DNA of 64,000 nt from Candidatus Bathyarchaeota archaeon (GTDB lineage: Archaea > Thermoproteota > Bathyarchaeia > Bathyarchaeales > Bathycorpusculaceae): positions 1 to 64,000 of the forward strand of contig CAWEPZ010000003.1 of the NCBI GenBank assembly GCA_963811105.1, given 5' to 3'. Position numbers and translations under genes: made by a program. The notes below the pieces were generated by a model, which saw only the letters and a list, made by a program, of their open reading frames with translations, searched no databases and was not told the DNA's origin. Positions within the stretch are counted from its first letter, which is position 1. Each line of letters opens with the position of its first letter. Below, piece by piece: positions 1 through 64,000 of the stretch.

Positions 1-14
1 GGTTATCACTGAAT

Positions 15-470
15 TTATTTGGCCGGAGGGTTCGTGGTGTTTTTTGCAAGGTCCGCATACTTGTCCCTCCATTCCAGCATTTCAGTCTCAAGGCCTCGAT
101 AATCGACGTATTCTGCTATGAGCTCCTGGTACACCTTCACGCCCATAATGATTGTGCGTAAACGTAAAACACCAAGTTTATCCAATTTGCCCGTTTCAAG
201 CTGCTCCAAGGCGCCAACTAAGGTCTTGAGTTTTTCCTCAATTGAAGGCAACTCATCGGGCAAAACTAACTTCTCAAGGGTAGAAGATAATGGCGTGGTT
301 TTTTTTTGCCTCTCATTATCTTCTTCTAAGCCTAAGCGAGCTGCTTTCAACCGTACAGCCATAAGGGTTTTACACATAAGCTTTGCAATAGACCGCATGG
401 ACTTCTTTTCTGTTACGAGCTCTCTAAGTTGCCTTTCCTCTTCAACGGTCCAAGGCTTGCCCTTCGCCAT
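15..470 (-). CDS. Myb/HTH-domain helical protein, putative terminase small subunit
   Basis: N-terminal KPWTVEEERQL..SIAK..KT..AVR HTH plus helical C-terminus; lies in a late-promoter operon; no terminase elsewhere in window (inference). Confidence 0.5.
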   Translation of the reverse strand: MAKGKPWTVEEERQLRELVTEKKSMRSIAKLMCKTLMAVRLKAARLGLEEDNERQKKTTPLSSTLEKLVLPDELPSIEEKLKTLVGALEQLETGKLDKLGVLRLRTIIMGVKVYQELIAEYVDYRGLETEMLEWRDKYADLAKNTTNPPAK

Positions 471-527
471 TAAGATCTACCTATCCTGCTGCAGACTTCT
501 CGGGCTATGAGTTTTCCGCTTATAATT

Positions 528-554
528 CTGTTCCAACTGTTCCAGCTGTTCCAG
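528..554. repeat. Three tandem 9-bp repeats CTGTTCCAR
   Basis: ctgttccaa-ctgttccag-ctgttccag adjacent to TTATAA (520-525), upstream of 15..470. Confidence 0.85.
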
Positions 555-579
555 GTTTTCTGAGAAACTATTTTAGGGT

Positions 580-834
580 TCAATGTTTTTTCCCCACAAA
601 TAAGCCGATTATGATTCCGACTAGGCCGGAGATGGTTGCGAAAATTTCGCTGTTCCAGCTGCCCAATATAGCCATGTGGGCAACCTCGAGGATTGATAGG
701 CAGATTGCCATGGCAATCGCAAATTCTACACCTAGGACTAGCGTTCGTCGGGTAATTCAATTTCCGGTGTTGGGCGGCCACGGATAGCTGGTCGATCGTC
801 GAGTGAGGGCACGTTTAATTAGATTTTCTGCCAA
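580..834 (-). pseudogene. Small two-TM membrane protein (frameshifted)
   Basis: Manual translation across indels: MAENLIKRALTRR...VLGVEFAIAMAICLSILEVAHMAILGSWNSEIFATISGLVGIIIGLFVGKKH. Confidence 0.6.
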
Positions 835-1276
835 GGCATCCTCATCCTCATTCTTACCCTTTGCATGCGATGGTACATGAATATCCGTGGGGAACGTGGG
901 TTTAGAAGATTAGATGAGATAATGCTTGAGCGTGATTGTCCTGAACTGCTTTTGGCGAAGCTATGAATCATGCAGTCAGCAATCTCCCTGTTTACGTTTG
1001 CGCGAACTAGAATTTTTACTCCGACTGTCCACCCCACCGGGATAGAGGTATAATCTAGGTCGAAGACTGTTTCTGTGAAGGAGAAGCTGTTCTGGGCTAA
1101 AATGATGTGTTGAACGCGGCCTGCTATTACCCTAGAAAGATGCCCCAGCTTTGCACCGGAACGTCTACGGCGCCGCCGTTCATGCTGCTTTTTCCAGTGG
1201 AGGCATCGCACCAATCAACTGAAATAAGGTCCCCTGGCTTAACATCTTCCAAGAGCTTAAAGTCCTGTTTACTCAA
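819..1276 (-). pseudogene. Conserved viral hypothetical protein (one frameshift near 1130)
   Basis: LSKQDFKLLEDVKPGDLISVDWCDAS...VPVQSWGIFL joins the IAGRVQHIILAQNSF frame after a missing base in ctagggta. Confidence 0.6.
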
Positions 1277-1320
1277 AAGCAGTCAACCTTAGTACACCAC
1301 CCTATAAGGTCTAAACAGCT

Positions 1321-1366
1321 TTAATGTCTTGAGATTGCATTAGCGATACTAGCACTAATACACCAA
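1321..1366 (-). promoter_or_regulatory. Conserved viral late promoter/operator, copy 1
   Basis: 46 bp identical to 22214-22259; contains GCATTAG-N11-CTAATAC inverted repeat; just upstream of a minus-strand operon. Confidence 0.75.
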
Positions 1367-1549
1367 CAAAAAATATTCAAAAAAAAGGCATGACCCTATT
1401 TAATCGAACGGGTTCTGTAAAGTCTCCGCTTGATAATTTTTGTTGTGAAAATTCGTTTGGTGGCTTCTTTTGGTTTTTGGTATCAGCTTATTCGTAACTC
1501 AAAAGAAGCCTCTTTGCACTCGTTTGTCTGGCTAAAATTGAAACGCGCC

Positions 1550-1861
1550 CTAAATTTCGGTGGGAACGTCTACTTTAAAGAATTCCAGAACATTATTGCC
1601 GATTTCGGTGATGTCGCAAATCACAATATTGCCATATCCAGTTTCTTCAATAATTAAATTCTGTTTAACAAGTAGTTCTAAACAATCTTTTAGTAAGCTT
1701 CGGTTAAATTCAAATTCGGACATTATCGTGGTGAGTGACATTGGGCCTTTCTGGGTTACAACCTGCAATATGAATAAGCATCCCTCAAGTTTGCTGGGTT
1801 TCATGGGTATTGGAACCTGTTTAGCATAAACATATTTTACAGGTTTTGCTGCAACTTTCAC
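1550..1861 (-). CDS. Winged-helix transcriptional regulator
   Basis: GPMSLTTIM...SLLKDCLELLVKQNLI...ITEIG archaeal wHTH pattern. Confidence 0.75.
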   Translation of the reverse strand: MKVAAKPVKYVYAKQVPIPMKPSKLEGCLFILQVVTQKGPMSLTTIMSEFEFNRSLLKDCLELLVKQNLIIEETGYGNIVICDITEIGNNVLEFFKVDVPTEI

Positions 1862-2001
1862 TTTTTTTTCAACTCGACAAATTTGTAATTAGATTCATGT
1901 GAATATGGAATCAACTATTACCTGAGCTATTTTGGGTCGACGAAACCTTCTATGTTATTGCCGATGTTTATTCCGGCGCTGACAAGGAACCTCTGTAAAA
2001 T

Positions 2002-2118
2002 CTATTTTTCCTTGGCGATCCAGGTTCTTACTGCTTCTTCGACAGCGCGGGATAGGTCGCCTTTTTTCCCGCCAAACCTCTCGACCGTTTTAATTCTGAG
2101 ATGTTTTTCCAACTGCAT
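2002..2118 (-). CDS. Ribbon-helix-helix protein fragment
   Basis: MQLEKHLRIKTVERFGGKKGDLSRAVEEAVRTWI, typical archaeal RHH; 5' end uncertain. Confidence 0.55.
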   Translation of the reverse strand: MQLEKHLRIKTVERFGGKKGDLSRAVEEAVRTWIAKEK

Positions 2119-2991
2119 ATCCTTTCATTATTCTACTAAAATCTCGCTAGGTACATCGGTTCATCTGCTGAGGCAGAAAAAAGTTTTTGATAAGCCTTCA
2201 TGGCTTCATCTTGCCTTTCACCAACCAAGCTGAGTATTTCCTTTTCCAGCATTTCCATTTTAGATCTTGCTGCTTTATTTGCATTTTTCATTTATTTAGC
2301 CTCATATCTGAGCAGAATGGAAATAAAAGACAAACGATTCAAGAGCGATATCCTTTATCAGGACTCTACCGAAACAATACAATATCCGTGGTCGCTTATA
2401 AAGACGTGATGCATGTCCAAGAAGATGCTTCGTTCTTCGTAAGTTTGGTGTTCAATCAGAAAACCGAAAATCGCCGCTAACCACACATTGGGTAAGCGCG
2501 CTGCTTTATCCCGACATTGTGCGCACACTAACAACCCTAATTTTATATACAAACTTCTTCTGTGGTCTTGAAATTAAACTTCACCCGCTAGCTTGATGGC
2601 GTGTCACAGTTTTTCAGGCTGCATCCAAACGGGTTTGCCCTCCAATATCTCTCGCTCGGAGGACAAGTGGTTGCTCCAATAGACATTAACCTTAGTTGTA
2701 ATACCCACCATTCCTACATATTGAATAAAAGACAGCTATTAACAGACTTATGGTAACAGCGAGAAATAATAGAATGGATGGAAATAAAGGTGCAATGGAA
2801 TTCAACTATATTGATGCTGTTATACCTACTAACAGAGATAGTAACCAATCAATAATTTCTATTTAGGCAAACTAGTTTGTAAATCTACTTCTACGCTATT
2901 CGGATTTAAAACTTATCATCAATGAAAACTTATCTAAGTTACTTTAGAGTATATAGCAAAGTGTTATTAATCTTGTACGTTCTCAAAGGGT

Positions 2992-3216
2992 TTGAGGGGT
3001 AACTTGTTGGATAGGAAAGAAGCGATTGCTCTCTTAGTGGAATTAGGATCTTATGAGCTTGTTAGTCCTGATGTTGTTGTTCTTGAACAAAGAAAACTCG
3101 ATAGATACCAATTGAAAATTAGAGGTAATTATAACTTTAAAGATGTTGGATTATTTCTGAAAAATAGGTTCTGTTTGGAAGAGATCAATAATTACTTAAT
3201 TATTTTCAAGCCATAG
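2992..3216 (+). CDS. Small hypothetical protein
   Basis: 74-aa ORF with protein-like composition. Confidence 0.55.
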   Translation: MRGNLLDRKEAIALLVELGSYELVSPDVVVLEQRKLDRYQLKIRGNYNFKDVGLFLKNRFCLEEINNYLIIFKP

Positions 3217-3233
3217 AGAAAACGGTAATCAAT

Positions 3234-3359
3234 CTACCTCGTCACTTTGAAACAGCAATTACAGTCCTTACAGGTGTAAGCTTCGATGTGAAACCAACGG
3301 TTTTCTAATAATTTGACAGGTTCCGCAACATCTTTACCACAGTTAGGACATTTCGTCAT
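3234..3359 (-). CDS. Small zinc-ribbon protein (41 aa)
   Basis: Manual translation MTKCPNCGKDVAEPVKLLENRWFHIEAYTCKDCNCCFKVTR with two CxxC. Confidence 0.7.
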   Translation of the reverse strand: MTKCPNCGKDVAEPVKLLENRWFHIEAYTCKDCNCCFKVTR

Positions 3360-3460
3360 GTCAAACGCTCAGTACGGTACTATACCGCATGATAAGAGCG
3401 CTAATTACTTGAAGATGTGTTGGCGCAACTTGATACAACAAACAACCCGAACTAACCTTA

Positions 3461-3670
3461 TTACTTCCCACGAGTTCTTTCTAAGTTTTTTTCGCTGTTG
3501 CATTTCTCTTCTTCGTTCATCAGTTGAGCTAACCAATAGGTAACATAAGCTGAGAAGCTGTGAATGCCTTTTTTAATTGTGTATTCCTCTTTGACTTTGA
3601 GCCATTCTTTAAAGAAGTAATCGTAAACTTCAGCTTTTAATGTGACACTTTTATAGCCTTTCTTAGGCAT
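3461..3670 (-). CDS. RHH/CopG-like DNA-binding protein
   Basis: MPKKGYKSVTLKAEVYD...SFSAYV. Confidence 0.65.
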   Translation of the reverse strand: MPKKGYKSVTLKAEVYDYFFKEWLKVKEEYTIKKGIHSFSAYVTYWLAQLMNEEEKCNSEKNLERTRGK

Positions 3671-3805
3671 TTTATTTCCCTCTCAAGTTAGTTAGCGTAC
3701 GTATGTTTATTTAAGGTTTAACGAAGTATCTGTTTTTCCCCATTGGCGCCTCACCGTTAATTATATATCTAATTGTACGGTAAAGTACTTTGGAGATTGG
3801 ACATT

Positions 3806-3952
3806 TTGCCACGAAAAGGGTATAAATGCTTAACAGTCACGGACAAAGTTCACGCCGACATCCAAAAAAGAGCCAAAGAAACCAACCGAACATTGAGAGA
3901 ATATGTCGAATACTTACTTGCTAAAGACAAAGTTGCTAAAGAAAAGGCTTAA
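3806..3952 (+). CDS. RHH/CopG-like DNA-binding protein (48 aa)
   Basis: Manual translation MPRKGYKCLTVTDKVHADIQKRAKETNRTLREYVEYLLAKDK; GGAG upstream. Confidence 0.65.
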   Translation: MPRKGYKCLTVTDKVHADIQKRAKETNRTLREYVEYLLAKDKVAKEKA

Positions 3953-4389
3953 CAACAAGAGAATTAAAACTCTAATTTTCGTCAATGTATCTTAGTTGCT
4001 CATAGTTTCTTCTTTGAAATCCTTCTTAGCATATTGTCACTCTAACAGGGAGTATCTTCTTTAAAGCTTCTTTTTGCTTGCACTGTTAGTGAAGGTGTTT
4101 ATGCCACTTACGTACTGGTCCACATTGATAGTCATGGTGACGTCTCTTTAGGCTTATTTGCCTCAGTTGCATTGTGGTTTCGTCTGTGGCGCTTTTAGCA
4201 GTGAGTCCCTGAACCAGGTTAAGACTACGGTTTGCTGCGTCATTTAGAGCGAAGCCAGATGGAAATGCAATAAGGAACACAGCAACATAAAGCACAGCCG
4301 CAATATCAACATACGCAAAACAGTTACTAGTTTCACATGCAATCGACAAAGCGATTAAATGTAAGCACACAATGTCGAAAAATCACCCA

Positions 4390-4568
4390 AAGAAACTTTA
4401 CCCAATCTTTTCACACCACTGTTCACTACGAAAGCCCATGGCATGGGTTTCGGCTTAGCCATATGCAAACGTATCATGAAGGCGCATGAAGGCATCATAA
4501 CGGTGGAAACTGTAGTCAACAAGGGAACAACGTTCACAATAACTTTACCTATCAAACCTAAAGTGTAA
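4390..4568 (+). pseudogene. Histidine kinase HATPase_c C-terminal remnant
   Basis: LFTPLFTTKAHGMGFGLAICKRIMKAHEGIITVET...GTTFTITLP (F and G2 boxes) with no upstream kinase frame. Confidence 0.85.
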
Positions 4569-4934
4569 TCCAACCAAAAAGACGAAATCTTTGCTGGTTA
4601 AGGCTAAGATTGGTTTGAAGGAAACATAAATCACACTAAATTTGCCGAAGGTCAATTTATGGCAGAACAATTAACCCTTAACTGATAAGGGGTTAAACTA
4701 ATTTGAAAAAACCGTAAATTTGCAGGCTAAATTCAAATTTAATCTTTTTTTCTCCATCGAACGCATACACTTGCGACTACTCACTCTCACTCACACACGC
4801 ACGCGCGCCTAACGTCTGTCAATCTCTCTTTATCAGTCAACCTTTCTGTTACAAACTCAAGACGGCTACCAAGTTTCCGAAAGCAAGGAAATTCTTAAAT
4901 ACAAATTGGTACGAAATACCAATCGGGGTTCTGG

Positions 4935-5720
4935 GTGTCTAATGACGAAAACACTGACCTACTACTCGGTTTAGGTTTGAGTCTTGATCAGGCAAGGGTG
5001 TATTTAGCTGTACTTAAACTGGAAAAAGCTACTGTGTTACAACTAGCGAAGTTTTCAAAAGTGTACAGAGAAGATGTCTACAAAATCCTGCCAAGCCTTG
5101 AAAAAATGGGCCTAGTCGAAAGATTGCTGGGAAAACCAGCTGAGATCCGAGCTACGCCTATTTCAGATGCTTTAAGCTTACTGGTGGCTGAAGAAAAAAA
5201 CAGATCTGATGACCGTTTAACGGGGATGAGAAGTAGAGTCCAAAAGTTGTCTCTTAAGGATTGGAAGCAGCCGATTCCTGGGGAAGAAAGCATCTACATA
5301 TTGGTAGCAGAAAAAAGGGCGGTTTTGGCAAAAACTTCAGAATTGATTAGAAACTCAAGAAAAGAAGTGTCTTTGGTTGCAGGTAAGGCAAGGATTATTC
5401 CGACTTTGTCTCAGTTTTCGGAAGAATACAGGCAGGCAATAAAGAAGGGGAGTCAGATTTACCTGATTTTTGAAGGAGACCTCCCGGACGGATTGCTCAA
5501 AGAAAAAGTGAATAGACTCATCGATGGTACGTCTGTTCACATAAAATTTCATCGTGAACCTTTGAATCACTTCATAATGTCCGATGACAAAGAAGCTTTG
5601 ATTACCAACTCCAAAGAAGGCGGATTAGATGAAAACCCTTCTCTTTGGACAAACAACAGCAACCTCATTGGCGTGATAAGAAAAAGTTTTGAATCCGACT
5701 GGAAAGAGTCTGAAGACTAA
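4935..5720 (+). CDS. TrmB-family transcriptional regulator
   Basis: LGLSLDQARVYLAVL...VYKILPSLEKMGLVE wHTH plus PLD-like effector domain (FIMSDDKEALI). Confidence 0.85.
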   Translation: MSNDENTDLLLGLGLSLDQARVYLAVLKLEKATVLQLAKFSKVYREDVYKILPSLEKMGLVERLLGKPAEIRATPISDALSLLVAEEKNRSDDRLTGMRSRVQKLSLKDWKQPIPGEESIYILVAEKRAVLAKTSELIRNSRKEVSLVAGKARIIPTLSQFSEEYRQAIKKGSQIYLIFEGDLPDGLLKEKVNRLIDGTSVHIKFHREPLNHFIMSDDKEALITNSKEGGLDENPSLWTNNSNLIGVIRKSFESDWKESED

Positions 5721-6074
5721 CTTGAAAATCTCATTTCTTTTTGTGTGATAGAGAATTATTCGCTCGGCAAGTGCAGATCTTTTTGTTGCTTACTTCGCTC
5801 TGCTTTTCTTAAGATTGGTTTGCAGGAGCTGTAGATGTGCCATTACAGTCACAAGTTTTTATTAGCAATTTTTGGACTTATATACAAGTATTGGTTAAAT
5901 GTGCATGTTTTATATTTAACAATTTCATCATCTTCCTATACTAATTTAAATTAGTCTTTAGGTATGGCTGAATTGATCTAAATTGTTAATAAAAAGCAAT
6001 TTTGCTTTTAATTCATAAAATTTATAAGCAAATAGTTCAGTTATTAAGTAATCAATTTCAGGATTGAAATAACT

Positions 6075-6326
6075 TTGGAAACTGTCAACATCACATCTGA
6101 TGAAGAAAAATCCGCGAAATGCATCGAATGCGCGTGTGGATTCAAGATTGACCTTTCATGCGATGCAAATCAAATGGGCAATGCAATTGCTGCTCACGCC
6201 CAAGAACATGTGAAACCAAAATCAGATATCGCAAGTGCCAAGGCTCAGGCATCTCGAATTGAATACCTCCTTATTGAGAAGGTTTTCATAGCAATTAATC
6301 GAATACCGCAAGTCTTCATTTTTTAG
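6075..6326 (+). CDS. Small metal-binding protein (CxC...H...H)
   Basis: CIECACG...AIAAHAQEH. Confidence 0.6.
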   Translation: METVNITSDEEKSAKCIECACGFKIDLSCDANQMGNAIAAHAQEHVKPKSDIASAKAQASRIEYLLIEKVFIAINRIPQVFIF

Positions 6327-6436
6327 GATAAATTAGAACTTTACCCAGGTAACAGTTTTTCTCTGAAAAATTGAATGTAAGGCGCGGTAGTTTTACTGAA
6401 ATAACCTTTAAGTTATAGTAAAACTATAAGCAATAG

Positions 6437-6706
6437 ATGCGGAAAAACAAAATGAACACTCAAATGGACGAAGTTTACTTCGCCTGTAAAAAAGCAGTCC
6501 TAGAACTCCCAGCTGAAGAATGTCTAGCGAAAATAAGAGAAATCTTTACCCCCGAAATTCAAGCAGCTATGCTACAAAAAGACAAGGAGTACAAAGAAGA
6601 AACACGAAAAATGCTTAACCGCGAACACGCAAAATCAAGACGCGACCTCACCCGCAAACGCCGATTCGGAGCAAGAAAATACAAGTCACCACAACCTGAC
6701 GCTTAA
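6437..6706 (+). CDS. Hypothetical basic protein
   Basis: 89-aa ORF with ATG start. Confidence 0.5.
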   Translation: MRKNKMNTQMDEVYFACKKAVLELPAEECLAKIREIFTPEIQAAMLQKDKEYKEETRKMLNREHAKSRRDLTRKRRFGARKYKSPQPDA

Positions 6707-6991
6707 CACCCCTAAATTTTAAATGCAGCTTGGTTAAAGAAATACAAGCGTTGACCGATTTGCCTTACAAGTCAGGTAGTTGGGGACCAGAAGAGCAGCA
6801 ACGAAGCAAGAGACGGCTAGAATACTTCAGTAAATATTCTAAGAAAAAATACGATTTATACTCTGAAGAACAAAAAGCAGAACTTACAGCGCAATCATTA
6901 GAGTAGTTTTGATTGCACAAGAAATTAATTGTGATTTCACTTTGTTACTTCACAAGTTTTATAAAGCGAATGTATTATTGTTAATTATGCT

Positions 6992-7043
6992 TAAGTTAAT
7001 TAGAGTTAACTTAATTATATCTAAGTTAAGTCCAATTAACTTA
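6992..7043. promoter_or_regulatory. Double palindromic operator TAAGTTAA-N6-TTAACTTA x2
   Basis: Perfect copies at 6992-7013 and 7022-7043 (30-bp period), upstream of a wHTH gene. Confidence 0.8.
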
Positions 7044-7095
7044 AATATTTCATTATTAATTGAATATGTTTCCCAACATATTAGAGGTGAAAAAA

Positions 7096-7443
7096 ATGAG
7101 CACTGAACAAAACTTTCAAGAAATTAAACAGCGAGCAGAAAAGATAAGTAGGAAAAACGACACATTTAGCAACCCAATACGAGTCCTAATAATTTCAGTG
7201 GTACTTGCGAAAGAGGAAATAAGCTGGAGTCAACTGAAAGAATACTTGGAGAAAATAATCAGTATAGGCGTTAATCCAAATACACTAAGTTTCCATTTAG
7301 CTAAACTCGTTGAAATGGGGTATCTCGAAAAAGCTGGGACTAAAGAACAACCTGCATACAAAGTGTCAAAAGCAAAAATTTCAGAAATCGCCATTTACCT
7401 AGACCCAATAATCGTCGAAGAAATTAAAAAGAAGGTATTATAA
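7096..7443 (+). CDS. ArsR-like winged-helix regulator
   Basis: FSNPIRVLII...PNTLSFHLAKLVEMGYLEK; GAGGTGA RBS before ATG 7096. Confidence 0.8.
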   Translation: MSTEQNFQEIKQRAEKISRKNDTFSNPIRVLIISVVLAKEEISWSQLKEYLEKIISIGVNPNTLSFHLAKLVEMGYLEKAGTKEQPAYKVSKAKISEIAIYLDPIIVEEIKKKVL

Positions 7444-7703
7444 TGACTTCTCAAAATGAAGTAGCCGATTTGGCATTTGTCTTGAAGAGTGCGGTTGCTT
7501 CTGGACTGAACGAACAACAAGAAAGAGTTTCAATAGAAATTAAAGAATTTTCAAGAATAGGACAGGCCTATACCGTTTCAGCCACCTTTAAAGTTACCCC
7601 ATTTTTTGTTACAAGAACTGGAAATGTATTTGCAGCATTTGTGAAAACAGAAAAAGGATTTGAGATTACAAGCCTGAAAATAATAGAGGATAAAGGATTG
7701 TAG
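7443..7703 (+). CDS. Small hypothetical protein, translationally coupled
   Basis: TAATG stop/start overlap with the wHTH gene. Confidence 0.7.
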   Translation: MTSQNEVADLAFVLKSAVASGLNEQQERVSIEIKEFSRIGQAYTVSATFKVTPFFVTRTGNVFAAFVKTEKGFEITSLKIIEDKGL

Positions 7704-7707
7704 ACGC

Positions 7708-8340
7708 TTGGCTGAAGACGCAATCTCGATAGTGCTATTGCTTGGTAGCTACAGTAGTAAAACAAAAAAAACGCTAAATAATATCAAAGAAGAGATTGCA
7801 AAACAATTTTCGGGGAGACCTTATGCCTTCCTTCTAGCGAATTTAGAAATATACATGACTGAGAGATTTCAAGTTTTAACTGAGACTGAGGAAAACAAAA
7901 GGATAACGGTATATTTATTTCAAGACAATTCTCTTTGTGATGTTTACGATATACCTTTTTCCGAAGGCCAAGAACAAACACAAATCGTTTATAATTTTAT
8001 GAGCAAAAAATTCGATATTTCGAAAATAAAAAAACAAACTATTTTTCAAAAATTTGATTGGCTGATGGGACTCTCAAAGGGGATTTTTCTCATAAGGGAA
8101 GAGGAACTAACTCGCGGGGGAGAATATGTTGAACTGATGCACACGCTGTTTTCTGGAAAGGGGAAAAAAATTTGGTTTTTCAAAAAAGACTCAATTCAAG
8201 TTTCTTCTATGCTAATGGAATACTTAGATACTTTTGAAGTGAAAATGCGGTCTTACTCAAAGGAGAATGAACTTTTAGCTGAAATAATTAGGATTGTGGG
8301 TTATCTTGAAGAAAAAGCCAGTGCCACTAAGACTATTTAG
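7708..8340 (+). CDS. NDT/TIR-like flavodoxin-fold protein (putative)
   Basis: VLLLGSY strand, IFLIREE..RGGEYVEL with candidate catalytic Glu, KIWFFK strand. Confidence 0.45.
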   Translation: MAEDAISIVLLLGSYSSKTKKTLNNIKEEIAKQFSGRPYAFLLANLEIYMTERFQVLTETEENKRITVYLFQDNSLCDVYDIPFSEGQEQTQIVYNFMSKKFDISKIKKQTIFQKFDWLMGLSKGIFLIREEELTRGGEYVELMHTLFSGKGKKIWFFKKDSIQVSSMLMEYLDTFEVKMRSYSKENELLAEIIRIVGYLEEKASATKTI

Positions 8341-8733
8341 ATTATGCCATATTAGGATTTTTTTAAACCATAATAAGGGCAATTAACTAATGAACGTCGG
8401 CGCCTCTGATTATCTTTTTCTAACTCCGGTATACAATGTAAGCAAAAACTCTGACCAAACCGTTGAAAGCCCGGGGAGCCTCAAGTTATAAATATTTTGA
8501 ATAACTACAACAAAAATAGGGATTTGGAATGGCATCCGCAATACCTCGGTAAGCTTAGAGTCAGTGTTCAAGCAACTAAAGTAACCACAGAAGGAGAAAC
8601 CGCCAAATTTTTCTATAAAGTAAAAAATATCGGTTCTACGACGTTTAGTGGATTTGTTCAGATGATGCTTTCATAAAATATTGCGAACAAAAAATGAGTG
8701 AAAAGCGTTAAGAAATTACTGAGCCCCAAGGCA

Positions 8734-8980
8734 TCAATAGTCCTCGGGAAGCATAACAGTGTAGCGGCTTGACTCGTTTTGGGCAATAAAGATTTCCTGT
8801 GAACTCCCGGAAGGCAACTGGATCCGCCCGCTTACAAAGTAGTCATCGACAGGTTTCTTACGGAAAACCCTAAGCGACTGATTAATAAGATCACGCAGAT
8901 TGGCGACGTTGATTGTGTTATCCGGGTTCCAGTAGCCTTTGGCTAGAAGGCCTGTGGTTATGAACTGAGGGTTCTGTCAA
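8734..8980 (-). pseudogene. MGE-type small protein ending TVMLPEDY (5' disrupted)
   Basis: Manual translation FITTGLLAKGYWNPDN...IFIAQNESSRYTVMLPEDY. Confidence 0.45.
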
Positions 8981-8988
8981 GTTGTCGG

Positions 8989-9317
8989 TTATTTCTTCTC
9001 CATGTAAACTTTCGGTTGCTGACTTGCATTCTGAATTAGTTGAGGTTGGGTACATATTTTCTGCCAAATTACATCGTTTAGCTTGTACTCGAGTTCCCGC
9101 AATTCTTCTGTTGAGCCAACAAAATAGACATCACCATAGGCTCAAAAATTATCGGGTTACACGCTGCCCCACTTGCCATCCCATTATCCCTACACATATC
9201 CATCAACTCATCAAAGGCAACTCGTGCTTCCTCGTTTGGCAAAGCATTTCTAAAGCTTTTCCACCTATGAATCTCAAACTCCAAAGCCATCCGATACGAA
9301 GGAACAGTCTTACCCAA
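8989..9317 (-). CDS. PolB2-associated small protein-like (arCOG07300-like), C-terminal frameshift
   Basis: MGKTVPSYRMALEFEIHRWKSFRNAL...FDELMDMCR...NPIIFEPMVMSILL. Confidence 0.6.
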
Positions 9318-9489
9318 CTCAGCTAAGCCTCCACACAATTCGTTGTCTTCATCATAACCAATCACGTAGGGCTCCCGCTTATGGTTCAGACTGCTTAAAA
9401 AGAAAGCGAACAAACTACTCATTTGAGCAGTGGAGACGTGGATGAAAGTAAAAAATGCTTCCCCCTGAACTGCTGGCTTAAACTCAAAA

Positions 9490-9743
9490 TTTAATCGAAG
9501 AAAACAAACAAATGAGCTACGCACACCAAAGAAGAATTCGTACGCGACGCCATAAGATCTATACTTGAGAGACTCAAAAACGACAACGAATTTGTTGAAG
9601 TCTCACGCGAACAATACGATGAGCTGGAAGAAGCCCTAAAAGAAATGGGCACCACATACCGCACACCAGAACAATTCATACGAAGCCAAATAAGCGAAGT
9701 ACTCTACAAATACGACGAATACAAGAGAAGAAAATTAAAATAA
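9490..9743 (+). pseudogene. CopG/RHH regulator, frameshifted
   Basis: TKEEFVRDAIRSILERLKNDNEFVEVSREQYDELEEAL frame lacks an intact start. Confidence 0.55.
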
Positions 9744-9831
9744 AATGCTGTCTGGCAGCACATTCATGGTCATTGTGCTGATCCTAAGCAGTAATTGTTG
9801 AGAATATTGACGTCTCTATGTTAGCCATTGG

Positions 9832-10134
9832 CTACAATTTATCGAAAAACTCAATCAGTAGCTTTGCTACTTTTTCACCGAATTCCGTTATTATATAATA
9901 CTTTTTTAGCGGATCAATCCGTTCACTCTTGGCTAACCCCAAGGATTCAATTTCGATCATTCGTGCCCTAAACGTGCCGTCGCTTAGCGTTAGCTCATTT
10001 TCGTTCATAAAATCTTTAGCATTTTTCCATTTTCCTCTGCCGGTATGGAGCAAAAGCAAGCAGTCGATGGCGTGGTCTTTCTCCAACATAGATTTTAGAG
10101 CCGAATACTTTTTGTCTGTTAGAATCTTTGCCAT
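9832..10134 (-). CDS. Winged-helix regulator (HxlR/PadR-like)
   Basis: LSDGTFRARMIEIESLGL...YYIITEFGEKVA. Confidence 0.75.
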   Translation of the reverse strand: MAKILTDKKYSALKSMLEKDHAIDCLLLLHTGRGKWKNAKDFMNENELTLSDGTFRARMIEIESLGLAKSERIDPLKKYYIITEFGEKVAKLLIEFFDKL

Positions 10135-10464
10135 TTTTAGATCTTCATATTTATCGGATTTCGTTTAATAGGCCTCTTCCAAAGATGTAATTTTAGCAGT
10201 GTCTCATCGTAATAGACACCTATTCTTCTCAGCGTTTTGCGCTAATAAGCGTTGCTACAATCAAGCAATATTGCTGAGTTTAAGCAATGGCATTCACTTG
10301 CTTGCTAAAAAGCACAGTTCTCGCAGACTATTGCATCATCAGGATTATCATGTCCACATGATTTGCAAGACCACAAAAGGACCACCATTACAGCAGTTAT
10401 TTGATTGAGTAGTTTAATACATTTTTCGAAAGTACGCTGGCTTGCAAAATCAATTAATTTAGTT

Positions 10465-11391
10465 TCAAAGACTTATTTTGTTTTCAAGCATTTTGTCACA
10501 GAAACTAATAGTAGGTCCAACAAAGCTATGGTTGAGGACTTCAGGATTTATAACTATGCTTGATTTATTTTCTTTAATTTTTTCAAAAACATTTTTCCAA
10601 GGAATTTCATCGTTTTCTTTGGGAATCTGATGCGGCAAATCTCCAAAGCCATGTATGTGATATGCCTTTAAAGCTTCAGACGGAATTTTCATAAGATCCT
10701 GTTTAAAACTATCAACAATAGCTTCCGATGAAACCTCTCTGTGCTTCTTTCTTAAGTCGGCTTTGTTTTGGGTGAACAAGGTTTTGAAGTCAAGCACAAT
10801 GCCTATGTTGCCAATTAATTCTTTATTATAATCAACCAAGAATCCCCAAAAATCCCTAATTTCTCGTCCGTTTGAAATCTGTTTGTAGGTTCTATTTTCT
10901 AATAGAATTAGAGGCTTAATTTTTGAAGTCTGTTGAAAAGCATCCAAAATGGTGATTATTCCTGCAACAATGCATCCGAAAGGGTTTTTCAGTCCTGCAC
11001 TCGGGTGAATTTCAATTATGCTCGGTTCCACTTCAAAATAATTGGAAATATTGATTATCATTTCCGCAAATTGTTTTCTCCAGGTTGCTTTGTCCCAATC
11101 TAATTTGTGATTAGGTTCAAGTTCGGGGTCAGTGTGAAGGATGTATCTCAATTCAGATGGGAAAATAGTGTCTTTCTGATATAACTTCTCAATTGCCTCT
11201 TCTGTAAGTATGGCTCCGTCTTTTAGCGAGGAAACTGATTCATTTTTCTTAAGAAAATTGCCGGGCACTTCTATGTACTTGCACGAAAATTCTTTTGCCG
11301 CGTCCCAGCGTTCTCTTAATCCTCCTCTGGGAGGTTCAGTTTTTGCTCTTTTTCTACTAACGTTTGGATATACGTAATTAGTATTTTGCAT
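10465..11391 (-). CDS. TIM-barrel metal-dependent protein (AP endonuclease 2/xylose isomerase-like)
   Basis: IEIHP, LLENR, IVLDF, YHIHG, HQIP and NPEV motifs. Confidence 0.65.
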   Translation of the reverse strand: MQNTNYVYPNVSRKRAKTEPPRGGLRERWDAAKEFSCKYIEVPGNFLKKNESVSSLKDGAILTEEAIEKLYQKDTIFPSELRYILHTDPELEPNHKLDWDKATWRKQFAEMIINISNYFEVEPSIIEIHPSAGLKNPFGCIVAGIITILDAFQQTSKIKPLILLENRTYKQISNGREIRDFWGFLVDYNKELIGNIGIVLDFKTLFTQNKADLRKKHREVSSEAIVDSFKQDLMKIPSEALKAYHIHGFGDLPHQIPKENDEIPWKNVFEKIKENKSSIVINPEVLNHSFVGPTISFCDKMLENKISL

Positions 11392-11832
11392 CCAAGTCTT
11401 GTCCTTTTATTGTCCCTACATTAGTTCGTCAAATATGCTGTCGGATTCTTCTGTTAAATGATCATCGCAGAATTTACATCACACACCCTTATAGTTCTCC
11501 CGTCCTGCTCACGGCAAGTATTTATAATAAATCAGTCTTAATCCCTATCGATGCGTTTGAATTTGCCAGACTGGCGATTAACAAAGAGCGAAAGTGTAAT
11601 AGGCTAAAAGAGTTATTGGAACTATTGGGTTTCAAGTATTGCCACTTATATCTTGAAACTGGTGAGGGAGACCTATAAGTACCCCTTCAGATCATGAAGA
11701 ACATTTGCTTGAGCTGTATAATACTTCTCCGCTATACCGAATGTCTGAATTAGTATTTTAGAGAATTTAATGCTAAAAGGTTTTATAAATTGTCAGCTGC
11801 AATGTTATTTCTGATTACCTGCTGGTGCTTTA

Positions 11833-12633
11833 ATGGGTAAATGTCCAAATTGTGGTGCATCATACTTGCTCTCTGCTCCATCTGAAAAATGTGATTGGTG
11901 TGGAAAAGTTGCATGCAAAAAGTGTATGCCTGAGTTGTTTAGTAGGCTTTCCGTCAAAAGCACGATGGAAACTGAAGAAAAAGAGGCTGAATATCAATTA
12001 GTGAGTTTCTGTTCTGAGTTTTGCAGCGAAAGTTTTTGGCAAATCGTCATGGATTTTCCATTGGCAGACATTGGAACTGACATCCATGAGTTTGGTGAGA
12101 ATCTTCGAAGCCTGTTTTATTCTGCAGTTCTAAATGCATTAAATAGTGACATTAGTCAAAAGGCAATAAAATTGGTTAATTGGGCTATTGCAAACGATAC
12201 AAAGGACTATCGTGCCATGCTCGTTGATTTGGGTGACAATGGTTTGCTTGGTTCCGAATGTGGCTACGATATTAGTGATTTCGTTAAGCGTGGGTATTCT
12301 GCTCTTGCTTTTAATCTTGAAAAATGTGGTAGACCTCTGGATGCTGCTAAAATCTACGAGGAACAACTGAAAATGTATGAAAAAGCCAAATCGCTTAGAG
12401 AAAAAGATAGACAGATGATAGTAAAGCGAACGGAGGTTTCCTTTAACCTTAATGAGTTGCTCAAACAGATTAAGGATGGTGGAATAGTTGCAGTTTACCG
12501 CTGTCCAAACTGCAATGGAACATTAAAGATTAACAATAAGACATCTTTGAAATCATTAAAAACCTGTGAGCATTGTGGTTCAGAAATTGAGACTGTTGAC
12601 TTGGCTGATTTCCTCAAAACAGCATTATCATAA
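11833..12633 (+). CDS. Multi zinc-finger protein
   Basis: N-terminal CPNC/CDWC/CKKC/CSEFC and C-terminal CPNC..CEHC ribbon. Confidence 0.75.
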   Translation: MGKCPNCGASYLLSAPSEKCDWCGKVACKKCMPELFSRLSVKSTMETEEKEAEYQLVSFCSEFCSESFWQIVMDFPLADIGTDIHEFGENLRSLFYSAVLNALNSDISQKAIKLVNWAIANDTKDYRAMLVDLGDNGLLGSECGYDISDFVKRGYSALAFNLEKCGRPLDAAKIYEEQLKMYEKAKSLREKDRQMIVKRTEVSFNLNELLKQIKDGGIVAVYRCPNCNGTLKINNKTSLKSLKTCEHCGSEIETVDLADFLKTALS

Positions 12634-13015
12634 AGTTAGAATTAGAAAACAGTTGGTAAAGTTACAGAACGACATACTTTTAATCCAAAGTTTATTCTAT
12701 GCTAAGCGATAAACAATGCAGATTCCTGAACTTCCATCCACTAAAGCAGTTTCCTCACTTCTTCTTAGAACTGTTTGGAAGAAAATTTCGGATAAGCCAT
12801 TTCCTGAAGTAAGCGCATTCACTTCAATGATGAAGATTTCTTGTTGATCTTGAGTTTGTAGCAGAAGAATCCTGATGTGAAAGGCACAAAAGTTAAGGAG
12901 TATGGATTTAATTTTGATAACAATTTATTGAATCTTGCGTTTTTAGATTTCATCTTTCCCTATAATTGATTGTTTAAGCATGAGCTAAGACACATTGATT
13001 CTGGAGACATTTCCT

Positions 13016-13216
13016 TTAAGGATACAGAAGTTTTCCACCGCACATAGGACATTCAACTGGATACTTATTTTGGCTACACATTAGTTGATATGAGCATAGA
13101 AAGCAGAGGTAGATTTGGCATTTAGGACAATACTTGAAGCCACCACCAATCATTTTGCCACAAGCATCACAAGGTCTCGATAAATCAACCATAGAAACCG
13201 AATAGTCTTCAATCAC
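13016..13216 (-). CDS. Small RING-like zinc-finger protein
   Basis: Four CxxC pairs in 66 aa. Confidence 0.65.
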   Translation of the reverse strand: MIEDYSVSMVDLSRPCDACGKMIGGGFKYCPKCQIYLCFLCSYQLMCSQNKYPVECPMCGGKLLYP

Positions 13217-13331
13217 TTCTTAAAGCAAATGATGAAGCTACATAATACGATAGTAGAGAGAGCACTGAAAGTGATTATAACGCATAACCGTCAATCATAA
13301 ATATTCAAAACATCGTAAGTACGCTATAACT

Positions 13332-13610
13332 ATGTTGAACCACTACTCAGAACAATCTGAAAACCAACAAAACTGGAATGTAACACAGCGAAAGTCAGGT
13401 CCTTTCGTTCCAATTGTTATTTCCATAGTAGGTATTCTTGCTTGGCTCATATTCATCCTGTTCTTTGCTTTGTTTTGGTCAAACAACTATAATCTATTTC
13501 AAGACATCGTTGTCTTCATAGCTACTTTATGCATAACTGCACTTGTGTTAGGCTTAATGTGGCTAATATGGGGAAGAAACAAAATTCACAGATGGACTTA
13601 CAGATACTGA
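13332..13610 (+). CDS. Two-TM membrane protein
   Basis: Two hydrophobic segments. Confidence 0.7.
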   Translation: MLNHYSEQSENQQNWNVTQRKSGPFVPIVISIVGILAWLIFILFFALFWSNNYNLFQDIVVFIATLCITALVLGLMWLIWGRNKIHRWTYRY

Positions 13611-13663
13611 CTTTTTTGTAATGGTTTTCTCTGAAAAATTGAGAAAGGCGCCTAAAAACGCGC

Positions 13664-14458
13664 CTAGACCGTTGTGCGTACGTCATAGCTGACTATTGCT
13701 ATTTCTCCATTGTTGATCGCTTGGTTAACTGCGTCATGGGCAACCAAGAAGTAACGTTGTGTGCCGGCGCTGTCAATTTGTGTAATTCCTATGCCGACTT
13801 CTCTAATTGTTATGGTTCCGCCGCTGCCATTCACAAGCACTCGGGCGATTACTGTGTCAACGTTTGAGCCGACAACTCCAGAGGAACCCACTGCTGTGGC
13901 TTGATATTGCAGTTGATTTGCGGCTGAACCTTGAGCAGTTAAAGTCTGCATCACATAATCAAGCGATGCAGGCGCCGTTGTTCCGGTCCCCACTAATATG
14001 CCATAGGTCGTAGTTGCTGCAGGCGCATTAGTCGCCGACTCATTACCCCACGTGAAACTTGCAGTCGCATAGCCTAGCTGTCGCAGAGTGTTCCCTGTGT
14101 CTCTAACGCACGATGAATTGGCAACTGGGTTTGAGCTTCCGTTAAGCCATGTTCGTGACATTGCAAAGTCAATTACGCATTGAGAGAACTGCAGAACAAA
14201 ACTGTGGCTTTTCATTTCGCCTGTTGTGCGGTCAAGTTTTCCATGAGATTTTAGGAATGCAATTTGCTCTTTGCCATCAGCAATCGATACGAGTTTCTCT
14301 AGGTTAATTGCGCTTAACTGGTAGATGTCAATTTTCTGCAACAATTGAATGGTTGAGGTTCTCTGGGTTGTTTTATCTTTGATTTTTTGCCCTAACGTCC
14401 AGACGTTGAGGCCGCGGATTGAAGGCATAATGTTGCCAATGTTTGGTAAAGTTTTCAT
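13664..14458 (-). CDS. Minor tail/tail-fibre-associated protein
   Basis: ILVGTGTTAPASLDY...TITIREVGI...LVAHD pattern; last gene of tail operon; likely start MKTLPN. Confidence 0.6.
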   Translation of the reverse strand: MKTLPNIGNIMPSIRGLNVWTLGQKIKDKTTQRTSTIQLLQKIDIYQLSAINLEKLVSIADGKEQIAFLKSHGKLDRTTGEMKSHSFVLQFSQCVIDFAMSRTWLNGSSNPVANSSCVRDTGNTLRQLGYATASFTWGNESATNAPAATTTYGILVGTGTTAPASLDYVMQTLTAQGSAANQLQYQATAVGSSGVVGSNVDTVIARVLVNGSGGTITIREVGIGITQIDSAGTQRYFLVAHDAVNQAINNGEIAIVSYDVRTTV

Positions 14459-14478
14459 TTTTATTCTTGTCACCCCCG

Positions 14479-17044
14479 TTAATTCGCGACTATCTGATGA
14501 ACAATCAAGTGATAGGTTCCGTTGGTTTGTGCAGCGACGGTGTATGATGAGATGTTGCCGCCTACAATTGACCCGTCTAGTGTCCAAACGCTATGATGTG
14601 AGCCGTCTGGATTTGAACTTCGACTGTAAACCTTGAAGCTGCCCGATGAAACAGCATAATAGGCGTCTGTAGTTGTGCCGGCGCCTGAGCAGCCCCAGCC
14701 GAAAACAGACTGAACGATAAGTTGATGCAGGGTGTTGTTGGTTTGTGCTGGAACAGTGTAAGATGCAACGCCTGAAGAATCAGTTGTTCCAACAGACGCT
14801 CCGCCGTCAAGTTTGAAGGGCGAAACATGAGTAACGTAACCTAATGCGGCTTGTTGAGCGTTTGGTGTTGCAGTTACAGCACAAGTTGCTCCTGGAGCTA
14901 ATACTTGCCATCCTACTGGACTCATAGTAAATGTCGGCGAATAAGATACATCAAGAAGCCATTTAACTGAAGAAGCCACTGCTGAAACTACTGTTGCAAG
15001 CGCTGAAAGTACTAGGGCTGATAGAATGGGTGTTGCTACATAGGTTGATATTGGAGCAAGAAGTGGCGTTAAAACATGAATGTCGCGTATGCCCATGATT
15101 TGAGCAATAACGGGTGTTCCAATGCCGATTGCTCCTGTAAACTCCGCAATTAATGCGTGAAATGAACCGTCGTCTTGAGCTGGAATAGTTACCGGGTTAT
15201 CCGTTGAATAGATCGCGCCGTCAAAGCGCCACTGCTTAAAAATTGCAACATTAATTTTGCTTGCTAAAACCTCTAATGATTCACCGGTGTTTTGATGTGA
15301 GGTACCACTTGGCGAAGTGGTTCCGTGTTGAGGGCTGGAAACGTCGATACTGCAATCCCATCCGCTTGCAGCGGCGCCTCCTCCGCCTACAACTCTAAAC
15401 AGGGGAAAAAAGTGGAGCTCAAGCACCTCCTGATCGAGCAGAGTGCGACTCCAAAACATCACCTCTGCCTCGATTCCCTTCAGAAACACGCCTATGTAGA
15501 CCTTGTTGGTTGAGCTGTGGATGTTGTCAGTTTGGGCGAAACTCTTGTGCAGATAGCCGTTGTAATACATTCTCACGTAGGCGCCGTCATACGTAATCAT
15601 GGCGTCTATTCGCCCGCCGACCTTGATCAATCCGGCATCTGAATCGTAAGCATGCACTACGTTTGAAGCATCGGTGAACTCAAAGGTCAAAACTCCGGTG
15701 CTGACCTTGTACATAGGGCGAATTGGCCATCTTTATGCAGGACAAACCGTTTGGTTGCGTCAGTTGCGGATGGGCTAAACCAACCCCCGACACTGAAATA
15801 TCCAACTCCTGCAGTAGCGTGAAAATCAATTCCTGCTACGCTTGGAGTGCCTAGGTCAACGTAGCTGCTGCCTCCGTTAAACTCCAGGTGCGTTAGGTGA
15901 GTTATGCTGCTTGTGCTCCAGGACCCATCATTAATGACTCCGTCTAGTGTAGTGTCATGAGGCGCTTTGTCCTTGGCAACTGTTCCTGTGCCCTCGTTCA
16001 AGTGGTATAGCCCGATTAGGCCTTGGAGGCTAACGCTCCAGGATGTACTTCCCGGAAGGTAAATGCCTTTGTTCTCCCAACTTTTTAGGTCAGCAATTTC
16101 CTTATCCAGGGTCTTTCTGACTTTTTCAACTTGGAAGTCGCAGCGGACCTTCTTTTTGGTCAACTGCAGAATCCGATAATTTCCGTTTAGCAGATACTTG
16201 GCATTGACTAGGGTGACTGAGTCGCCAACGTTTATGTCGGCGCCTTCATCATCAGACGTTACACTGGACGTCATAAGACAGCTTATTGGGGCTCCTGCAG
16301 GAATCCGTGCTCAGCTCCGCAAGTCTTCTTGCGGCTATGGCGTTTAATCCCGCCTCGTCTGTTGGCCGTGTTTCGTTTAGGACCTTGGTTTTTGTTCCAG
16401 TTCCAGCAACTCCTACAATGTGGTAACCTCCATAAACGTCAATGCCGCGGACCCGGACAATATCGACTTTTTTGCTGCGGTCAATTCCCCTAGTGCTGTA
16501 AAGCAGAGTTGTGGGTACCCAGAGATTTCCTGAGCCACGTACACCCCACTTGATCTCTGTTCCGTCATCACTCCAGAAATCGTTCCCGGTGGATTCCGCA
16601 ATAAACTTGATGGCGTCCAAACGATTCGCATTGTAGAAGACCGCAGTTATGGCTGTGGTCGGTTCGGTGTCGCCATCCGAGGTTAACCCGGTGCCGCTTA
16701 AGACGTCTGCAATAATCGTGTTTGCAGGAGTCAGATCCCAAACATGAGTGTAAGTATTAAATTGATCAAGCATTAAGGGCACTCTTTCATAGCATACGGC
16801 CTTTATGCGTTTTGGGCCTAGGTCACCGCCACAGAGGATCCCGGAGAACTGGAGCTTACTGTCAAACCAAATTTGGATCTGCAGATCCGCCTGAATCACG
16901 AGTAAGGTGAGCAGCTGTGTTTGCTAGCCAAAACGTTGCAACGCTATCGCCTGTTAGCTCTTGGCGAATTTGGTCGATTTCAGCGACTAGGGGAACCCAA
17001 AAATGAGTGTCAGTATTGTACCACTTGATTTCCCACTTAGCCAT
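14479..17044 (-). pseudogene. Tail-tip hub / receptor-binding protein with LamG and beta-repeat domains (3 or more frameshifts)
   Basis: Overlapping ORFs 16862-17044, 16252-16899, 15687-16274 and 14479-15714; LIGLYHLNEGTGT and ITYDGAYVRMYYNG LamG motifs. Confidence 0.7.
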
Positions 17045-17410
17045 AAACTATGTTTTCGCTCCCCTTCACCAGATGACATGTTGTAGTCCCAATTCGGGTA
17101 CGGGTTATCTCGTGAAGCTTCAAACGAATCTAGAAGCCAGTTGCCGTCGATCATGCCGTCTGTTGTGGTTATTGCAACCTGTGTACCAACTAGAGCCGTA
17201 GAGAGGAGTGATGTAGGTGCTGACAATCTGGGCAGCGGTTAAGGCTTCATTGGCTATGGTGCCTTTCAGCGTCACTGTTGATTTGGTGCCTGTTACGATG
17301 TTGACGGGTTCTCCTGCGTCAGGCTTAACCTGTTCCTTATCGGCTGATTTGGGCATGCGAACAGAAGAAGGAGCAAACGGCAGAGTGACCGTTCCAATTA
17401 CCCAGGTCAT
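17040..17410 (-). pseudogene. Putative distal tail protein (frameshifted)
   Basis: MTWVIGTVTLPFAPSS...TVTLKGTI continues as GTQVAITTTDGMIDGNWLLDSFE; located after tape measure. Confidence 0.55.
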
Positions 17411-17703
17411 GGTTTAGTTTCTCCTGGTTCTTTTCGCGTAATTGGTACAGCTGCTTTATGCTGTTTACGTTCTCTCGGAACTCTGAAATCGTATTTAGGA
17501 ACAAAGTAGAGCCATAGCCCACCTGTGCCTCTGCGATATGCCACCCAATCGTTAACTGCGTAAGGCTCAAAGTTTTTAGCGTCTTTCAGGGCCTCAGTTA
17601 TGGCTTGGAACTCTGGTTCTTGTTGGGCATCGTCAAAGCGGATATACCGGGCGTTGAAATCAAAGCGGCTGTTTCGTAATTGTGGATGCAGAATAATGCT
17701 CAT
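17407..17703 (-). CDS. Hypothetical viral protein
   Basis: 98-aa ORF in tail operon. Confidence 0.55.
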   Translation of the reverse strand: MSIILHPQLRNSRFDFNARYIRFDDAQQEPEFQAITEALKDAKNFEPYAVNDWVAYRRGTGGLWLYFVPKYDFRVPRERKQHKAAVPITRKEPGETKP

Positions 17704-17766
17704 TTTTGCTTTCGAGTTCGTTGCATCTTTTCAGTAATTGTTCGTTTGTCTCCTGTTCCGTTACAC

Positions 17767-19113
17767 TCATTGCCCAATTCTCCTGTAGAGTGCATCGCTT
17801 AGGCGGTTACTGGTTTCGTCAGCCGCCTTGTCCAAGAAACTTGCATCAGCTATGTCGCCGTAAAAGTGCATGCCGCCTAGGTCAATGTTGACGACTTGAG
17901 CTGGCGAATTATTGCCTGCAGCAGCCTGATCCTTGCTCCGCTGCGCTTCATACTGGGTAAGAGGCATGTAGATTTCAGGTCCAGCCTCGCCAGCGTAAAC
18001 CAGCGTTTTCTTTGTAAGGACCCCACCTTCGGCTAATCCGAGAGCGTTCCCGTAGCCTGAAAGATTTGCAACCATGGCGCCAACCGCTAAGCCTGCAGCA
18101 ACCAAGGCGACTGTTGCGACTCCAAGAGTGATGCCTTCCTGGAGCATCCAGACAGCCGCGGCAGCCGCAATAATTGCTGGAACAACCGCCATGATCGCTC
18201 GGCCCACGGGACCTAGGGCGTCGCCGAATTGGCTGATAATAAGATATCCTAGTGCGAAGCCGCCTACGAAGGCTCCTACTCCGATCGCTGCAGTTGAAGC
18301 GGATATTCCAGTTGCAGCAATCTTGGTCGACATTGAGTAAGCAGACCTGTTATGTCGGGGATGTTGTTCCAAGCTCTGCTCAAACTGTCAACCATAGTTA
18401 TGGCCGTGGGGATAACCATTAACGCAGTTGACATCATAGTCTTGTTGACGTTGTTTTCCGCTTCATCCTGCCGCTCAGTGATAAGCTGAAGTCTGTCTCG
18501 AGCGATGCTTAGGGCTTCTTCAGCTTTTTTCGCTTCGTCACTTGCAGGGCCATGATCCTGCACGGCTTTGGTGAGGCTGAGTTCTGCATCCTCAACTGCT
18601 TTGTTGCTTGTCTTCACCATCAGGTTCGCTCGATCCAGCGAAATCTCACTCATGGTTCACTCGATCATAAGCATTGTAGAGACCGAATGATGCCGTAGCC
18701 ACACCGGACATGCCTAGGGCAAACTGCTTTGTTGAAGCCGTGCTTTCTTGGACTGTTTGCCCCATGTTACCCTGCGCAACAGTAACGCCGTCTTGGGCAG
18801 CGTTAAGATTCCTTAGAGCTGCTGCAGCTTCAGTGCTGCTAGCCCCGTATTCTTTGATAGCCGAGTTTAAGCTATCTTGGGCGCCCTTGAGTGTTGTTTG
18901 GGCTTGCTGCAGTTGCAAAGAGGCCTCAGTGTTCTGCAGTTCCAAGGCTTCGGCTTCGGTTAACGGACCTGACGAGGCTGTCACTGCATTGTTGACTTCT
19001 CCTTGAACCGCTGCCACATTGTCCAGGCTGCTGCTCATTTTTTCGCTTGCGGCAGCTACGGCCGAGCTTGCCTGATCATCCGCAATTATTGAGATTTTAA
19101 TTTCTGAGGACAT
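17767..19113 (-). pseudogene. Tape measure protein (~450 aa, two frameshifts)
   Basis: EIKISIIADDQAS start, Ala-rich helices, C-terminal LAEGGVL...AGEAGPE motif across three ORFs. Confidence 0.85.
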
Positions 19114-19128
19114 CTCATTTCGCCTTAT

Positions 19129-19724
19129 TCATCGATTTTTCTTATTATTCTGTAGCGCCCACTCCACCAGATATCGGTACTGAAGCACTGTTAGGTCCCT
19201 GAGTGTTTCAAACGTGTACTGTTGGAAGTTGTGCAGCACTAATCCTATTTCTTGGCCGTCTCTGTTGTAGCGGATCCACTCGGGGAGGCGTTCGGTAAAA
19301 AATCGGGTGTTCCCAGCAAGAACTCGAGCAGTGCGGTTCCCTCAACGATTGGAAACTGCTTGAAGAATCCGCCAATGGTTTCAGGAGTGAACTCTGGCAT
19401 GTCGGGATAAGCTTTTTTCAGTGCGATGTAGATGGCCATGGCTGTTTTGTCGCTTTTACTTTTGCACTGTGCTGTTAGTTCGGAGTCCGCTAGGGTTAAT
19501 TCGCCAAACTTGATGAAGCCCAGAACCGGATGGTTGTACTCATGGATCTCTGTTGACCTCGCAAGCAATGCTGTTGGGTTGAAGAGCTTAACTGCCGCAT
19601 CGATTGAGGCTTCATGTTTCTCGGCTTGTTTCTCGAATTGTTCCATACGCTTTAGGTTCTCAGGAGTGTCAAGCTGACTCGATAGGTGAGGGCTTAACCT
19701 CTACCTCTTCAGGGTTGTTAGCCA
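19129..19724 (-). CDS. Tail assembly chaperone (G ends 19245; -1 frameshift GT product ends 19129)
   Basis: Between tail tube and tape measure genes; slippery GAT TTT TTA at 19296-19302; open -1 frame. Confidence 0.75.
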
Positions 19725-20134
19725 CTTACGTCACCTAGGCTGGTTTGGGAATGTAACGCCAGTTGCTTCGCCGCTTACGGACTTCGAGTATGCCGTCAGT
19801 TTCGCCGCCTTTCCGCTCCACGTGGAGAACTTTGCAATCAGTCCATGTCTCCCACTTGGTTGTGCCCAAAGGTGAACCTGCAGGAGCAAAAATCAAGTCA
19901 AAGGCTGTACCTGTCCTGCAGTAATACTATCCATGTTTTGTCGGTGTAGAGCCGCTCCATACTCCATTTGAAAGTTTGTTTTCCAGCAGCTACAATCTCA
20001 GGTGTCAATTTGTCATTGCTGTAGATTTTTATGCTCTCAGCGTCCGCTGAAACTGACATGTTTCTGCCCAAGCCAATTGCTACGCCAGCTTTCAGCAACC
20101 GGGCATCTCTGCCCACATATGCGCTTGTTACCAT
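19725..20134 (-). pseudogene. Major tail tube protein (frameshifted)
   Basis: MVTSAYVGRDARLL...MSVSADAE...GKQTFKWSMERLY continues as FDLIFAPAG...WTDCKV in other frames. Confidence 0.7.
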
Positions 20135-20155
20135 TTTGTTTTTTACCTCCATATT

Positions 20156-20650
20156 TTATTTTGCACTTACGCAGGCCTCCATCGGAGTTTGTGCGCAGTT
20201 ACCAAGATAATTGCAGAGAGCCTTCTCTCTGAAATCAGCCATGTACTTTTGGACCAGGGCATCGGGTAGAAAGTCGATATCCTCTTCCCATTGCACCTTG
20301 ATCAGATGCTTCAGGGTTGCTGGGTCCGCGTCCATAAGCTCGAGCAGCTGATTCGCCAAGAAAACAAGAGCCCAAACCAAGCGCGGTAATACCGATCAGC
20401 CTCGCAAAAGTTAGCGCCAAGTTTTGCTGCAACTGAAATGAGTCTTTCAAAGTTGCCGTCCGGGACCCCGAAAACGCCCTGATGAACCTCAATGAGGTAG
20501 ACTTTGTGCAGGATGGCCTGCAGGTCCATGATCATAACTGTCTGGGGAAAATGCGGTTCGGGAAACTTTAAGAAAACGGTCTAGGAAGCGAACTGGCAAG
20601 TTCACCATTAACTTTAGAAACCAGAGCTTGAACTCACGGTTCAATACCAT
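20156..20650 (-). pseudogene. Hypothetical viral protein split by several indels
   Basis: Chain of overlapping ORFs 20489-20737, 20311-20535 and 20156-20380. Confidence 0.5.
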
Positions 20651-21162
20651 AACTCCGCCTTGAACAGTATATCGCCGCCGTACAGGACCTTGTCTTGGAA
20701 CTTGATTTCTCCAGGAGCAAACGCCACCGGCAAACAATCCTTCACAGTTCCGCCTAACGTGCGATCAGCCATGATTGCATCAAAGGCATCACACATAACT
20801 GTGATGATGTCTACGAACCAGTCGTTTGGCTCATATTCACGAATGACGAGAACAACCGTGAAGTTCACAAAGACCCTCAGGAGACCATCCATTGAGCCAC
20901 TTACAATCGGGCAGGGCTCAGGGTTAATTACGGCCTTGGGCAGATTTCCAACTGAGAATTGTCCGCCCAAGATTACGGTCTTGATTGTTTTGACACCGGA
21001 TTCAAGTACTGCAGGGACCGCTGGGACCTCGGGTACATCGTCATGAGCAGGAACTTTTGGAATACCAGCCACTGGAGCAACATAATTGAGTGCGTGATAA
21101 ACGGCGTCAAAAACTGCCTTATACGCTGTATAGAAGGTCATGCGCCCATCAGCTCCCGCCAC
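20641..21162 (-). CDS. Tail terminator/completion protein
   Basis: AIMADRTLGGTV motif; located after gp10-like gene. Confidence 0.65.
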   Translation of the reverse strand: MAGADGRMTFYTAYKAVFDAVYHALNYVAPVAGIPKVPAHDDVPEVPAVPAVLESGVKTIKTVILGGQFSVGNLPKAVINPEPCPIVSGSMDGLLRVFVNFTVVLVIREYEPNDWFVDIITVMCDAFDAIMADRTLGGTVKDCLPVAFAPGEIKFQDKVLYGGDILFKAELWY

Positions 21163-21622
21163 ACGTCATTAAAGAGCCTTCAACTCTGCCTCTGGTCTCG
21201 TCCGCTGCGCGGTGCATGAACGGATTAGGCTTCGTTCCAGGATGATGAACTAGAGGAGTGAAAACTGTTTTGCCTCTAACCTGAAAAACTAAGACTCTGC
21301 CGTTTATGGGGCGGATCTCATGAGGCCTAGTGCCTTCCTCGACAAAACGGGCGTAAGAAGCGTTAGCGGAAACGGAGGCCTCGCCAACTCCGACCTCTTT
21401 GGTAACTGTGCTGGCTAGATATCCAGTTCTATGAGGTGCACCCCAAAAAGCGCTAGCCCAGGCAACGTCTGCCAGCCGCTCGACAAGTTTCTGCTTAAGC
21501 GGCCCACTAATCTTATTGGCCATGTCATTGAAGTCTAGACCGCTGGTTGAGATTTTTATCTCAATCACGCTAGTCTGATCCCACCTTGAAGGCGATTTCG
21601 CCTTCGTCTTGATTTTGAGCAT
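21149..21622 (-). CDS. HK97 gp10-like tail-completion protein
   Basis: APHRTGYLAS, YARFVEEGTRPH and HPGTKPNPFM motifs. Confidence 0.85.
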   Translation of the reverse strand: MLKIKTKAKSPSRWDQTSVIEIKISTSGLDFNDMANKISGPLKQKLVERLADVAWASAFWGAPHRTGYLASTVTKEVGVGEASVSANASYARFVEEGTRPHEIRPINGRVLVFQVRGKTVFTPLVHHPGTKPNPFMHRAADETRGRVEGSLMTCGGS

Positions 21623-21893
21623 AAAGGTTTAGGAAGCGTTGGGATTCGTTCCAGAATACCTCAGCTCCGACAGGATCACTGGTTCGCCTAAACATCCAGG
21701 CGGCAAGCCAAGCAGTAGCCTCCATGATCAGCTGAGGCACAGTACCGGGAACAGTCAAATTATTAACTTTCAAAAGCGCATCGATCATTGCACTGGCTGA
21801 TGTTATGCATCGGTCCGCAAGAGCATCTAACTCAGTGGTTATATCTGTTCGTAGGACTTCTTCTAAATCGCCAATATCGCAGTAGTCAGTCAA
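21570..21893 (-). CDS. Head-tail adaptor protein
   Basis: YCDIGDL...ASAMIDALL...VPQLIMEATAWLAA. Confidence 0.75.
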   Translation of the reverse strand: MTDYCDIGDLEEVLRTDITTELDALADRCITSASAMIDALLKVNNLTVPGTVPQLIMEATAWLAAWMFRRTSDPVGAEVFWNESQRFLNLYAQNQDEGEIAFKVGSD

Positions 21894-21950
21894 TGTTTTT
21901 TCATCCTTTGAGGGTTCTCGCTAGCTCCACAAGTGAGCTGGGGTCGAGCC

Positions 21951-22163
21951 TAACTAGATGAAGGCTTCTGAGGTTGCGTAACGTTCACGTATTTTAGCCA
22001 GAAAGCGTTCAATGCGACGCTTATCAAGCCAAGAATACTGCAGACAGTAGCTTTGACCGCTGGGTCGATAGGTTGAGTTAGAAGAAACGCTGCGCCTACT
22101 CCAGCTGCTTCCGCAATTCCAAGAATCAACCCTTCCTCATTATTTGATAGAGTTGCCGCCTAA
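21951..22163 (-). CDS. Small two-TM protein (holin-like), start disrupted
   Basis: Manual translation AATLSNNEEGLILGIAEAAGVGAAFLLTQPIDPAVKATVCSILGLISVALNAFWLKYV. Confidence 0.45.
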
Positions 22164-22205
22164 ATTCACCAAACCTCAATACTTACTACTCAAACACATC
22201 AACTG

Positions 22206-22259
22206 GCTGAGCATTAATGTCTTGAGATTGCATTAGCGATACTAGCACTAATACACCAA
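22206..22259 (-). promoter_or_regulatory. Conserved viral late promoter/operator, copy 2
   Basis: 22214-22259 identical to 1321-1366; upstream of neck/tail operon. Confidence 0.75.
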
Positions 22260-22430
22260 TAAAACTGGATCATAATACGCGGCTTCTGGAGCCCCAAAAT
22301 TGCCTCCGTACCATCGGTTGTCCATTAGGGAACGAATTCTGGATTTATTGCCAAAAGAAAGCAGAGGAGTGGAGCGACCTGCGAAAGCGGGAGCGAAGCC
22401 GAGTATTTGAAAACTAAGTCCGAGACTTGT

Positions 22431-23303
22431 TCAATAAGGGTTTTCATATTTCAAAAAATGAATCGATAATATCGGTAACATCTCAAATAACATCAGCAAA
22501 ATTAGTTGTGATTTATACAAAAGCGTAAAATTATCAAAGAATTTAATGAATTCCTTGTCATTGAATTCCTTTTCAAAACTGTAGCCACCTTTATGATTAC
22601 TAAAAGAAATTTTCCAACCTTTTTCAAGTATGTTGATTGTAAATTGGGCATGTGCAGTTGAGTCTCTAATTGCCCTAACATCAGTTCTCCAATCGTTATA
22701 TTTACTTACTTTGCATTCGATTGAGCAAATTTCATAAGGGTCAAATTTGTCGCGAACTGGACTTCTGTCTATTGCTGATTTCAATTGGTCTAACAGTGCT
22801 TTTTCTATACTTTCAACACGGATTATGTGAACGAGTAATAAACCAGTTGCGCTAAGTGCATTGGACGAAAGGTGATTTGATTTACCTTTGTTTAATAGAT
22901 TCACTATTTTCTCGGAAATGCTATCGACTTCTTGAATTTTTGCCCAAGCATCACTGATTTTATCTCGGATTGAAAATGATGTTGAACTATTTTGAAGCTC
23001 CTTTAGAAGTTCAAAGTGTAAATCCCAAAAAAGACTAAGCTGTCGTGTAATATCTGGCTTGAAGTAAACAATAGCTTGTCCAAAACGTGCAAGTTGGTTT
23101 ATCTCTATTTTAAAAAGACTTGGTTTACTCGCATGTTTGATTCTCTCGATGAGTGTTTCCAGTTGAATTATGTATTCCATTAGTAACAGGTTGGGCGAAA
23201 TAGCAAACATTTGGTTGGCGAAATCGGTAAAATAATACAATCTATTGATACAAAAATTCTTAGCTTCCATGAACGTTAATTGGCTTTGTACACTCATACG
23301 CAA
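22431..23303 (-). CDS. Putative HEPN-domain protein
   Basis: Helical protein with RDSTAH (RxxxxH) motif near C-terminus; AT-rich cargo. Confidence 0.55.
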   Translation of the reverse strand: MRMSVQSQLTFMEAKNFCINRLYYFTDFANQMFAISPNLLLMEYIIQLETLIERIKHASKPSLFKIEINQLARFGQAIVYFKPDITRQLSLFWDLHFELLKELQNSSTSFSIRDKISDAWAKIQEVDSISEKIVNLLNKGKSNHLSSNALSATGLLLVHIIRVESIEKALLDQLKSAIDRSPVRDKFDPYEICSIECKVSKYNDWRTDVRAIRDSTAHAQFTINILEKGWKISFSNHKGGYSFEKEFNDKEFIKFFDNFTLLYKSQLILLMLFEMLPILSIHFLKYENPY

Positions 23304-23907
23304 GCAATTGTTATAAAATCTCTAATATGCTTTTGTTATTTTAGCTCAAGATGAAAGGGGCAACTGACATTTTCTTTCCAATAATAGAGGGTGCGGAAGG
23401 CGACCGCTTAGGGCGCTCTTCGCGGTGGCGTGAACGCCTCAGATTCTTAGGTACAGTCTTATGTCTCCTAGGGTGTCAGCGTGTTTATAGCCTCTAAGGA
23501 GTGCCTGTTTGATTGCTTGAATGTCGTTTGCTTTAACTTCAATTATGTGTGGTAAAGTTGCCCTTTGTGGGATTGGTAGTAACGGTTGTATTATCCTCTA
23601 CTATTTCGTTGCAGCAGTTCATTTCTGCTTCACGTTTAACTCTTATGAATTTGTACGCTTTCAAATAAGCTTCTTTAAGTTCTTCATCTGTCGGTAGGCT
23701 GTAAGCATCTCGACTATTTATCAGCTGGTACCAAAGCGAGCTGATATACCCACGTTATAAGCGAAGGAACCAAAACATGTAGTTATCTTTAAAGTTCTAA
23801 CTTCTTCGCAAAATGGCGAAAAGGTTCAGAGTTTCAATGAATGGCTGCTTCTACATCTCAAGAACACAAGAAAGAAAATGGATAAGTAGCCAAAAGTGCT
23901 GAATGCT

Positions 23908-25017
23908 TCATCGTTTTTTCTTGGCGATTAAAACAATGCTTGAAAGAACGATTAATCCAACGACTAACGCTATGGGCGTTAATTCTGGAACTGTTGGGCT
24001 CGGTGAGGGTGGGCTTGTTGGTTGGGTTGTTGCTGCTGGTTTTGGGGTGCTCGGTGGCTGTGTCGGAGCTGTTGTGGGTGCTGAAGTTGGTTGCGTTGTG
24101 GGACTTGATGTTTGGGTTGGAGCTATAGTTGGAGAAGGAGTATCAGTAGGGCTTGGTGTCGGAGTTGGCGTTGGAGAAGGTGTTGGCGATGCCGTTGGGG
24201 ATGGCGTCGGAGTTGGCGAAGGAGAGGGCGTTGGGGTAGTGGTAGGAGTTGGTGAGGGCGTTAGGGTTACAGTTGGTGTCGGCGAAGGCGTCACCGTTGG
24301 AGTTGGAGTAGGTGATGGATTTGGAGAGTCACTTTGAATCGAATACTCAAGAGACTGAACAGTTAACGTATAACTTCTCACAAGGGCTGATCTTGAAGTA
24401 TCATAAAGCCTAAGGAGAAAAGGGGCGATCTGGTTTGGTTGAAGGGTAGTGGGACTAGTGAAGGTGTATCCCTCAGCTACCACAATTCCCGCTTGGTCGT
24501 AAAACGTGCCGACAACCTGAACGTAAGTAGCGTTCGCCGATGCAACATTTTCAATCAGACCGTCAACATGCAGATAGCCATTACTGTCAAGGTAAGAGTA
24601 GTTAAAGCCAACTTTAAGGCCTGCAGGCAAAGCAGACGTAGTACTAAAAGAATAATATAGAGAATAATGGTCGACCTGACTAACAAAAACCGCATCACTG
24701 AAAAGCAAATCGAATGGTGAATAATCTCCCGAATTAAGTTTGCTCAACTCTGTATACGTATAGCCAGAGCCAACAAAAGTTCCATTCACACTGTAAAAAT
24801 AGGCTGTTATCTTAACATACATTAATGCTTGGCTTCCAACATTATGAACTTCACCAACAATGTGATAAGTGCCAATCGAATTAATGTAGGAACTGCTTGA
24901 GGTCAGCAATATGGGGTCAGCTGGGTCAGCGGCCTGCGTAGGTAAAACAACCCAAAGAGATGCAAATAAAAGGGCACATGTGATGAAGATAAGTACTTCC
25001 CAGAGAGGTTTTTTCAT
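23908..25017 (-). CDS. Cell-surface protein: two FxLYD-like domains, Pro/Thr stalk, VPEL + TM + KKR sorting tail
   Basis: Signal peptide; repeated [16 protein letters not shown] / [17 protein letters not shown]; PT repeats; PEF-CTERM-like end. Confidence 0.85.
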
Positions 25018-25330
25018 ACGAAAATCTCTAAGGTTTTTTTTTGATTCATATGCAACTTTCCTTCTTCCAAATCAAATAGCCCTAAGTAGATTAATAATAC
25101 TTTAGAAATAGGGTATCTTCCGAATAGCAAGGTAAATACTTTATTCTCTTTAAACGTCTTTCAATCTTACTGTTAGTGTAGAGAGCTGGTGTGTTGGACG
25201 TAACCCGCCTTATGTTTGGATTTCTTGAATTAGATCAGCAAAATAGCGGTAGCTTCTGAGTGGGTCTTCTGCCACCCAAAACAGTCTTGTCCAATTCAGA
25301 TATCCGTATCAACGCTTGCCTCAGCAAGCG

Positions 25331-25441
25331 GGAACTCAGGCAGATGGCCACATAAGTCGCCATGGACCTTAGCGACAAACCCCATCCGCTGCACCTGATA
25401 CATGAACAGGATATCCGGTGTAACGCAAGCGTCATACTTGA
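25331..25441 (-). repeat. Diverged duplicate of glycosyltransferase 3' end (27148-27262)
   Basis: ~110-bp alignment with about 10 substitutions and 2 indels. Confidence 0.85.
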
Positions 25442-25583
25442 TCTGAAATTCCTTTTTTTCTCTCAGGTTTTAGTTTTCTTGGAATATTCTTCTCTAAGTG
25501 ATAAGTAATTTTCAAGAAAATATGAACCAAAACTCACTCCTTGGTTCAGAATAGACTTATATGTTTAGGGCATAAAGTAAATA

Positions 25584-25910
25584 ATGAAGAAGATGCCTGC
25601 TGAGATGTCTGCTATTGACGTAGTCACGATTTCTTTTGCATTGTCTTCAATTCTTATTGGGGCAGCTATCTTTCTTCTCGGTTTTTACATTTCCGACAGA
25701 AACAAGGGAATTCCGAAAGAGCAACGAAGCCCTTATAAATACTTGGTCCTGTCTCTAACGATTCCCTGTTACTTCATTATTGCTTATTCTCTGTTGTTAA
25801 TTATTAGTGAAGCGACAACTTCTTTTGGGGTATTTGCCGTTTTCTGTTCGGCTATTTCTTTGGTACCAGCGATAGCAATTAGTGCAATCATAATAACAAA
25901 CTGGAACTAG
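25584..25910 (+). CDS. Three-TM membrane protein
   Basis: Three hydrophobic segments. Confidence 0.7.
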   Translation: MKKMPAEMSAIDVVTISFALSSILIGAAIFLLGFYISDRNKGIPKEQRSPYKYLVLSLTIPCYFIIAYSLLLIISEATTSFGVFAVFCSAISLVPAIAISAIIITNWN

Positions 25911-25921
25911 GACGTGAAGGT

Positions 25922-26284
25922 TTGACAGGACGCAAACGCTCTGGAGATGCCTTGTCAACAATTCTACAAAACGAGAAAGTTTTCGACTTTATAGATTCAA
26001 AGAAGGAAGACCTTAGAAAGGTTTTTGCAGCTCTGGTGGATGCCTTTGAGCAACTTTTTCCCAACGCGCCTCTTAAGTTGGATATAATTGGAAATTTGAT
26101 ATGGGACGTAATCAAATATGAAAATAGGATTATTAACGTCTATATTTTGCATGACTTTGGAATGGAAAACTGGGGACACTACGGTGGACCGAACATAGTT
26201 TCAGAACGAATTATAGATGAAATATTTCAAGTTCTCGAGATCGATATTGGGGATATAAAGCTTAAGAGTCGCAGTCAAGAATAA
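25922..26284 (+). CDS. Hypothetical protein
   Basis: 120-aa ORF in apparent operon. Confidence 0.6.
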   Translation: MTGRKRSGDALSTILQNEKVFDFIDSKKEDLRKVFAALVDAFEQLFPNAPLKLDIIGNLIWDVIKYENRIINVYILHDFGMENWGHYGGPNIVSERIIDEIFQVLEIDIGDIKLKSRSQE

Positions 26285-26341
26285 AGATTAAATAACTTAA
26301 CTATACTTAGTTAACTTCTGTAAGAAGGCGAAGAGGCAAGA

Positions 26342-26929
26342 ATGGTAGTCAAACTAAGCGATAAAGAAATCGAAATTCTGCAATTCAAACGTAAAGGTCT
26401 CAAGAACAAACAAATTGCAGAAATGAAAGGTGTTTCTGAACCAGACATTAGTCAGACTTTGTCTCGCATAACCAAGAAAATAACTTCAATACAGGATGTC
26501 TTTGGGGTATTGCAAGATGTCGGGGTATTTAGAAATGATGTGGAAGTAGAGCTAACGGAAAGTGGTCGGACTTTTCTCAATAAGATAAACGAAACTCGAC
26601 CAGAGAGAGTTCATTTGGATAAAAATGGGTTAAATATTAAAAAAGCTGACAGACATCTTGAACCATCCGTTGAATTCAATGTTTCTAGAAAAACTGGGCC
26701 TCACAAGCGTTTCAGAGTGCAATGCCCCTGCGGCTATGGTCTTGGCACTTTCAATGACGAGAAAGCTGCCATAGTAAAGTTAAGATTGCATGTTGAACGT
26801 TTTCATATGGATTTTCTTCCTTTTGGAATTACTAACGCAGAGGCATTGACTCTGTTAAAGAAAGCAAGAGAAAACGAAGGAAGAGAAAAACAAGAAACAA
26901 AAAGTTTCGTCAAGCAAAATGCCCTTTAA
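26342..26929 (+). CDS. LuxR/sigma70-r4-type HTH regulator with C-terminal zinc finger
   Basis: LSDKEIEIL..GLKNKQIAEMKGVS; CPCG...LHVERFH. Confidence 0.75.
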   Translation: MVVKLSDKEIEILQFKRKGLKNKQIAEMKGVSEPDISQTLSRITKKITSIQDVFGVLQDVGVFRNDVEVELTESGRTFLNKINETRPERVHLDKNGLNIKKADRHLEPSVEFNVSRKTGPHKRFRVQCPCGYGLGTFNDEKAAIVKLRLHVERFHMDFLPFGITNAEALTLLKKARENEGREKQETKSFVKQNAL

Positions 26930-27085
26930 CTCAATGAAAGACATTGAGGTCTCAATAGAAACTAAGAAGTCATAGACCTGTCTTCCGCTTTCTTTTTAGT
27001 AACTTTACAAGGTTCAAAAGTCTTTTAAGCAGGCCGCATTTCGCAGCAACCACTAGTATCCTTTAAGAGAATTAGAGATAACTTT

Positions 27086-27700
27086 CTATTTATAATTTGG
27101 GATTTCTCTTTTTTGTGGTTCTCCTAAGTCCCCTGGCTCAGGAAGTGGGAATTCTGGCAGATGCCCACATAAAACATCGCCATGGACCTTAGCGACAAAA
27201 CCCATCCGCTGCACCTGCAAACATAAACAGGATATCCGGTGTAACGCATGGGTCAAACTTGAAACGGTAACCGCCCGCAAAGACGCATCTTTTGATTAAT
27301 AGGCAGCTTGTTCCCGCCATAACCCAGCCGCTAAGGATCTTGCCTTCAACAGCGTTTAGCGGTAAATACCAAACAGTCATGTTTTCATCTAGGAAACCCA
27401 AGAATTAAGCCTTGGCCGTTATGTCGACGCACAAACCCACAAGCAATATCAACATTTAAGCCGAGCAGCTTCTGAAAAGAACTAGGCGGAACCTGCACAT
27501 CTAACTCCACAAGCCACAAATGGCTATAGTCTCCGGAGAGAAACTTTTCTACAATAAGATTTTGGCACTCCACAAGGCCTGCCCACGGAAGTTTTACTTG
27601 AGGGCGGAGAAACAAAAACCTCATGATCCACACCTTGCAAAGCAGCCTCCACAAAAGTCAGAGTCGAAGCTAAATAGCCGTGGTAACGATCTTTATCATT
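27086..27700 (-). pseudogene. Glycosyltransferase family 2-like protein (frameshifted)
   Basis: DYSHLWLVELDV, VDIACG, AGTSCLLIKRCVF and VHGDVLCGHLPE motifs over three frames. Confidence 0.7.
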
Positions 27701-27719
27701 AAGGCTGGCGATGCCTACT

Positions 27720-28000
27720 AAGACTTTGATTTTTTGGAGGCTCTCTTTTTCAATTCTTTCGAGGCCTCTAAAGGGACTTCTAAGGGACCTGCAGGCGCCT
27801 TAATATTTCAACTGGAACGGGCTCAAAGCTTCCAGGAACGGCAGCCACAACCGGAACAGGATCCACACGCTCAAGCCATGCTTCACCCTCGTAATTTTCA
27901 GGCAAATCCACGATGTCACCGGGCTTGTAAACTGTGCCATTTGCGTCTGCAAATTCTTGACACTGATCCCTTGCCAGTTTTCAAACGAAACTTCACTCTT
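27720..28000 (-). pseudogene. Small post-capsid viral protein (frameshifted)
   Basis: VKFRLKTGKG...FADANGTVYKPGDIVDLPENYEGEAWLE by manual translation. Confidence 0.5.
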
Positions 28001-28100
28001 TCTCACCACCCTTCAAATATTACTGGATTTTGATACTTTTGTTTAACCCCGAAAAAAACAGGGGGAAAATAGATTACAGATTGCAGATACTGCAGATTTC

Positions 28101-28997
28101 TTAAGTTAGTCCTGTGAGTTCGCAGATGCTTTCTGCACGTTTTATTCGTGGGGCAACAACTTCGAAGACTTTGCATTTCAGATTCATGTCGTCGTCTTCT
28201 ATGGAGCGGACGTTCATGTCGCGGCCGATGACCATTTCGAAGTTGTCTTTGCCCAGTTCAAGAACCAGTGCACTTGTGGTTAAGCCGGCGCTTGTGAACA
28301 GACTATCACTGGTGTAGATGCCTGCAGGGAACAGCGGGTTTGCACCCTGAATGACATCAATCCATTTGGTAGCTGAACCCGAAACGAGGCCTCTTAGCTT
28401 CGCATTCCAAGCAGACCGCAAAACACAAGCATAGTTCTGCTTGTTGGTAAAGCCGTCTTCCTCAAGTTTCCCAACTGCATTGCTTAGGTCAGCTAAGGAA
28501 CCTGCAGGCCAAGCTGCGCCACTACTTTGAGTATTTCTACCTGTAGCGGTGGCTAAGCCTTCAATGCCTAAAGCTTTCCATCCAGCGTATTCGCCTGTGA
28601 TGAGTAGTTTGTCCTCTTCCTCGGCTACTTGTCTTGCTGCATCAATTGCTTCCTGTACATCAAGCGGCTGTCCACTGCTCGGCTAGCCTCCAGATCTCTC
28701 CAGTTGATTTTGAAGTTCTGATCTAGCACCGGCACAGTAATGTCAAAGGGTGTTTTCACTGAGCGGTCCTTGGACCCTGTTTGACCGTATAGGCTGATTC
28801 TTGCTTGCCCCTTACTTGTGCGCTTGTATCCGCGCATCGTTAAGAAGCCTGCGTGAGGTAAGGTCTCAACTGGGAACAGCTTACGACCGATCAATGCAGG
28901 TTGAACAGCTTCAGTTATCCGATCCTCAATGTACAGTTATTTCTTCGTCAGTTAGCTGAGCAGTATCCATATTTCCAACTCTTCTTAAAGATTGCAT
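28101..28997 (-). pseudogene. Major capsid protein, HK97 fold, encapsulin/Linocin-M18-like (two frameshifts)
   Basis: MQSLRRVG...LIGRKLFPV...FKINWRDLEAS..PLD...AARQVAEEEDKLLITG...GL; located after scaffold and cement genes. Confidence 0.85.
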
Positions 28998-29008
28998 GTT
29001 TAGTTCTC

Positions 29009-29485
29009 CTATGAGGCAGCAGCCGCGTCTGCAGCAGGCTTCCAGTGCACTAGAATTTTGGCGTCTGTTGTTACGTTGCTTGACTCCCAAGCGTAGCCGA
29101 TTACTCTACCCTGAGCACCCATAGCGCCAACTGCTAGTTTGGCAACTTTGCCATCTGCAGCAGTGACCAGTGGGTCGCCTCGAGTAACGTTCTCGGCAGC
29201 TAGGAGAGTTAGAACGCATATGCATTCGCCAAAAATCACAGGTACTTGATCGCCAACTGCATAAGCTTCAGTTACTTGTTTGTCAGCAACTACGTCAAGA
29301 ACACCACATTCGACACTTGCTTTAGCACCAGATTCCTTCACAGTTTGGTCAACAGCATCGAAGATAACAACGCGTCCAGGCAGCATATCTGCTGGAGTAG
29401 CAGCGGCGCCAACTTCCATCTCAATCGTCAATGGATCGCCTGCGGCGACGATTTGGTTGCTTGGTTTAACTATACCTTGCGGCAT
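29009..29485 (-). CDS. Capsid cement/decoration protein
   Basis: Ala/Gly/Val-rich, VTRGDPLVTAADGKV motif, immediately before MCP. Confidence 0.7.
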   Translation of the reverse strand: MPQGIVKPSNQIVAAGDPLTIEMEVGAAATPADMLPGRVVIFDAVDQTVKESGAKASVECGVLDVVADKQVTEAYAVGDQVPVIFGECICVLTLLAAENVTRGDPLVTAADGKVAKLAVGAMGAQGRVIGYAWESSNVTTDAKILVHWKPAADAAAAS

Positions 29486-29487
29486 AG

Positions 29488-29904
29488 CTAAGCAGCTCCC
29501 TTGCGTCTTCGGGCAGTTACTACACTTTGGTCGCCGATCGTCAGACCTTTTTCTCGGTCAGACATATCAGCACCATGCACGCCATAGCGGACACTGTTAA
29601 CTTTGGGAGGCATCGCCTGATCCAAAGTAGCCTTGATACTTTTCAAGTCGGCAATGCTTTTGCCTGCAAGATCAGCCACTTTGAATTGGCTCTTGGGCAA
29701 AATATCACCGATTAACTTAGACTTCTCTTGGCTTTCCAAAACCTTGTTAACCTCTTCAAGTTGTGCAGTCAAATCGCGATTCAATGCGTTAACGCGGTCT
29801 AATTCTTGCTTTTGACTCTCAATAGTACCCAATGCTTCGTCCAGATTCATTTGCATAACTGAGTTTTTTGGTTTTTTGTCGTCCACATTTGCTTCATTTG
29901 TCAA
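29488..29904 (-). CDS. Capsid scaffold protein
   Basis: Coiled-coil protein between protease and cement/MCP; likely TTG start near 29904. Confidence 0.6.
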   Translation of the reverse strand: MTNEANVDDKKPKNSVMQMNLDEALGTIESQKQELDRVNALNRDLTAQLEEVNKVLESQEKSKLIGDILPKSQFKVADLAGKSIADLKSIKATLDQAMPPKVNSVRYGVHGADMSDREKGLTIGDQSVVTARRRKGAA

Positions 29905-29939
29905 ATTTTTTTCCTGCCATTTATTTCCGCTATTTATAA

Positions 29940-30046
29940 CGCCCCGTCGTGGTGGCGAGTGCCCCATCCCGCACTAGTCATAACATTTTGTCGGCCTTTC
30001 GGCATGTTACTTAGAAGCCTACGTGAGTGCTCAAGCACATCACTAG
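29940..30046 (-). ncRNA. Candidate structured cis-RNA between protease and scaffold genes
   Basis: Hairpins GTGA(T)GTGC-TTGA-GCACTCAC; TAACAT..GCC-GAAA-GGC..ATGTTA; AGTGC..GCACT; CGCC..GGCG. Confidence 0.35.
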
Positions 30047-30079
30047 GTTGAAGAATCTCCTTAGTTTTGGCAGTTTTAT

Positions 30080-30835
30080 CTAGGTCACTGTGTCGTTGTT
30101 TTCTTGGACCCAAGCTTGAGCCTTCTCAGGAGTCCAGCCTTTAGACACTTCAAACAGGTATTCTCTTGTCGCAGCGTCTCCGGAAGCGAAACCGGAAGGC
30201 AAGAGGTTTTTCTTGAGTTTGCCAACTAGGGCATAGACGCCTTCCTTCGCGTTTACGGCTAAGGTGCTTAGGCGGCAAGCAAACAGAGACGGATCCAAAA
30301 CATTAACTCGCAGGAAGCCGTCGAAACTATCCATCTGCAACCCACAAAAAGGTGCAGGACATCGACCCTCAGGCACCCCGACAGCTACATGACCAAACAT
30401 TAGGTTTGTCTGCTTAAAATCGTAGGGCTCACCTGCAAAAGTGCCAGGAACACAGACGTCATCGCTGTAGTATGCGCAGCTCACGTCCTTGGAGAGTTCG
30501 CCTTTGCGAGCCCTCTCGAGCAAGGCCTCATCGCAAAGAGCCTTCATGAAGTAGACGTTCCCAAAGACGCTGTTAGTTTTTTCGTCAAAGGCAATGTCTT
30601 TGACTTTGCCACGAATTACCGCACGCTTGCGGACTTCAATCGTTGGGACATGGTTGTAAACCACAACCCAGGCGCCGTCTAGGGTGAATGCAGCAGCCTT
30701 CAACTCATCGGCTGGTTTGAAGCCGCGGCCATTGCAATAGTTGGAAACGCATTCTCGAGCAAGAATTGTCGGAACAATAACAGCAGTTTCTGTTTCTTGA
30801 ATCTTCTTTGAAGAGTCAAATTCAGTTTGAGCCAA
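30080..30835 (-). CDS. Capsid maturation protease, DUF2213-like
   Basis: VYNHVP, DVSCAY, GEPYDFKQTNLMFGHVAVG..GRC motifs. Confidence 0.8.
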   Translation of the reverse strand: MAQTEFDSSKKIQETETAVIVPTILARECVSNYCNGRGFKPADELKAAAFTLDGAWVVVYNHVPTIEVRKRAVIRGKVKDIAFDEKTNSVFGNVYFMKALCDEALLERARKGELSKDVSCAYYSDDVCVPGTFAGEPYDFKQTNLMFGHVAVGVPEGRCPAPFCGLQMDSFDGFLRVNVLDPSLFACRLSTLAVNAKEGVYALVGKLKKNLLPSGFASGDAATREYLFEVSKGWTPEKAQAWVQENNDTVT

Positions 30836-30842
30836 ACGAAGG

Positions 30843-32199
30843 TTAATCAGGTTTCTTTTTCCTCCTCAACCGTTTTGCAAGCCATAAATAAGCAGAATCC
30901 GATGATTCAGCCCCAGAACCATTGGAAGCCTTTGCATCAGTGCCCGTCTGTGTAGGCTGAGGAGGCGGTGGAGGCGCTTTCAAGCCTAAAACAACTTTGC
31001 CTGCCCCCTCGGGTAGAGGTAACTTGCCCTCTTCAGCTCGTATCTCATCGATAGTGCACCAGGCAGTTTGTAGGTTGTGAGCCTGGGCTAGCTGATACTC
31101 GATGGTTGCTTTCGCGACTTCATCAAGTTCAAAACCGGATGGCCAAACAATCTGGTAGTCGTTCACGCGGCGGATCTGGCCTGTTTCCATGAGGCGGTCG
31201 ATCAGGTTCCAGAGAATAGGTGTAGGTCCTGTCTCCTGCAGGGCAGCTATTCCACCCCAATATTCACGATCATTAACTTCACTCCCAGCAAGTGCTCCAG
31301 CGTTGGCGCCACGTAAATGAGAAACGGGAATCCTAGCTCCGCAACTCATGACTTTCCAGTGTGGACGTAATGTAGGGTTCAGGATTGACAGCTTTGCCGT
31401 TAATGCCCTTGAAGTCTAAGGTTGATTTGTCGTCATGCACAAAATGGGTGCGAGCATTTAGGGCTCTGAATTGTTGGCTGTTCTCAAAATCATCTAGCTG
31501 TTTTTTCTTGGCACCGTTGAGGGTAATGTCAGGGAACCCAGACCCGTACCTGACAAGGGTTTCGCCTAGTGCCCAACGTTCATTGCGATAAACTGTTGAG
31601 TCGTCGTAAATAACTTCTAGGCAGGATAAGCCTTTCCAGGGATGATCCAGCAGCCGAGTAGCGCAATGAATCGCCCTAGAATAATGGAACTTCTTTTCCA
31701 CTCCGGTAGTTGTTGAGCGCCTAAAAGTATAGAGAACAGGCAGCCCAAACCGTGGGCTATTTTCGTCTTTATCCTCATCGGTATAGGCTACACTGCAGGT
31801 AAACGAGGTGTAAGGGACGAGCTCACGGATCTCCCTGGGAGACTCGACAGGTTGGCTTGGATCCGCTCCATAATCAACGTAAGTGATGGCGAGGACTGCC
31901 CAGCCGAATAATCGTTCAAAAATAAGAAGCTGCCTTATGGCTGCCGTCGCGTTTAAGTCATCTAGGACCTTTGCAACTTCGCGGCTCCACTCTGGATCAG
32001 GTTTCTCAGCGACTTCCTCAACCGTAAAGCCCTTGCTAAACATATCATAGGGAACGTCAAAAACTAGTCGCTTTGAAACAGGTTCACGTTTAACACTGAA
32101 AAGCAAATCTTGCTCATTTAGCGGCTGCCCAAAACGAGCCTGCCAGGTAGCGCCAGAACCACGTACACCGTATGTATCCGTTGAATTAGCCCTCGCCAT
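30843..32199 (-). pseudogene. Portal protein, DUF1073-like (one frameshift near 31350)
   Basis: ERLFGWAVL, SPRFGLPVLY, FHYSR, IPVSHLRG and TIDEIRAE motifs. Confidence 0.85.
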
Positions 32200-32226
32200 A
32201 ATCAACCGTGAAATTAAGATCAATTA

Positions 32227-32280
32227 GCTGAGCATTAATAGCTTGAGAGCGCATTAACGATACTAGCATTAATGCAACAA
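32227..32280 (-). promoter_or_regulatory. Conserved viral late promoter/operator, copy 3
   Basis: 46/54 identity to 22206-22259; perfect GCATTAA-N11-TTAATGC; upstream of portal. Confidence 0.75.
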
Positions 32281-32400
32281 CATAATTTGAAAAACATCCA
32301 CCCACAAACTGAAGCCATCCAGACAGCCCTGAAGCCCGAAGAAACCCTTTCAGGAGGCCACGCCTAACTCTTGACGGTTGCCCTGTTAAATGGAGGCAAC

Positions 32401-33054
32401 ACAGTTGTCACACGCGAAGTTGCGAAAGTCTGTTCATATGCTGTTAGCAAAGCTCTTCGGCGCCAGAGAGGCAAGCAATTCATAGCTGTAACCTGCCACT
32501 TCGACTTAATCGACTGACTATAGCCCGATTGGGTCTTCAGCTGCGACACCATGGAGTTCGTTAAAAAAAAAGAACTCACCAATCAATTAAGCTCCAGGTT
32601 CAGCGGTGCAACAACGCTATGTGGAAGAGTTTTCGGCAATATCATTATCTGAATGGAAAGCTCGGTGCCGGACTGCGATGCTATGCAGCCTTCTACAACC
32701 AGAAACCCGTTGCCTTCATTGCGGTAGTTCACACAAGAATGAAGTCGAATTACTTTAGGGTTAGTCGTCTTGTTGCTTTGCCAGATTACCAAGGGCATAG
32801 GCTTAGCCAAACGTCTGCTCAACTTCATCGCTGAGCTCTACTCTTCCCAAATCAACCTACCGTTCTATCTGGTTACTTCGAATCCTCAGCTTGTCCGAGG
32901 CAACTTGGGTAACTGGCGTGTGAAGCGTGTCGGACATGGCACAGCTGGAAGCGAAGACACAAGAATCAACTCAGAACTAACCAAAAGCAACAGCAAACGA
33001 CGCCTAAGCGTAACCCTACAGTACAAACCTAAGCTGAAATCTGGAGGTTTGTAG
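32401..33054 (+). pseudogene. Phage-type ABC-ATPase/GNAT acetyltransferase remnant
   Basis: TVVTREVAK...QFIAVTCHFDLID*L*PDWV then WKSFRQYHYL...RVSRLVALPDYQG/IGLAK; Walker motifs missing. Confidence 0.8.
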
Positions 33055-33195
33055 TGCCAAAAACCTGCAAGGGCAATGCGGTCGCAAACTTTCGCACCAA
33101 AACAAAACCGGCTATTGCAAAGAATGCTTTGGCCGCTTCATTCTTAGCCCTAAGGGTGCTAATGCAAGTCGGCGAGATGCTTCAAAACAAAATTA
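33054..33195 (+). pseudogene. Small zinc-ribbon protein (frameshifted)
   Basis: MPKTCK then shifted frame CGRKLSHQNKTGYCKEC. Confidence 0.45.
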
Positions 33196-33344
33196 ATTTA
33201 GCGTGTTTACTCATATTGGCGAATTGTGGTTATATTAATCCTCAAAACAAAATGCGCTATCCCTATAGGATACAGTTACGGCAGAAATTCCAATATAATT
33301 CTTAAATACAAAAAAAGAGAGGTTGTATGCTTGTTGTCTAAACG

Positions 33345-36164
33345 TTAGTGTCTTCTTCTAAATATCAGTATCATTATGACGCCGACTATCGCTACTACTA
33401 TTATTACTGCTAAAGCTGATCCTACAATAGTAATTGTATAGTCTGGAGTCGCTTGTGCTTGTGCTGGGGTTGTGTTTGCTTGGGCTGCTGTGTTGACTGA
33501 CATTGTGGTTGCCGCTGAAGAGCTGCCGTATGAGTCGTCGCCTGCAAAGGATGCGATGATCTTATAATCTCCTTCGATTGGTGGCGTCCATGTCTTTGTG
33601 AATATGCCGTAATATCCGTCGGTTGTTACTGTTCCTAGATCTTCGTAGTTTCCGTTAGAATCTACCGCTGTTAGTTGCACTGGAACGCCTGTTATGGTTG
33701 CATTGTGCCATATTCCGTCGATTGGGAGTTGTCGATGTAGATATTCCATTTCTGTTTTCATTGAATCTTTTGAGACACATGGGGTGTTTGGTTGTGCAGG
33801 CGATTGGTCCATTACTGTGCCTTTGATTACTATTGGGGTGCCTTTTCCTGCTGCAATATCTGGAGCAGAGATCGTTGTCTGGCTTAGTCCTTTTCCGAAG
33901 ACATATTGATAGCCATCAGTAGCAGAAACTGAGAGATAACCGTCTGCTACTGCACTTGGACTACCTGATGTAGTTACGTTCCATATTGGCTGACCAGTTG
34001 TAGCGTTTAAGCACCATAATTCCCATCCTCGAGTGATGGGTTCCGTAGGTGTGTGCTCAGTATTGTACGTGTAAATCTTTCCGTCAGCGATGAGGGTACT
34101 TCCGTACCAAGGGTTCACTCCGGTTCCATTGTCAGTGTAAGGGGTTTCATATGGGCTTCCTGCTGGGGCCGAGAATTTCCAGACAATATTGCCGTTGGTC
34201 CAATTGAAGGCGTAATATCCAGCGTAACCCATCTTGTAGACCATACCATATGCACTTGCAATAGCATAAGCTCCGAAGCCAGTACTATCCCACGGGGCAT
34301 CCATCTTTTCAGATTTAAATGACAACGCTCCTGTGAACTGGTCGTAGAAGTCGACAGTCCCATCTCTCATGACTATAGCGATTTTTCCATGGTCTGCTAC
34401 CTCCTCGGCTGTACTATATGGTGTAATAGAGGAAGGGTCACTGTAATCGTTGATTGTTTTTTGCCATACAATAGCTCCCGTTTGCAAGCTTATACCTTGG
34501 ATTGTTAGCCCTAACCTAATCCCTGATGCGTTGTCGGCTGTCGAGGGTAGGTATGCTTGCGGGTTTTGGTTGTTTTGTAAAGAAACATATGGTGAGCCCA
34601 TGTTAACACTATCAAAAGCGTTTGCTTCCCTAGCATTGAAAACCATGCCAGTTGTAAAGTCTGCAACGTTTGCGTTATTCCTCATACCGCTGTATAAATC
34701 GGCTCTTGGCCATGTAATGTTGCTTACTACTCTTGATGCGAAATTGCCTGTTCCGAATGTAGTCCAGTTAATTAAGCGGTAAATTTGTGACGTTGGTGTT
34801 CCAGGTACGCCAGGTCCACCGGTAGTGTTTATTACTTGTACGCTTAAGCAATAGCCGTTTTGATAGTAGGCGCCTAGGTCACATAGTGGTGGCAATGGTA
34901 ACGATATGTTTGAAGTTACAGCTCCTGTCAGCGCGTTATATTTGAGCATGTACCCTGGAGTTGTCGTCGTTAGACTGGTGTATATCGAGGCAGTTCCTCC
35001 TGTTGCCGATCCCGGATATGTCGAAATACCTGAAGGCCCCCGGATGGAAATTAAGCTGGTGCTTACACTTACGGACGCTTCTGCGCCTGGTGTCGATTCT
35101 TGCCCTTTGCTGTATTCAATGTATGTAGGTGCCGTTTCGCCGCTGAGTAATGGTCTATTCCAATAGATTTTTCCTGTGCGTAGGTCATAGCATTCCCAAT
35201 ATGTGCTTGAAGTAGAAGTTCCTGGAGTTACTGCTGAATAAGTCTGATATGCTCTTCCTTCCACGATTAGACTTGGACCTCCGCCGCCGGTCGTGATGCC
35301 TTGGATTCCATTTGCGCCTCCCATGATACCTGACATGTCTCCATTGGGGCTTTGTTGTTTCCATACTATGTGGCAGCTGGTTGGTCCTGTCACGTACGGG
35401 ACAAAATTGTAGCCGTACCCCCAAGTGTAACTTGAGCCAGATGGCCAATTATAGCCGTTAATACTTGCCTGTCCAGGACCCCACCATGGGTAGTCTCCTA
35501 ATATAGTAGACCATTCTCTGTTTTCAAATTCCACTGGGCGAGTCCAATAGTCATTTGGAAGCGGTGATGGAGGCCAAGAAGCAACTTGTTCATTTTGAAC
35601 GGTAAATGTCTGCTGTGGCGCAGTAGCGGGCATATAATAGCAAGATTTAGTGAATGTCTCGGTGTAAGCAGCACCATTAGCTCCAGCGATAGCGCTGATG
35701 CCAAGTGGTACCGTATAATTTCCTGCTGGGAAGTAGGCTCCTGGCATGCTAAAGTCAACTTTCCAGGTACCCATCTGGTCGGGGATATATTCGAACCATG
35801 CTGTGCTGTCGCCTTGGTAGGAATCCATCGTTGTGACTGCAGTGGTTCCGTCGGGCTTTGTGAGGGTCACTTTGAATCCTGTTATATATCGGCTGTATGC
35901 GACTGGTGGTTCCATCCACATGTTAACCATAATGGGTTGTCCTAAGCCAACGGTGGTTGGTCTGAGGGAGACGACGAGCCTATCACCGATTGTTAGGTCA
36001 GGAGTAACACCGCTAGGTAATGCTGTTGATCCATTTGGTACTCCAGTAGGTGATCCACCATGAGTAATCTCAACTTGCGCTTTAACCTGAATAGGAATGA
36101 TTGCGAAACACGAAATCAGAAGAATTGCAGTAATTAGCAATGACATAATTATTGATTTTTTCAT
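33345..36164 (-). CDS. Secreted PQQ-like beta-propeller surface protein with C-terminal TM anchor
   Basis: Signal peptide; CYDLRTGKIYW, IADGKIY and CLNATTGQPIWN repeats; TM + RRRH end. Confidence 0.9.
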   Translation of the reverse strand: MKKSIIMSLLITAILLISCFAIIPIQVKAQVEITHGGSPTGVPNGSTALPSGVTPDLTIGDRLVVSLRPTTVGLGQPIMVNMWMEPPVAYSRYITGFKVTLTKPDGTTAVTTMDSYQGDSTAWFEYIPDQMGTWKVDFSMPGAYFPAGNYTVPLGISAIAGANGAAYTETFTKSCYYMPATAPQQTFTVQNEQVASWPPSPLPNDYWTRPVEFENREWSTILGDYPWWGPGQASINGYNWPSGSSYTWGYGYNFVPYVTGPTSCHIVWKQQSPNGDMSGIMGGANGIQGITTGGGGPSLIVEGRAYQTYSAVTPGTSTSSTYWECYDLRTGKIYWNRPLLSGETAPTYIEYSKGQESTPGAEASVSVSTSLISIRGPSGISTYPGSATGGTASIYTSLTTTTPGYMLKYNALTGAVTSNISLPLPPLCDLGAYYQNGYCLSVQVINTTGGPGVPGTPTSQIYRLINWTTFGTGNFASRVVSNITWPRADLYSGMRNNANVADFTTGMVFNAREANAFDSVNMGSPYVSLQNNQNPQAYLPSTADNASGIRLGLTIQGISLQTGAIVWQKTINDYSDPSSITPYSTAEEVADHGKIAIVMRDGTVDFYDQFTGALSFKSEKMDAPWDSTGFGAYAIASAYGMVYKMGYAGYYAFNWTNGNIVWKFSAPAGSPYETPYTDNGTGVNPWYGSTLIADGKIYTYNTEHTPTEPITRGWELWCLNATTGQPIWNVTTSGSPSAVADGYLSVSATDGYQYVFGKGLSQTTISAPDIAAGKGTPIVIKGTVMDQSPAQPNTPCVSKDSMKTEMEYLHRQLPIDGIWHNATITGVPVQLTAVDSNGNYEDLGTVTTDGYYGIFTKTWTPPIEGDYKIIASFAGDDSYGSSSAATTMSVNTAAQANTTPAQAQATPDYTITIVGSALAVIIVVAIVGVIMILIFRRRH

Positions 36165-36929
36165 TTTTTTTCTTACTCCTATAGAAAAAACGCTTATTGG
36201 AAAGCCAATTAACTTTCTAAAATGAGCGCTTTCCTGATAACTTAGTGATAACTAATCACTTATAAACATCTAGTGAAAAATGGCTTCCAACAAACTATTC
36301 TCAAGAGTAGAGCAATATGAATTCTTCTTTTCCTTTCTTTAGACAAATCCCTTTGCTTGCTCCAAAATGTGAGCTACAATTTCGAAATTAGCTCATTACC
36401 TTTATCAGCTTTGCCTTTCAGCTAAGAACGTGAATTAATAATGGAAAAGAATAGGCACTTTTCCATATGTCTTAACAAAAAAAGACGTCAAAACGACACA
36501 GTTAAGTGCTAATGGTCCGCCACCTAACTCTAAACCGGCAAGATAAAAGTGCACATTAACTCTTAATTAGAGGCGAAAATCGCCTGACAATTATTCCAAT
36601 GTGTTTTTATAAAAACCCATAATTATCCCCTATTTTGTCGCTATTATTTTAAATAATCACTTGAGATAGCCACTTTTGAGACGACATATTAACCTAGCAC
36701 TAATGGCATAATTATCATGGGAATTGCCAACATAATTCTTAATGACCTTGCAAATTTCTTTGAAATTATTTGCTCAACATTCTTCCGTGCAATTGCTTAA
36801 AAGCAAGCGCTTATTAGAGTAATTTATTGGGGTTAACCTCTTGCAAGCAAGCCTTTAGTTTTCCTCGCCTCCTTAACTGGAGCGTGAACGATTTGCAGAG
36901 GCTTCTGTCATTTTTTATAATTTCGTTAG

Positions 36930-37217
36930 GTGTTGTTTATGCCTCATAAAAGAAGTTTGCAGGGAAAATTCATTCAGCGGCAGCGAGAGCAAGACTACGC
37001 TGCTATTAAGGTTCAGCGTAAGGCGGCTTGGCAATACATTAGGGAGACTGAGTTTCGTGATCGCTTGATCGGCGAGACCGTTTGTCGAACTGATATTAAT
37101 TCGATTACCGATGAGTTGGCAAAGCTTTTTGATCAGCCTGAATTTGAAGCTGTTTCTAACTTTGAGCATGGCTTTGTTCTTATTGGACCATTAAGGAGTT
37201 TTGATTCTGATGCCTGA
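36930..37217 (+). CDS. Hypothetical protein
   Basis: 95-aa ORF. Confidence 0.55.
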   Translation: MLFMPHKRSLQGKFIQRQREQDYAAIKVQRKAAWQYIRETEFRDRLIGETVCRTDINSITDELAKLFDQPEFEAVSNFEHGFVLIGPLRSFDSDA

Positions 37218-37410
37218 AGAGTTGCGGCCTGATTATAGTCTACGGCCCAGTTGCCCCGAGATCAAGCGCAAGATTGACCGTATAGATCTGGCTCTTTTGG
37301 GAGAGGACGGCACTGGCCTAATTAGTGAGCTACCTGCAAGAAGAAATACTGATAAGACAGTTGCCACCACCTTAATTCTTTTAATAATAGTCAAACAACT
37401 GTTAGTTTGA
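37210..37410 (+). CDS. Hypothetical viral protein, possibly truncated
   Basis: MPEELRPDY...IDLALLGEDGTGL, overlapping previous stop. Confidence 0.4.
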   Translation: MPEELRPDYSLRPSCPEIKRKIDRIDLALLGEDGTGLISELPARRNTDKTVATTLILLIIVKQLLV

Positions 37411-37510
37411 TTTTAGTCTAAAAGTTTCTTTGTCGAACATTTTCAACTAAGCTCGAAGTGATTAATCAAAGTTTCTTTGCTTTACTAACCAGATTAACCG
37501 TCGATACCTC

Positions 37511-37705
37511 CTAGCCCAAACCGTCGAAAAACACCAAGTCTGCCTTGGCCTTCTCAATCTTCTTAATTGCATTCAACCGGGAACGAGTAACGTTGGGCGC
37601 CTCAACTCTTAGTTTACGAGCAATCTTATAATCAGTCAAACCCAAAGCCGCTAGCCGCAAAATCTCCCGTTCACGAGCAGTCAAACCGCAAGCACAATTC
37701 ACCAA
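37511..37705 (-). CDS. LuxR-type HTH protein
   Basis: LTAREREILRLAALGLTDYKIARKL. Confidence 0.85.
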   Translation of the reverse strand: MVNCACGLTAREREILRLAALGLTDYKIARKLRVEAPNVTRSRLNAIKKIEKAKADLVFFDGLG

Positions 37706-37707
37706 AA

Positions 37708-37998
37708 CTAAGAGTCCTCCTCTGCCTGAATCAAAGCTTCCGATGGAAAAAGCCTAAGTAACGAACGACCCTTCTTAGTTAAAACAAAAAGCTTCTTAAC
37801 AGAACCCTTGCAGTTGAGCCCAGAATACGCCAAAACTATAAGCCCCAAACCCTCAAGGCTGCGAATTTGTTTATGAGCCCCTGCGTAGGAACTGTAAGAA
37901 CTATGTTTCAACAATTCATAAGCTGAAGTTGGCTTCTTAAATAACTCTAGCCAATCAAGATTAACCGTCAGAATCCTCGTTTTTTTCATTTTCTTCAC
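37708..37998 (-). CDS. Winged-helix protein (paralog of 40668..40931)
   Basis: YAGAHKQIRSLEGLGLI...LTKKGRSLLRLFP. Confidence 0.75.
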   Translation of the reverse strand: MKKMKKTRILTVNLDWLELFKKPTSAYELLKHSSYSSYAGAHKQIRSLEGLGLIVLAYSGLNCKGSVKKLFVLTKKGRSLLRLFPSEALIQAEEDS

Positions 37999-38558
37999 CC
38001 TTCCTCCTCGGCGAATTTTTCAAAATTCTGCTCTTCAACTACGTCGCTGCCATCCACGTAGCTCTCCAAACCAAGCTTATTGAGTGCCCACCGGTGGCCG
38101 CGTTTCTCAAAGATTATTTTTCCAGTCTCAACATACATTCTCTTATTGAGCCGAACTAGTCTGCGGCTGACTTCGTAATATTGCAGGTCGTAGCCGCTGC
38201 GCTTGTTGACTTCGGCTGCCACATCCTTGGGCAACGCTCCGTTCACGCCAACCTCCAGAAGCCTCTGAATAATTTCTTTGTCCACATCATCCTGGTCCGT
38301 AAATTGTTCAACTTCTGTCTGGGTATACTTTGACTCATAGGACCTACTCCATGCATTGAGGATCCAAGTCAACTTAGTGTCAAGTTTATCCAGCTTCGAC
38401 TAGGGCACGTTTCGTAAGTACCTGAGTGTACTTGTTTGTGCCAAACTTGTCCGATTGGCTACGCTTCTTTTTGGGGTTTTTAGCCTCTTTTTTTGCATTT
38501 TGAACATCATTTTCCCTCAGATCCTGCGTATTTTCTTCAATCAAGGAATTCCACTCCA
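37995..38558 (-). pseudogene. HTH-domain protein (frameshift near 38400)
   Basis: MEWNSLIEE...KRAL joins SKLDKLDTKLTWILN...LPKDVAAE...YYEVSRRLVRLN after removing one base. Confidence 0.55.
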
Positions 38559-38706
38559 TTAATGTCCATGAAAATTGGGGTCTGCCAATCTAGCCTAGGC
38601 ACCATAAGAAAACTTGATGCCGAAAAGCATGGACTTTTCCCATAGGTACGTACTACCCCCAAAAAGCCCTTTAAACAACCTTTTTTATCCAAAAACGCAA
38701 AATTGC

Positions 38707-39042
38707 TCACTCGGAAGCCTCCCGTTGTCTGCGTCTTATCTCACGCCTTATGTCACGGATGCGAGTGATGACCAGAAAGAAGGGAGTGACAACTCTGAGG
38801 GTTTTGTAGCCCTTCGCCGTTAAGCGAATCCGGTAGTCCGTTAAGTACTCAACGTAGCCCTCATTTTTCATGTAGACCAAAAGATCTTTCATGAGAGTGC
38901 TGTTCAGGTTTGCGTGGTACATGATGTGAGTGGAGAGCAAAGGACCCTTGCGCAGCGCACTTAAAATATCGAAGACTTGCTCTCCGGTGCCGCGTTCATG
39001 AAAATTTATGCGGCCTCGAAGCAGGTGCCGTTTATGTGACAT
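38707..39042 (-). CDS. Archaeal winged-helix regulator
   Basis: THIMYHANLN...YMKNEGYV...LTAKG. Confidence 0.8.
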   Translation of the reverse strand: MSHKRHLLRGRINFHERGTGEQVFDILSALRKGPLLSTHIMYHANLNSTLMKDLLVYMKNEGYVEYLTDYRIRLTAKGYKTLRVVTPFFLVITRIRDIRREIRRRQREASE

Positions 39043-40054
39043 ATTCGTTGCCTCCGATCTTAGGCGCCTTTTGGCCGTTACTGTCTAGACCGAAGATTTC
39101 CTTCAAAGTCGAGGTCATGAGGTTAAGGTCTGATCTCAGCAATGCAACCTCACTCTCCAAACCCTTCACCTTATCACCATCAGCAACCTTATGCTTGTAA
39201 AGAGCCTCGAGTAAACGCTCCATTCCCAGCAGCCGAGAATTGGTAAACTTTAAAACATCAGAGTTTCCCTTGACTTCACGTCTTATCTCAAAATTTGCCT
39301 GAGAATTCGCTGAATCATTAAAGCCCTTGGAGATGGCTTCCTCAAACTTGTTAATACTCATCGGGACTACAGTTTTCTGTTCTTTGCGGACCAGGTTCTC
39401 CTCTTTCTGATAGACCCGCTCAATCATCCCAAAAAGATCTGTCCGAGTGACACATTGCAATCCATCTACGCGTACTCCATGGTAATCTTTGTTACACTCA
39501 AAAGTTAGGATCTGCAGGTCATTGAGCTGCCAACCCAAGTGATCCTGGGTAATATCAAACCAACGATTCAACGCCAACAGACAAGCATCATGACTCATCC
39601 CGCCGACATCACAAGCAATATACCCAGAAATCTTTCTCCGCTCAGCACCAAAACAAACATGAATCTTCACTCCACCGATAAATTCGTCTTTCTCCCAAGA
39701 CGCCACATCCTGACAAACAAACGATCTCAGCGAAATGTTGTGCACGCAAAGCGGAATAAACCGCACCCCGTATGTGATTTTGTTACAGTATGCTCCGAGG
39801 TAAGGCTGCAGGATCATTCCTTTTTCGAGGAGTTTTCTGCAAAATATGCGCACAGACGTGTATTGGCCGCGTGTTGGCTTCTTGGGAACATGGAGTTTAC
39901 GGGCAATTTCCGCTGGCCGCAACTCAATTTCTGAATCATCGATAATGTGGAAGACTCTTGCTTCTACGCTCCAACTCTTCCTCGACAAGTAACTGTTATA
40001 ACTGGTGTTACTACCCTTGCTTGTGCAGTTATCAGATTCAGATGAGGCAGCCAA
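39032..40054 (-). CDS. wHTH + unknown domain + coiled-coil protein (replication candidate)
   Basis: LRPAEIARKL HTH; largest early gene; function inferred only. Confidence 0.6.
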   Translation of the reverse strand: MAASSESDNCTSKGSNTSYNSYLSRKSWSVEARVFHIIDDSEIELRPAEIARKLHVPKKPTRGQYTSVRIFCRKLLEKGMILQPYLGAYCNKITYGVRFIPLCVHNISLRSFVCQDVASWEKDEFIGGVKIHVCFGAERRKISGYIACDVGGMSHDACLLALNRWFDITQDHLGWQLNDLQILTFECNKDYHGVRVDGLQCVTRTDLFGMIERVYQKEENLVRKEQKTVVPMSINKFEEAISKGFNDSANSQANFEIRREVKGNSDVLKFTNSRLLGMERLLEALYKHKVADGDKVKGLESEVALLRSDLNLMTSTLKEIFGLDSNGQKAPKIGGNEYVT

Positions 40055-40069
40055 AAAATATAAACTCCG

Positions 40070-40348
40070 TTAGGGCGGGTCGTTTCTGTTTTTTAGTTTT
40101 TCAAGCCGGGTGGGGCATGAAGAGTAAAAGGAAGGGTCGCTGAAACTGGATTTGGGACAGAAGGTTCCATCGGCACCGGAACAGCTGCGAGCGCCCAGAG
40201 AATACTCGAGCAGTGCACCTGCAAACTCACAAGCGTTCAAAGGCAAAGAGTCCTCAGGGCAAATACTGCAGCTAGCAGACTTTCCAACGTAAAGCTCCTC
40301 GAGTTTCTCTTCGGGTTTAGTCAAAAAAGGAGGCGTCCACTTAGGCAC
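40070..40348 (-). CDS. Cys-rich hypothetical protein
   Basis: CSIC...C...C...C; coupled to neighbours. Confidence 0.55.
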   Translation of the reverse strand: MPKWTPPFLTKPEEKLEELYVGKSASCSICPEDSLPLNACEFAGALLEYSLGARSCSGADGTFCPKSSFSDPSFYSSCPTRLEKLKNRNDPP

Positions 40349-40671
40349 TATAGCAAGCCTCCCTCGATCGCGACGTCAGAAGTAAAATTAACGGGAAAAC
40401 TTTGCTTAATTTGCCTTAGGACCTCTATATCATCGCTTAGAAACTCCAGGTAGGGCATGAACTTGTTTCCATGGAACTTGAAGAATACTGCAGGTTTGGG
40501 GAGTCGGTTAATTGTGTTGAACCTGCTCTGATTGTTCCACGTAATTGATGAACCAAACTCGATTGAGATTGAATTTACTAGGTCGTAGGCCTTCTTGCTT
40601 CTCAATCTTGAGGATTCCAGGCTGCCGTATTTGGGAAGCGTAAATCCTCGATCCTGAAGTTCAGCGGTCAA
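40348..40671 (-). CDS. Hypothetical protein
   Basis: Overlapping operon ORF. Confidence 0.55.
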   Translation of the reverse strand: MTAELQDRGFTLPKYGSLESSRLRSKKAYDLVNSISIEFGSSITWNNQSRFNTINRLPKPAVFFKFHGNKFMPYLEFLSDDIEVLRQIKQSFPVNFTSDVAIEGGLL

Positions 40672-40931
40672 ATAGAGGCCTCCTTAGCGTCAGGGAATAA
40701 CTTGAGCAATTGCCGCCCCTTCTCGGTTAATGTGTAGGGTTTCTTGTTTCCGTTTTTTTCAGAGATTTCAAGCGAGATTAAATAAATTAGTTCTTGGGCT
40801 AGAAGTTTTTTGACTGCTTTGTGTGCTCCAGAATAATAGCGCCACTTGCTACATTTTGTTATTTGGTAAACGGTTCTGGGAGTTTGGAAGACCCGCAGCA
40901 AGTCTAAATCAATATTCATTAGATGAACCAC
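40668..40931 (-). CDS. Winged-helix protein (paralog of 37708..37998)
   Basis: YSGAHKAVKKLLAQELI...YTLTEKGRQLLKLFP. Confidence 0.75.
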   Translation of the reverse strand: MVHLMNIDLDLLRVFQTPRTVYQITKCSKWRYYSGAHKAVKKLLAQELIYLISLEISEKNGNKKPYTLTEKGRQLLKLFPDAKEASI

Positions 40932-41227
40932 CTGAGCTCTGCAGCAATTGTTCCGGTTGTCAATGACTCTCGCAGCGGCAGCCCAATCCTCAAAATGTCA
41001 TTTAGAATTTGGTCCTTGGGCGCCCCCGATTTCTCGCTAATTTTTGTTAGGATAGCGTCTTTTTGTTCCTTCGAAAGCACGCCCCAAGCAACCAAAACAA
41101 CCCGTTCACGCTTACCTGCAGGTCCTAACTTGGTTTCTTGGAAAACCATTGAAGTCACAGGAATTTTGCTGTCTGGGAATATGTCGCCCCAAACCTTTTT
41201 TCCTTCATCGTTCAAACATGCCCACAT
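40919..41227 (-). CDS. Hypothetical protein
   Basis: 102-aa ORF abutting the PolX gene. Confidence 0.65.
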   Translation of the reverse strand: MWACLNDEGKKVWGDIFPDSKIPVTSMVFQETKLGPAGKRERVVLVAWGVLSKEQKDAILTKISEKSGAPKDQILNDILRIGLPLRESLTTGTIAAELRWFI

Positions 41228-41836
41228 TCAAAAAATCTCCCTATTGCTCGGCTCAACATACTCAAGCCCTAAAGCGGTAAAGATCTCTTCTTCAGATCTA
41301 GAAGCAAGAATTTGACCAAACCCGCCCTGGGTAACTACGCCCTCAGAGGCGCTAAGCTTTAGGCCCTTCGAACGCGCCAAAGTGCAAAGTTTCACGTTAT
41401 GCTCCTTGCTACCAGTCCTAACAAGCAAAATCACACCCCAGGTCTCTGGACGTGCCCGGTAAATGTCAACTTGGAATCCGTCAAGAAAAGTGCACCGCAG
41501 CAATTCCTGGCCAGAGGCCTCCACCTTCAAACCGCACTTTTTGAGTTTTGCGGGAATAAGATCTTTCCAAATCTTAGACTCATTAAAGGTCACACTGCCG
41601 ACGCCTAAAGGAGAGGGAACCGTTACCGGCTTGGCCATGGCCACAATATCTATGTCGCCGACCTCAGCTTTTCCACGCCTAATAGATCCCGCAACTTCAA
41701 GGCGAAAACAAAACGGTGTAAGAGCGCAGCGGACCCCGTCAGCTAAAAACGAAGCCTCCTCAAGTTTCACTTCAAGAAGCCTCCCGTATCTTTTTGTTTT
41801 CAGCTTCCTCAAGCCGCTTTTGCCTGCACTTCTCAC
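41228..41836 (-). CDS. Minimal family X DNA polymerase (palm+thumb only)
   Basis: AGSIRRGK..GDIDI, QVDIY, TGSKEHN and EEEIFTALGLEYVEP..R motifs. Confidence 0.9.
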   Translation of the reverse strand: MRSAGKSGLRKLKTKRYGRLLEVKLEEASFLADGVRCALTPFCFRLEVAGSIRRGKAEVGDIDIVAMAKPVTVPSPLGVGSVTFNESKIWKDLIPAKLKKCGLKVEASGQELLRCTFLDGFQVDIYRARPETWGVILLVRTGSKEHNVKLCTLARSKGLKLSASEGVVTQGGFGQILASRSEEEIFTALGLEYVEPSNREIF

Positions 41837-41926
41837 TTCTAATCCTCCCCATTAACATCGGCGTAACTGTGCAGTTGTCGCTTAGGTGAAACTCCCACTC
41901 CGGACGCAGCCTTCTTTTAGGATGAT

Positions 41927-42163
41927 TCACCATAGAGCAGCTCTCCGCTCATCAATATCATCCAGGCGCTTCTCAACCGCTAACAACACAGTTTTTTCAG
42001 GCGGCACATAATCTGTGTGCACACTAAACTTGCCATGCGAAGAGAGTAAACCTCGGATGGCCAGCCGAATCGCCTCAGCTCTATTAGGATAGAAACCCCG
42101 ATCAACTGCCTCATCTAAGAGTTTGATGTAGATCCGTGGGACATAGAGACAGATCTGCTTCAC
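41927..42163 (-). CDS. RHH/CopG regulator
   Basis: ICLYVP...LDEAVDRGFYPNRAEAIRLAIR. Confidence 0.85.
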   Translation of the reverse strand: MKQICLYVPRIYIKLLDEAVDRGFYPNRAEAIRLAIRGLLSSHGKFSVHTDYVPPEKTVLLAVEKRLDDIDERRAALW

Positions 42164-42384
42164 CGTCTCGTTCTCCTACCCGTGGTTATCCGGTTAGCCT
42201 TCAACAAACAAAAGATGCCCTTGCTGCAGCCTACCTCACAACTGCAAGACACCGGAACACCAGAAACAACATTGCCCAAAGGCCTCTCGCCCACAGATAA
42301 ATCAAGCGTGACGTCGCGGCGCCTTTGGCAGCAAAACGTCTCCACACACTCACACTCACACTCATAATCTGGATCCTCCATCAA
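42160..42384 (-). CDS. Cys-rich hypothetical protein (first early gene)
   Basis: GGAGG RBS; Cys-rich 74 aa. Confidence 0.55.
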   Translation of the reverse strand: MMEDPDYECECECVETFCCQRRRDVTLDLSVGERPLGNVVSGVPVSCSCEVGCSKGIFCLLKANRITTGRRTRR

Positions 42385-42433
42385 CAGAACCCAGCCTCCA
42401 GGTTACTAAAGACTAAAATTAAGAATTGAACCG

Positions 42434-42455
42434 AAAAAGAAAAAGAAAAAAGAAA
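42434..42455 (-). terminator. Oligo-T terminator-like tract
   Basis: TTTCTTTTTTCTTTTTCTTTTT on minus strand, downstream of tRNA fragment. Confidence 0.5.
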
Positions 42456-42500
42456 GGATTGTGCAGATAAATCAGTGGTTGGAGATATCGCCAGCCGAGA

Positions 42501-42526
42501 ACTAGACCGAACTATACTACCTGGGC
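42501..42526 (-). tRNA. 5' fragment of tRNA-Asp/Glu-like gene (candidate att site or split tRNA)
   Basis: GCCCAGG-TA-GTAT-AGTTCGGTCTAGT resembles archaeal tRNA-Asp/Glu 5' ends; no anticodon arm, T arm or 3' acceptor follows. Confidence 0.6.
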
Positions 42527-42642
42527 TTAAGCGCCGCATCAATACACGATATTTCAACTAATTAATCTTTCCCGCTGAAACTCAACACCGACATACAGAG
42601 CGTTGACAAATTTTAAATATAAAAACAGATAGTTATCAAATC

Positions 42643-43059
42643 ATGACAACTAAACCAGCCAGCTTAGGGATAATTCACAAAATCCTCATTCTGTTTGTAA
42701 TCATAAACATCATAGGGGACATTGGAAACGTTGCGTTCTGGTGGGCAAACTCTTCTGCCAGAGAGGCGTCGCTGAACACCGGAATCATTGGGGTTGCTGC
42801 GGGAGTCGATAATGCTCTTATCGCTGGAACCGTAGTTCTCTTAGTCGTTGCACTTGTATACATTGTCTCATTGTTTGGCTTGCTTCGAAAAAAGAAGTCG
42901 GCGCCGCTTTTGATTGTCGCTATCTCCGTAGCTAACAGGGCACTCGCACTATTTCTGTACTTCATAAGCCCTGCATTTGCTTTCTGGGCAGTCTGGACAA
43001 TTATACTCTTAGTACTAGCGTACCTTGATTACAAAAAAATAAAAGCCCTAATCGTCTAG
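42643..43059 (+). CDS. Four-TM membrane protein
   Basis: Hydrophobic helices. Confidence 0.75.
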   Translation: MTTKPASLGIIHKILILFVIINIIGDIGNVAFWWANSSAREASLNTGIIGVAAGVDNALIAGTVVLLVVALVYIVSLFGLLRKKKSAPLLIVAISVANRALALFLYFISPAFAFWAVWTIILLVLAYLDYKKIKALIV

Positions 43060-43103
43060 GCATAAATTTCCTATTTTTCTTTTTTGGGCTTGGCTTTTTG
43101 GGG

Positions 43104-43571
43104 TCAATGTTTCTTACCCGACATATAATCAATATCGATTCTGCCCATCGTTGTTGAAGAAAGTTTTTCAGGCCTTATCTTCACAAGCTTCGCTTCGGGG
43201 TTTAGAGAAACCTGCCTAACTAAAACTTCCATCGCATGTTGCTTCTCATTTAAATCCTCAATTATCTGCATCTTGCCCGAAAAATGAACCGATGTGTAAA
43301 CGTAGTCGCACTCTTCTTTGACGCCGAAATCATGCACTGCCTGTCCCCAAACGATGTTGTTGGCTTTTTGATAGACGAGTTTTTTGCCTTCTGGAGCGCA
43401 ATGAAAATAGAGGCAGTTTTTGGCTTCGTCATAGCCATGATTAAGCGAAACAAGATAGGGCTTATTATCCATGCACAAAGCGACAGTAACATATTTAGTA
43501 GCTTTGAGAACTTGCAATAGCTCGGGGGCATTAGTTATTTCTCGGTCTTTACGCCTAACATGAAAAGTCAT
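43104..43571 (-). CDS. Pyridoxamine 5'-phosphate oxidase-like/NimA family protein
   Basis: RRKDREI, PYLVSLNHGY, LYFHCAPEGKK and YTSVHFSG motifs. Confidence 0.9.
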   Translation of the reverse strand: MTFHVRRKDREITNAPELLQVLKATKYVTVALCMDNKPYLVSLNHGYDEAKNCLYFHCAPEGKKLVYQKANNIVWGQAVHDFGVKEECDYVYTSVHFSGKMQIIEDLNEKQHAMEVLVRQVSLNPEAKLVKIRPEKLSSTTMGRIDIDYMSGKKH

Positions 43572-43664
43572 GATTCCAATAGACTGTGCAGCAAATATTA
43601 ACTTTTAGATGTTATCCATGCTTCTTTATTAGAAGGACTGATTTAGCATTCTAACAGGTCTAAG

Positions 43665-44273
43665 ATGGTAAGTTTAGGAGATCAATATCGATGCCCAACA
43701 GGTCCTCGGGGCAGGCTAGTTGCTGCAAAAATGAATCGGAATCATAAGAAGCTTACACTGTGGGGGTTAACAAAGATAACCATTGACTCAGACTTTGTGG
43801 TTTTGGATGTGGGTTGTGGAGGAGGCATTACTATTGGTAGGTTAGCTCAGTTGGCGCCACAAGGAAAAGTCTTCGGCATTGACTATTCAGCTGACATGGT
43901 AAAATTTTCCAGAAAAATCAATAAAATGCTCATCGCTCAAAACCAGGTCGAAATAATTGAAGGATCCGTTGAAAGAATGAGTTTTAACGATAACTTCTTT
44001 GATTTGGTGACAGCCTTTGAAACTTACTATTTCTGGGCAAATTTATGTAATACCTTGAGGGAAATAAGAAGGGTGTTAAGGCCAGGAGGGAAATTGCTTT
44101 TAGTGAATGAATTGCTTTATGGAGTTACGTCTGCAAAGCTCATTGAGCAAACGCGTGTAAAAGTCTTCCCGCTAGAAGATATCCAAAATGTTATGCAGTC
44201 GGTTGGTTTTGTGAATGTCCAAGTATTCACTAAGGCTAAATCAGCTTGGAACGCGCTTCTCGGCCAAAAATAA
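43665..44273 (+). CDS. Class I SAM-dependent methyltransferase
   Basis: VLDVGCGGG, FDLVTAFET and RVLRPGG motifs. Confidence 0.92.
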   Translation: MVSLGDQYRCPTGPRGRLVAAKMNRNHKKLTLWGLTKITIDSDFVVLDVGCGGGITIGRLAQLAPQGKVFGIDYSADMVKFSRKINKMLIAQNQVEIIEGSVERMSFNDNFFDLVTAFETYYFWANLCNTLREIRRVLRPGGKLLLVNELLYGVTSAKLIEQTRVKVFPLEDIQNVMQSVGFVNVQVFTKAKSAWNALLGQK

Positions 44274-44300
44274 ACGGATACGTTTAGGCGAAATAGTGCT

Positions 44301-44888
44301 TCAGGACTTTACGGTTCTGAGCCATTCCAAAAATACTTCCCGCATCCTCTGCGGGCTCTCGATCACATGCATGCCATCCATAGTTTCAAGTTTTCGCACC
44401 TGGTCAGCTTCTTCTTTGCGTACCCGAAGCTTAAGTTCTTTGCCATTTGGTAGCTTCGTATAAACTACGCTTTCTCTGTAGTCTGATGGCAAGATGTAAA
44501 CAGGGCGAAATGCCTTGAGGCTCATAAGTGCTCCGTTGGTGAGCATAGTGTCGCTTATGCTATTTGCGATTTTAGCCACTGTGTTGGAACTGGCAGGGGC
44601 TATCAGTAGGAACTCGTATTTGCCACTTTGCAGCCAAGCAGCTAGAAAAGGCGAATTTGAGTTAACTTCAACAGTTACCTTGGCAAAAGTTTGTTTAATC
44701 TCCTCTTCAAGTCGATAGAATTTGAGCATGGTCTCGGCGGCTTTAGAGAGGAAAACATCTATCTCCACAACATCCCCTGACTGCCTTCTCAGATCATTCA
44801 TAACTTCCACGATTTCAGCGATTTTATCGCCGGCGCCCGTTATCCCCCAAGCAACCTTAAGTTTCTTTATTTTAACTGCTTCGCTCAT
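44301..44888 (-). CDS. afpA: Archaeoflavoprotein AfpA
   Basis: VAWGITGAG, NSNSPFLA and APASSNTVAKIA motifs. Confidence 0.88.
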   Translation of the reverse strand: MSEAVKIKKLKVAWGITGAGDKIAEIVEVMNDLRRQSGDVVEIDVFLSKAAETMLKFYRLEEEIKQTFAKVTVEVNSNSPFLAAWLQSGKYEFLLIAPASSNTVAKIANSISDTMLTNGALMSLKAFRPVYILPSDYRESVVYTKLPNGKELKLRVRKEEADQVRKLETMDGMHVIESPQRMREVFLEWLRTVKS

Positions 44889-44903
44889 AAAAGGTCAACC
44901 CAC

Positions 44904-45500
44904 TTATTTTTCGGCATACTGCTCCATAGTAGTGGCAAATCTCTTCACGGTTTTCTTCAAACTTCTAAACCCTTCCGTATCTGCCATGACCCCTTCCATC
45001 GTGTCTTTGCTCCAAAAGGTTGCGCCTAAATTAGCGCCAAAAAACCCGCCGCCGACAGGAATCATGCCGTTTATGATGTAGAAGTTATGAATCTGCATAA
45101 GCGCGAATTCTTGCCCGCCGTTTCTATCTCCTCCCACTACAATGCCCATTCCGATTTTGCCCTTGAAAAAATTTTTGTCTCCAGCAACCACTGCTCTTGT
45201 TCTATCCATCACTGCTTTTGTTTGGGCGCTAACTCCACCGTTATAGACGGGTGACGAAAAAATAATTCCTTTGGCCTCCGTAAGAAGCACATAAAGATCC
45301 TGCATATCATCTTGAACAATGCATTCCTTGTTTTTTAGGCAATAATCGCAATGGGAACATAACTCAATCCATTTTCCATGAACGGCCCAAAAACGTGTTT
45401 CAAACCCTTTCTCCTCAAGCATACGTAGCGCTTCTTTCAAAACATAGTCAGAGGTTTGCTGTCTTGGACTGCCGCAAATTCCCACTATCATAATCTTCAC
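44904..45500 (-). CDS. Iron-sulfur flavoprotein / NADPH-dependent FMN reductase
   Basis: GSPR, CxxCxxCxxxxxC, SPVYNG and GGDRNGGQE motifs. Confidence 0.9.
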   Translation of the reverse strand: MKIMIVGICGSPRQQTSDYVLKEALRMLEEKGFETRFWAVHGKWIELCSHCDYCLKNKECIVQDDMQDLYVLLTEAKGIIFSSPVYNGGVSAQTKAVMDRTRAVVAGDKNFFKGKIGMGIVVGGDRNGGQEFALMQIHNFYIINGMIPVGGGFFGANLGATFWSKDTMEGVMADTEGFRSLKKTVKRFATTMEQYAEK

Positions 45501-45692
45501 TATACGTTAATTGTAAATTTACATTAAAGTCTTACTCCACTCTGTCTTACAAAGAAACAGTTTATTGCACTTTGGCGTCAATCATGTTTTGGCCTTTCTC
45601 AAAGTTCGGAAACAATTTAAATCTGCAGAAAACCTAAAGGTGTTTCCCACTCATTAACTAAAAATAACAAAAAGAAAAGATTGAGATGTTGA

Positions 45693-47909
45693 TTATTCTT
45701 TTTCGAAGTATTCTTCTGGTTTTGGCGGGATCGGTGGTAAACCTCTGCGCTCGCGAATCTTCTTTATTGTGTCAGCTTGCATCTGTTCCGGAACTGGTGC
45801 CCAACGGCTAAATTGAGTCGCCCAGAATGCTCTGCCCGAAGTTGAGCCACGCAATTCATCAGCGATGCCGAAGCTTTCGGAAACTGGCATTTCAGCCTTC
45901 ACAGTAATCATGTCTTCTTCAGAGGGCATGTCAAGGATTTTTCCTCGTCTCTTGTTAAGCATTGTGATTACTGCGCTGACGAATTCGGCTGGAACTTTAC
46001 ATTCGAAGCTCATAAGTGGTTCAAGCAGTTTTGGATCAGTCAATAGTATACAGCAGTATATTGGTCTCCATGTCATTGGGATAGCTTGTGCTGGTCCTCT
46101 GTGGACTGGGTCTTCATGGAGAGTTATGTCTTCAAGGTTGATTTTCAAGCCGTAAGCTGGTTCTTTAGCTAATGGCGACGTATGAACTGCTTCACGGAAT
46201 CCACTTTTTATGTGATCTAGAATTTCCTCAACATATTGTCTTCCACGAATACGGTTGACAAGAATGCAGTTTTCTTCAACAGCTACTGCTCCTTTTGCTT
46301 CGTCCGCTGGCCAACCTAAAGCACGTAGAGTTTTTGTCCGCTCATCTTTGCTTTGCATGTCATTAATTTTATCCGACTTTATGGCTTCAATAACTTCATC
46401 TGATAGTCTCTCGATGGTTATCCAGAGTTTGTTGTGTTTGTTGGGGCTTTTACCCATGATTGCAGGACCTTTGTAATCGTGACTTATTGTTTCTCGGTAG
46501 ATGACGATTGGCTTGCTAAGTTTGACTTTCAAACCTGCTTCTTGCATTCGGTAAGCGGTAATCTCAAGGTGAAGTTCACCCATACCTGAAAGGAGGAATT
46601 CACCGCTTTCCTTGTTCATAATGAAGTGTAGATTAGGGTCTTCTGTTGTTAACTTGTGCATGACTTTGTCGAATAATGGTAGGTCTTTGACATCTTCGGG
46701 TTCAACAGCTACGGTTACGACTGGATCTGAAACGTATCTTAAGCCCTCAAATGAATGTACTTCCACGCCATCTTCAGCGACGGTTTCGCCGACATGTATG
46801 GATGGTAAACCTGAGATTGCTCCGATGTTGCCCGCTGGAACACGATCGATAAGAACTCTGTCAGTTGCCATACTCATGAAAACCTGCTGAATAGTGCCTT
46901 TCTGGCTACTGCTTACAAGCTGCACTGTTTTTCCTCTTTCGACTGAGCCGCTGAAAATTCTGCCAATAGCAACCGTGCCGCTGTGTGGATCAACTTCAAT
47001 GGTGGATATGCACATGAGTAAGGGGGCATTTGGATCTACTTTTGCCATTCCTATACCTGTTGCGCTGTCTACGTCTCCTGGCCATATCTGTGGTTGCCTG
47101 TAAGGTTGTGCCTCGAATGGGTTAGGTAAGTGTTTGACAAACATGTCTAGAATTGGTTCAGGTAGTGGTGCTCTTTTGCTGAGTTCATCAACTTTTCTAC
47201 CTACGTCTACGGGGTCACCTGTGTAGGCGTCGATTATGTCTTGGAAAGTGACTTTCTTTAGTTTCATGTGGTCAATGTTTAAGCCCCATTTGTGAAGTGC
47301 TGAACCAAAAGCCACCCGACCGTCTTCAACGTTCACTTGCCAATCTTTTTTGTGTTCTGCAGGTGCATATTTCTCAATTAAATTGTTAACTCTTAGAAGA
47401 ATCTTGGCAAATTTCTTTTGAATTTCTGCTGGGGTAAGTTTGATTTCTTTAATCAATCTGTCAACTTTATTTATGAAGAGAATAGGTTTAACGCGTTCAC
47501 GAAGGGCTTGCATTAAAACAGTTTCTGTTTGAGTCATTGGCCCCTCAACAGCGTCGACAACCACTAATGCTCCGTCAACGGCTCGAAGACTTCTCGTTAC
47601 TGCACCTGAAAAGTCAATGTGTCCAGGTGTGTCGATAAGGTTGATTAGATAATCTTTTTGTTGGTAAGTGTGGACTAAGCTAACGTTTGAGGCGAAAACT
47701 GTCATTTGACGCTTTTGTTCAAGGTCCCAAGAGTCTAGAAACAGTTTTTGTCCAGCAGTTTGAGTGCTGATAATTCCTGCTGCTGCGAGTAAACTGTCAG
47801 AAAGGGTGGTTTTTCCATGATCGACGTGAGCGATAATGCTTGTGTTTCTGATAAATGTGGGGGTTTCCATCAGTTTAACTATTTCATCTGTTTGCCTATA
47901 ACGAGCCAT
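45693..47909 (-). CDS. fusA: Archaeal elongation factor 2 (possibly the aEF-2 paralog)
   Basis: AHVDHGKTT, DTPGH, NKVD, GMGELHLE and HEDPVHRGPAQ motifs. Confidence 0.92.
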   Translation of the reverse strand: MARYRQTDEIVKLMETPTFIRNTSIIAHVDHGKTTLSDSLLAAAGIISTQTAGQKLFLDSWDLEQKRQMTVFASNVSLVHTYQQKDYLINLIDTPGHIDFSGAVTRSLRAVDGALVVVDAVEGPMTQTETVLMQALRERVKPILFINKVDRLIKEIKLTPAEIQKKFAKILLRVNNLIEKYAPAEHKKDWQVNVEDGRVAFGSALHKWGLNIDHMKLKKVTFQDIIDAYTGDPVDVGRKVDELSKRAPLPEPILDMFVKHLPNPFEAQPYRQPQIWPGDVDSATGIGMAKVDPNAPLLMCISTIEVDPHSGTVAIGRIFSGSVERGKTVQLVSSSQKGTIQQVFMSMATDRVLIDRVPAGNIGAISGLPSIHVGETVAEDGVEVHSFEGLRYVSDPVVTVAVEPEDVKDLPLFDKVMHKLTTEDPNLHFIMNKESGEFLLSGMGELHLEITAYRMQEAGLKVKLSKPIVIYRETISHDYKGPAIMGKSPNKHNKLWITIERLSDEVIEAIKSDKINDMQSKDERTKTLRALGWPADEAKGAVAVEENCILVNRIRGRQYVEEILDHIKSGFREAVHTSPLAKEPAYGLKINLEDITLHEDPVHRGPAQAIPMTWRPIYCCILLTDPKLLEPLMSFECKVPAEFVSAVITMLNKRRGKILDMPSEEDMITVKAEMPVSESFGIADELRGSTSGRAFWATQFSRWAPVPEQMQADTIKKIRERRGLPPIPPKPEEYFEKE

Positions 47910-48539
47910 AATTATTTATTCTCCATTATTTTTGTTATTTTTAACCTTCTGATTTTTGATTGAATATACATAGCATTCTAGGAATCTCTCGAAATTGGTA
48001 AGCTACATGGAAAGTGAAATTGTAGCCTATTAACTTTATGGCATGCTTTTTTGAAACACTTGGGCAATCAACAATTGAATAATGAATACGATATCCATGT
48101 AATTCGTGTTGAAATTTTACATTTTTTGCTAGTTTTGCTCATCTAACCGACAGGAGAACGATAGATCATATTTTGCAAGTCAATTAAGTTTATTTTACAA
48201 AAAAGGATAAAAGAACTTATTTGCCTATAGAAAAACAGTAAATTTCACAGGTGAAAAGAATTAAATGGATAAGAAAAATCTTGACTGGTTTAAATTTGCC
48301 ACTTTACGCTTAAATTTTGCTTTATATCCGATTAGTTTAAATTCGAGAAATGGGTATAAAACCGAAAATAGTCTTAAGATGCCAATTAAACTAGGTCAAA
48401 ACGTGTGAATATGAATGTGCTCTCAATTGGTTTCAGTTCAAGAATATGGATTAGTATTAAACGGTCAATTTGCATTAATCGACTTTCTTTTTGGGGTTGT
48501 CATAAACTAGTTAGTTTACTAAGGTTTTGGCGAATTTAG

Positions 48540-51336
48540 TTGGAAAAAGCTGCTTCTATGCCTATTGAAGAAGTTTTCGGCGACTTAAAGACGTCGTCTA
48601 ACGGTCTAACTAGTGAAGAGGCTAAGCTTCGCCTGAAGAAAATACGGATACAACAAACTCTCTGAAAAGAGGCAGATTCCCTTTGTCCACAAATTCATTA
48701 AGCATCTTCGTGACTTATTTGGCATACTCTTGATAGTTGCAGCAGTATTATCTTTTCCGACTAACCCTTCACTTGGTTTAATTATTCTCGCAGTAGTTTT
48801 CGTCAACATTTTTGTCGGAATTTTCCAAGAATCACGCGCTGAAAAAGCTATGGCAACCCTCAAAAGCTGGATGCCTGAGTTTGCAAAAGTACTTCGTGAT
48901 GGAGAACTCAAGAAGATCTCAGTAAGCGAAATTGTTCCAGGCGACATCGTCTTCCTAGAGGAAGGTGACAGGGTTCCGGCCGATTCGCGGTTGATGGAAG
49001 CTTTTGATTTATGGACCAATAATGTTCCTTTAACTGGAGAATCTGAACCCCAGCCACGCGTCGCCCAAACAGTAAAAATAGTTGAGAAAGCCTATCTATA
49101 TGCACCCAACCTAATTTTCATGAGCACTAGCGTAGCTAAAGGTCAAGGCAAAGCCATAGTTTACGCGACTGGGATGAATACTCAGTTTGGAAGAATCGCT
49201 AATTTAACTCAAACAATCCACGAAGAAGAAAGCCCACTTCAAAAAGAAATTGCGTTAACCGCAAAGTATGACTTCACAATCGCTGTTGCTGTAGGCTTTG
49301 CTTTCTTTGCCGCCAGTTTTCTTTTCTTGCACGTGTCACTTGCACCAAGCATTTTATTTATGGTTGGTGTAATGGTGTGTTGCGTTCCTGAAGGTCTGCA
49401 GGTTACTGTTTCCAGTGCCTTAGCCATCAATGTTCTGAAAATGGTAAAGCAAAACGTCTTGGTAAAACGGTTATCTGCTGTGCAGACTCTGGGGAGCGTC
49501 ACGGTAATCTGCACGGATAAAACTGGCACAATAACCAAAGGCGAAATGACAGTAAACAAACTCTGGGTTTATGACTACGTCGTAGACGTTTCTGGCTTAG
49601 GCTATAAACCTGAAGGCGACTTCACTATTAACGGCCAGCCGCTGAATGCAAAACAAACCGGACCTCTGGAAAAGCTCATAGAGATTGCTGCTCTCTGCAA
49701 CGGAGCAAGGCTTGATCCTCCTTCCGAAAGGAACAAAAATTGGAGTGTTATAGGTGACCCAACTGACGGCGCTTTACTTGTTGCAGCATTAAAATCAAGT
49801 GTGAATATTCAGGATGCTTTAGCCGAGAAACCAATTGTTCATGTGTTACCTTTCAGTTTTGAACGGAAATGCATGACTACCGTGCACAGCTTGAATGGCG
49901 ATGTTTTCGTTTACTCTAAAGGTGCGCCAAGGAACATATTGGATTTATGTAACAAAGTGCTTGTTGATGACAAAGTTGAAGAGTTAAACGCGGAAAAAAT
50001 GGCTTGGATAGAATCACGAATTCATGAATTTGCAAACGAGGGTTTGCGGGTCATCGCAGTCGCTTACAAGAAGACTCCAAAAAGTGATTACAGCAAAGAC
50101 GGCGAAATTGAAACTAATCTAATCTTTGTGGGTTTAGCTGCAATGCGTGATCCACCAAGAATAGAAGTGAAAGAAGCCGTTTTGAAGGCGAAACAAGCAG
50201 GAGTAAAAACCGTTATAATTACTGGAGACTATGGTCCAACTGCCCAGGCCATTGCCCAAGAAGTTGGAATAGTAGATAGAGGGTGCTGTCAAATTATTCG
50301 AGGGGTGGACTTGGATGATTTAAGCGACAAAGCTATTACTGATGAAGTTCTCAAAGGCAACGTGATTTTTGCTCGAGTTTCACCTGAGCAAAAACTCCGC
50401 ATAGTCAAAACACTGAAGAAGAGTGGCGAAATTGTTGCGGTCACTGGTGACGGAGCGAACGATGCACCTTCACTTAAAGAAGCAGACATCGGCGTTGCCA
50501 TGGGGGCTTCAGGCACTGATGTGGCGCGTGAAGCAGCAGACATTGTTCTGCTTGATGACAGCTTTGCCTCCATCGTAAAAGCCGTCGAGTCAGGAAGAGC
50601 AATTTACGAGAACATTCGCAAGTTTATTGTTTACGTGTTTTCGCACAATTGGGCTGAGCTAATCCCGTTCGTTCTCTATGCTGTTCTGGGTATTCCTTTG
50701 CCGCTTCTTGTAGTTCAAGTTTTAGCGATCGACCTTGTGATAGACGTCATTCCATCGTTAGCTTTGAGTCGCGAACCCCCTGAATCTGGAATCATGGAAG
50801 AGCCGCCGAGAAGCATAAAAGAAAGGTTGTTCACCCGCAAGGTTCTTTTACGTTCAGTTTTCATCGGAGTCATCATTGCAGCTGGGGCTATGATTGGCTG
50901 CCTTAATGCTTGGGCGGCAGGTGGATGGCATATTGGAATGCCTGTTCCATCTGACTGGCAATTTGGTGCATCTGGAATAATTAGCAGTCCTATTTACTTA
51001 AAAGGTGTAACAATGATGTTCGCCGGTATTGTCGTAGCTCAGGTAGGCAACGTTTTGGCTTGTCGAACTAGCAAACAGTCAATCTTTAAAACAAGCTTCA
51101 GAACGAACAGGTGGATACTTATTGGCATTATAGCTCAACTTACAATATTGTCCTTGCTAATTTATGTTCCAATAATGCAGAGAATTTTTGGAACAGTTTC
51201 TTTGGGTTTGAGTGAGTGGCTATTTTTGCTCTCTCTTGCTTTAATAGTTGTTTTCGCTGAGGAAATCCGCAAATTCTTCAGCCGAAGATTCACCAAAACA
51301 AGCAATGAACAGCTCAAAGTGCATGACCACGTTTAA
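48540..51336 (+). CDS. Cation-transporting P-type ATPase (type II); extra A near 48640 shifts the N-terminus
   Basis: TGES, PEGL, DKTGT and TGDGAND motifs; upstream frame gives GLTSEEAKLRLKK/YGYN. Confidence 0.93.
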
Positions 51337-51394
51337 AGCATTCTAAAAACCTGTTTTGAAAAGTTTATTATGCGTGGCTTAGTTATCTTGGTTA

Positions 51395-52282
51395 ATGTCT
51401 AACAGAAACTTTTTCCTAAACCGATACAAATCGTTAGGCTGGCATTTCCAAGAGCCTGATATTGAGCAAGCAATCAGAATAAACACCATAAATGCTAAAG
51501 GAAAGAATATTGTCCAACGGCTTGATAGTTTAGGGTTTAAGCTTGCGAAGATTCCTTTTCTTGAACAAGGCTATTGGGTTAAGAGCACGAAAGTTTCGGT
51601 TGGAGCCAGCGTAGAATACCTGTTAGGCTTTTATTCGATTCAGGAAGCTGCCGCTCAAATTCCAGTAAGCCTTTTCGCCACTTTGAAAGGCAAAATGGTG
51701 CTTGATGCCTCGGCAGCGCCGGGAGGGAAAACCGTTCAACTTGCAGACATCATGGACAATACAGGCACCATTACAGCTTTAGACATAAACAAGCAACGGC
51801 TCATGGTCATGGCAAACCAGTTGGAGCGCTGCCACATCAGCAATACAATCGTCTATAAATTAGATGCTCGCCAGGCGACAAACTTGAACCGCACGTTTGA
51901 CCGCATACTGCTTGATGTTCCTTGCTCCGGCAACTTTGCTTCAGACAGTGGTTGGTTAAACCGAAGAAGCCTCGCTGACATAGAGCGCAACGCAAAAATC
52001 CAAAAAGAAATCCTTTCAACCGCGGTAAAATGCTTAGCCGCGGACGGTGAAATCGTTTATTCCACGTGCTCCTTGGAACCTGAGGAGAATGAGTTAAACA
52101 TGGATTGGGCAGTCAAAAACTTAGGATTGCAAATCACATATATTGATTGCATAGGCACAAATGGGTTGACTGAGGTTTTCGGAAGAAGACTTGACCCACA
52201 AGTAGCAAACTGCAAGCGAATCTGGCCAGGAGAAACTCAAGGTTTCTTCTTATCTAAGCTGCGGAAGGTGCAGGTGCAGTGA
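51395..52282 (+). CDS. RsmB/NOL1/NOP2 RNA m5C methyltransferase
   Basis: AAPGGKT, DVPCSG and YSTCS motifs. Confidence 0.93.
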   Translation: MSNRNFFLNRYKSLGWHFQEPDIEQAIRINTINAKGKNIVQRLDSLGFKLAKIPFLEQGYWVKSTKVSVGASVEYLLGFYSIQEAAAQIPVSLFATLKGKMVLDASAAPGGKTVQLADIMDNTGTITALDINKQRLMVMANQLERCHISNTIVYKLDARQATNLNRTFDRILLDVPCSGNFASDSGWLNRRSLADIERNAKIQKEILSTAVKCLAADGEIVYSTCSLEPEENELNMDWAVKNLGLQITYIDCIGTNGLTEVFGRRLDPQVANCKRIWPGETQGFFLSKLRKVQVQ

Positions 52283-52755
52283 AGCCGTACGAAGTTTTTG
52301 CTTCACGATTCGGCAGAAAAATCGCTTTCAACTCAGAAATGATTGTAGAAAAGGGGCAGCGATATTATCTTTTGAACCCTTACCTCAAAAAAATGTTGCC
52401 CACCGATTTTTATTACGCTGGCTTGTATATTGGTAAAGTGGGCAAGAATGGTGGTTTCTTTCCAAGCCTCAACCTATTGAATATGCTCGTGGCTGTAGCG
52501 TCGAATAAAGTTGTGGTAGATGCGAGGGCGGCTTGGCTTTTCACTTGTGGCAGAGACGTTTTTCGTGCTGCGATTGTGAAGATGATGGGCTCAAAGCATA
52601 AGGGAGATGCTACTTTGGTTATTAATGAGTTTGGTGAATGTCTTGGCTTTGGTACTATGCTGGATGACGTAAATATGGCTGAGGGGAAAGTTGCGATTAA
52701 GAATGTGCTTGATATTGGGGATTTCTTGCGAAGGGAAACGAGAGATAAGTTCTAG
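52279..52755 (+). CDS. Nip7-like PUA-domain protein
   Basis: WLFTCGRDVF, NEFGECLGFG and DIGDFLRRE; coupled to RsmB gene. Confidence 0.85.
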   Translation: MKPYEVFASRFGRKIAFNSEMIVEKGQRYYLLNPYLKKMLPTDFYYAGLYIGKVGKNGGFFPSLNLLNMLVAVASNKVVVDARAAWLFTCGRDVFRAAIVKMMGSKHKGDATLVINEFGECLGFGTMLDDVNMAEGKVAIKNVLDIGDFLRRETRDKF

Positions 52756-52921
52756 TCTTCTAAATCTTGATTAGTTTTGTAATTTTTCCGCGCTTCTGTC
52801 TTCTAAGTTAGGTTTATTTATCTAGAAATTGATTTTGTTTAGTGAACGTTCATTCAAACATTTTGGGGATAAGCTTATATATGTTTACGTTTTAACACAA
52901 ATCCAAAACATATGAATTGAT

Positions 52922-54394
52922 ATGGTGAAAGTTATGGATGAACAGGTCAAGAAAGCAATTGAAACCTTAAAAGCCAATAACATTCGATGGGTGCACTCAG
53001 CATTCGTTGATGTTAGAGGTATATTGCAAGACATGGTCCTTCCAGCCAGAGACTACTTAAGCGGAGCAGCATTCACGGAAGGTGTAGGCTTTGATGGCTC
53101 TTCAGTACGTGGCTTTAAGTCAATTGAAGAATCCGATATGATTTTCATGCCAGACGCAAAAACACTCGCCATAATGCCGTGGGAAACCGATGAAAAACAG
53201 AAAAGCGCCATAATTCTTGGTGATGCCTTGGAAGCATTCGGCGGCAAAGAGCCTTCTGTTACATGTCCAAGAGGCTACGTTGCAAAGAGAGCTATAAAAG
53301 CAGCTAAAGACATGGGTTACACTGGAATTTTCGCTCCTGAACTTGAACACTTCGTATTCACCTCAATTGATCCAACCAAACTAACCTGGGATCTTTGGGC
53401 TGCTCCCAAAAGCGGCGAAGGAGACGCGTGGGGTGCGCCAAGAGTTGTGCCAGAATCACCAGAAATAAAACCTGGTGGATTTATCCTAAGGCCCAAAGAA
53501 GCCTACTATCGAACTCCGCCAGAAGACACCACTGTCGCCTACAGAAACGAAGTCTCTCAAATTCTTGAAGATTACTTCGGCTTAACCATAGAGAAACATC
53601 ATCACGAAGTCGCTACAGTCGGCCAAGTAGAAATCGACTATAAATATGGAGAACTCCTCGAAACTGCTGACCGTGCACTGTATTTCAAATTCGTAGCCAA
53701 AAATATCGCTAAAAAACACGGTCTAATCGCAACTTTCATGCCGAAACCAATCTACCTTGACAACGCAAGCGGAATGCACGTTCACTCCAGTCTCTGGAAA
53801 GAGGGAAAGAACATCATGTACGATGGAAAAGACGAGTACGCAGAACTAAGCCAAATTGGCAGGTACTATGTAGGAGGAATCTTAGCCCACGCAAAAGCCC
53901 TAACCGCTGTGTGTTGTCCAACGGTAAGCAGCTACAAACGACTCGTTCCAGGCTTTGAAGCCCCAATCTACGTTATGTGGAGTCGCCGCAACAGATCATC
54001 TCTCGCAAGAATTCCCCTCTATTACAAAGGTGCCGGTTTCGCAGCGCAAAAAAGAGTTGAATACCGAGGGGTAGACCCATCATGCAACCCTTACTTAGCA
54101 TTCTCATGCATAATGATGGCCGGGCTTGATGGAATCAAAAAGAAACTTGATCCAGGCGACCCAGTAGACGAAGACGTTTACAAACTTAGCAAAGCAAAAC
54201 GCAAAGAACTTGGCATAAGAGAACTTCCAACTACACTCAAAGACGCATTAGACGAAATGGAATGCGACGCAGTTGTAAAAGAAACCCTCGGTAGCCACGT
54301 GTTCGACGCATTTATTGAGCTCAAAACAAACGATTGGAACCAATACTGCCTATACGTTTCTCCATGGGAAATAATGAAGTACCTAGACTACTAA
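52922..54394 (+). CDS. glnA: Glutamine synthetase type I (beta-like insertion)
   Basis: FDGSS, HHEVA, TFMPKP, SGMHVH, RLVPGFEAP and NPYLA motifs. Confidence 0.95.
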   Translation: MVKVMDEQVKKAIETLKANNIRWVHSAFVDVRGILQDMVLPARDYLSGAAFTEGVGFDGSSVRGFKSIEESDMIFMPDAKTLAIMPWETDEKQKSAIILGDALEAFGGKEPSVTCPRGYVAKRAIKAAKDMGYTGIFAPELEHFVFTSIDPTKLTWDLWAAPKSGEGDAWGAPRVVPESPEIKPGGFILRPKEAYYRTPPEDTTVAYRNEVSQILEDYFGLTIEKHHHEVATVGQVEIDYKYGELLETADRALYFKFVAKNIAKKHGLIATFMPKPIYLDNASGMHVHSSLWKEGKNIMYDGKDEYAELSQIGRYYVGGILAHAKALTAVCCPTVSSYKRLVPGFEAPIYVMWSRRNRSSLARIPLYYKGAGFAAQKRVEYRGVDPSCNPYLAFSCIMMAGLDGIKKKLDPGDPVDEDVYKLSKAKRKELGIRELPTTLKDALDEMECDAVVKETLGSHVFDAFIELKTNDWNQYCLYVSPWEIMKYLDY

Positions 54395-54655
54395 ACTAAA
54401 GCAAGCAAGAGTTTGAGTAAACCTCAACCTTGCTACAATTCTTTTTTTCATGCATTCTTTTTGAAAAATTAGATTAATTTTCAAGAATGCATGATTTTGT
54501 GGCTATCTTGGGTTCAAAATATCTGTGTTGATGTGGTGTTATGAACAGTTATGTATTTTTCCCAATTGTGTTTATTAAGCGTTAAAGATATTTATGCTTA
54601 AACCAATAATAAATAAATAGTTAATCAATTCTAAACAACAGGTGAAAAAGACAAA

Positions 54656-56020
54656 ATGAAGAATTACAAAGACGCTACTTGGAAAGAAAACGTAACTAAG
54701 GTAACCCAACAAATACGGGAACAAGAAATCAAATTTATCCGTCTCCAATTTACAGACATAAATGGTATACTGAAGAATTTAGCTGTATCAGGAAAAAACA
54801 TTGAATCAATTTTTGAGAACGGCCAATCTTTCGACGGTTCATCCATAACTGGCTACAGACCCATTGAAGAATCAGACATGGTGCTCTACCCCGACCCTAC
54901 TACCTTTGCAGTTTTGCCCTGGCGACCTAAAGAAAAATCTTCTGCACGACTTATTTGTGACATTTATACTCCTCAGAACAAGCGGTTTGATGGAGACCCA
55001 CGGTACATTCTTGAGCGGGCTGTTGAAAAAGCTTTCAAAGCGGGATACACATTCATTTGTGCTCCTGAACTTGAATTTTTTATAGTTAAAGAAAGTGAAA
55101 CTGGTGGCTTGCCTACGCCTATTGATTTAGCAGGCTACTTTGATTTTCACCCTGGAGATTTAACTGATGATTTGCGTCGTGAAATAGCTGATACCGCTGA
55201 AGCTTTCGGAATCGAAATAGAGATTTCTCATCACGAGGTTGCGCTCGGGCAAAACGAAATTGATTTCAAATATGGAGAAGCCCTGGAGACAGCTGACCGC
55301 GCAATAACTATGAAGATGTGTGGAAAAGTAGTTGCTGCTCGGAACGGATATGTAACCACATATATGCCTAAGCCTTTCCAAGGCATCAACGGTAGCGGCA
55401 TGCACTGTCACCAAAGCCTCTGGAATAAGGACATATCACAAAACCTCTTCTACGCAAACGATGAAAAGAATGGTTACCTCTCTGATTTAGCCCGAAACTA
55501 CATTGGTGGACAACTAGCTCATGGACGCAAAATGTGTGCAGTCCTTGACTCATGGCCAAACAGCTTCAAACGATTAGTCCCAGGCTACGAAGCACCAGTC
55601 TATCTTGCTTGGGCACACAAAAACCGTTCGCCGCTCATCCGAGTACCGAACTTTGGTGGAAGAAAACATGCTGCTCGATGTGAAATCCGCTGCCCAGACG
55701 GCGCTGGAAACCCTTATTTGCAGTTTGCTGTGCTTTTGGCAACTGGTCTGGACGGTATCAGGAACAAGATTGACCCAGGCGACCCAGTTGAACTCAACGT
55801 TTACCACATGTCTTATGAAGAACGCAAAGAACGCAATATAGTTTCGTTGCCAGAATCACTAAAAGAAGCTTTAGACGAGTTGGAAACTAGCGATTTAATG
55901 CGTGAAACACTTGGCGAAACTGCTTTTGAGAATTTTCTTGTTGAGAAACGGAAAGAATGGGATCTTTACCGAACCCAAGTAACTGAGTGGGAAGTCAACC
56001 GATACATTAAGCGACTCTAA
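54656..56020 (+). CDS. glnA: Glutamine synthetase type I (alpha-like)
   Basis: FDGSS, HHEVA, YMPKP, NGSGMH and RLVPGYEAP motifs. Confidence 0.92.
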   Translation: MKNYKDATWKENVTKVTQQIREQEIKFIRLQFTDINGILKNLAVSGKNIESIFENGQSFDGSSITGYRPIEESDMVLYPDPTTFAVLPWRPKEKSSARLICDIYTPQNKRFDGDPRYILERAVEKAFKAGYTFICAPELEFFIVKESETGGLPTPIDLAGYFDFHPGDLTDDLRREIADTAEAFGIEIEISHHEVALGQNEIDFKYGEALETADRAITMKMCGKVVAARNGYVTTYMPKPFQGINGSGMHCHQSLWNKDISQNLFYANDEKNGYLSDLARNYIGGQLAHGRKMCAVLDSWPNSFKRLVPGYEAPVYLAWAHKNRSPLIRVPNFGGRKHAARCEIRCPDGAGNPYLQFAVLLATGLDGIRNKIDPGDPVELNVYHMSYEERKERNIVSLPESLKEALDELETSDLMRETLGETAFENFLVEKRKEWDLYRTQVTEWEVNRYIKRL

Positions 56021-56064
56021 GCCCAAAAGGCTTTTTCTTTTTTTGTTTCTATTTTATTTATTCT

Positions 56065-57339
56065 TTATTTCTTGATTTCTTCAGCTATCTCTTTAATTTG
56101 AACAATTGTTTGTTCTCGTCTAGCCAGATTTCTAAGCATGACTGCGCCTTCTTTGAGTTCACGCTCGCCAACAATCACCGCATAGTCAACTTTGCGTTTA
56201 TCAGCATCTTCCAGTGCCTTTGCCATCTTGCGCCCCATAATTTCGAACTCCACAATAATTCCAGATTGCCTTAACGTCTGAGCTATTTTTAGGGCTTCAA
56301 CTTTCAATCTGTCATTCACTGAAAGAACAATAATCCTTTTTTCGTCCTTAGTTGCAAGTGCTGCTTTTTGCGTTTGCAAAGCAATAGCAACACGGTCAAT
56401 CCCATGTGCACAGCCCACTGCCGGTGTAGGTTCACCCCCAAATAATTCGATAAGTCTATCGTATCTGCCTCCGCCACCGAGAGCGATTTCTAATTGTGGA
56501 ATGTAGATTTCAAAAATCATCCCTGTATAGTATTCTAAGCCTCGGGCGAAGGCTGGCTCTACAGTCTGAACAGGGCACCCGCTTTCAACTATGAGTTTGA
56601 GGATTTCGCCGAGGTTTTCTGCTGCAGCCTTAGCCTTCTCGTAGCTTGAAACATAACCTTTTATTTTTTCTACGGTTTCAAAACAATCATTGGCTTTCAA
56701 CGCCAGTAAGCCTTTAAGCATACTGCGACATGGCTGCGTCGGGGCTAGCTCAAACGCTTCCTCATATTCCTTCTTATCCATGCGTTGCAAAATTGCGTTC
56801 TGGGTTTTTTCATCAACGTTCTCTTGGCTAAGAATCCCTCGAACCACGCCTATATGCCCTATTTTGAAGGCGTAACCTTGCAAACCTAACGTTTTCATTA
56901 AGCTGTTTGTTAAGAGAACGATTTCGGCATCTGCCTCCGGTCTGGTTGAACCCATGAGTTCAAAGTTTGATTGCCAAAACTCACGGTATCTGCCGCGTTG
57001 TGGCTCATCGTATCGGTAGACGCTGCCAACTGAGAAAAGTCTGAGTGGTTTTGGTTCGTTTTTTAGCGTGGTGGTTGTTAAGCGTGCGATTGAGGCGGTG
57101 AATTCTGGGCGTAGCGCCACTTGGCGCTCACCGAGGTCTTTGAAGATGAACATGCGTTGGCGAATTTCTTCGCCTGACTTGGCGCTAAGTAGCTCAAGTG
57201 GTTCTACCACTGGCGTGATGACTTCCTTGTAGCCGTAAACTGTGGCGGTTTCTCGGGCTTTAGCTATGATGTGTGTGAAAGTTTTTGCTTCTTCACCAAA
57301 TAGGTCTCTCATTCCACGAACTGTTTGGAAAGCGGGCAT
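56065..57339 (-). CDS. hisS: Histidyl-tRNA synthetase
   Basis: LRPEFT, GRYREFWQ, RGLEYYTG and GGGRYD motifs. Confidence 0.97.
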   Translation of the reverse strand: MPAFQTVRGMRDLFGEEAKTFTHIIAKARETATVYGYKEVITPVVEPLELLSAKSGEEIRQRMFIFKDLGERQVALRPEFTASIARLTTTTLKNEPKPLRLFSVGSVYRYDEPQRGRYREFWQSNFELMGSTRPEADAEIVLLTNSLMKTLGLQGYAFKIGHIGVVRGILSQENVDEKTQNAILQRMDKKEYEEAFELAPTQPCRSMLKGLLALKANDCFETVEKIKGYVSSYEKAKAAAENLGEILKLIVESGCPVQTVEPAFARGLEYYTGMIFEIYIPQLEIALGGGGRYDRLIELFGGEPTPAVGCAHGIDRVAIALQTQKAALATKDEKRIIVLSVNDRLKVEALKIAQTLRQSGIIVEFEIMGRKMAKALEDADKRKVDYAVIVGERELKEGAVMLRNLARREQTIVQIKEIAEEIKK

Positions 57340-57400
57340 ATCTTTTTCTCCGGCTTTTATGTTTCAATTAAAAGGGTTAGTTGTTCTTTTAAACTCTCGC

Positions 57401-58201
57401 TCAAGACTTGTATGCTTCTATTTCTATACGCATCATGCCAACATGAACTGTGCCTGCGCTGTCAGTTGGGTGCTCCTTTAGGTAGCGGTTAACGATTTCT
57501 TGAATAAATTTTGCCCTAAGTTCAATAGGCAATTTGTCTATGAAGGGCAACCATGTGGTCCTTACCCATCCTGCCAAGCCTTCGGCTCCACTGAATTGCA
57601 TGTCTTTAGGAAATAGCTCAACCCGCTCAGCCAGCAAACCCGATTCACGTAATAACGTCCGATATTCTTTTGTGTCGTAGAAGCCGTAAGGGAACGTCAT
57701 GTTAATGAAAAACTGCTTCCAAGGATCAACAGCCACCAGTTCATCAATAATGCTCAATATGTCTTTGGCGTTTCCTTTTCCAGCCATCTGAAACAGCAAC
57801 CTGCCGCCGGGTTTTAAGCTTCTTTGCAAGCCCGTAAGTACGGCTTTTTGGTCAACAATCCAGTGTAATGCAGCATTAGAAAATGCTATATCGAACTCCA
57901 TTTGGAAAGTTAGCTTTCGGGCATCCATGATTTGAAAGGAGAGGTTCGGGTAATCTCTTTGCTGAAAAGTAGTTTTCGCTAGATTTATCATTTTTTCTGA
58001 GCTGTCAATGCCTACTGCTTTGCCTTTTGGTAGGCATTTTGCGAGTTCTGCTGTGATTTTTCCGTCTCCGCAGCCTATATCTAGCAGTACCTCTGTACCT
58101 TGGAGTTTTAGTTTTGGAATTAGCTCTCTGGCCCATTGGAACTGGTTTTGGCTATTTTTGGCGTAGTCCTGCGCGTTCCAATTATAACCAGAGTTTTCCA
58201 T
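57401..58201 (-). CDS. Class I SAM methyltransferase (trans-aconitate MTase-like)
   Basis: WNAQDY, LDIGCGDG and FSNAALHW motifs. Confidence 0.9.
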   Translation of the reverse strand: MENSGYNWNAQDYAKNSQNQFQWARELIPKLKLQGTEVLLDIGCGDGKITAELAKCLPKGKAVGIDSSEKMINLAKTTFQQRDYPNLSFQIMDARKLTFQMEFDIAFSNAALHWIVDQKAVLTGLQRSLKPGGRLLFQMAGKGNAKDILSIIDELVAVDPWKQFFINMTFPYGFYDTKEYRTLLRESGLLAERVELFPKDMQFSGAEGLAGWVRTTWLPFIDKLPIELRAKFIQEIVNRYLKEHPTDSAGTVHVGMMRIEIEAYKS

Positions 58202-58214
58202 TCCACCACACCGC

Positions 58215-58763
58215 TTATTTGAATGTTAATTTCGAGACGGAGTAATAGACGATTTCGCCCCTGCGGTTCATAACTGCCAGTGTTAGCTCTTTCTTTTGGC
58301 TCTGACACTGCAGCAAAGCATCAGCTAATTTGTCTATGCCTAGTGGTTTGCCTTCTTGTGTGCTTAAAACCAAGTAAGGTGCAGTATCTTTTCCATAGCT
58401 GCCTCGCTCGTACATGCGAAAATCAATTCCTGCTCCAAAGCCTTCTCGTGCAACGTAGCCGCGGCTTCTAAGGTCACGGTAAACAAGGTAGTTAACCCAT
58501 GCATTCTCGTTTTGGTCTCCGTAACAGTGCAAAAGCCTTTGAAAATCTGCGGTTTTGCCTTTTTTATCCTTGACTTCAAGCATGCCTTTATCCACAAGAT
58601 AAAGCGCCTCGAAAAAAGTAAGAGTAAAAACCTCTTTCTCCAAAATGCCGTAACCGCGCGAAGAAAGTGCGTCTACACTGCTTTGCTCACTTATCATGAT
58701 TCCTTTATCTGTGAGGGTTCCGCTGGTTCTGAATTCTGCAGAAGCTTTTTTGGCGTCGCTCAT
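58215..58763 (-). CDS. endA: tRNA-splicing endonuclease subunit (probably structural)
   Basis: LTFFEALYL, YLVYRDLRSRGY and GIDFRMY; catalytic His absent. Confidence 0.85.
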   Translation of the reverse strand: MSDAKKASAEFRTSGTLTDKGIMISEQSSVDALSSRGYGILEKEVFTLTFFEALYLVDKGMLEVKDKKGKTADFQRLLHCYGDQNENAWVNYLVYRDLRSRGYVAREGFGAGIDFRMYERGSYGKDTAPYLVLSTQEGKPLGIDKLADALLQCQSQKKELTLAVMNRRGEIVYYSVSKLTFK

Positions 58764-59205
58764 AATTAGTCTAGCTTAAATCCATTTCAGCTTTTGCCTC
58801 TTTAACATTTCCCCAGAAATCTTTGGTTTCTTTTTGGCAGGATGACTAGACTTAAAAGCAGTCGATCTGGTTTAGACGTTTTATCGTTTTTAGTTTGATG
58901 ATATGGATAGTTTCTATTTGGCAGAATATTTTTGCGAAATTTTTTTTGTGTTTTGGATTGGTTTTTTGGTTCGGTTTCTGTTTTATTTGTAGGTTGCGTA
59001 TAGAATTATCGCAGATTATCGCGTTTCATTGCAAATCATCGCGAAAATTAAGGTTTTCTTACAACGATCCGAAAGGATATACATATCGCAATTCCGAGAT
59101 CTGCTTTATCACAATTGAAAGACAATGAGGCAAGCCTTGAAGACTTTGAACGTTGAGGAAACGCTTGAGCCAGGATAACACTATCTTAAGAGAATTTGCT
59201 TCACT

Positions 59206-60219
59206 CTATTTTTTGAAAGAACTGAAATCCTTGCTGTAGTAAATCTGTGTTTCGCTAATAATTGCTGACACATATTTTAGAGGCGTAATGTCGAAAGCTG
59301 GATTCATAACTCTGACGCCATCCGGGGCGATTTGAACAGAAGCGATATGCGTAACTTCTTCAGGGTTGCGTTCCTCAATAATAACATCCGACGCTTTATG
59401 TTGGAGGTCGAAGGTGGATTTTGGTGCTGCAACATAGAACGGTATGCCATGCTCATGCGCCAGCACAGCCACGGAGAATGTGCCAATTTTGTTAACTATG
59501 GCGTCTTGGACAATGCGGTCGGCGCCCACGATAACTTTGTTGACGAGGCCTCGATGCATTATCCAACCTGCCATATTATCCGTTATCAACGTTACAGGAA
59601 TTCCGTCCCGCATAAGCTCATAAGCTGTAAGCCTAGCTCCCTGCAGGAGCGGTCGGGTTTCGTCGGCGATAACTTTTATTTCTTTGCCTTGCTTCCAAGC
59701 CGCACGGATAACGCCTAAAGCCGTACCGTATTCTACAGTGGCCAGTTCACCCGCGTTACAATGCGTCAAAATTGTATCGCCGTCTTTGATGAGCATCGAA
59801 CCGTTCTCGCCGATTGCGCGATTCTGCTTTGCGTCTTCATTCGCAATTTTCTGAGCTTCACGAATAACTGCCGCTTTGACTTGTTCAATGTTACCTTGAA
59901 CATTTCGAGCCTTATTTAGAACGCGATCAACGCCCCAGAAAAGATTCACAGCTGTTGGTCGCTGATGCTTGATTGTGGCACCTGCATCCTCCAGCTCAGA
60001 TAACATTTTCTCTTTGGTTTTTGCTTTTGAATGATACGCTGCCAGTGCAACGCCGAATCCTGCGGCTGCGCCCAGTAGTGGAGCGCCTCTTACGCGGAGG
60101 GTTTTTATGGCTTCAGCCATCTGCTCCACTGTTTTAATTTCTAAGGTAACTTCTTGCAGGGGCAGTTTGGTTTGGTCTGGTGTTACAACTACCCCGTTTT
60201 TCCACAAGATCATTCGCAT
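59206..60219 (-). CDS. mtnA: S-methyl-5-thioribose-1-phosphate isomerase (eIF2B-alpha family)
   Basis: VRGAP, RPTAVNL, THCNAG, ETRPLLQG, NKIGT and NPAFD motifs. Confidence 0.93.
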   Translation of the reverse strand: MRMILWKNGVVVTPDQTKLPLQEVTLEIKTVEQMAEAIKTLRVRGAPLLGAAAGFGVALAAYHSKAKTKEKMLSELEDAGATIKHQRPTAVNLFWGVDRVLNKARNVQGNIEQVKAAVIREAQKIANEDAKQNRAIGENGSMLIKDGDTILTHCNAGELATVEYGTALGVIRAAWKQGKEIKVIADETRPLLQGARLTAYELMRDGIPVTLITDNMAGWIMHRGLVNKVIVGADRIVQDAIVNKIGTFSVAVLAHEHGIPFYVAAPKSTFDLQHKASDVIIEERNPEEVTHIASVQIAPDGVRVMNPAFDITPLKYVSAIISETQIYYSKDFSSFKK

Positions 60220-60291
60220 AGTTAGGTGCCCTCAAACGAGTTGTTAATGTTTAGTTAACGATGGCTGTGTTAAAACTTTCGATAACCTTAC

Positions 60292-60675
60292 CTAAAATCG
60301 CTGGACTAAATCAAAGAGGTTGCCGTAAAGGTCCTCAAAAACAACTTCAATGCCCCATACTTGCTCTTTTGGCTCGCCATAGAATTTTACGCCTTTCGCC
60401 TTCATTTCTTGGTAGTCTCTGCGGCAGTCATCCGTTTGCAAGGTTAGAAACACATGGTCTCCCGCTTGCTCACCCAACGCTTTTTGTTTATCTTCCGTAT
60501 CTGCTAAGACAAAAGTTAACTCTAACTCAGGTTGGTCTTTGGGCGAAACAGTAACCCACCGCATATCTTCCCAAACGATTTTGTCTTGTCTCTTTTGGAA
60601 ACTAAGTTTTTCAACGTAAAATTTTATCGCTTCATCAAAATCCTTGACCAACAGTGTTATGTGCCTTATCTTCAT
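60292..60675 (-). CDS. VOC/glyoxalase family protein
   Basis: HITLLVKD..AIKFY and FEDLYGNLFDL motifs. Confidence 0.9.
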   Translation of the reverse strand: MKIRHITLLVKDFDEAIKFYVEKLSFQKRQDKIVWEDMRWVTVSPKDQPELELTFVLADTEDKQKALGEQAGDHVFLTLQTDDCRRDYQEMKAKGVKFYGEPKEQVWGIEVVFEDLYGNLFDLVQRF

Positions 60676-60724
60676 CTCAGATTACTCCAAAAATAGATAA
60701 TAAAAATAATGGGAAATCCGTTTC

Positions 60725-61477
60725 TTAGGCTGAAGTGTCGAAGGGTGATTTCAGGGAAGTCACAACTTCAACTGGTGAGTCTTCACCCGACTTTAGCCGT
60801 TTCTTCCATTCTTCTCCAACGGCGATAAGTGAAAAGATTCCTGAAACTTCAGCTTTTGACTTCTTCACAAGAGTTACAAGTGCTTCTTGTGTTTCTCCGC
60901 TTTTAATCATGTCATCTACAATTAGTACGCTATCGCGTTTTTTGATGGCTTCTTTGGGAATATAGAGTGTTACAGTTACGCCTGAGTCTCTGCCTAGAAT
61001 GTATGTTTCATCAATGAATGCTTTAACTCCGACTTCTTTGTTGCGTTTTGCCACGATAAGGTTCACGCCTAATGCGTTGGCAACCATGGTGGCTAATGGA
61101 ACGCCGTCAACGGCTGCTGTTAAGACTTTTGTTACTCGTTTTCCAGCAAAATTTGCTAGGGCATAGTTGGCTGCTTGCTGAAGAATATTGTAGTCTCCAA
61201 CGATTTCGGTATTGTCGAAATAGCCAGTGTCATCAAACTTTATTCTGCTGCGTAATTCTGCTTCTAAACCAACCATCTTCGTGAGAACTCGCCAGAGTTG
61301 TTTGGCTCTTGCAGTATTTGGTAAAACGTGACCTTTTGCATAACGGCTTAAAACGGTGACTGGTAAGCCTGTTTTTGATGCCAATTCACGGTAAGTGATG
61401 TTTCGTTTGTATTTGGCTGTACGTAGCAATTCTATGGTCATTAAGCGAAGTTTCAAATCTTCTGCGTGAGTGCTCAA
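60725..61477 (-). CDS. HTH + phosphoribosyltransferase protein (PurR-like)
   Basis: TYRELASKTGL..VLSRY HTH; VLIVDDMIKSGET PRPP loop. Confidence 0.88.
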   Translation of the reverse strand: MSTHAEDLKLRLMTIELLRTAKYKRNITYRELASKTGLPVTVLSRYAKGHVLPNTARAKQLWRVLTKMVGLEAELRSRIKFDDTGYFDNTEIVGDYNILQQAANYALANFAGKRVTKVLTAAVDGVPLATMVANALGVNLIVAKRNKEVGVKAFIDETYILGRDSGVTVTLYIPKEAIKKRDSVLIVDDMIKSGETQEALVTLVKKSKAEVSGIFSLIAVGEEWKKRLKSGEDSPVEVVTSLKSPFDTSA

Positions 61478-61675
61478 ATTCTTTTCTCCTTTTATTTACA
61501 TTTATAAGTTAAATATTGAATATTTAACAATTGTTGTAGCTTGCCAATTTATAACTTTCTGTTTAAAATAACCCCAGCGTATCTAACGTGTATACAGAAC
61601 CAGAAAATGCTCTTCTTGTCTTTTGAACATTAAACTTTTTAAATAGTGAGTGAAGTGCTATATGAAAAGGGGGTT

Positions 61676-62229
61676 ATGTAACGCAGAGACTTAACAGATT
61701 ATTCATAACTGCGCTTTTCGGCTCAATCATCTTTGTTGTCAATGCTTTTCTTCCACCCCCAATAAACTATATACTAATCGTAGTTCAAGCAGTTCTGTTA
61801 TCCCTCAGCGGGTTGTTCGTTAAAAAATTCGGCGCAACCTATGTCGGAGCCGTTGGGGGGCTGTTAACCGCTCTGGGTAGCCCCGCTTTAGGTCCATTCA
61901 CGTTTATGTTCGCTTTCCTCTTCGGCCTTTTAGTTGATTGCTTCTTGTTTATTTTCAGAATCAACGCTACTTCGGAAGGCGTAAGTCGCAACAGGCTAAT
62001 GGCTGCTATGGCGTTTAGCACGATGTTGATCGGAATAATTAGTTACTCAGCTTTTGCTGTTTTTCCCCAGTTTGTTTCTCTTGCCCAATTTTCAGGTGTT
62101 GGCTTGTTTATTCAAAGAAGTACGATGCTTGATGCCCTTGTATTGTTCATGGGTCCAGCAACTGGCATAGTTTCTGGTTATGCTGCGTCGTACTTGTGGA
62201 ATAAGTACCTAAGGCATTTCCATATCTAG
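61676..62229 (+). CDS. Multi-TM membrane protein (ECF S-component-like); start region may have an indel
   Basis: Frame open from 61666 (LFITALFGSIIF...KKFGATYVG) but the nearest ATG is out of frame. Confidence 0.6.
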
Positions 62230-62495
62230 AGTGACAGCTGCTTAATTTTTTCGTCAACAAGCTTAGCAATCATTAAATTAGAAATAAACACGCATTTAAC
62301 ACCCAGCAACTCAGCCAGTTCAGCTGGCTTCTGATCTTGAGTTACAAGAATCAAACAATGCTTACCGGCGTATTCTACGATGTCTCGGTCTTTGGCGCTT
62401 TTTAGCCCTGCTTCTTGCGCAGTTAGTACTTGGTAACCTAGGGTTTCAAAATACTCTTTTAGGCCTGCATACATTTCATCAAGTAAGATTTTCAT
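62226..62495 (-). CDS. DUF5615 PIN-like protein
   Basis: ILLDEM, AKDRDI and LVTQD motifs. Confidence 0.85.
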   Translation of the reverse strand: MKILLDEMYAGLKEYFETLGYQVLTAQEAGLKSAKDRDIVEYAGKHCLILVTQDQKPAELAELLGVKCVFISNLMIAKLVDEKIKQLSL

Positions 62496-62738
62496 ACTAT
62501 ATCGATGTTTATTTTGCTGTCCAAATTAATTAGATTTTGTCCTTTAATGATGACTGTTATCTTAGGGAAGCTTGCAAACGCACTAATATTGTTGAAAAAT
62601 TGTAAAATTACTATCTCATTTTTCTTAATGAAGAGTTAGCGGTTAACCGTTGATGGGCTGGTTGGCGTTTTTACAATCTAGCAAGCACAAGGATAATATA
62701 GATATTCATTAGATCTTGTTTGCACTGGTGCCGTTGCC

Positions 62739-63893
62739 GTGAAAAGCAAAATCAGCAGCATTGGGTACGTTAACAAAATCCAAGAAAACATTTTAGCTAT
62801 TAAACGCCGAGAGCTCTCACCACTATTTGACGATTTAAAAGCAGCAGACTGCGTAATCTGCGGAGGATCAGGCCGTTCACTTTACTCAATGAACGCCGCT
62901 TTGAGCCAAATTGCGCTCAGCCAAGAGGGTTGGCGAAACAAGGTTGTTTTGACTCCTGATGACCCTGGGTTTCCGGGAAAAAGCATGTATGATGCAGCCG
63001 CTGACCTTGCTAGACGTTACAAAAAGACTTTGCTTCTAATTAATTCAGGCAGCGGATATTCAGATGACCCGTTGGTTATGTCCCAAGATTTAGCCAAGTA
63101 TATTGAGGAGAAGAAATCTAACAGGTTTTCTATGGGGCTTTTCACATCCACATTTGAGTCCCCGCTTGCAGAGGTTGTTAAGAAATATGGCCATATTGTT
63201 GAGCTTAAGGGACGCGGCAAACTAAAGCCAGTTACTGAATATAGCGAAACAGGTATGATGGGCGATATTTTTGAGCTTGGAACTTTAGAATTAATGAACA
63301 GCATGGTTGAAGCGGTGTTTCGGAATCTTGAAGTTGACGATGTCTTCCGTTTATGCGTGGAAGAATTTGAGAAAATCGGCGAAGTAATCGATAGTAACGT
63401 TAATTCTGAAACTTACACGGCTCTAGTGGATTTGCTGGAAAAGCGAACAAACGTTTTTCTTGGTGGAAAAGGCACCGCTAACGAAATTGCCAAAATGACA
63501 GGCGTAAGACTCTTCCACATTAAAAGTTTCCTCGGCGACAACGTATACATAACCCGTGGCGTGAATACCCCGCATCCAAGAGCTGGCGACCTAGAAATCT
63601 TGCTTTCATATTCAGGAGAGACAAGGCCTGTCATAATTTGGGCTGACGTCATCAAAAAATTCGCTGGCACGGTATTTGCCATTACAAGCAACGCAGAGTC
63701 CACCCTTGCAAAGAAAGCCGACCTAAAAATTATCTTGCCGGAAGAAGCAAAACCGCTCACACCAAGACGGTTCTACACCAGAGCAGCCTATGTGTTAAGC
63801 CCATTGCCGGTTAAGTTGGCGGAGAGGCTTGGGCAAAGAGGTTTGAACCTTCCTGAATACATCATTAGCTGGTACCACTCCGTTACACAATAA
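62739..63893 (+). CDS. Tandem SIS-domain protein (3-hexulose-6-phosphate isomerase-like)
   Basis: GGSGRS..NSGSG and GGKGT..SYSGET..AITSN duplicated SIS motifs. Confidence 0.8.
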   Translation: MKSKISSIGYVNKIQENILAIKRRELSPLFDDLKAADCVICGGSGRSLYSMNAALSQIALSQEGWRNKVVLTPDDPGFPGKSMYDAAADLARRYKKTLLLINSGSGYSDDPLVMSQDLAKYIEEKKSNRFSMGLFTSTFESPLAEVVKKYGHIVELKGRGKLKPVTEYSETGMMGDIFELGTLELMNSMVEAVFRNLEVDDVFRLCVEEFEKIGEVIDSNVNSETYTALVDLLEKRTNVFLGGKGTANEIAKMTGVRLFHIKSFLGDNVYITRGVNTPHPRAGDLEILLSYSGETRPVIIWADVIKKFAGTVFAITSNAESTLAKKADLKIILPEEAKPLTPRRFYTRAAYVLSPLPVKLAERLGQRGLNLPEYIISWYHSVTQ

Positions 63894-64000
63894 ATAACCT
63901 GCATTGCGAAAGTAGACCATTTCATACCCTACTTTTGTTTAAACTATTCTTTAAGCCAATACTGTAGGCTAAAGTTTCTTGCTGAATTTGGGCACCAATG

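Follow-up and report, generated by a model that had tools for sequence, protein, structure and literature searches.

A putative late promoter cassette repeated ahead of the virion gene blocks of a decaying Bathyarchaeia provirus

In the temperate viruses lambda and HK022, a conserved RNA hairpin (boxB of the nut site in lambda, put in HK022) starts more than one operon. Stoperators are 13-14-bp asymmetric sites that occur in dozens of copies inside operons. In the cluster A mycobacteriophages they are many copies of a short site across a prophage, in fixed orientation to transcription and bound by the immunity repressor (PMC9283540). In P2 and P4, the Ogr/Delta late promoters (PP, PO, PV and PF) share the consensus TGT-N12-ACA and depend on a virus-encoded activator (PMC3931495). 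Among archaeal viruses, early anti-defence genes of Sulfolobales viruses such as SIRV2 and SMV2 have consensus regulatory sequences, specific to the virus, that surround their BRE/TATA, and some Sulfolobales-virus regulatory sequences include inverted repeats that a virus regulator is presumed to bind (PMC11065993).

The 64,000-nt window studied here, by which we mean the whole stretch of DNA that was analysed, contains a decaying tailed archaeal provirus in a soil Bathyarchaeia genome. It belongs to a tailed virus lineage of Bathyarchaeia with a Mu-like head, and it carries the same partly symmetric element in front of each of its late gene blocks.

A ~60-nt cassette at the head of three late blocks

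The late genes lie on the minus strand in three blocks; across these blocks and their paralogous copies, genes for TerL, the portal, the protease and the neck were identified. The portal, protease, scaffold-decoration and capsid block (28101..32199, from family matches) has a portal gene broken by a 1-nt indel and a capsid gene in pieces. The neck/tail block (13664..22129) gives a phrog_5 match (tail completion/Neck1), a tape-measure-like match and a weak match to Mu gp36, and is collinear with a related provirus, G131. The terminase-module block (15..1276) begins with a frame-shifted gene 1 (ORFs 1127-1276 and 819-1214), a 103-aa ORF and a 151-aa Myb/HTH gene before it is cut by the contig end; in the paralogous copies on contigs C7 and C6 the large terminase comes next. 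The provirus is broken, so the window copies of the element may be relics.

In G131, portal, head, tail, gene 1, Myb and TerL form one array with no internal repeats, the tail genes running straight into gene 1. In the window this array is split by two inserts (neither assigned a strand) whose GC content is 0.35-0.43, lower than the 0.47-0.50 of the late genes. One, of ~5 kb (22266..27188), lies between head and neck genes, is absent from the G131 array, stands out in the GC profile and contains a 195-aa GerE/LuxR gene (26342-26926). The other, of ~12 kb (1372..13663), lies between tail and terminase-module genes, is likewise seen in the GC profile and has family matches to TrmB, ArsR-like and wHTH genes.

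The element was first described in a sequence-only reading as a repeat just upstream of minus-strand late operons, and each copy does precede a virion-gene block, with copies 2 and 1 located exactly where the late array resumes after the ~5-kb and ~12-kb insertions. Copy 1 (1315..1371, minus strand; nhmmer E 2e-18, match 1371-1315) is of the terminase-module type, with a T-rich box, a 25-bp near-palindrome at 1337-1361, AATCTCAAG and an A/T box. Copy 2, of the neck/tail type (22205..22265, minus strand; palindrome 22230-22254), and copy 3, of the portal/capsid type (32227..32285, minus strand; perfect palindrome 32251-32275), were found both by nhmmer (E 9e-19 and 3e-14) and by pattern match. 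The portal ATG at 32199 lies 51 nt beyond the end of copy 3. From the end of copy 2 to a TTG at 22129 there are 100 nt, followed by a 59-aa ORF and then the tail-completion/Neck1 and tape-measure-like matches; from the end of copy 1 to a TTG at 1276 there are 60 nt, followed by the Myb/HTH gene and, in the paralogous copies, the large terminase. All three late blocks in the window (3/3) are therefore headed by the symmetric element, as are the paralogous remnants.

Direct comparison reproduces the identities reported earlier: 1321-1366 and 22214-22259 agree at 46/46 bases, with differing flanks on both sides, and 32227-32280 matches 22206-22259 at 46/54. A search with the degenerate 25-mer GCATTARCGATACTAGCAYTAATRC, allowing up to three mismatches, found the window to match at three sites, every one on the plus strand, against a mean of 0.00 over 100 dinucleotide shuffles, and a repeat search recovered the three copies as one 72-nt family (D1). 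The conserved block, at ~60 nt, is longer than the 46-54 bp first described.

We collected 23 copies, 21 full and 2 degenerate, from two genomes and three metagenome contigs; in this set the ~60-nt block is sharply bounded and its flanks are unrelated. Seventeen copies, found by pattern and nhmmer searches, lie in the 3.49-Mb genome, a number that reflects many decayed provirus remnants; several of these copies are close to the end of a contig. Sixteen (15 pattern matches plus C1:8948) precede homologues of three mutually non-homologous viral gene sets, namely gene 1 of the terminase module, a small membrane protein of the neck/tail block and the portal, always in the same orientation; the seventeenth, C7:3058, is degenerate. 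No cassette was found in 36 same-genus genomes, and 24 same-order genomes yielded none apart from one 3-mismatch match. In one subfamily the cassette is ~89% identical where the adjoining coding DNA is ~88% identical (one pair, by eye), so it is not better conserved than its surroundings.

Read along the genes, the cassette consists of TTTTRTTGGT, the 25-bp near-palindrome (consensus GYATTAGTGCTAGTATCGYTAATGC, given on the window minus strand), AATCTCAAG and an A/T box resembling the host BRE/TATA consensus. This proximal box, a weak BRE/TATA-like sequence of the form AAG-nn-WTWAAWG, has a fixed position in 21/21 copies; it is CAAGACATTAATG in copy 2 (22212..22224, minus strand), and its equivalents are CAAGACATTAAAG in copy 1 (1319-1331) and CAAGCTATTAATG in copy 3 (32233-32245). 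The distal T-rich box, recognised by column conservation and a promoter-matrix score of 4.7 in copy 2 (TTTTATTGGT, 22255..22264, minus strand), corresponds to TTTTGTTGGT in copy 1 (1362-1371) and TTATGTTGTT in copy 3 (32276-32285).

Promoter-like boxes and candidate regulators

The upstream regions of 37 host tRNAs gave the promoter motif AAAG[CG]-TTTAAAT. On a position weight matrix built from 29 host tRNA promoter sites, tRNA promoters score a median of 8.4 (lower quartile 6.3) and the 99th genomic percentile is 3.3 bits. The gene-proximal TATA-like box proposed by the sequence-only reading looks promoter-like in some copies: CAAGCTATTAATG agrees with the tRNA-promoter consensus AAAGCTTTAAATG at 10/13 positions (hand alignment), and the box reaches 4.6-6.0 bits, above the 99th percentile, in 7/21 copies. 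In the other 14/21 the box gives values of about -0.7 to 2 bits; among them are copy 1 (1.0) and copy 2 (-0.7) of the window, against 4.6 for copy 3. Scores below those of tRNA promoters would point to a weak promoter, as expected if transcription depends on an activator.

Two further observations bear on where transcription would begin. The archaeal termination signal is oligo-T, and a T run of at least six lies within 40 nt upstream of the palindrome in 10/11 terminase-type copies; transcription of the terminase block would therefore have to start within the cassette. In copy 3 the proximal box stands 34 nt from the portal ATG, and the same geometry recurs in a related provirus, G078, which has its own, different 45-nt cassette before two late blocks, ending in GCTTTTAA at 33-36 nt before the ATG (score 5.1-5.8). 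The assignment of the TATA is nevertheless ambiguous, because in three copies the distal box (4.7-5.8) scores as well as the proximal one; the distal box might itself be the TATA, or belong to a terminator.

The reading we prefer, and consider somewhat probable, is that the element serves this one virus lineage as a late promoter cassette joined to a putative regulator site. Host TBP, TFB and RNA polymerase would start transcription ~22-27 nt downstream of the proximal box, and a virus-encoded DNA-binding dimer occupying the palindrome, immediately before the BRE, would decide whether they do so. There would be three copies because two low-GC insertions split an ancestral single late-gene array, and each block resumed after an insertion would need a promoter and carry its own copy. 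As to the sign of regulation, activation is a realistic, tentative choice which we favour over repression; an operator for a repressor, with the T-rich stretch serving as TATA, seems unlikely.

HTH and LuxR-type genes, put forward earlier as possible activators, are indeed present in the provirus by family matches, and those at 37.5-41 kb are candidates linked to the element by synteny alone. The best candidate appears to be a stand-alone 64-aa GerE/LuxR-type HTH protein (37514..37705, minus strand; Pfam GerE E 2e-07), which is encoded by the last gene of the early module and has PDB matches to the DNA-binding domains of NarL, SsrB and EsrB. GerE-like genes or paralogue fragments adjoin portal promoters at G000:C6, G000:C4 and in G078; at G000:C6 the gene is co-directional and ends ~30 nt before the palindrome, and in G078 it is divergent. 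The early/regulatory module itself (37711..42384, minus strand), with family matches to wHTH genes, HTH_45, a 340-aa protein, a PolX-like nucleotidyltransferase and an RHH gene, recurs beside other remnants, and its genes are further candidate regulators.

Several features count against the promoter/operator reading. The arm centres are 18 bp apart, so that a simple dimer would meet them on different faces of the helix, the spacer centre is conserved at least as well as the arms, and one copy (C1:8948) has a spacer of 9 nt instead of 11. ATTAG-type palindromes are absent near 11/13 of the GerE paralogue sites examined. To these we add the low box scores in 14/21 copies, the ambiguous TATA, the broken state of the provirus, a cassette conservation no better than that of neighbouring coding DNA in one subfamily, and the one-arm changes (8/21 copies) and G-U imperfections described below.

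Palindrome symmetry and rival readings

The arms have the sequences originally given, GCATTAG-N11-CTAATAC in copies 1 and 2 and GCATTAA-N11-TTAATGC in copy 3, but only copy 3 is a perfect palindrome; in copies 1 and 2, GCATTAG faces GTATTAG (the reverse complement of the other arm). Similarly, the 11-bp spacer called invariant is so in the three window copies, but 5/11 of its positions vary in at least one of the 23 collected ones. The case for a compensatory palindrome is weakened further by the variable arm pair, which in 21 copies is G-C in 11, changed in one arm only (G-U) in 8 and changed in both arms (A-U) in 2. Covariation is at shuffle level, the observed score being reached in 82/500 and 322/500 trials; 97-99% of cells are paired and only one pair is changed on both sides.

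These same pair states suggest an alternative in which the palindrome acts in RNA, as a hairpin of 10 bp that closes a conserved loop of 7 nt, CUAGUAU, in the 5' leader of each late block. A virus protein would bind this hairpin, as with boxB/nut of lambda or put of HK022, yielding terminator-resistant transcription or controlling mRNA processing, stability or translation. The sense RNA of all three window copies is predicted to form the hairpin (centroid -9.7 to -12.7 kcal/mol), whereas the antisense strand of copies 1 and 2 does not (centroid -0.7). All imperfect positions are of G-U type on the gene-sense strand (27 G-U cells) and A-C on the other, as RNA pairing predicts; canonical cells number 166/168 on the sense strand versus 139/168 on the antisense strand, and the variable pair is never A-C. 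C1:8948 keeps a perfect 7-bp stem around a loop reduced from 11 nt to 9, and the loop core GCTAGTAT is nearly invariant. Against this, the strand asymmetry comes down to only ~3 independent positions and has a chance of about 1 in 8, the fold z-scores are modest (-1.2 to -2.5), and covariation, as noted, does not exceed the shuffles. Nothing conserved lies upstream of the cassette to act as a promoter for such a leader, where 10/11 terminase-type copies have the T runs immediately upstream, and a TATA in the distal box would put the start inside the hairpin. Rfam gives zero matches at the gathering threshold in the 64-kb window, and we know of no RNA-based antitermination in archaea or their viruses. 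We therefore regard an RNA element as rather unlikely; if it were a boxB/put-like hairpin read by a virus protein so as to permit processive, terminator-resistant late transcription, or late mRNA processing or translation, it would be, to our knowledge, the first system of the nut type among archaea.

Less likely again, and in our view doubtful, is that the block is a recombination or mosaic-boundary sequence, a hot spot of homologous or site-specific exchange that shuffles modules between related viruses with little or no regulatory role. Homology between copies does stop at or inside the block: in L036 the break falls within the left arm, and at the C4 portal all that survives is the stretch downstream of the palindrome. 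Copies 2 and 3 of the one provirus share 15 extra nt (GCTCAGCNANTTGAT) where other proviruses have GCAAAG..., which suggests conversion within a genome, and on contig C1 three tail-type copies follow one another at intervals of 2-3 kb, their truncated cargo differing from copy to copy. Such exchange would not require the strict orientation or the fixed distance to the first late gene, however, and would account neither for the promoter-like composition nor for the geometry that the element has in common with the G078 cassettes; among 84 window ORFs scanned, none matched an integrase or recombinase family.

A host-wide repeat (a MITE/IS end or a solitary CRISPR repeat near these genes by chance), which the hairpin-forming 25-mer core and the 17 copies, several near contig ends, might bring to mind and which had been named at the outset as what would refute the proposed late regulon, is hardly credible after a genome scan that placed 16/17 copies in front of these three sets of viral genes, the other being degenerate, and given the near absence from same-genus and same-order genomes. 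We rejected a MITE/IS end since the copies are not dispersed in unrelated host loci and 0/36 same-genus genomes have one. A solitary CRISPR repeat was set aside as well: a simple spaced-repeat scan of the assembly's 15 contigs, in which arrays may be unassembled, found no CRISPR-like array to match, its only periodic repeats being tandem arrays of 84- and 95-bp period and one array at C9:231029.

Comparison with known systems

Like the stoperators (PMC9283540), the cassette is one site repeated across a prophage in fixed orientation; unlike them, it forms three ~60-nt blocks at operon heads. With lambda nut and HK022 put it shares a hairpin at the start of several operons and sense-strand-specific pairing, here predicted from DNA. 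It differs in having no sequence relation to them, in a hairpin that is only predicted in RNA and in that no N-like protein was identified.

As in P2 and P4 (PMC3931495), a temperate tailed virus has one partly symmetric element before each of several late morphogenesis operons. Those promoters are bacterial and use sigma-70, whereas the present cassette has an archaeal BRE/TATA context, an unrelated sequence with a 25-bp block, and an activation that is only proposed.

The parallel with SIRV2 and SMV2 (PMC11065993) is that an archaeal virus reuses a long virus-specific regulatory sequence plus core promoter before many genes. Those promoters are strong and canonical, and each serves a single small early gene in crenarchaeal viruses that are rod-shaped, filamentous or spindle-shaped; here a weak TATA-like box precedes late virion operons in a tailed Bathyarchaeia provirus. 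The 45-nt cassette of G078 has an unrelated sequence, with direct TTGTTAG-type repeats in place of a palindrome and two copies in the 33.8 kb examined. It is like the window cassette in belonging to the same virus group (portal 56% identical), in being repeated before two late blocks and in ending with a BRE/TATA-like box.

The cassette and the genes behind it

The three morphogenesis blocks on the minus strand of this provirus are each headed by a conserved element of about 60 nt with a 25-bp near-palindrome (copy 1 at 1315-1371, copy 2 at 22205-22265 and copy 3 at 32227-32285), which we take to be a genuine regulatory cassette, not a product of chance and confined to a single lineage of viruses. 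When we compared the copies, the identities given in the sequence-only reading were reproduced: 1321-1366 and 22214-22259 agree over 46 bp, with the outer bases differing on both sides, and 32227-32280 matches 22206-22259 at 46 of 54 positions. A degenerate pattern for the core 25-mer has exactly three matches in the window, all on the plus strand, where 100 shuffles give 0.00 on average, and a repeat search of the window placed the three copies in one 72-nt repeat family.

Virion genes follow each copy downstream on the minus strand, so the claim that the element stands in front of all three morphogenesis operons holds. Behind copy 3 we found the portal (two ORFs), a head-maturation protease, a scaffold/decoration-like protein and capsid fragments; behind copy 2, a 59-aa ORF and then a tail-completion/Neck1 match, a weak Mu gp36 match and a tape-measure-like match. 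Copy 1 precedes a gene with no assigned function (gene 1) and a Myb/HTH gene before the contig ends, and in paralogous copies of this terminase module on contigs C7 and C6 of the same genome the large terminase comes next. The 151-aa Myb/HTH gene (MAKGKPWTVEEERQL...; 15-470, minus strand) has more than 30 tblastn matches genome-wide, compared with 4 places for the portal, and may travel independently of whole proviruses.

Pfam matches among the 84 ORFs of the window include the archaeal-type regulators TrmB, HTH_45 and HTH_10 and an EF-2-like elongation factor of 738 aa, and neither tRNA genes nor Rfam families were found. Public sequencing runs matched to 22400-32350 comprised 19 DNA runs, none matching more than 0.15 of the words, and no RNA run. 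A small gene is duplicated (25235-25435 and 27189-27401), as marked by near-identical segments at 25357-25441 and 27177-27262 (98% and 90%); a homologue directly follows a tail-type cassette in contig C1 and in the other Bathyarchaeota MAG that carries the element. Between the early module and the portal cassette lies a 939-aa PQQ/beta-propeller gene with Ig-like domains (33348-36164, minus strand), whose paralogue family of about 100 copies on most contigs is probably host rather than viral.

Promoter likeness and a predicted sense-strand hairpin

Aligning 21 full copies along their genes gave a conserved block of about 60 nt, reading TTTTRTTGGT, GYATTAGTGCTAGTATCGYTAATGC, AATCTCAAG and nnWTWAAnGC, beyond which the flanks of different types are unrelated. 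To judge its promoter likeness we used a 17-column weight matrix (29 sites) from a Gibbs run on the -70 to -19 regions upstream of tRNA genes. The host motif upstream of the 37 tRNA genes joins AAAG[CG] to a downstream TTTAAAT and begins some 42-53 nt ahead of the mature tRNA 5' end; it provides a promoter matrix usable for this uncultured lineage; the position signal upstream of 796 long host ORFs was too diffuse for use. With this matrix, 7 of the 21 copies have a gene-proximal A/T box (CTCAAGCTATTAATG or a close variant) of 4.6-6.0 bits, above the 99th genomic percentile (3.3) and below the tRNA-promoter median (8.4); in the others, window copies 1 and 2 among them, the box scores about -0.7 to 2 bits. 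The T-rich box distal to the palindrome scores 4.7-5.8 bits in three copies. Because both boxes are weak by host standards, the TATA assignment is ambiguous; the AAG at the BRE position hardly varies among the 21 copies. T runs of at least 6 occur within 40 nt upstream of the palindrome in 10 of 11 terminase-type copies, compared with 0 of 10 of the other types. Oligo-T acts as an archaeal terminator, and on the pattern of these runs transcription of the terminase block should begin within the cassette.

Comparison with two related genomes speaks most strongly for a promoter cassette in which the proximal box is the TATA. Portal homologues are present in 16 of 150 same-family genomes, and four of these loci were fetched. 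In one of them, G131 (portal 61% identical), an ordinary AAAAGGCTTTTAAG promoter stands upstream of the late array. In another, G078 (56% identical), the window element is lacking and a different 45-nt cassette precedes two late blocks, ending in a GCTTTTAA box 33-36 nt before the ATG (5.1-5.8 with the same matrix); the corresponding distance in the window, from the proximal box to the portal ATG, is 34 nt. The two G078 copies (region positions 19559-19603 and 31346-31390 of its contig C2) are 93% identical and contain TTGTTAG-type direct repeats. We incline, at slightly better than an even chance, towards a putative DNA-level promoter with a regulator site. Within that reading an activator is a tentative model that falls somewhat short of even, and a repressor is unlikely.

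It is doubtful that the palindrome instead works as a hairpin in leader RNA, which, if true, would extend nut-like control to archaea. All imperfections of the palindrome are G-U wobbles in the sense-strand RNA, where canonical pairs fill 166 of 168 cells (27 of those G-U), whereas on the opposite strand the G-U cells become A-C mismatches and 139 of 168 are canonical; about three independent positions account for this difference between the strands. In ViennaRNA the sense strand forms a hairpin of 10 bp closed by a 7-nt loop (centroid -9.7 to -12.7 kcal/mol; fold z-scores -1.2 to -2.5), and the antisense hairpin does not form in copies 1 and 2. Covariation, judged on about 11 distinct core sequences, is not significant: one pair is changed on both sides, and shuffles score at least as high in 82 of 500 and 322 of 500 cases.

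The proposal that the arms change in compensation is weakened by the larger sample: at the arm pair concerned, 11 of the 21 copies have G-C, 8 are changed in one arm and 2 in both, so that the symmetry is often broken. The 11-bp spacer, described as invariant, is so among the window copies, but 5 of its 11 positions vary somewhere in the family, and in C1:8948 perfect arms enclose a spacer of 9 nt. We also rejected a coding reading (a signal peptide or small upstream ORF), since neither a reading frame nor a start codon is kept from copy to copy, and an indel puts the ATG of C1:4062 in a different frame from that of C1:6059.

A split late array and the spread of the cassette

In G131 the portal, protease, capsid, neck, tail, gene 1, Myb and TerL genes form one uninterrupted array, with no internal repeats at blastn E <=1e-3. 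Compared with this arrangement, the window carries two insertions: one of about 5 kb (22.3-27.2 kb) separates the head from the neck genes, and one of about 12 kb (1.4-13.7 kb) separates the tail genes from gene 1. Both inserts have lower GC and contain plus-strand genes and regulators. Copies 2 and 1 mark the far junctions of the two inserts, the points at which the late genes continue. Comparison with the relatives shows how one late operon can be split by inserted DNA, each piece acquiring the same control cassette. That the cassette is nothing but a recombination boundary is very unlikely.

The provirus itself is probably defective, as judged from its genes, because these are broken while the neighbouring host genes are intact. 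The portal (30843-32223) differs by a 1-nt indel from its C4 paralogue, the capsid (28101-28894) and tape-measure (17767-19113) genes are in pieces relative to intact G131 homologues, each of the three being split into two or three ORFs, and gene 1 is frame-shifted. The window copies may be relics of a functional ancestor.

Across the 3.49-Mb genome (15 contigs) we found 15 pattern matches at <=3 mismatches and none for a reversed control pattern, and an nhmmer profile search added two degenerate copies (C1:8948 and C7:3058). Gene-proximal flank types track the downstream gene, with eight terminase-module, four neck/tail (plus C1:8948) and three portal copies. This answers the objection, raised in the sequence-only reading itself, that the motif might be abundant across the host genome as a MITE end: it is multi-copy, but it belongs to many provirus remnants and is not a MITE. 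A host repeat is extremely improbable, since the genome copies belong to provirus remnants and none is in an unrelated host context, C7:3058 being too degenerate to judge.

Further afield, the pattern is absent from 36 same-genus genomes, and 24 same-order genomes gave a single candidate match, with 3 mismatches. Public genome contigs yielded 24 loci, 3 of them true copies, all in one other Candidatus Bathyarchaeota MAG; the other 21 were judged chance, with flanks lacking similarity and about 17 chance matches expected by our own estimate. All 3 loci in public metagenome contigs are true copies, the single viral-contig match was judged chance from its flanks, and no portal relatives were found in public viral contigs. 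A simple scan of the 15 contigs for spaced repeats found no CRISPR array, and on that scan the cassette was rejected as a CRISPR repeat.

Three tail-type cassettes on contig C1 (C1:4062, C1:6059 and C1:8948) lie 2-3 kb apart, each followed by different truncated genes, which looks like cassette-bounded junk or repeated recombination. Tandem arrays also occur: five 95-bp units at C9:7353-7827, about 900 nt from the terminase-type cassette C9:8730, and an array of 84-bp period at C1:13796-14149.

Candidate regulators and known systems

The early module (37.5-42.4 kb) recurs beside other provirus remnants, and its last gene (37514-37705) encodes a 64-aa GerE/LuxR-type HTH protein (Pfam E 2e-07) with weak PDB matches to the DNA-binding domains of NarL, SsrB and EsrB. 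Its paralogues, or fragments of them, occur next to portals elsewhere: immediately upstream of the portal-type cassette in C6, and in divergent orientation to the portal in both C4 and G078. The GerE-like/portal intergenic region of G078 (locus L068) contains a TTATTAG-N24-CTAATAA palindrome around TTTAATTAAA, about 150 nt upstream of the portal, and shares a TATTAG half-site with the window element. A scan of 13 GerE paralogue sites for the inverted repeat [CT]ATTA[AG]-N7-32-[CT]TAAT[AG] matched near only two, namely the cassette itself and one probably unrelated sequence, which gives no general link between GerE genes and such sites. From its sequence and position, the GerE protein is a candidate regulator of the cassette, as a lead only. 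Other small proteins that may be its regulator are a 195-aa GerE protein (26342-26926), HTH_45 (38710-39042), wHTH proteins (37711-37998, 40671-40931 and 1553-1861) and an RHH protein (41930-42163).

Little is in print on late-gene timing in tailed viruses of uncultured archaea, and the word "promoter" occurs zero times in the main text of two papers on Bathyarchaeia viruses and proviruses (PMC10848311, PMC11705971). The 60-bp cassette and a few small HTH proteins offer defined partners for binding assays and in vitro transcription, without host culture. The P2/P4 late promoters are described as one dyad (TGT-N12-ACA) before four late operons, dependent on Ogr, and the logic of cassette control resembles theirs (PMC3931495). 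There is likewise a resemblance to the virus-specific regulatory sequences that surround the BRE/TATA of Sulfolobales virus early genes (PMC11065993). The cassette differs from the two systems in domain, sequence, gene class and promoter strength.
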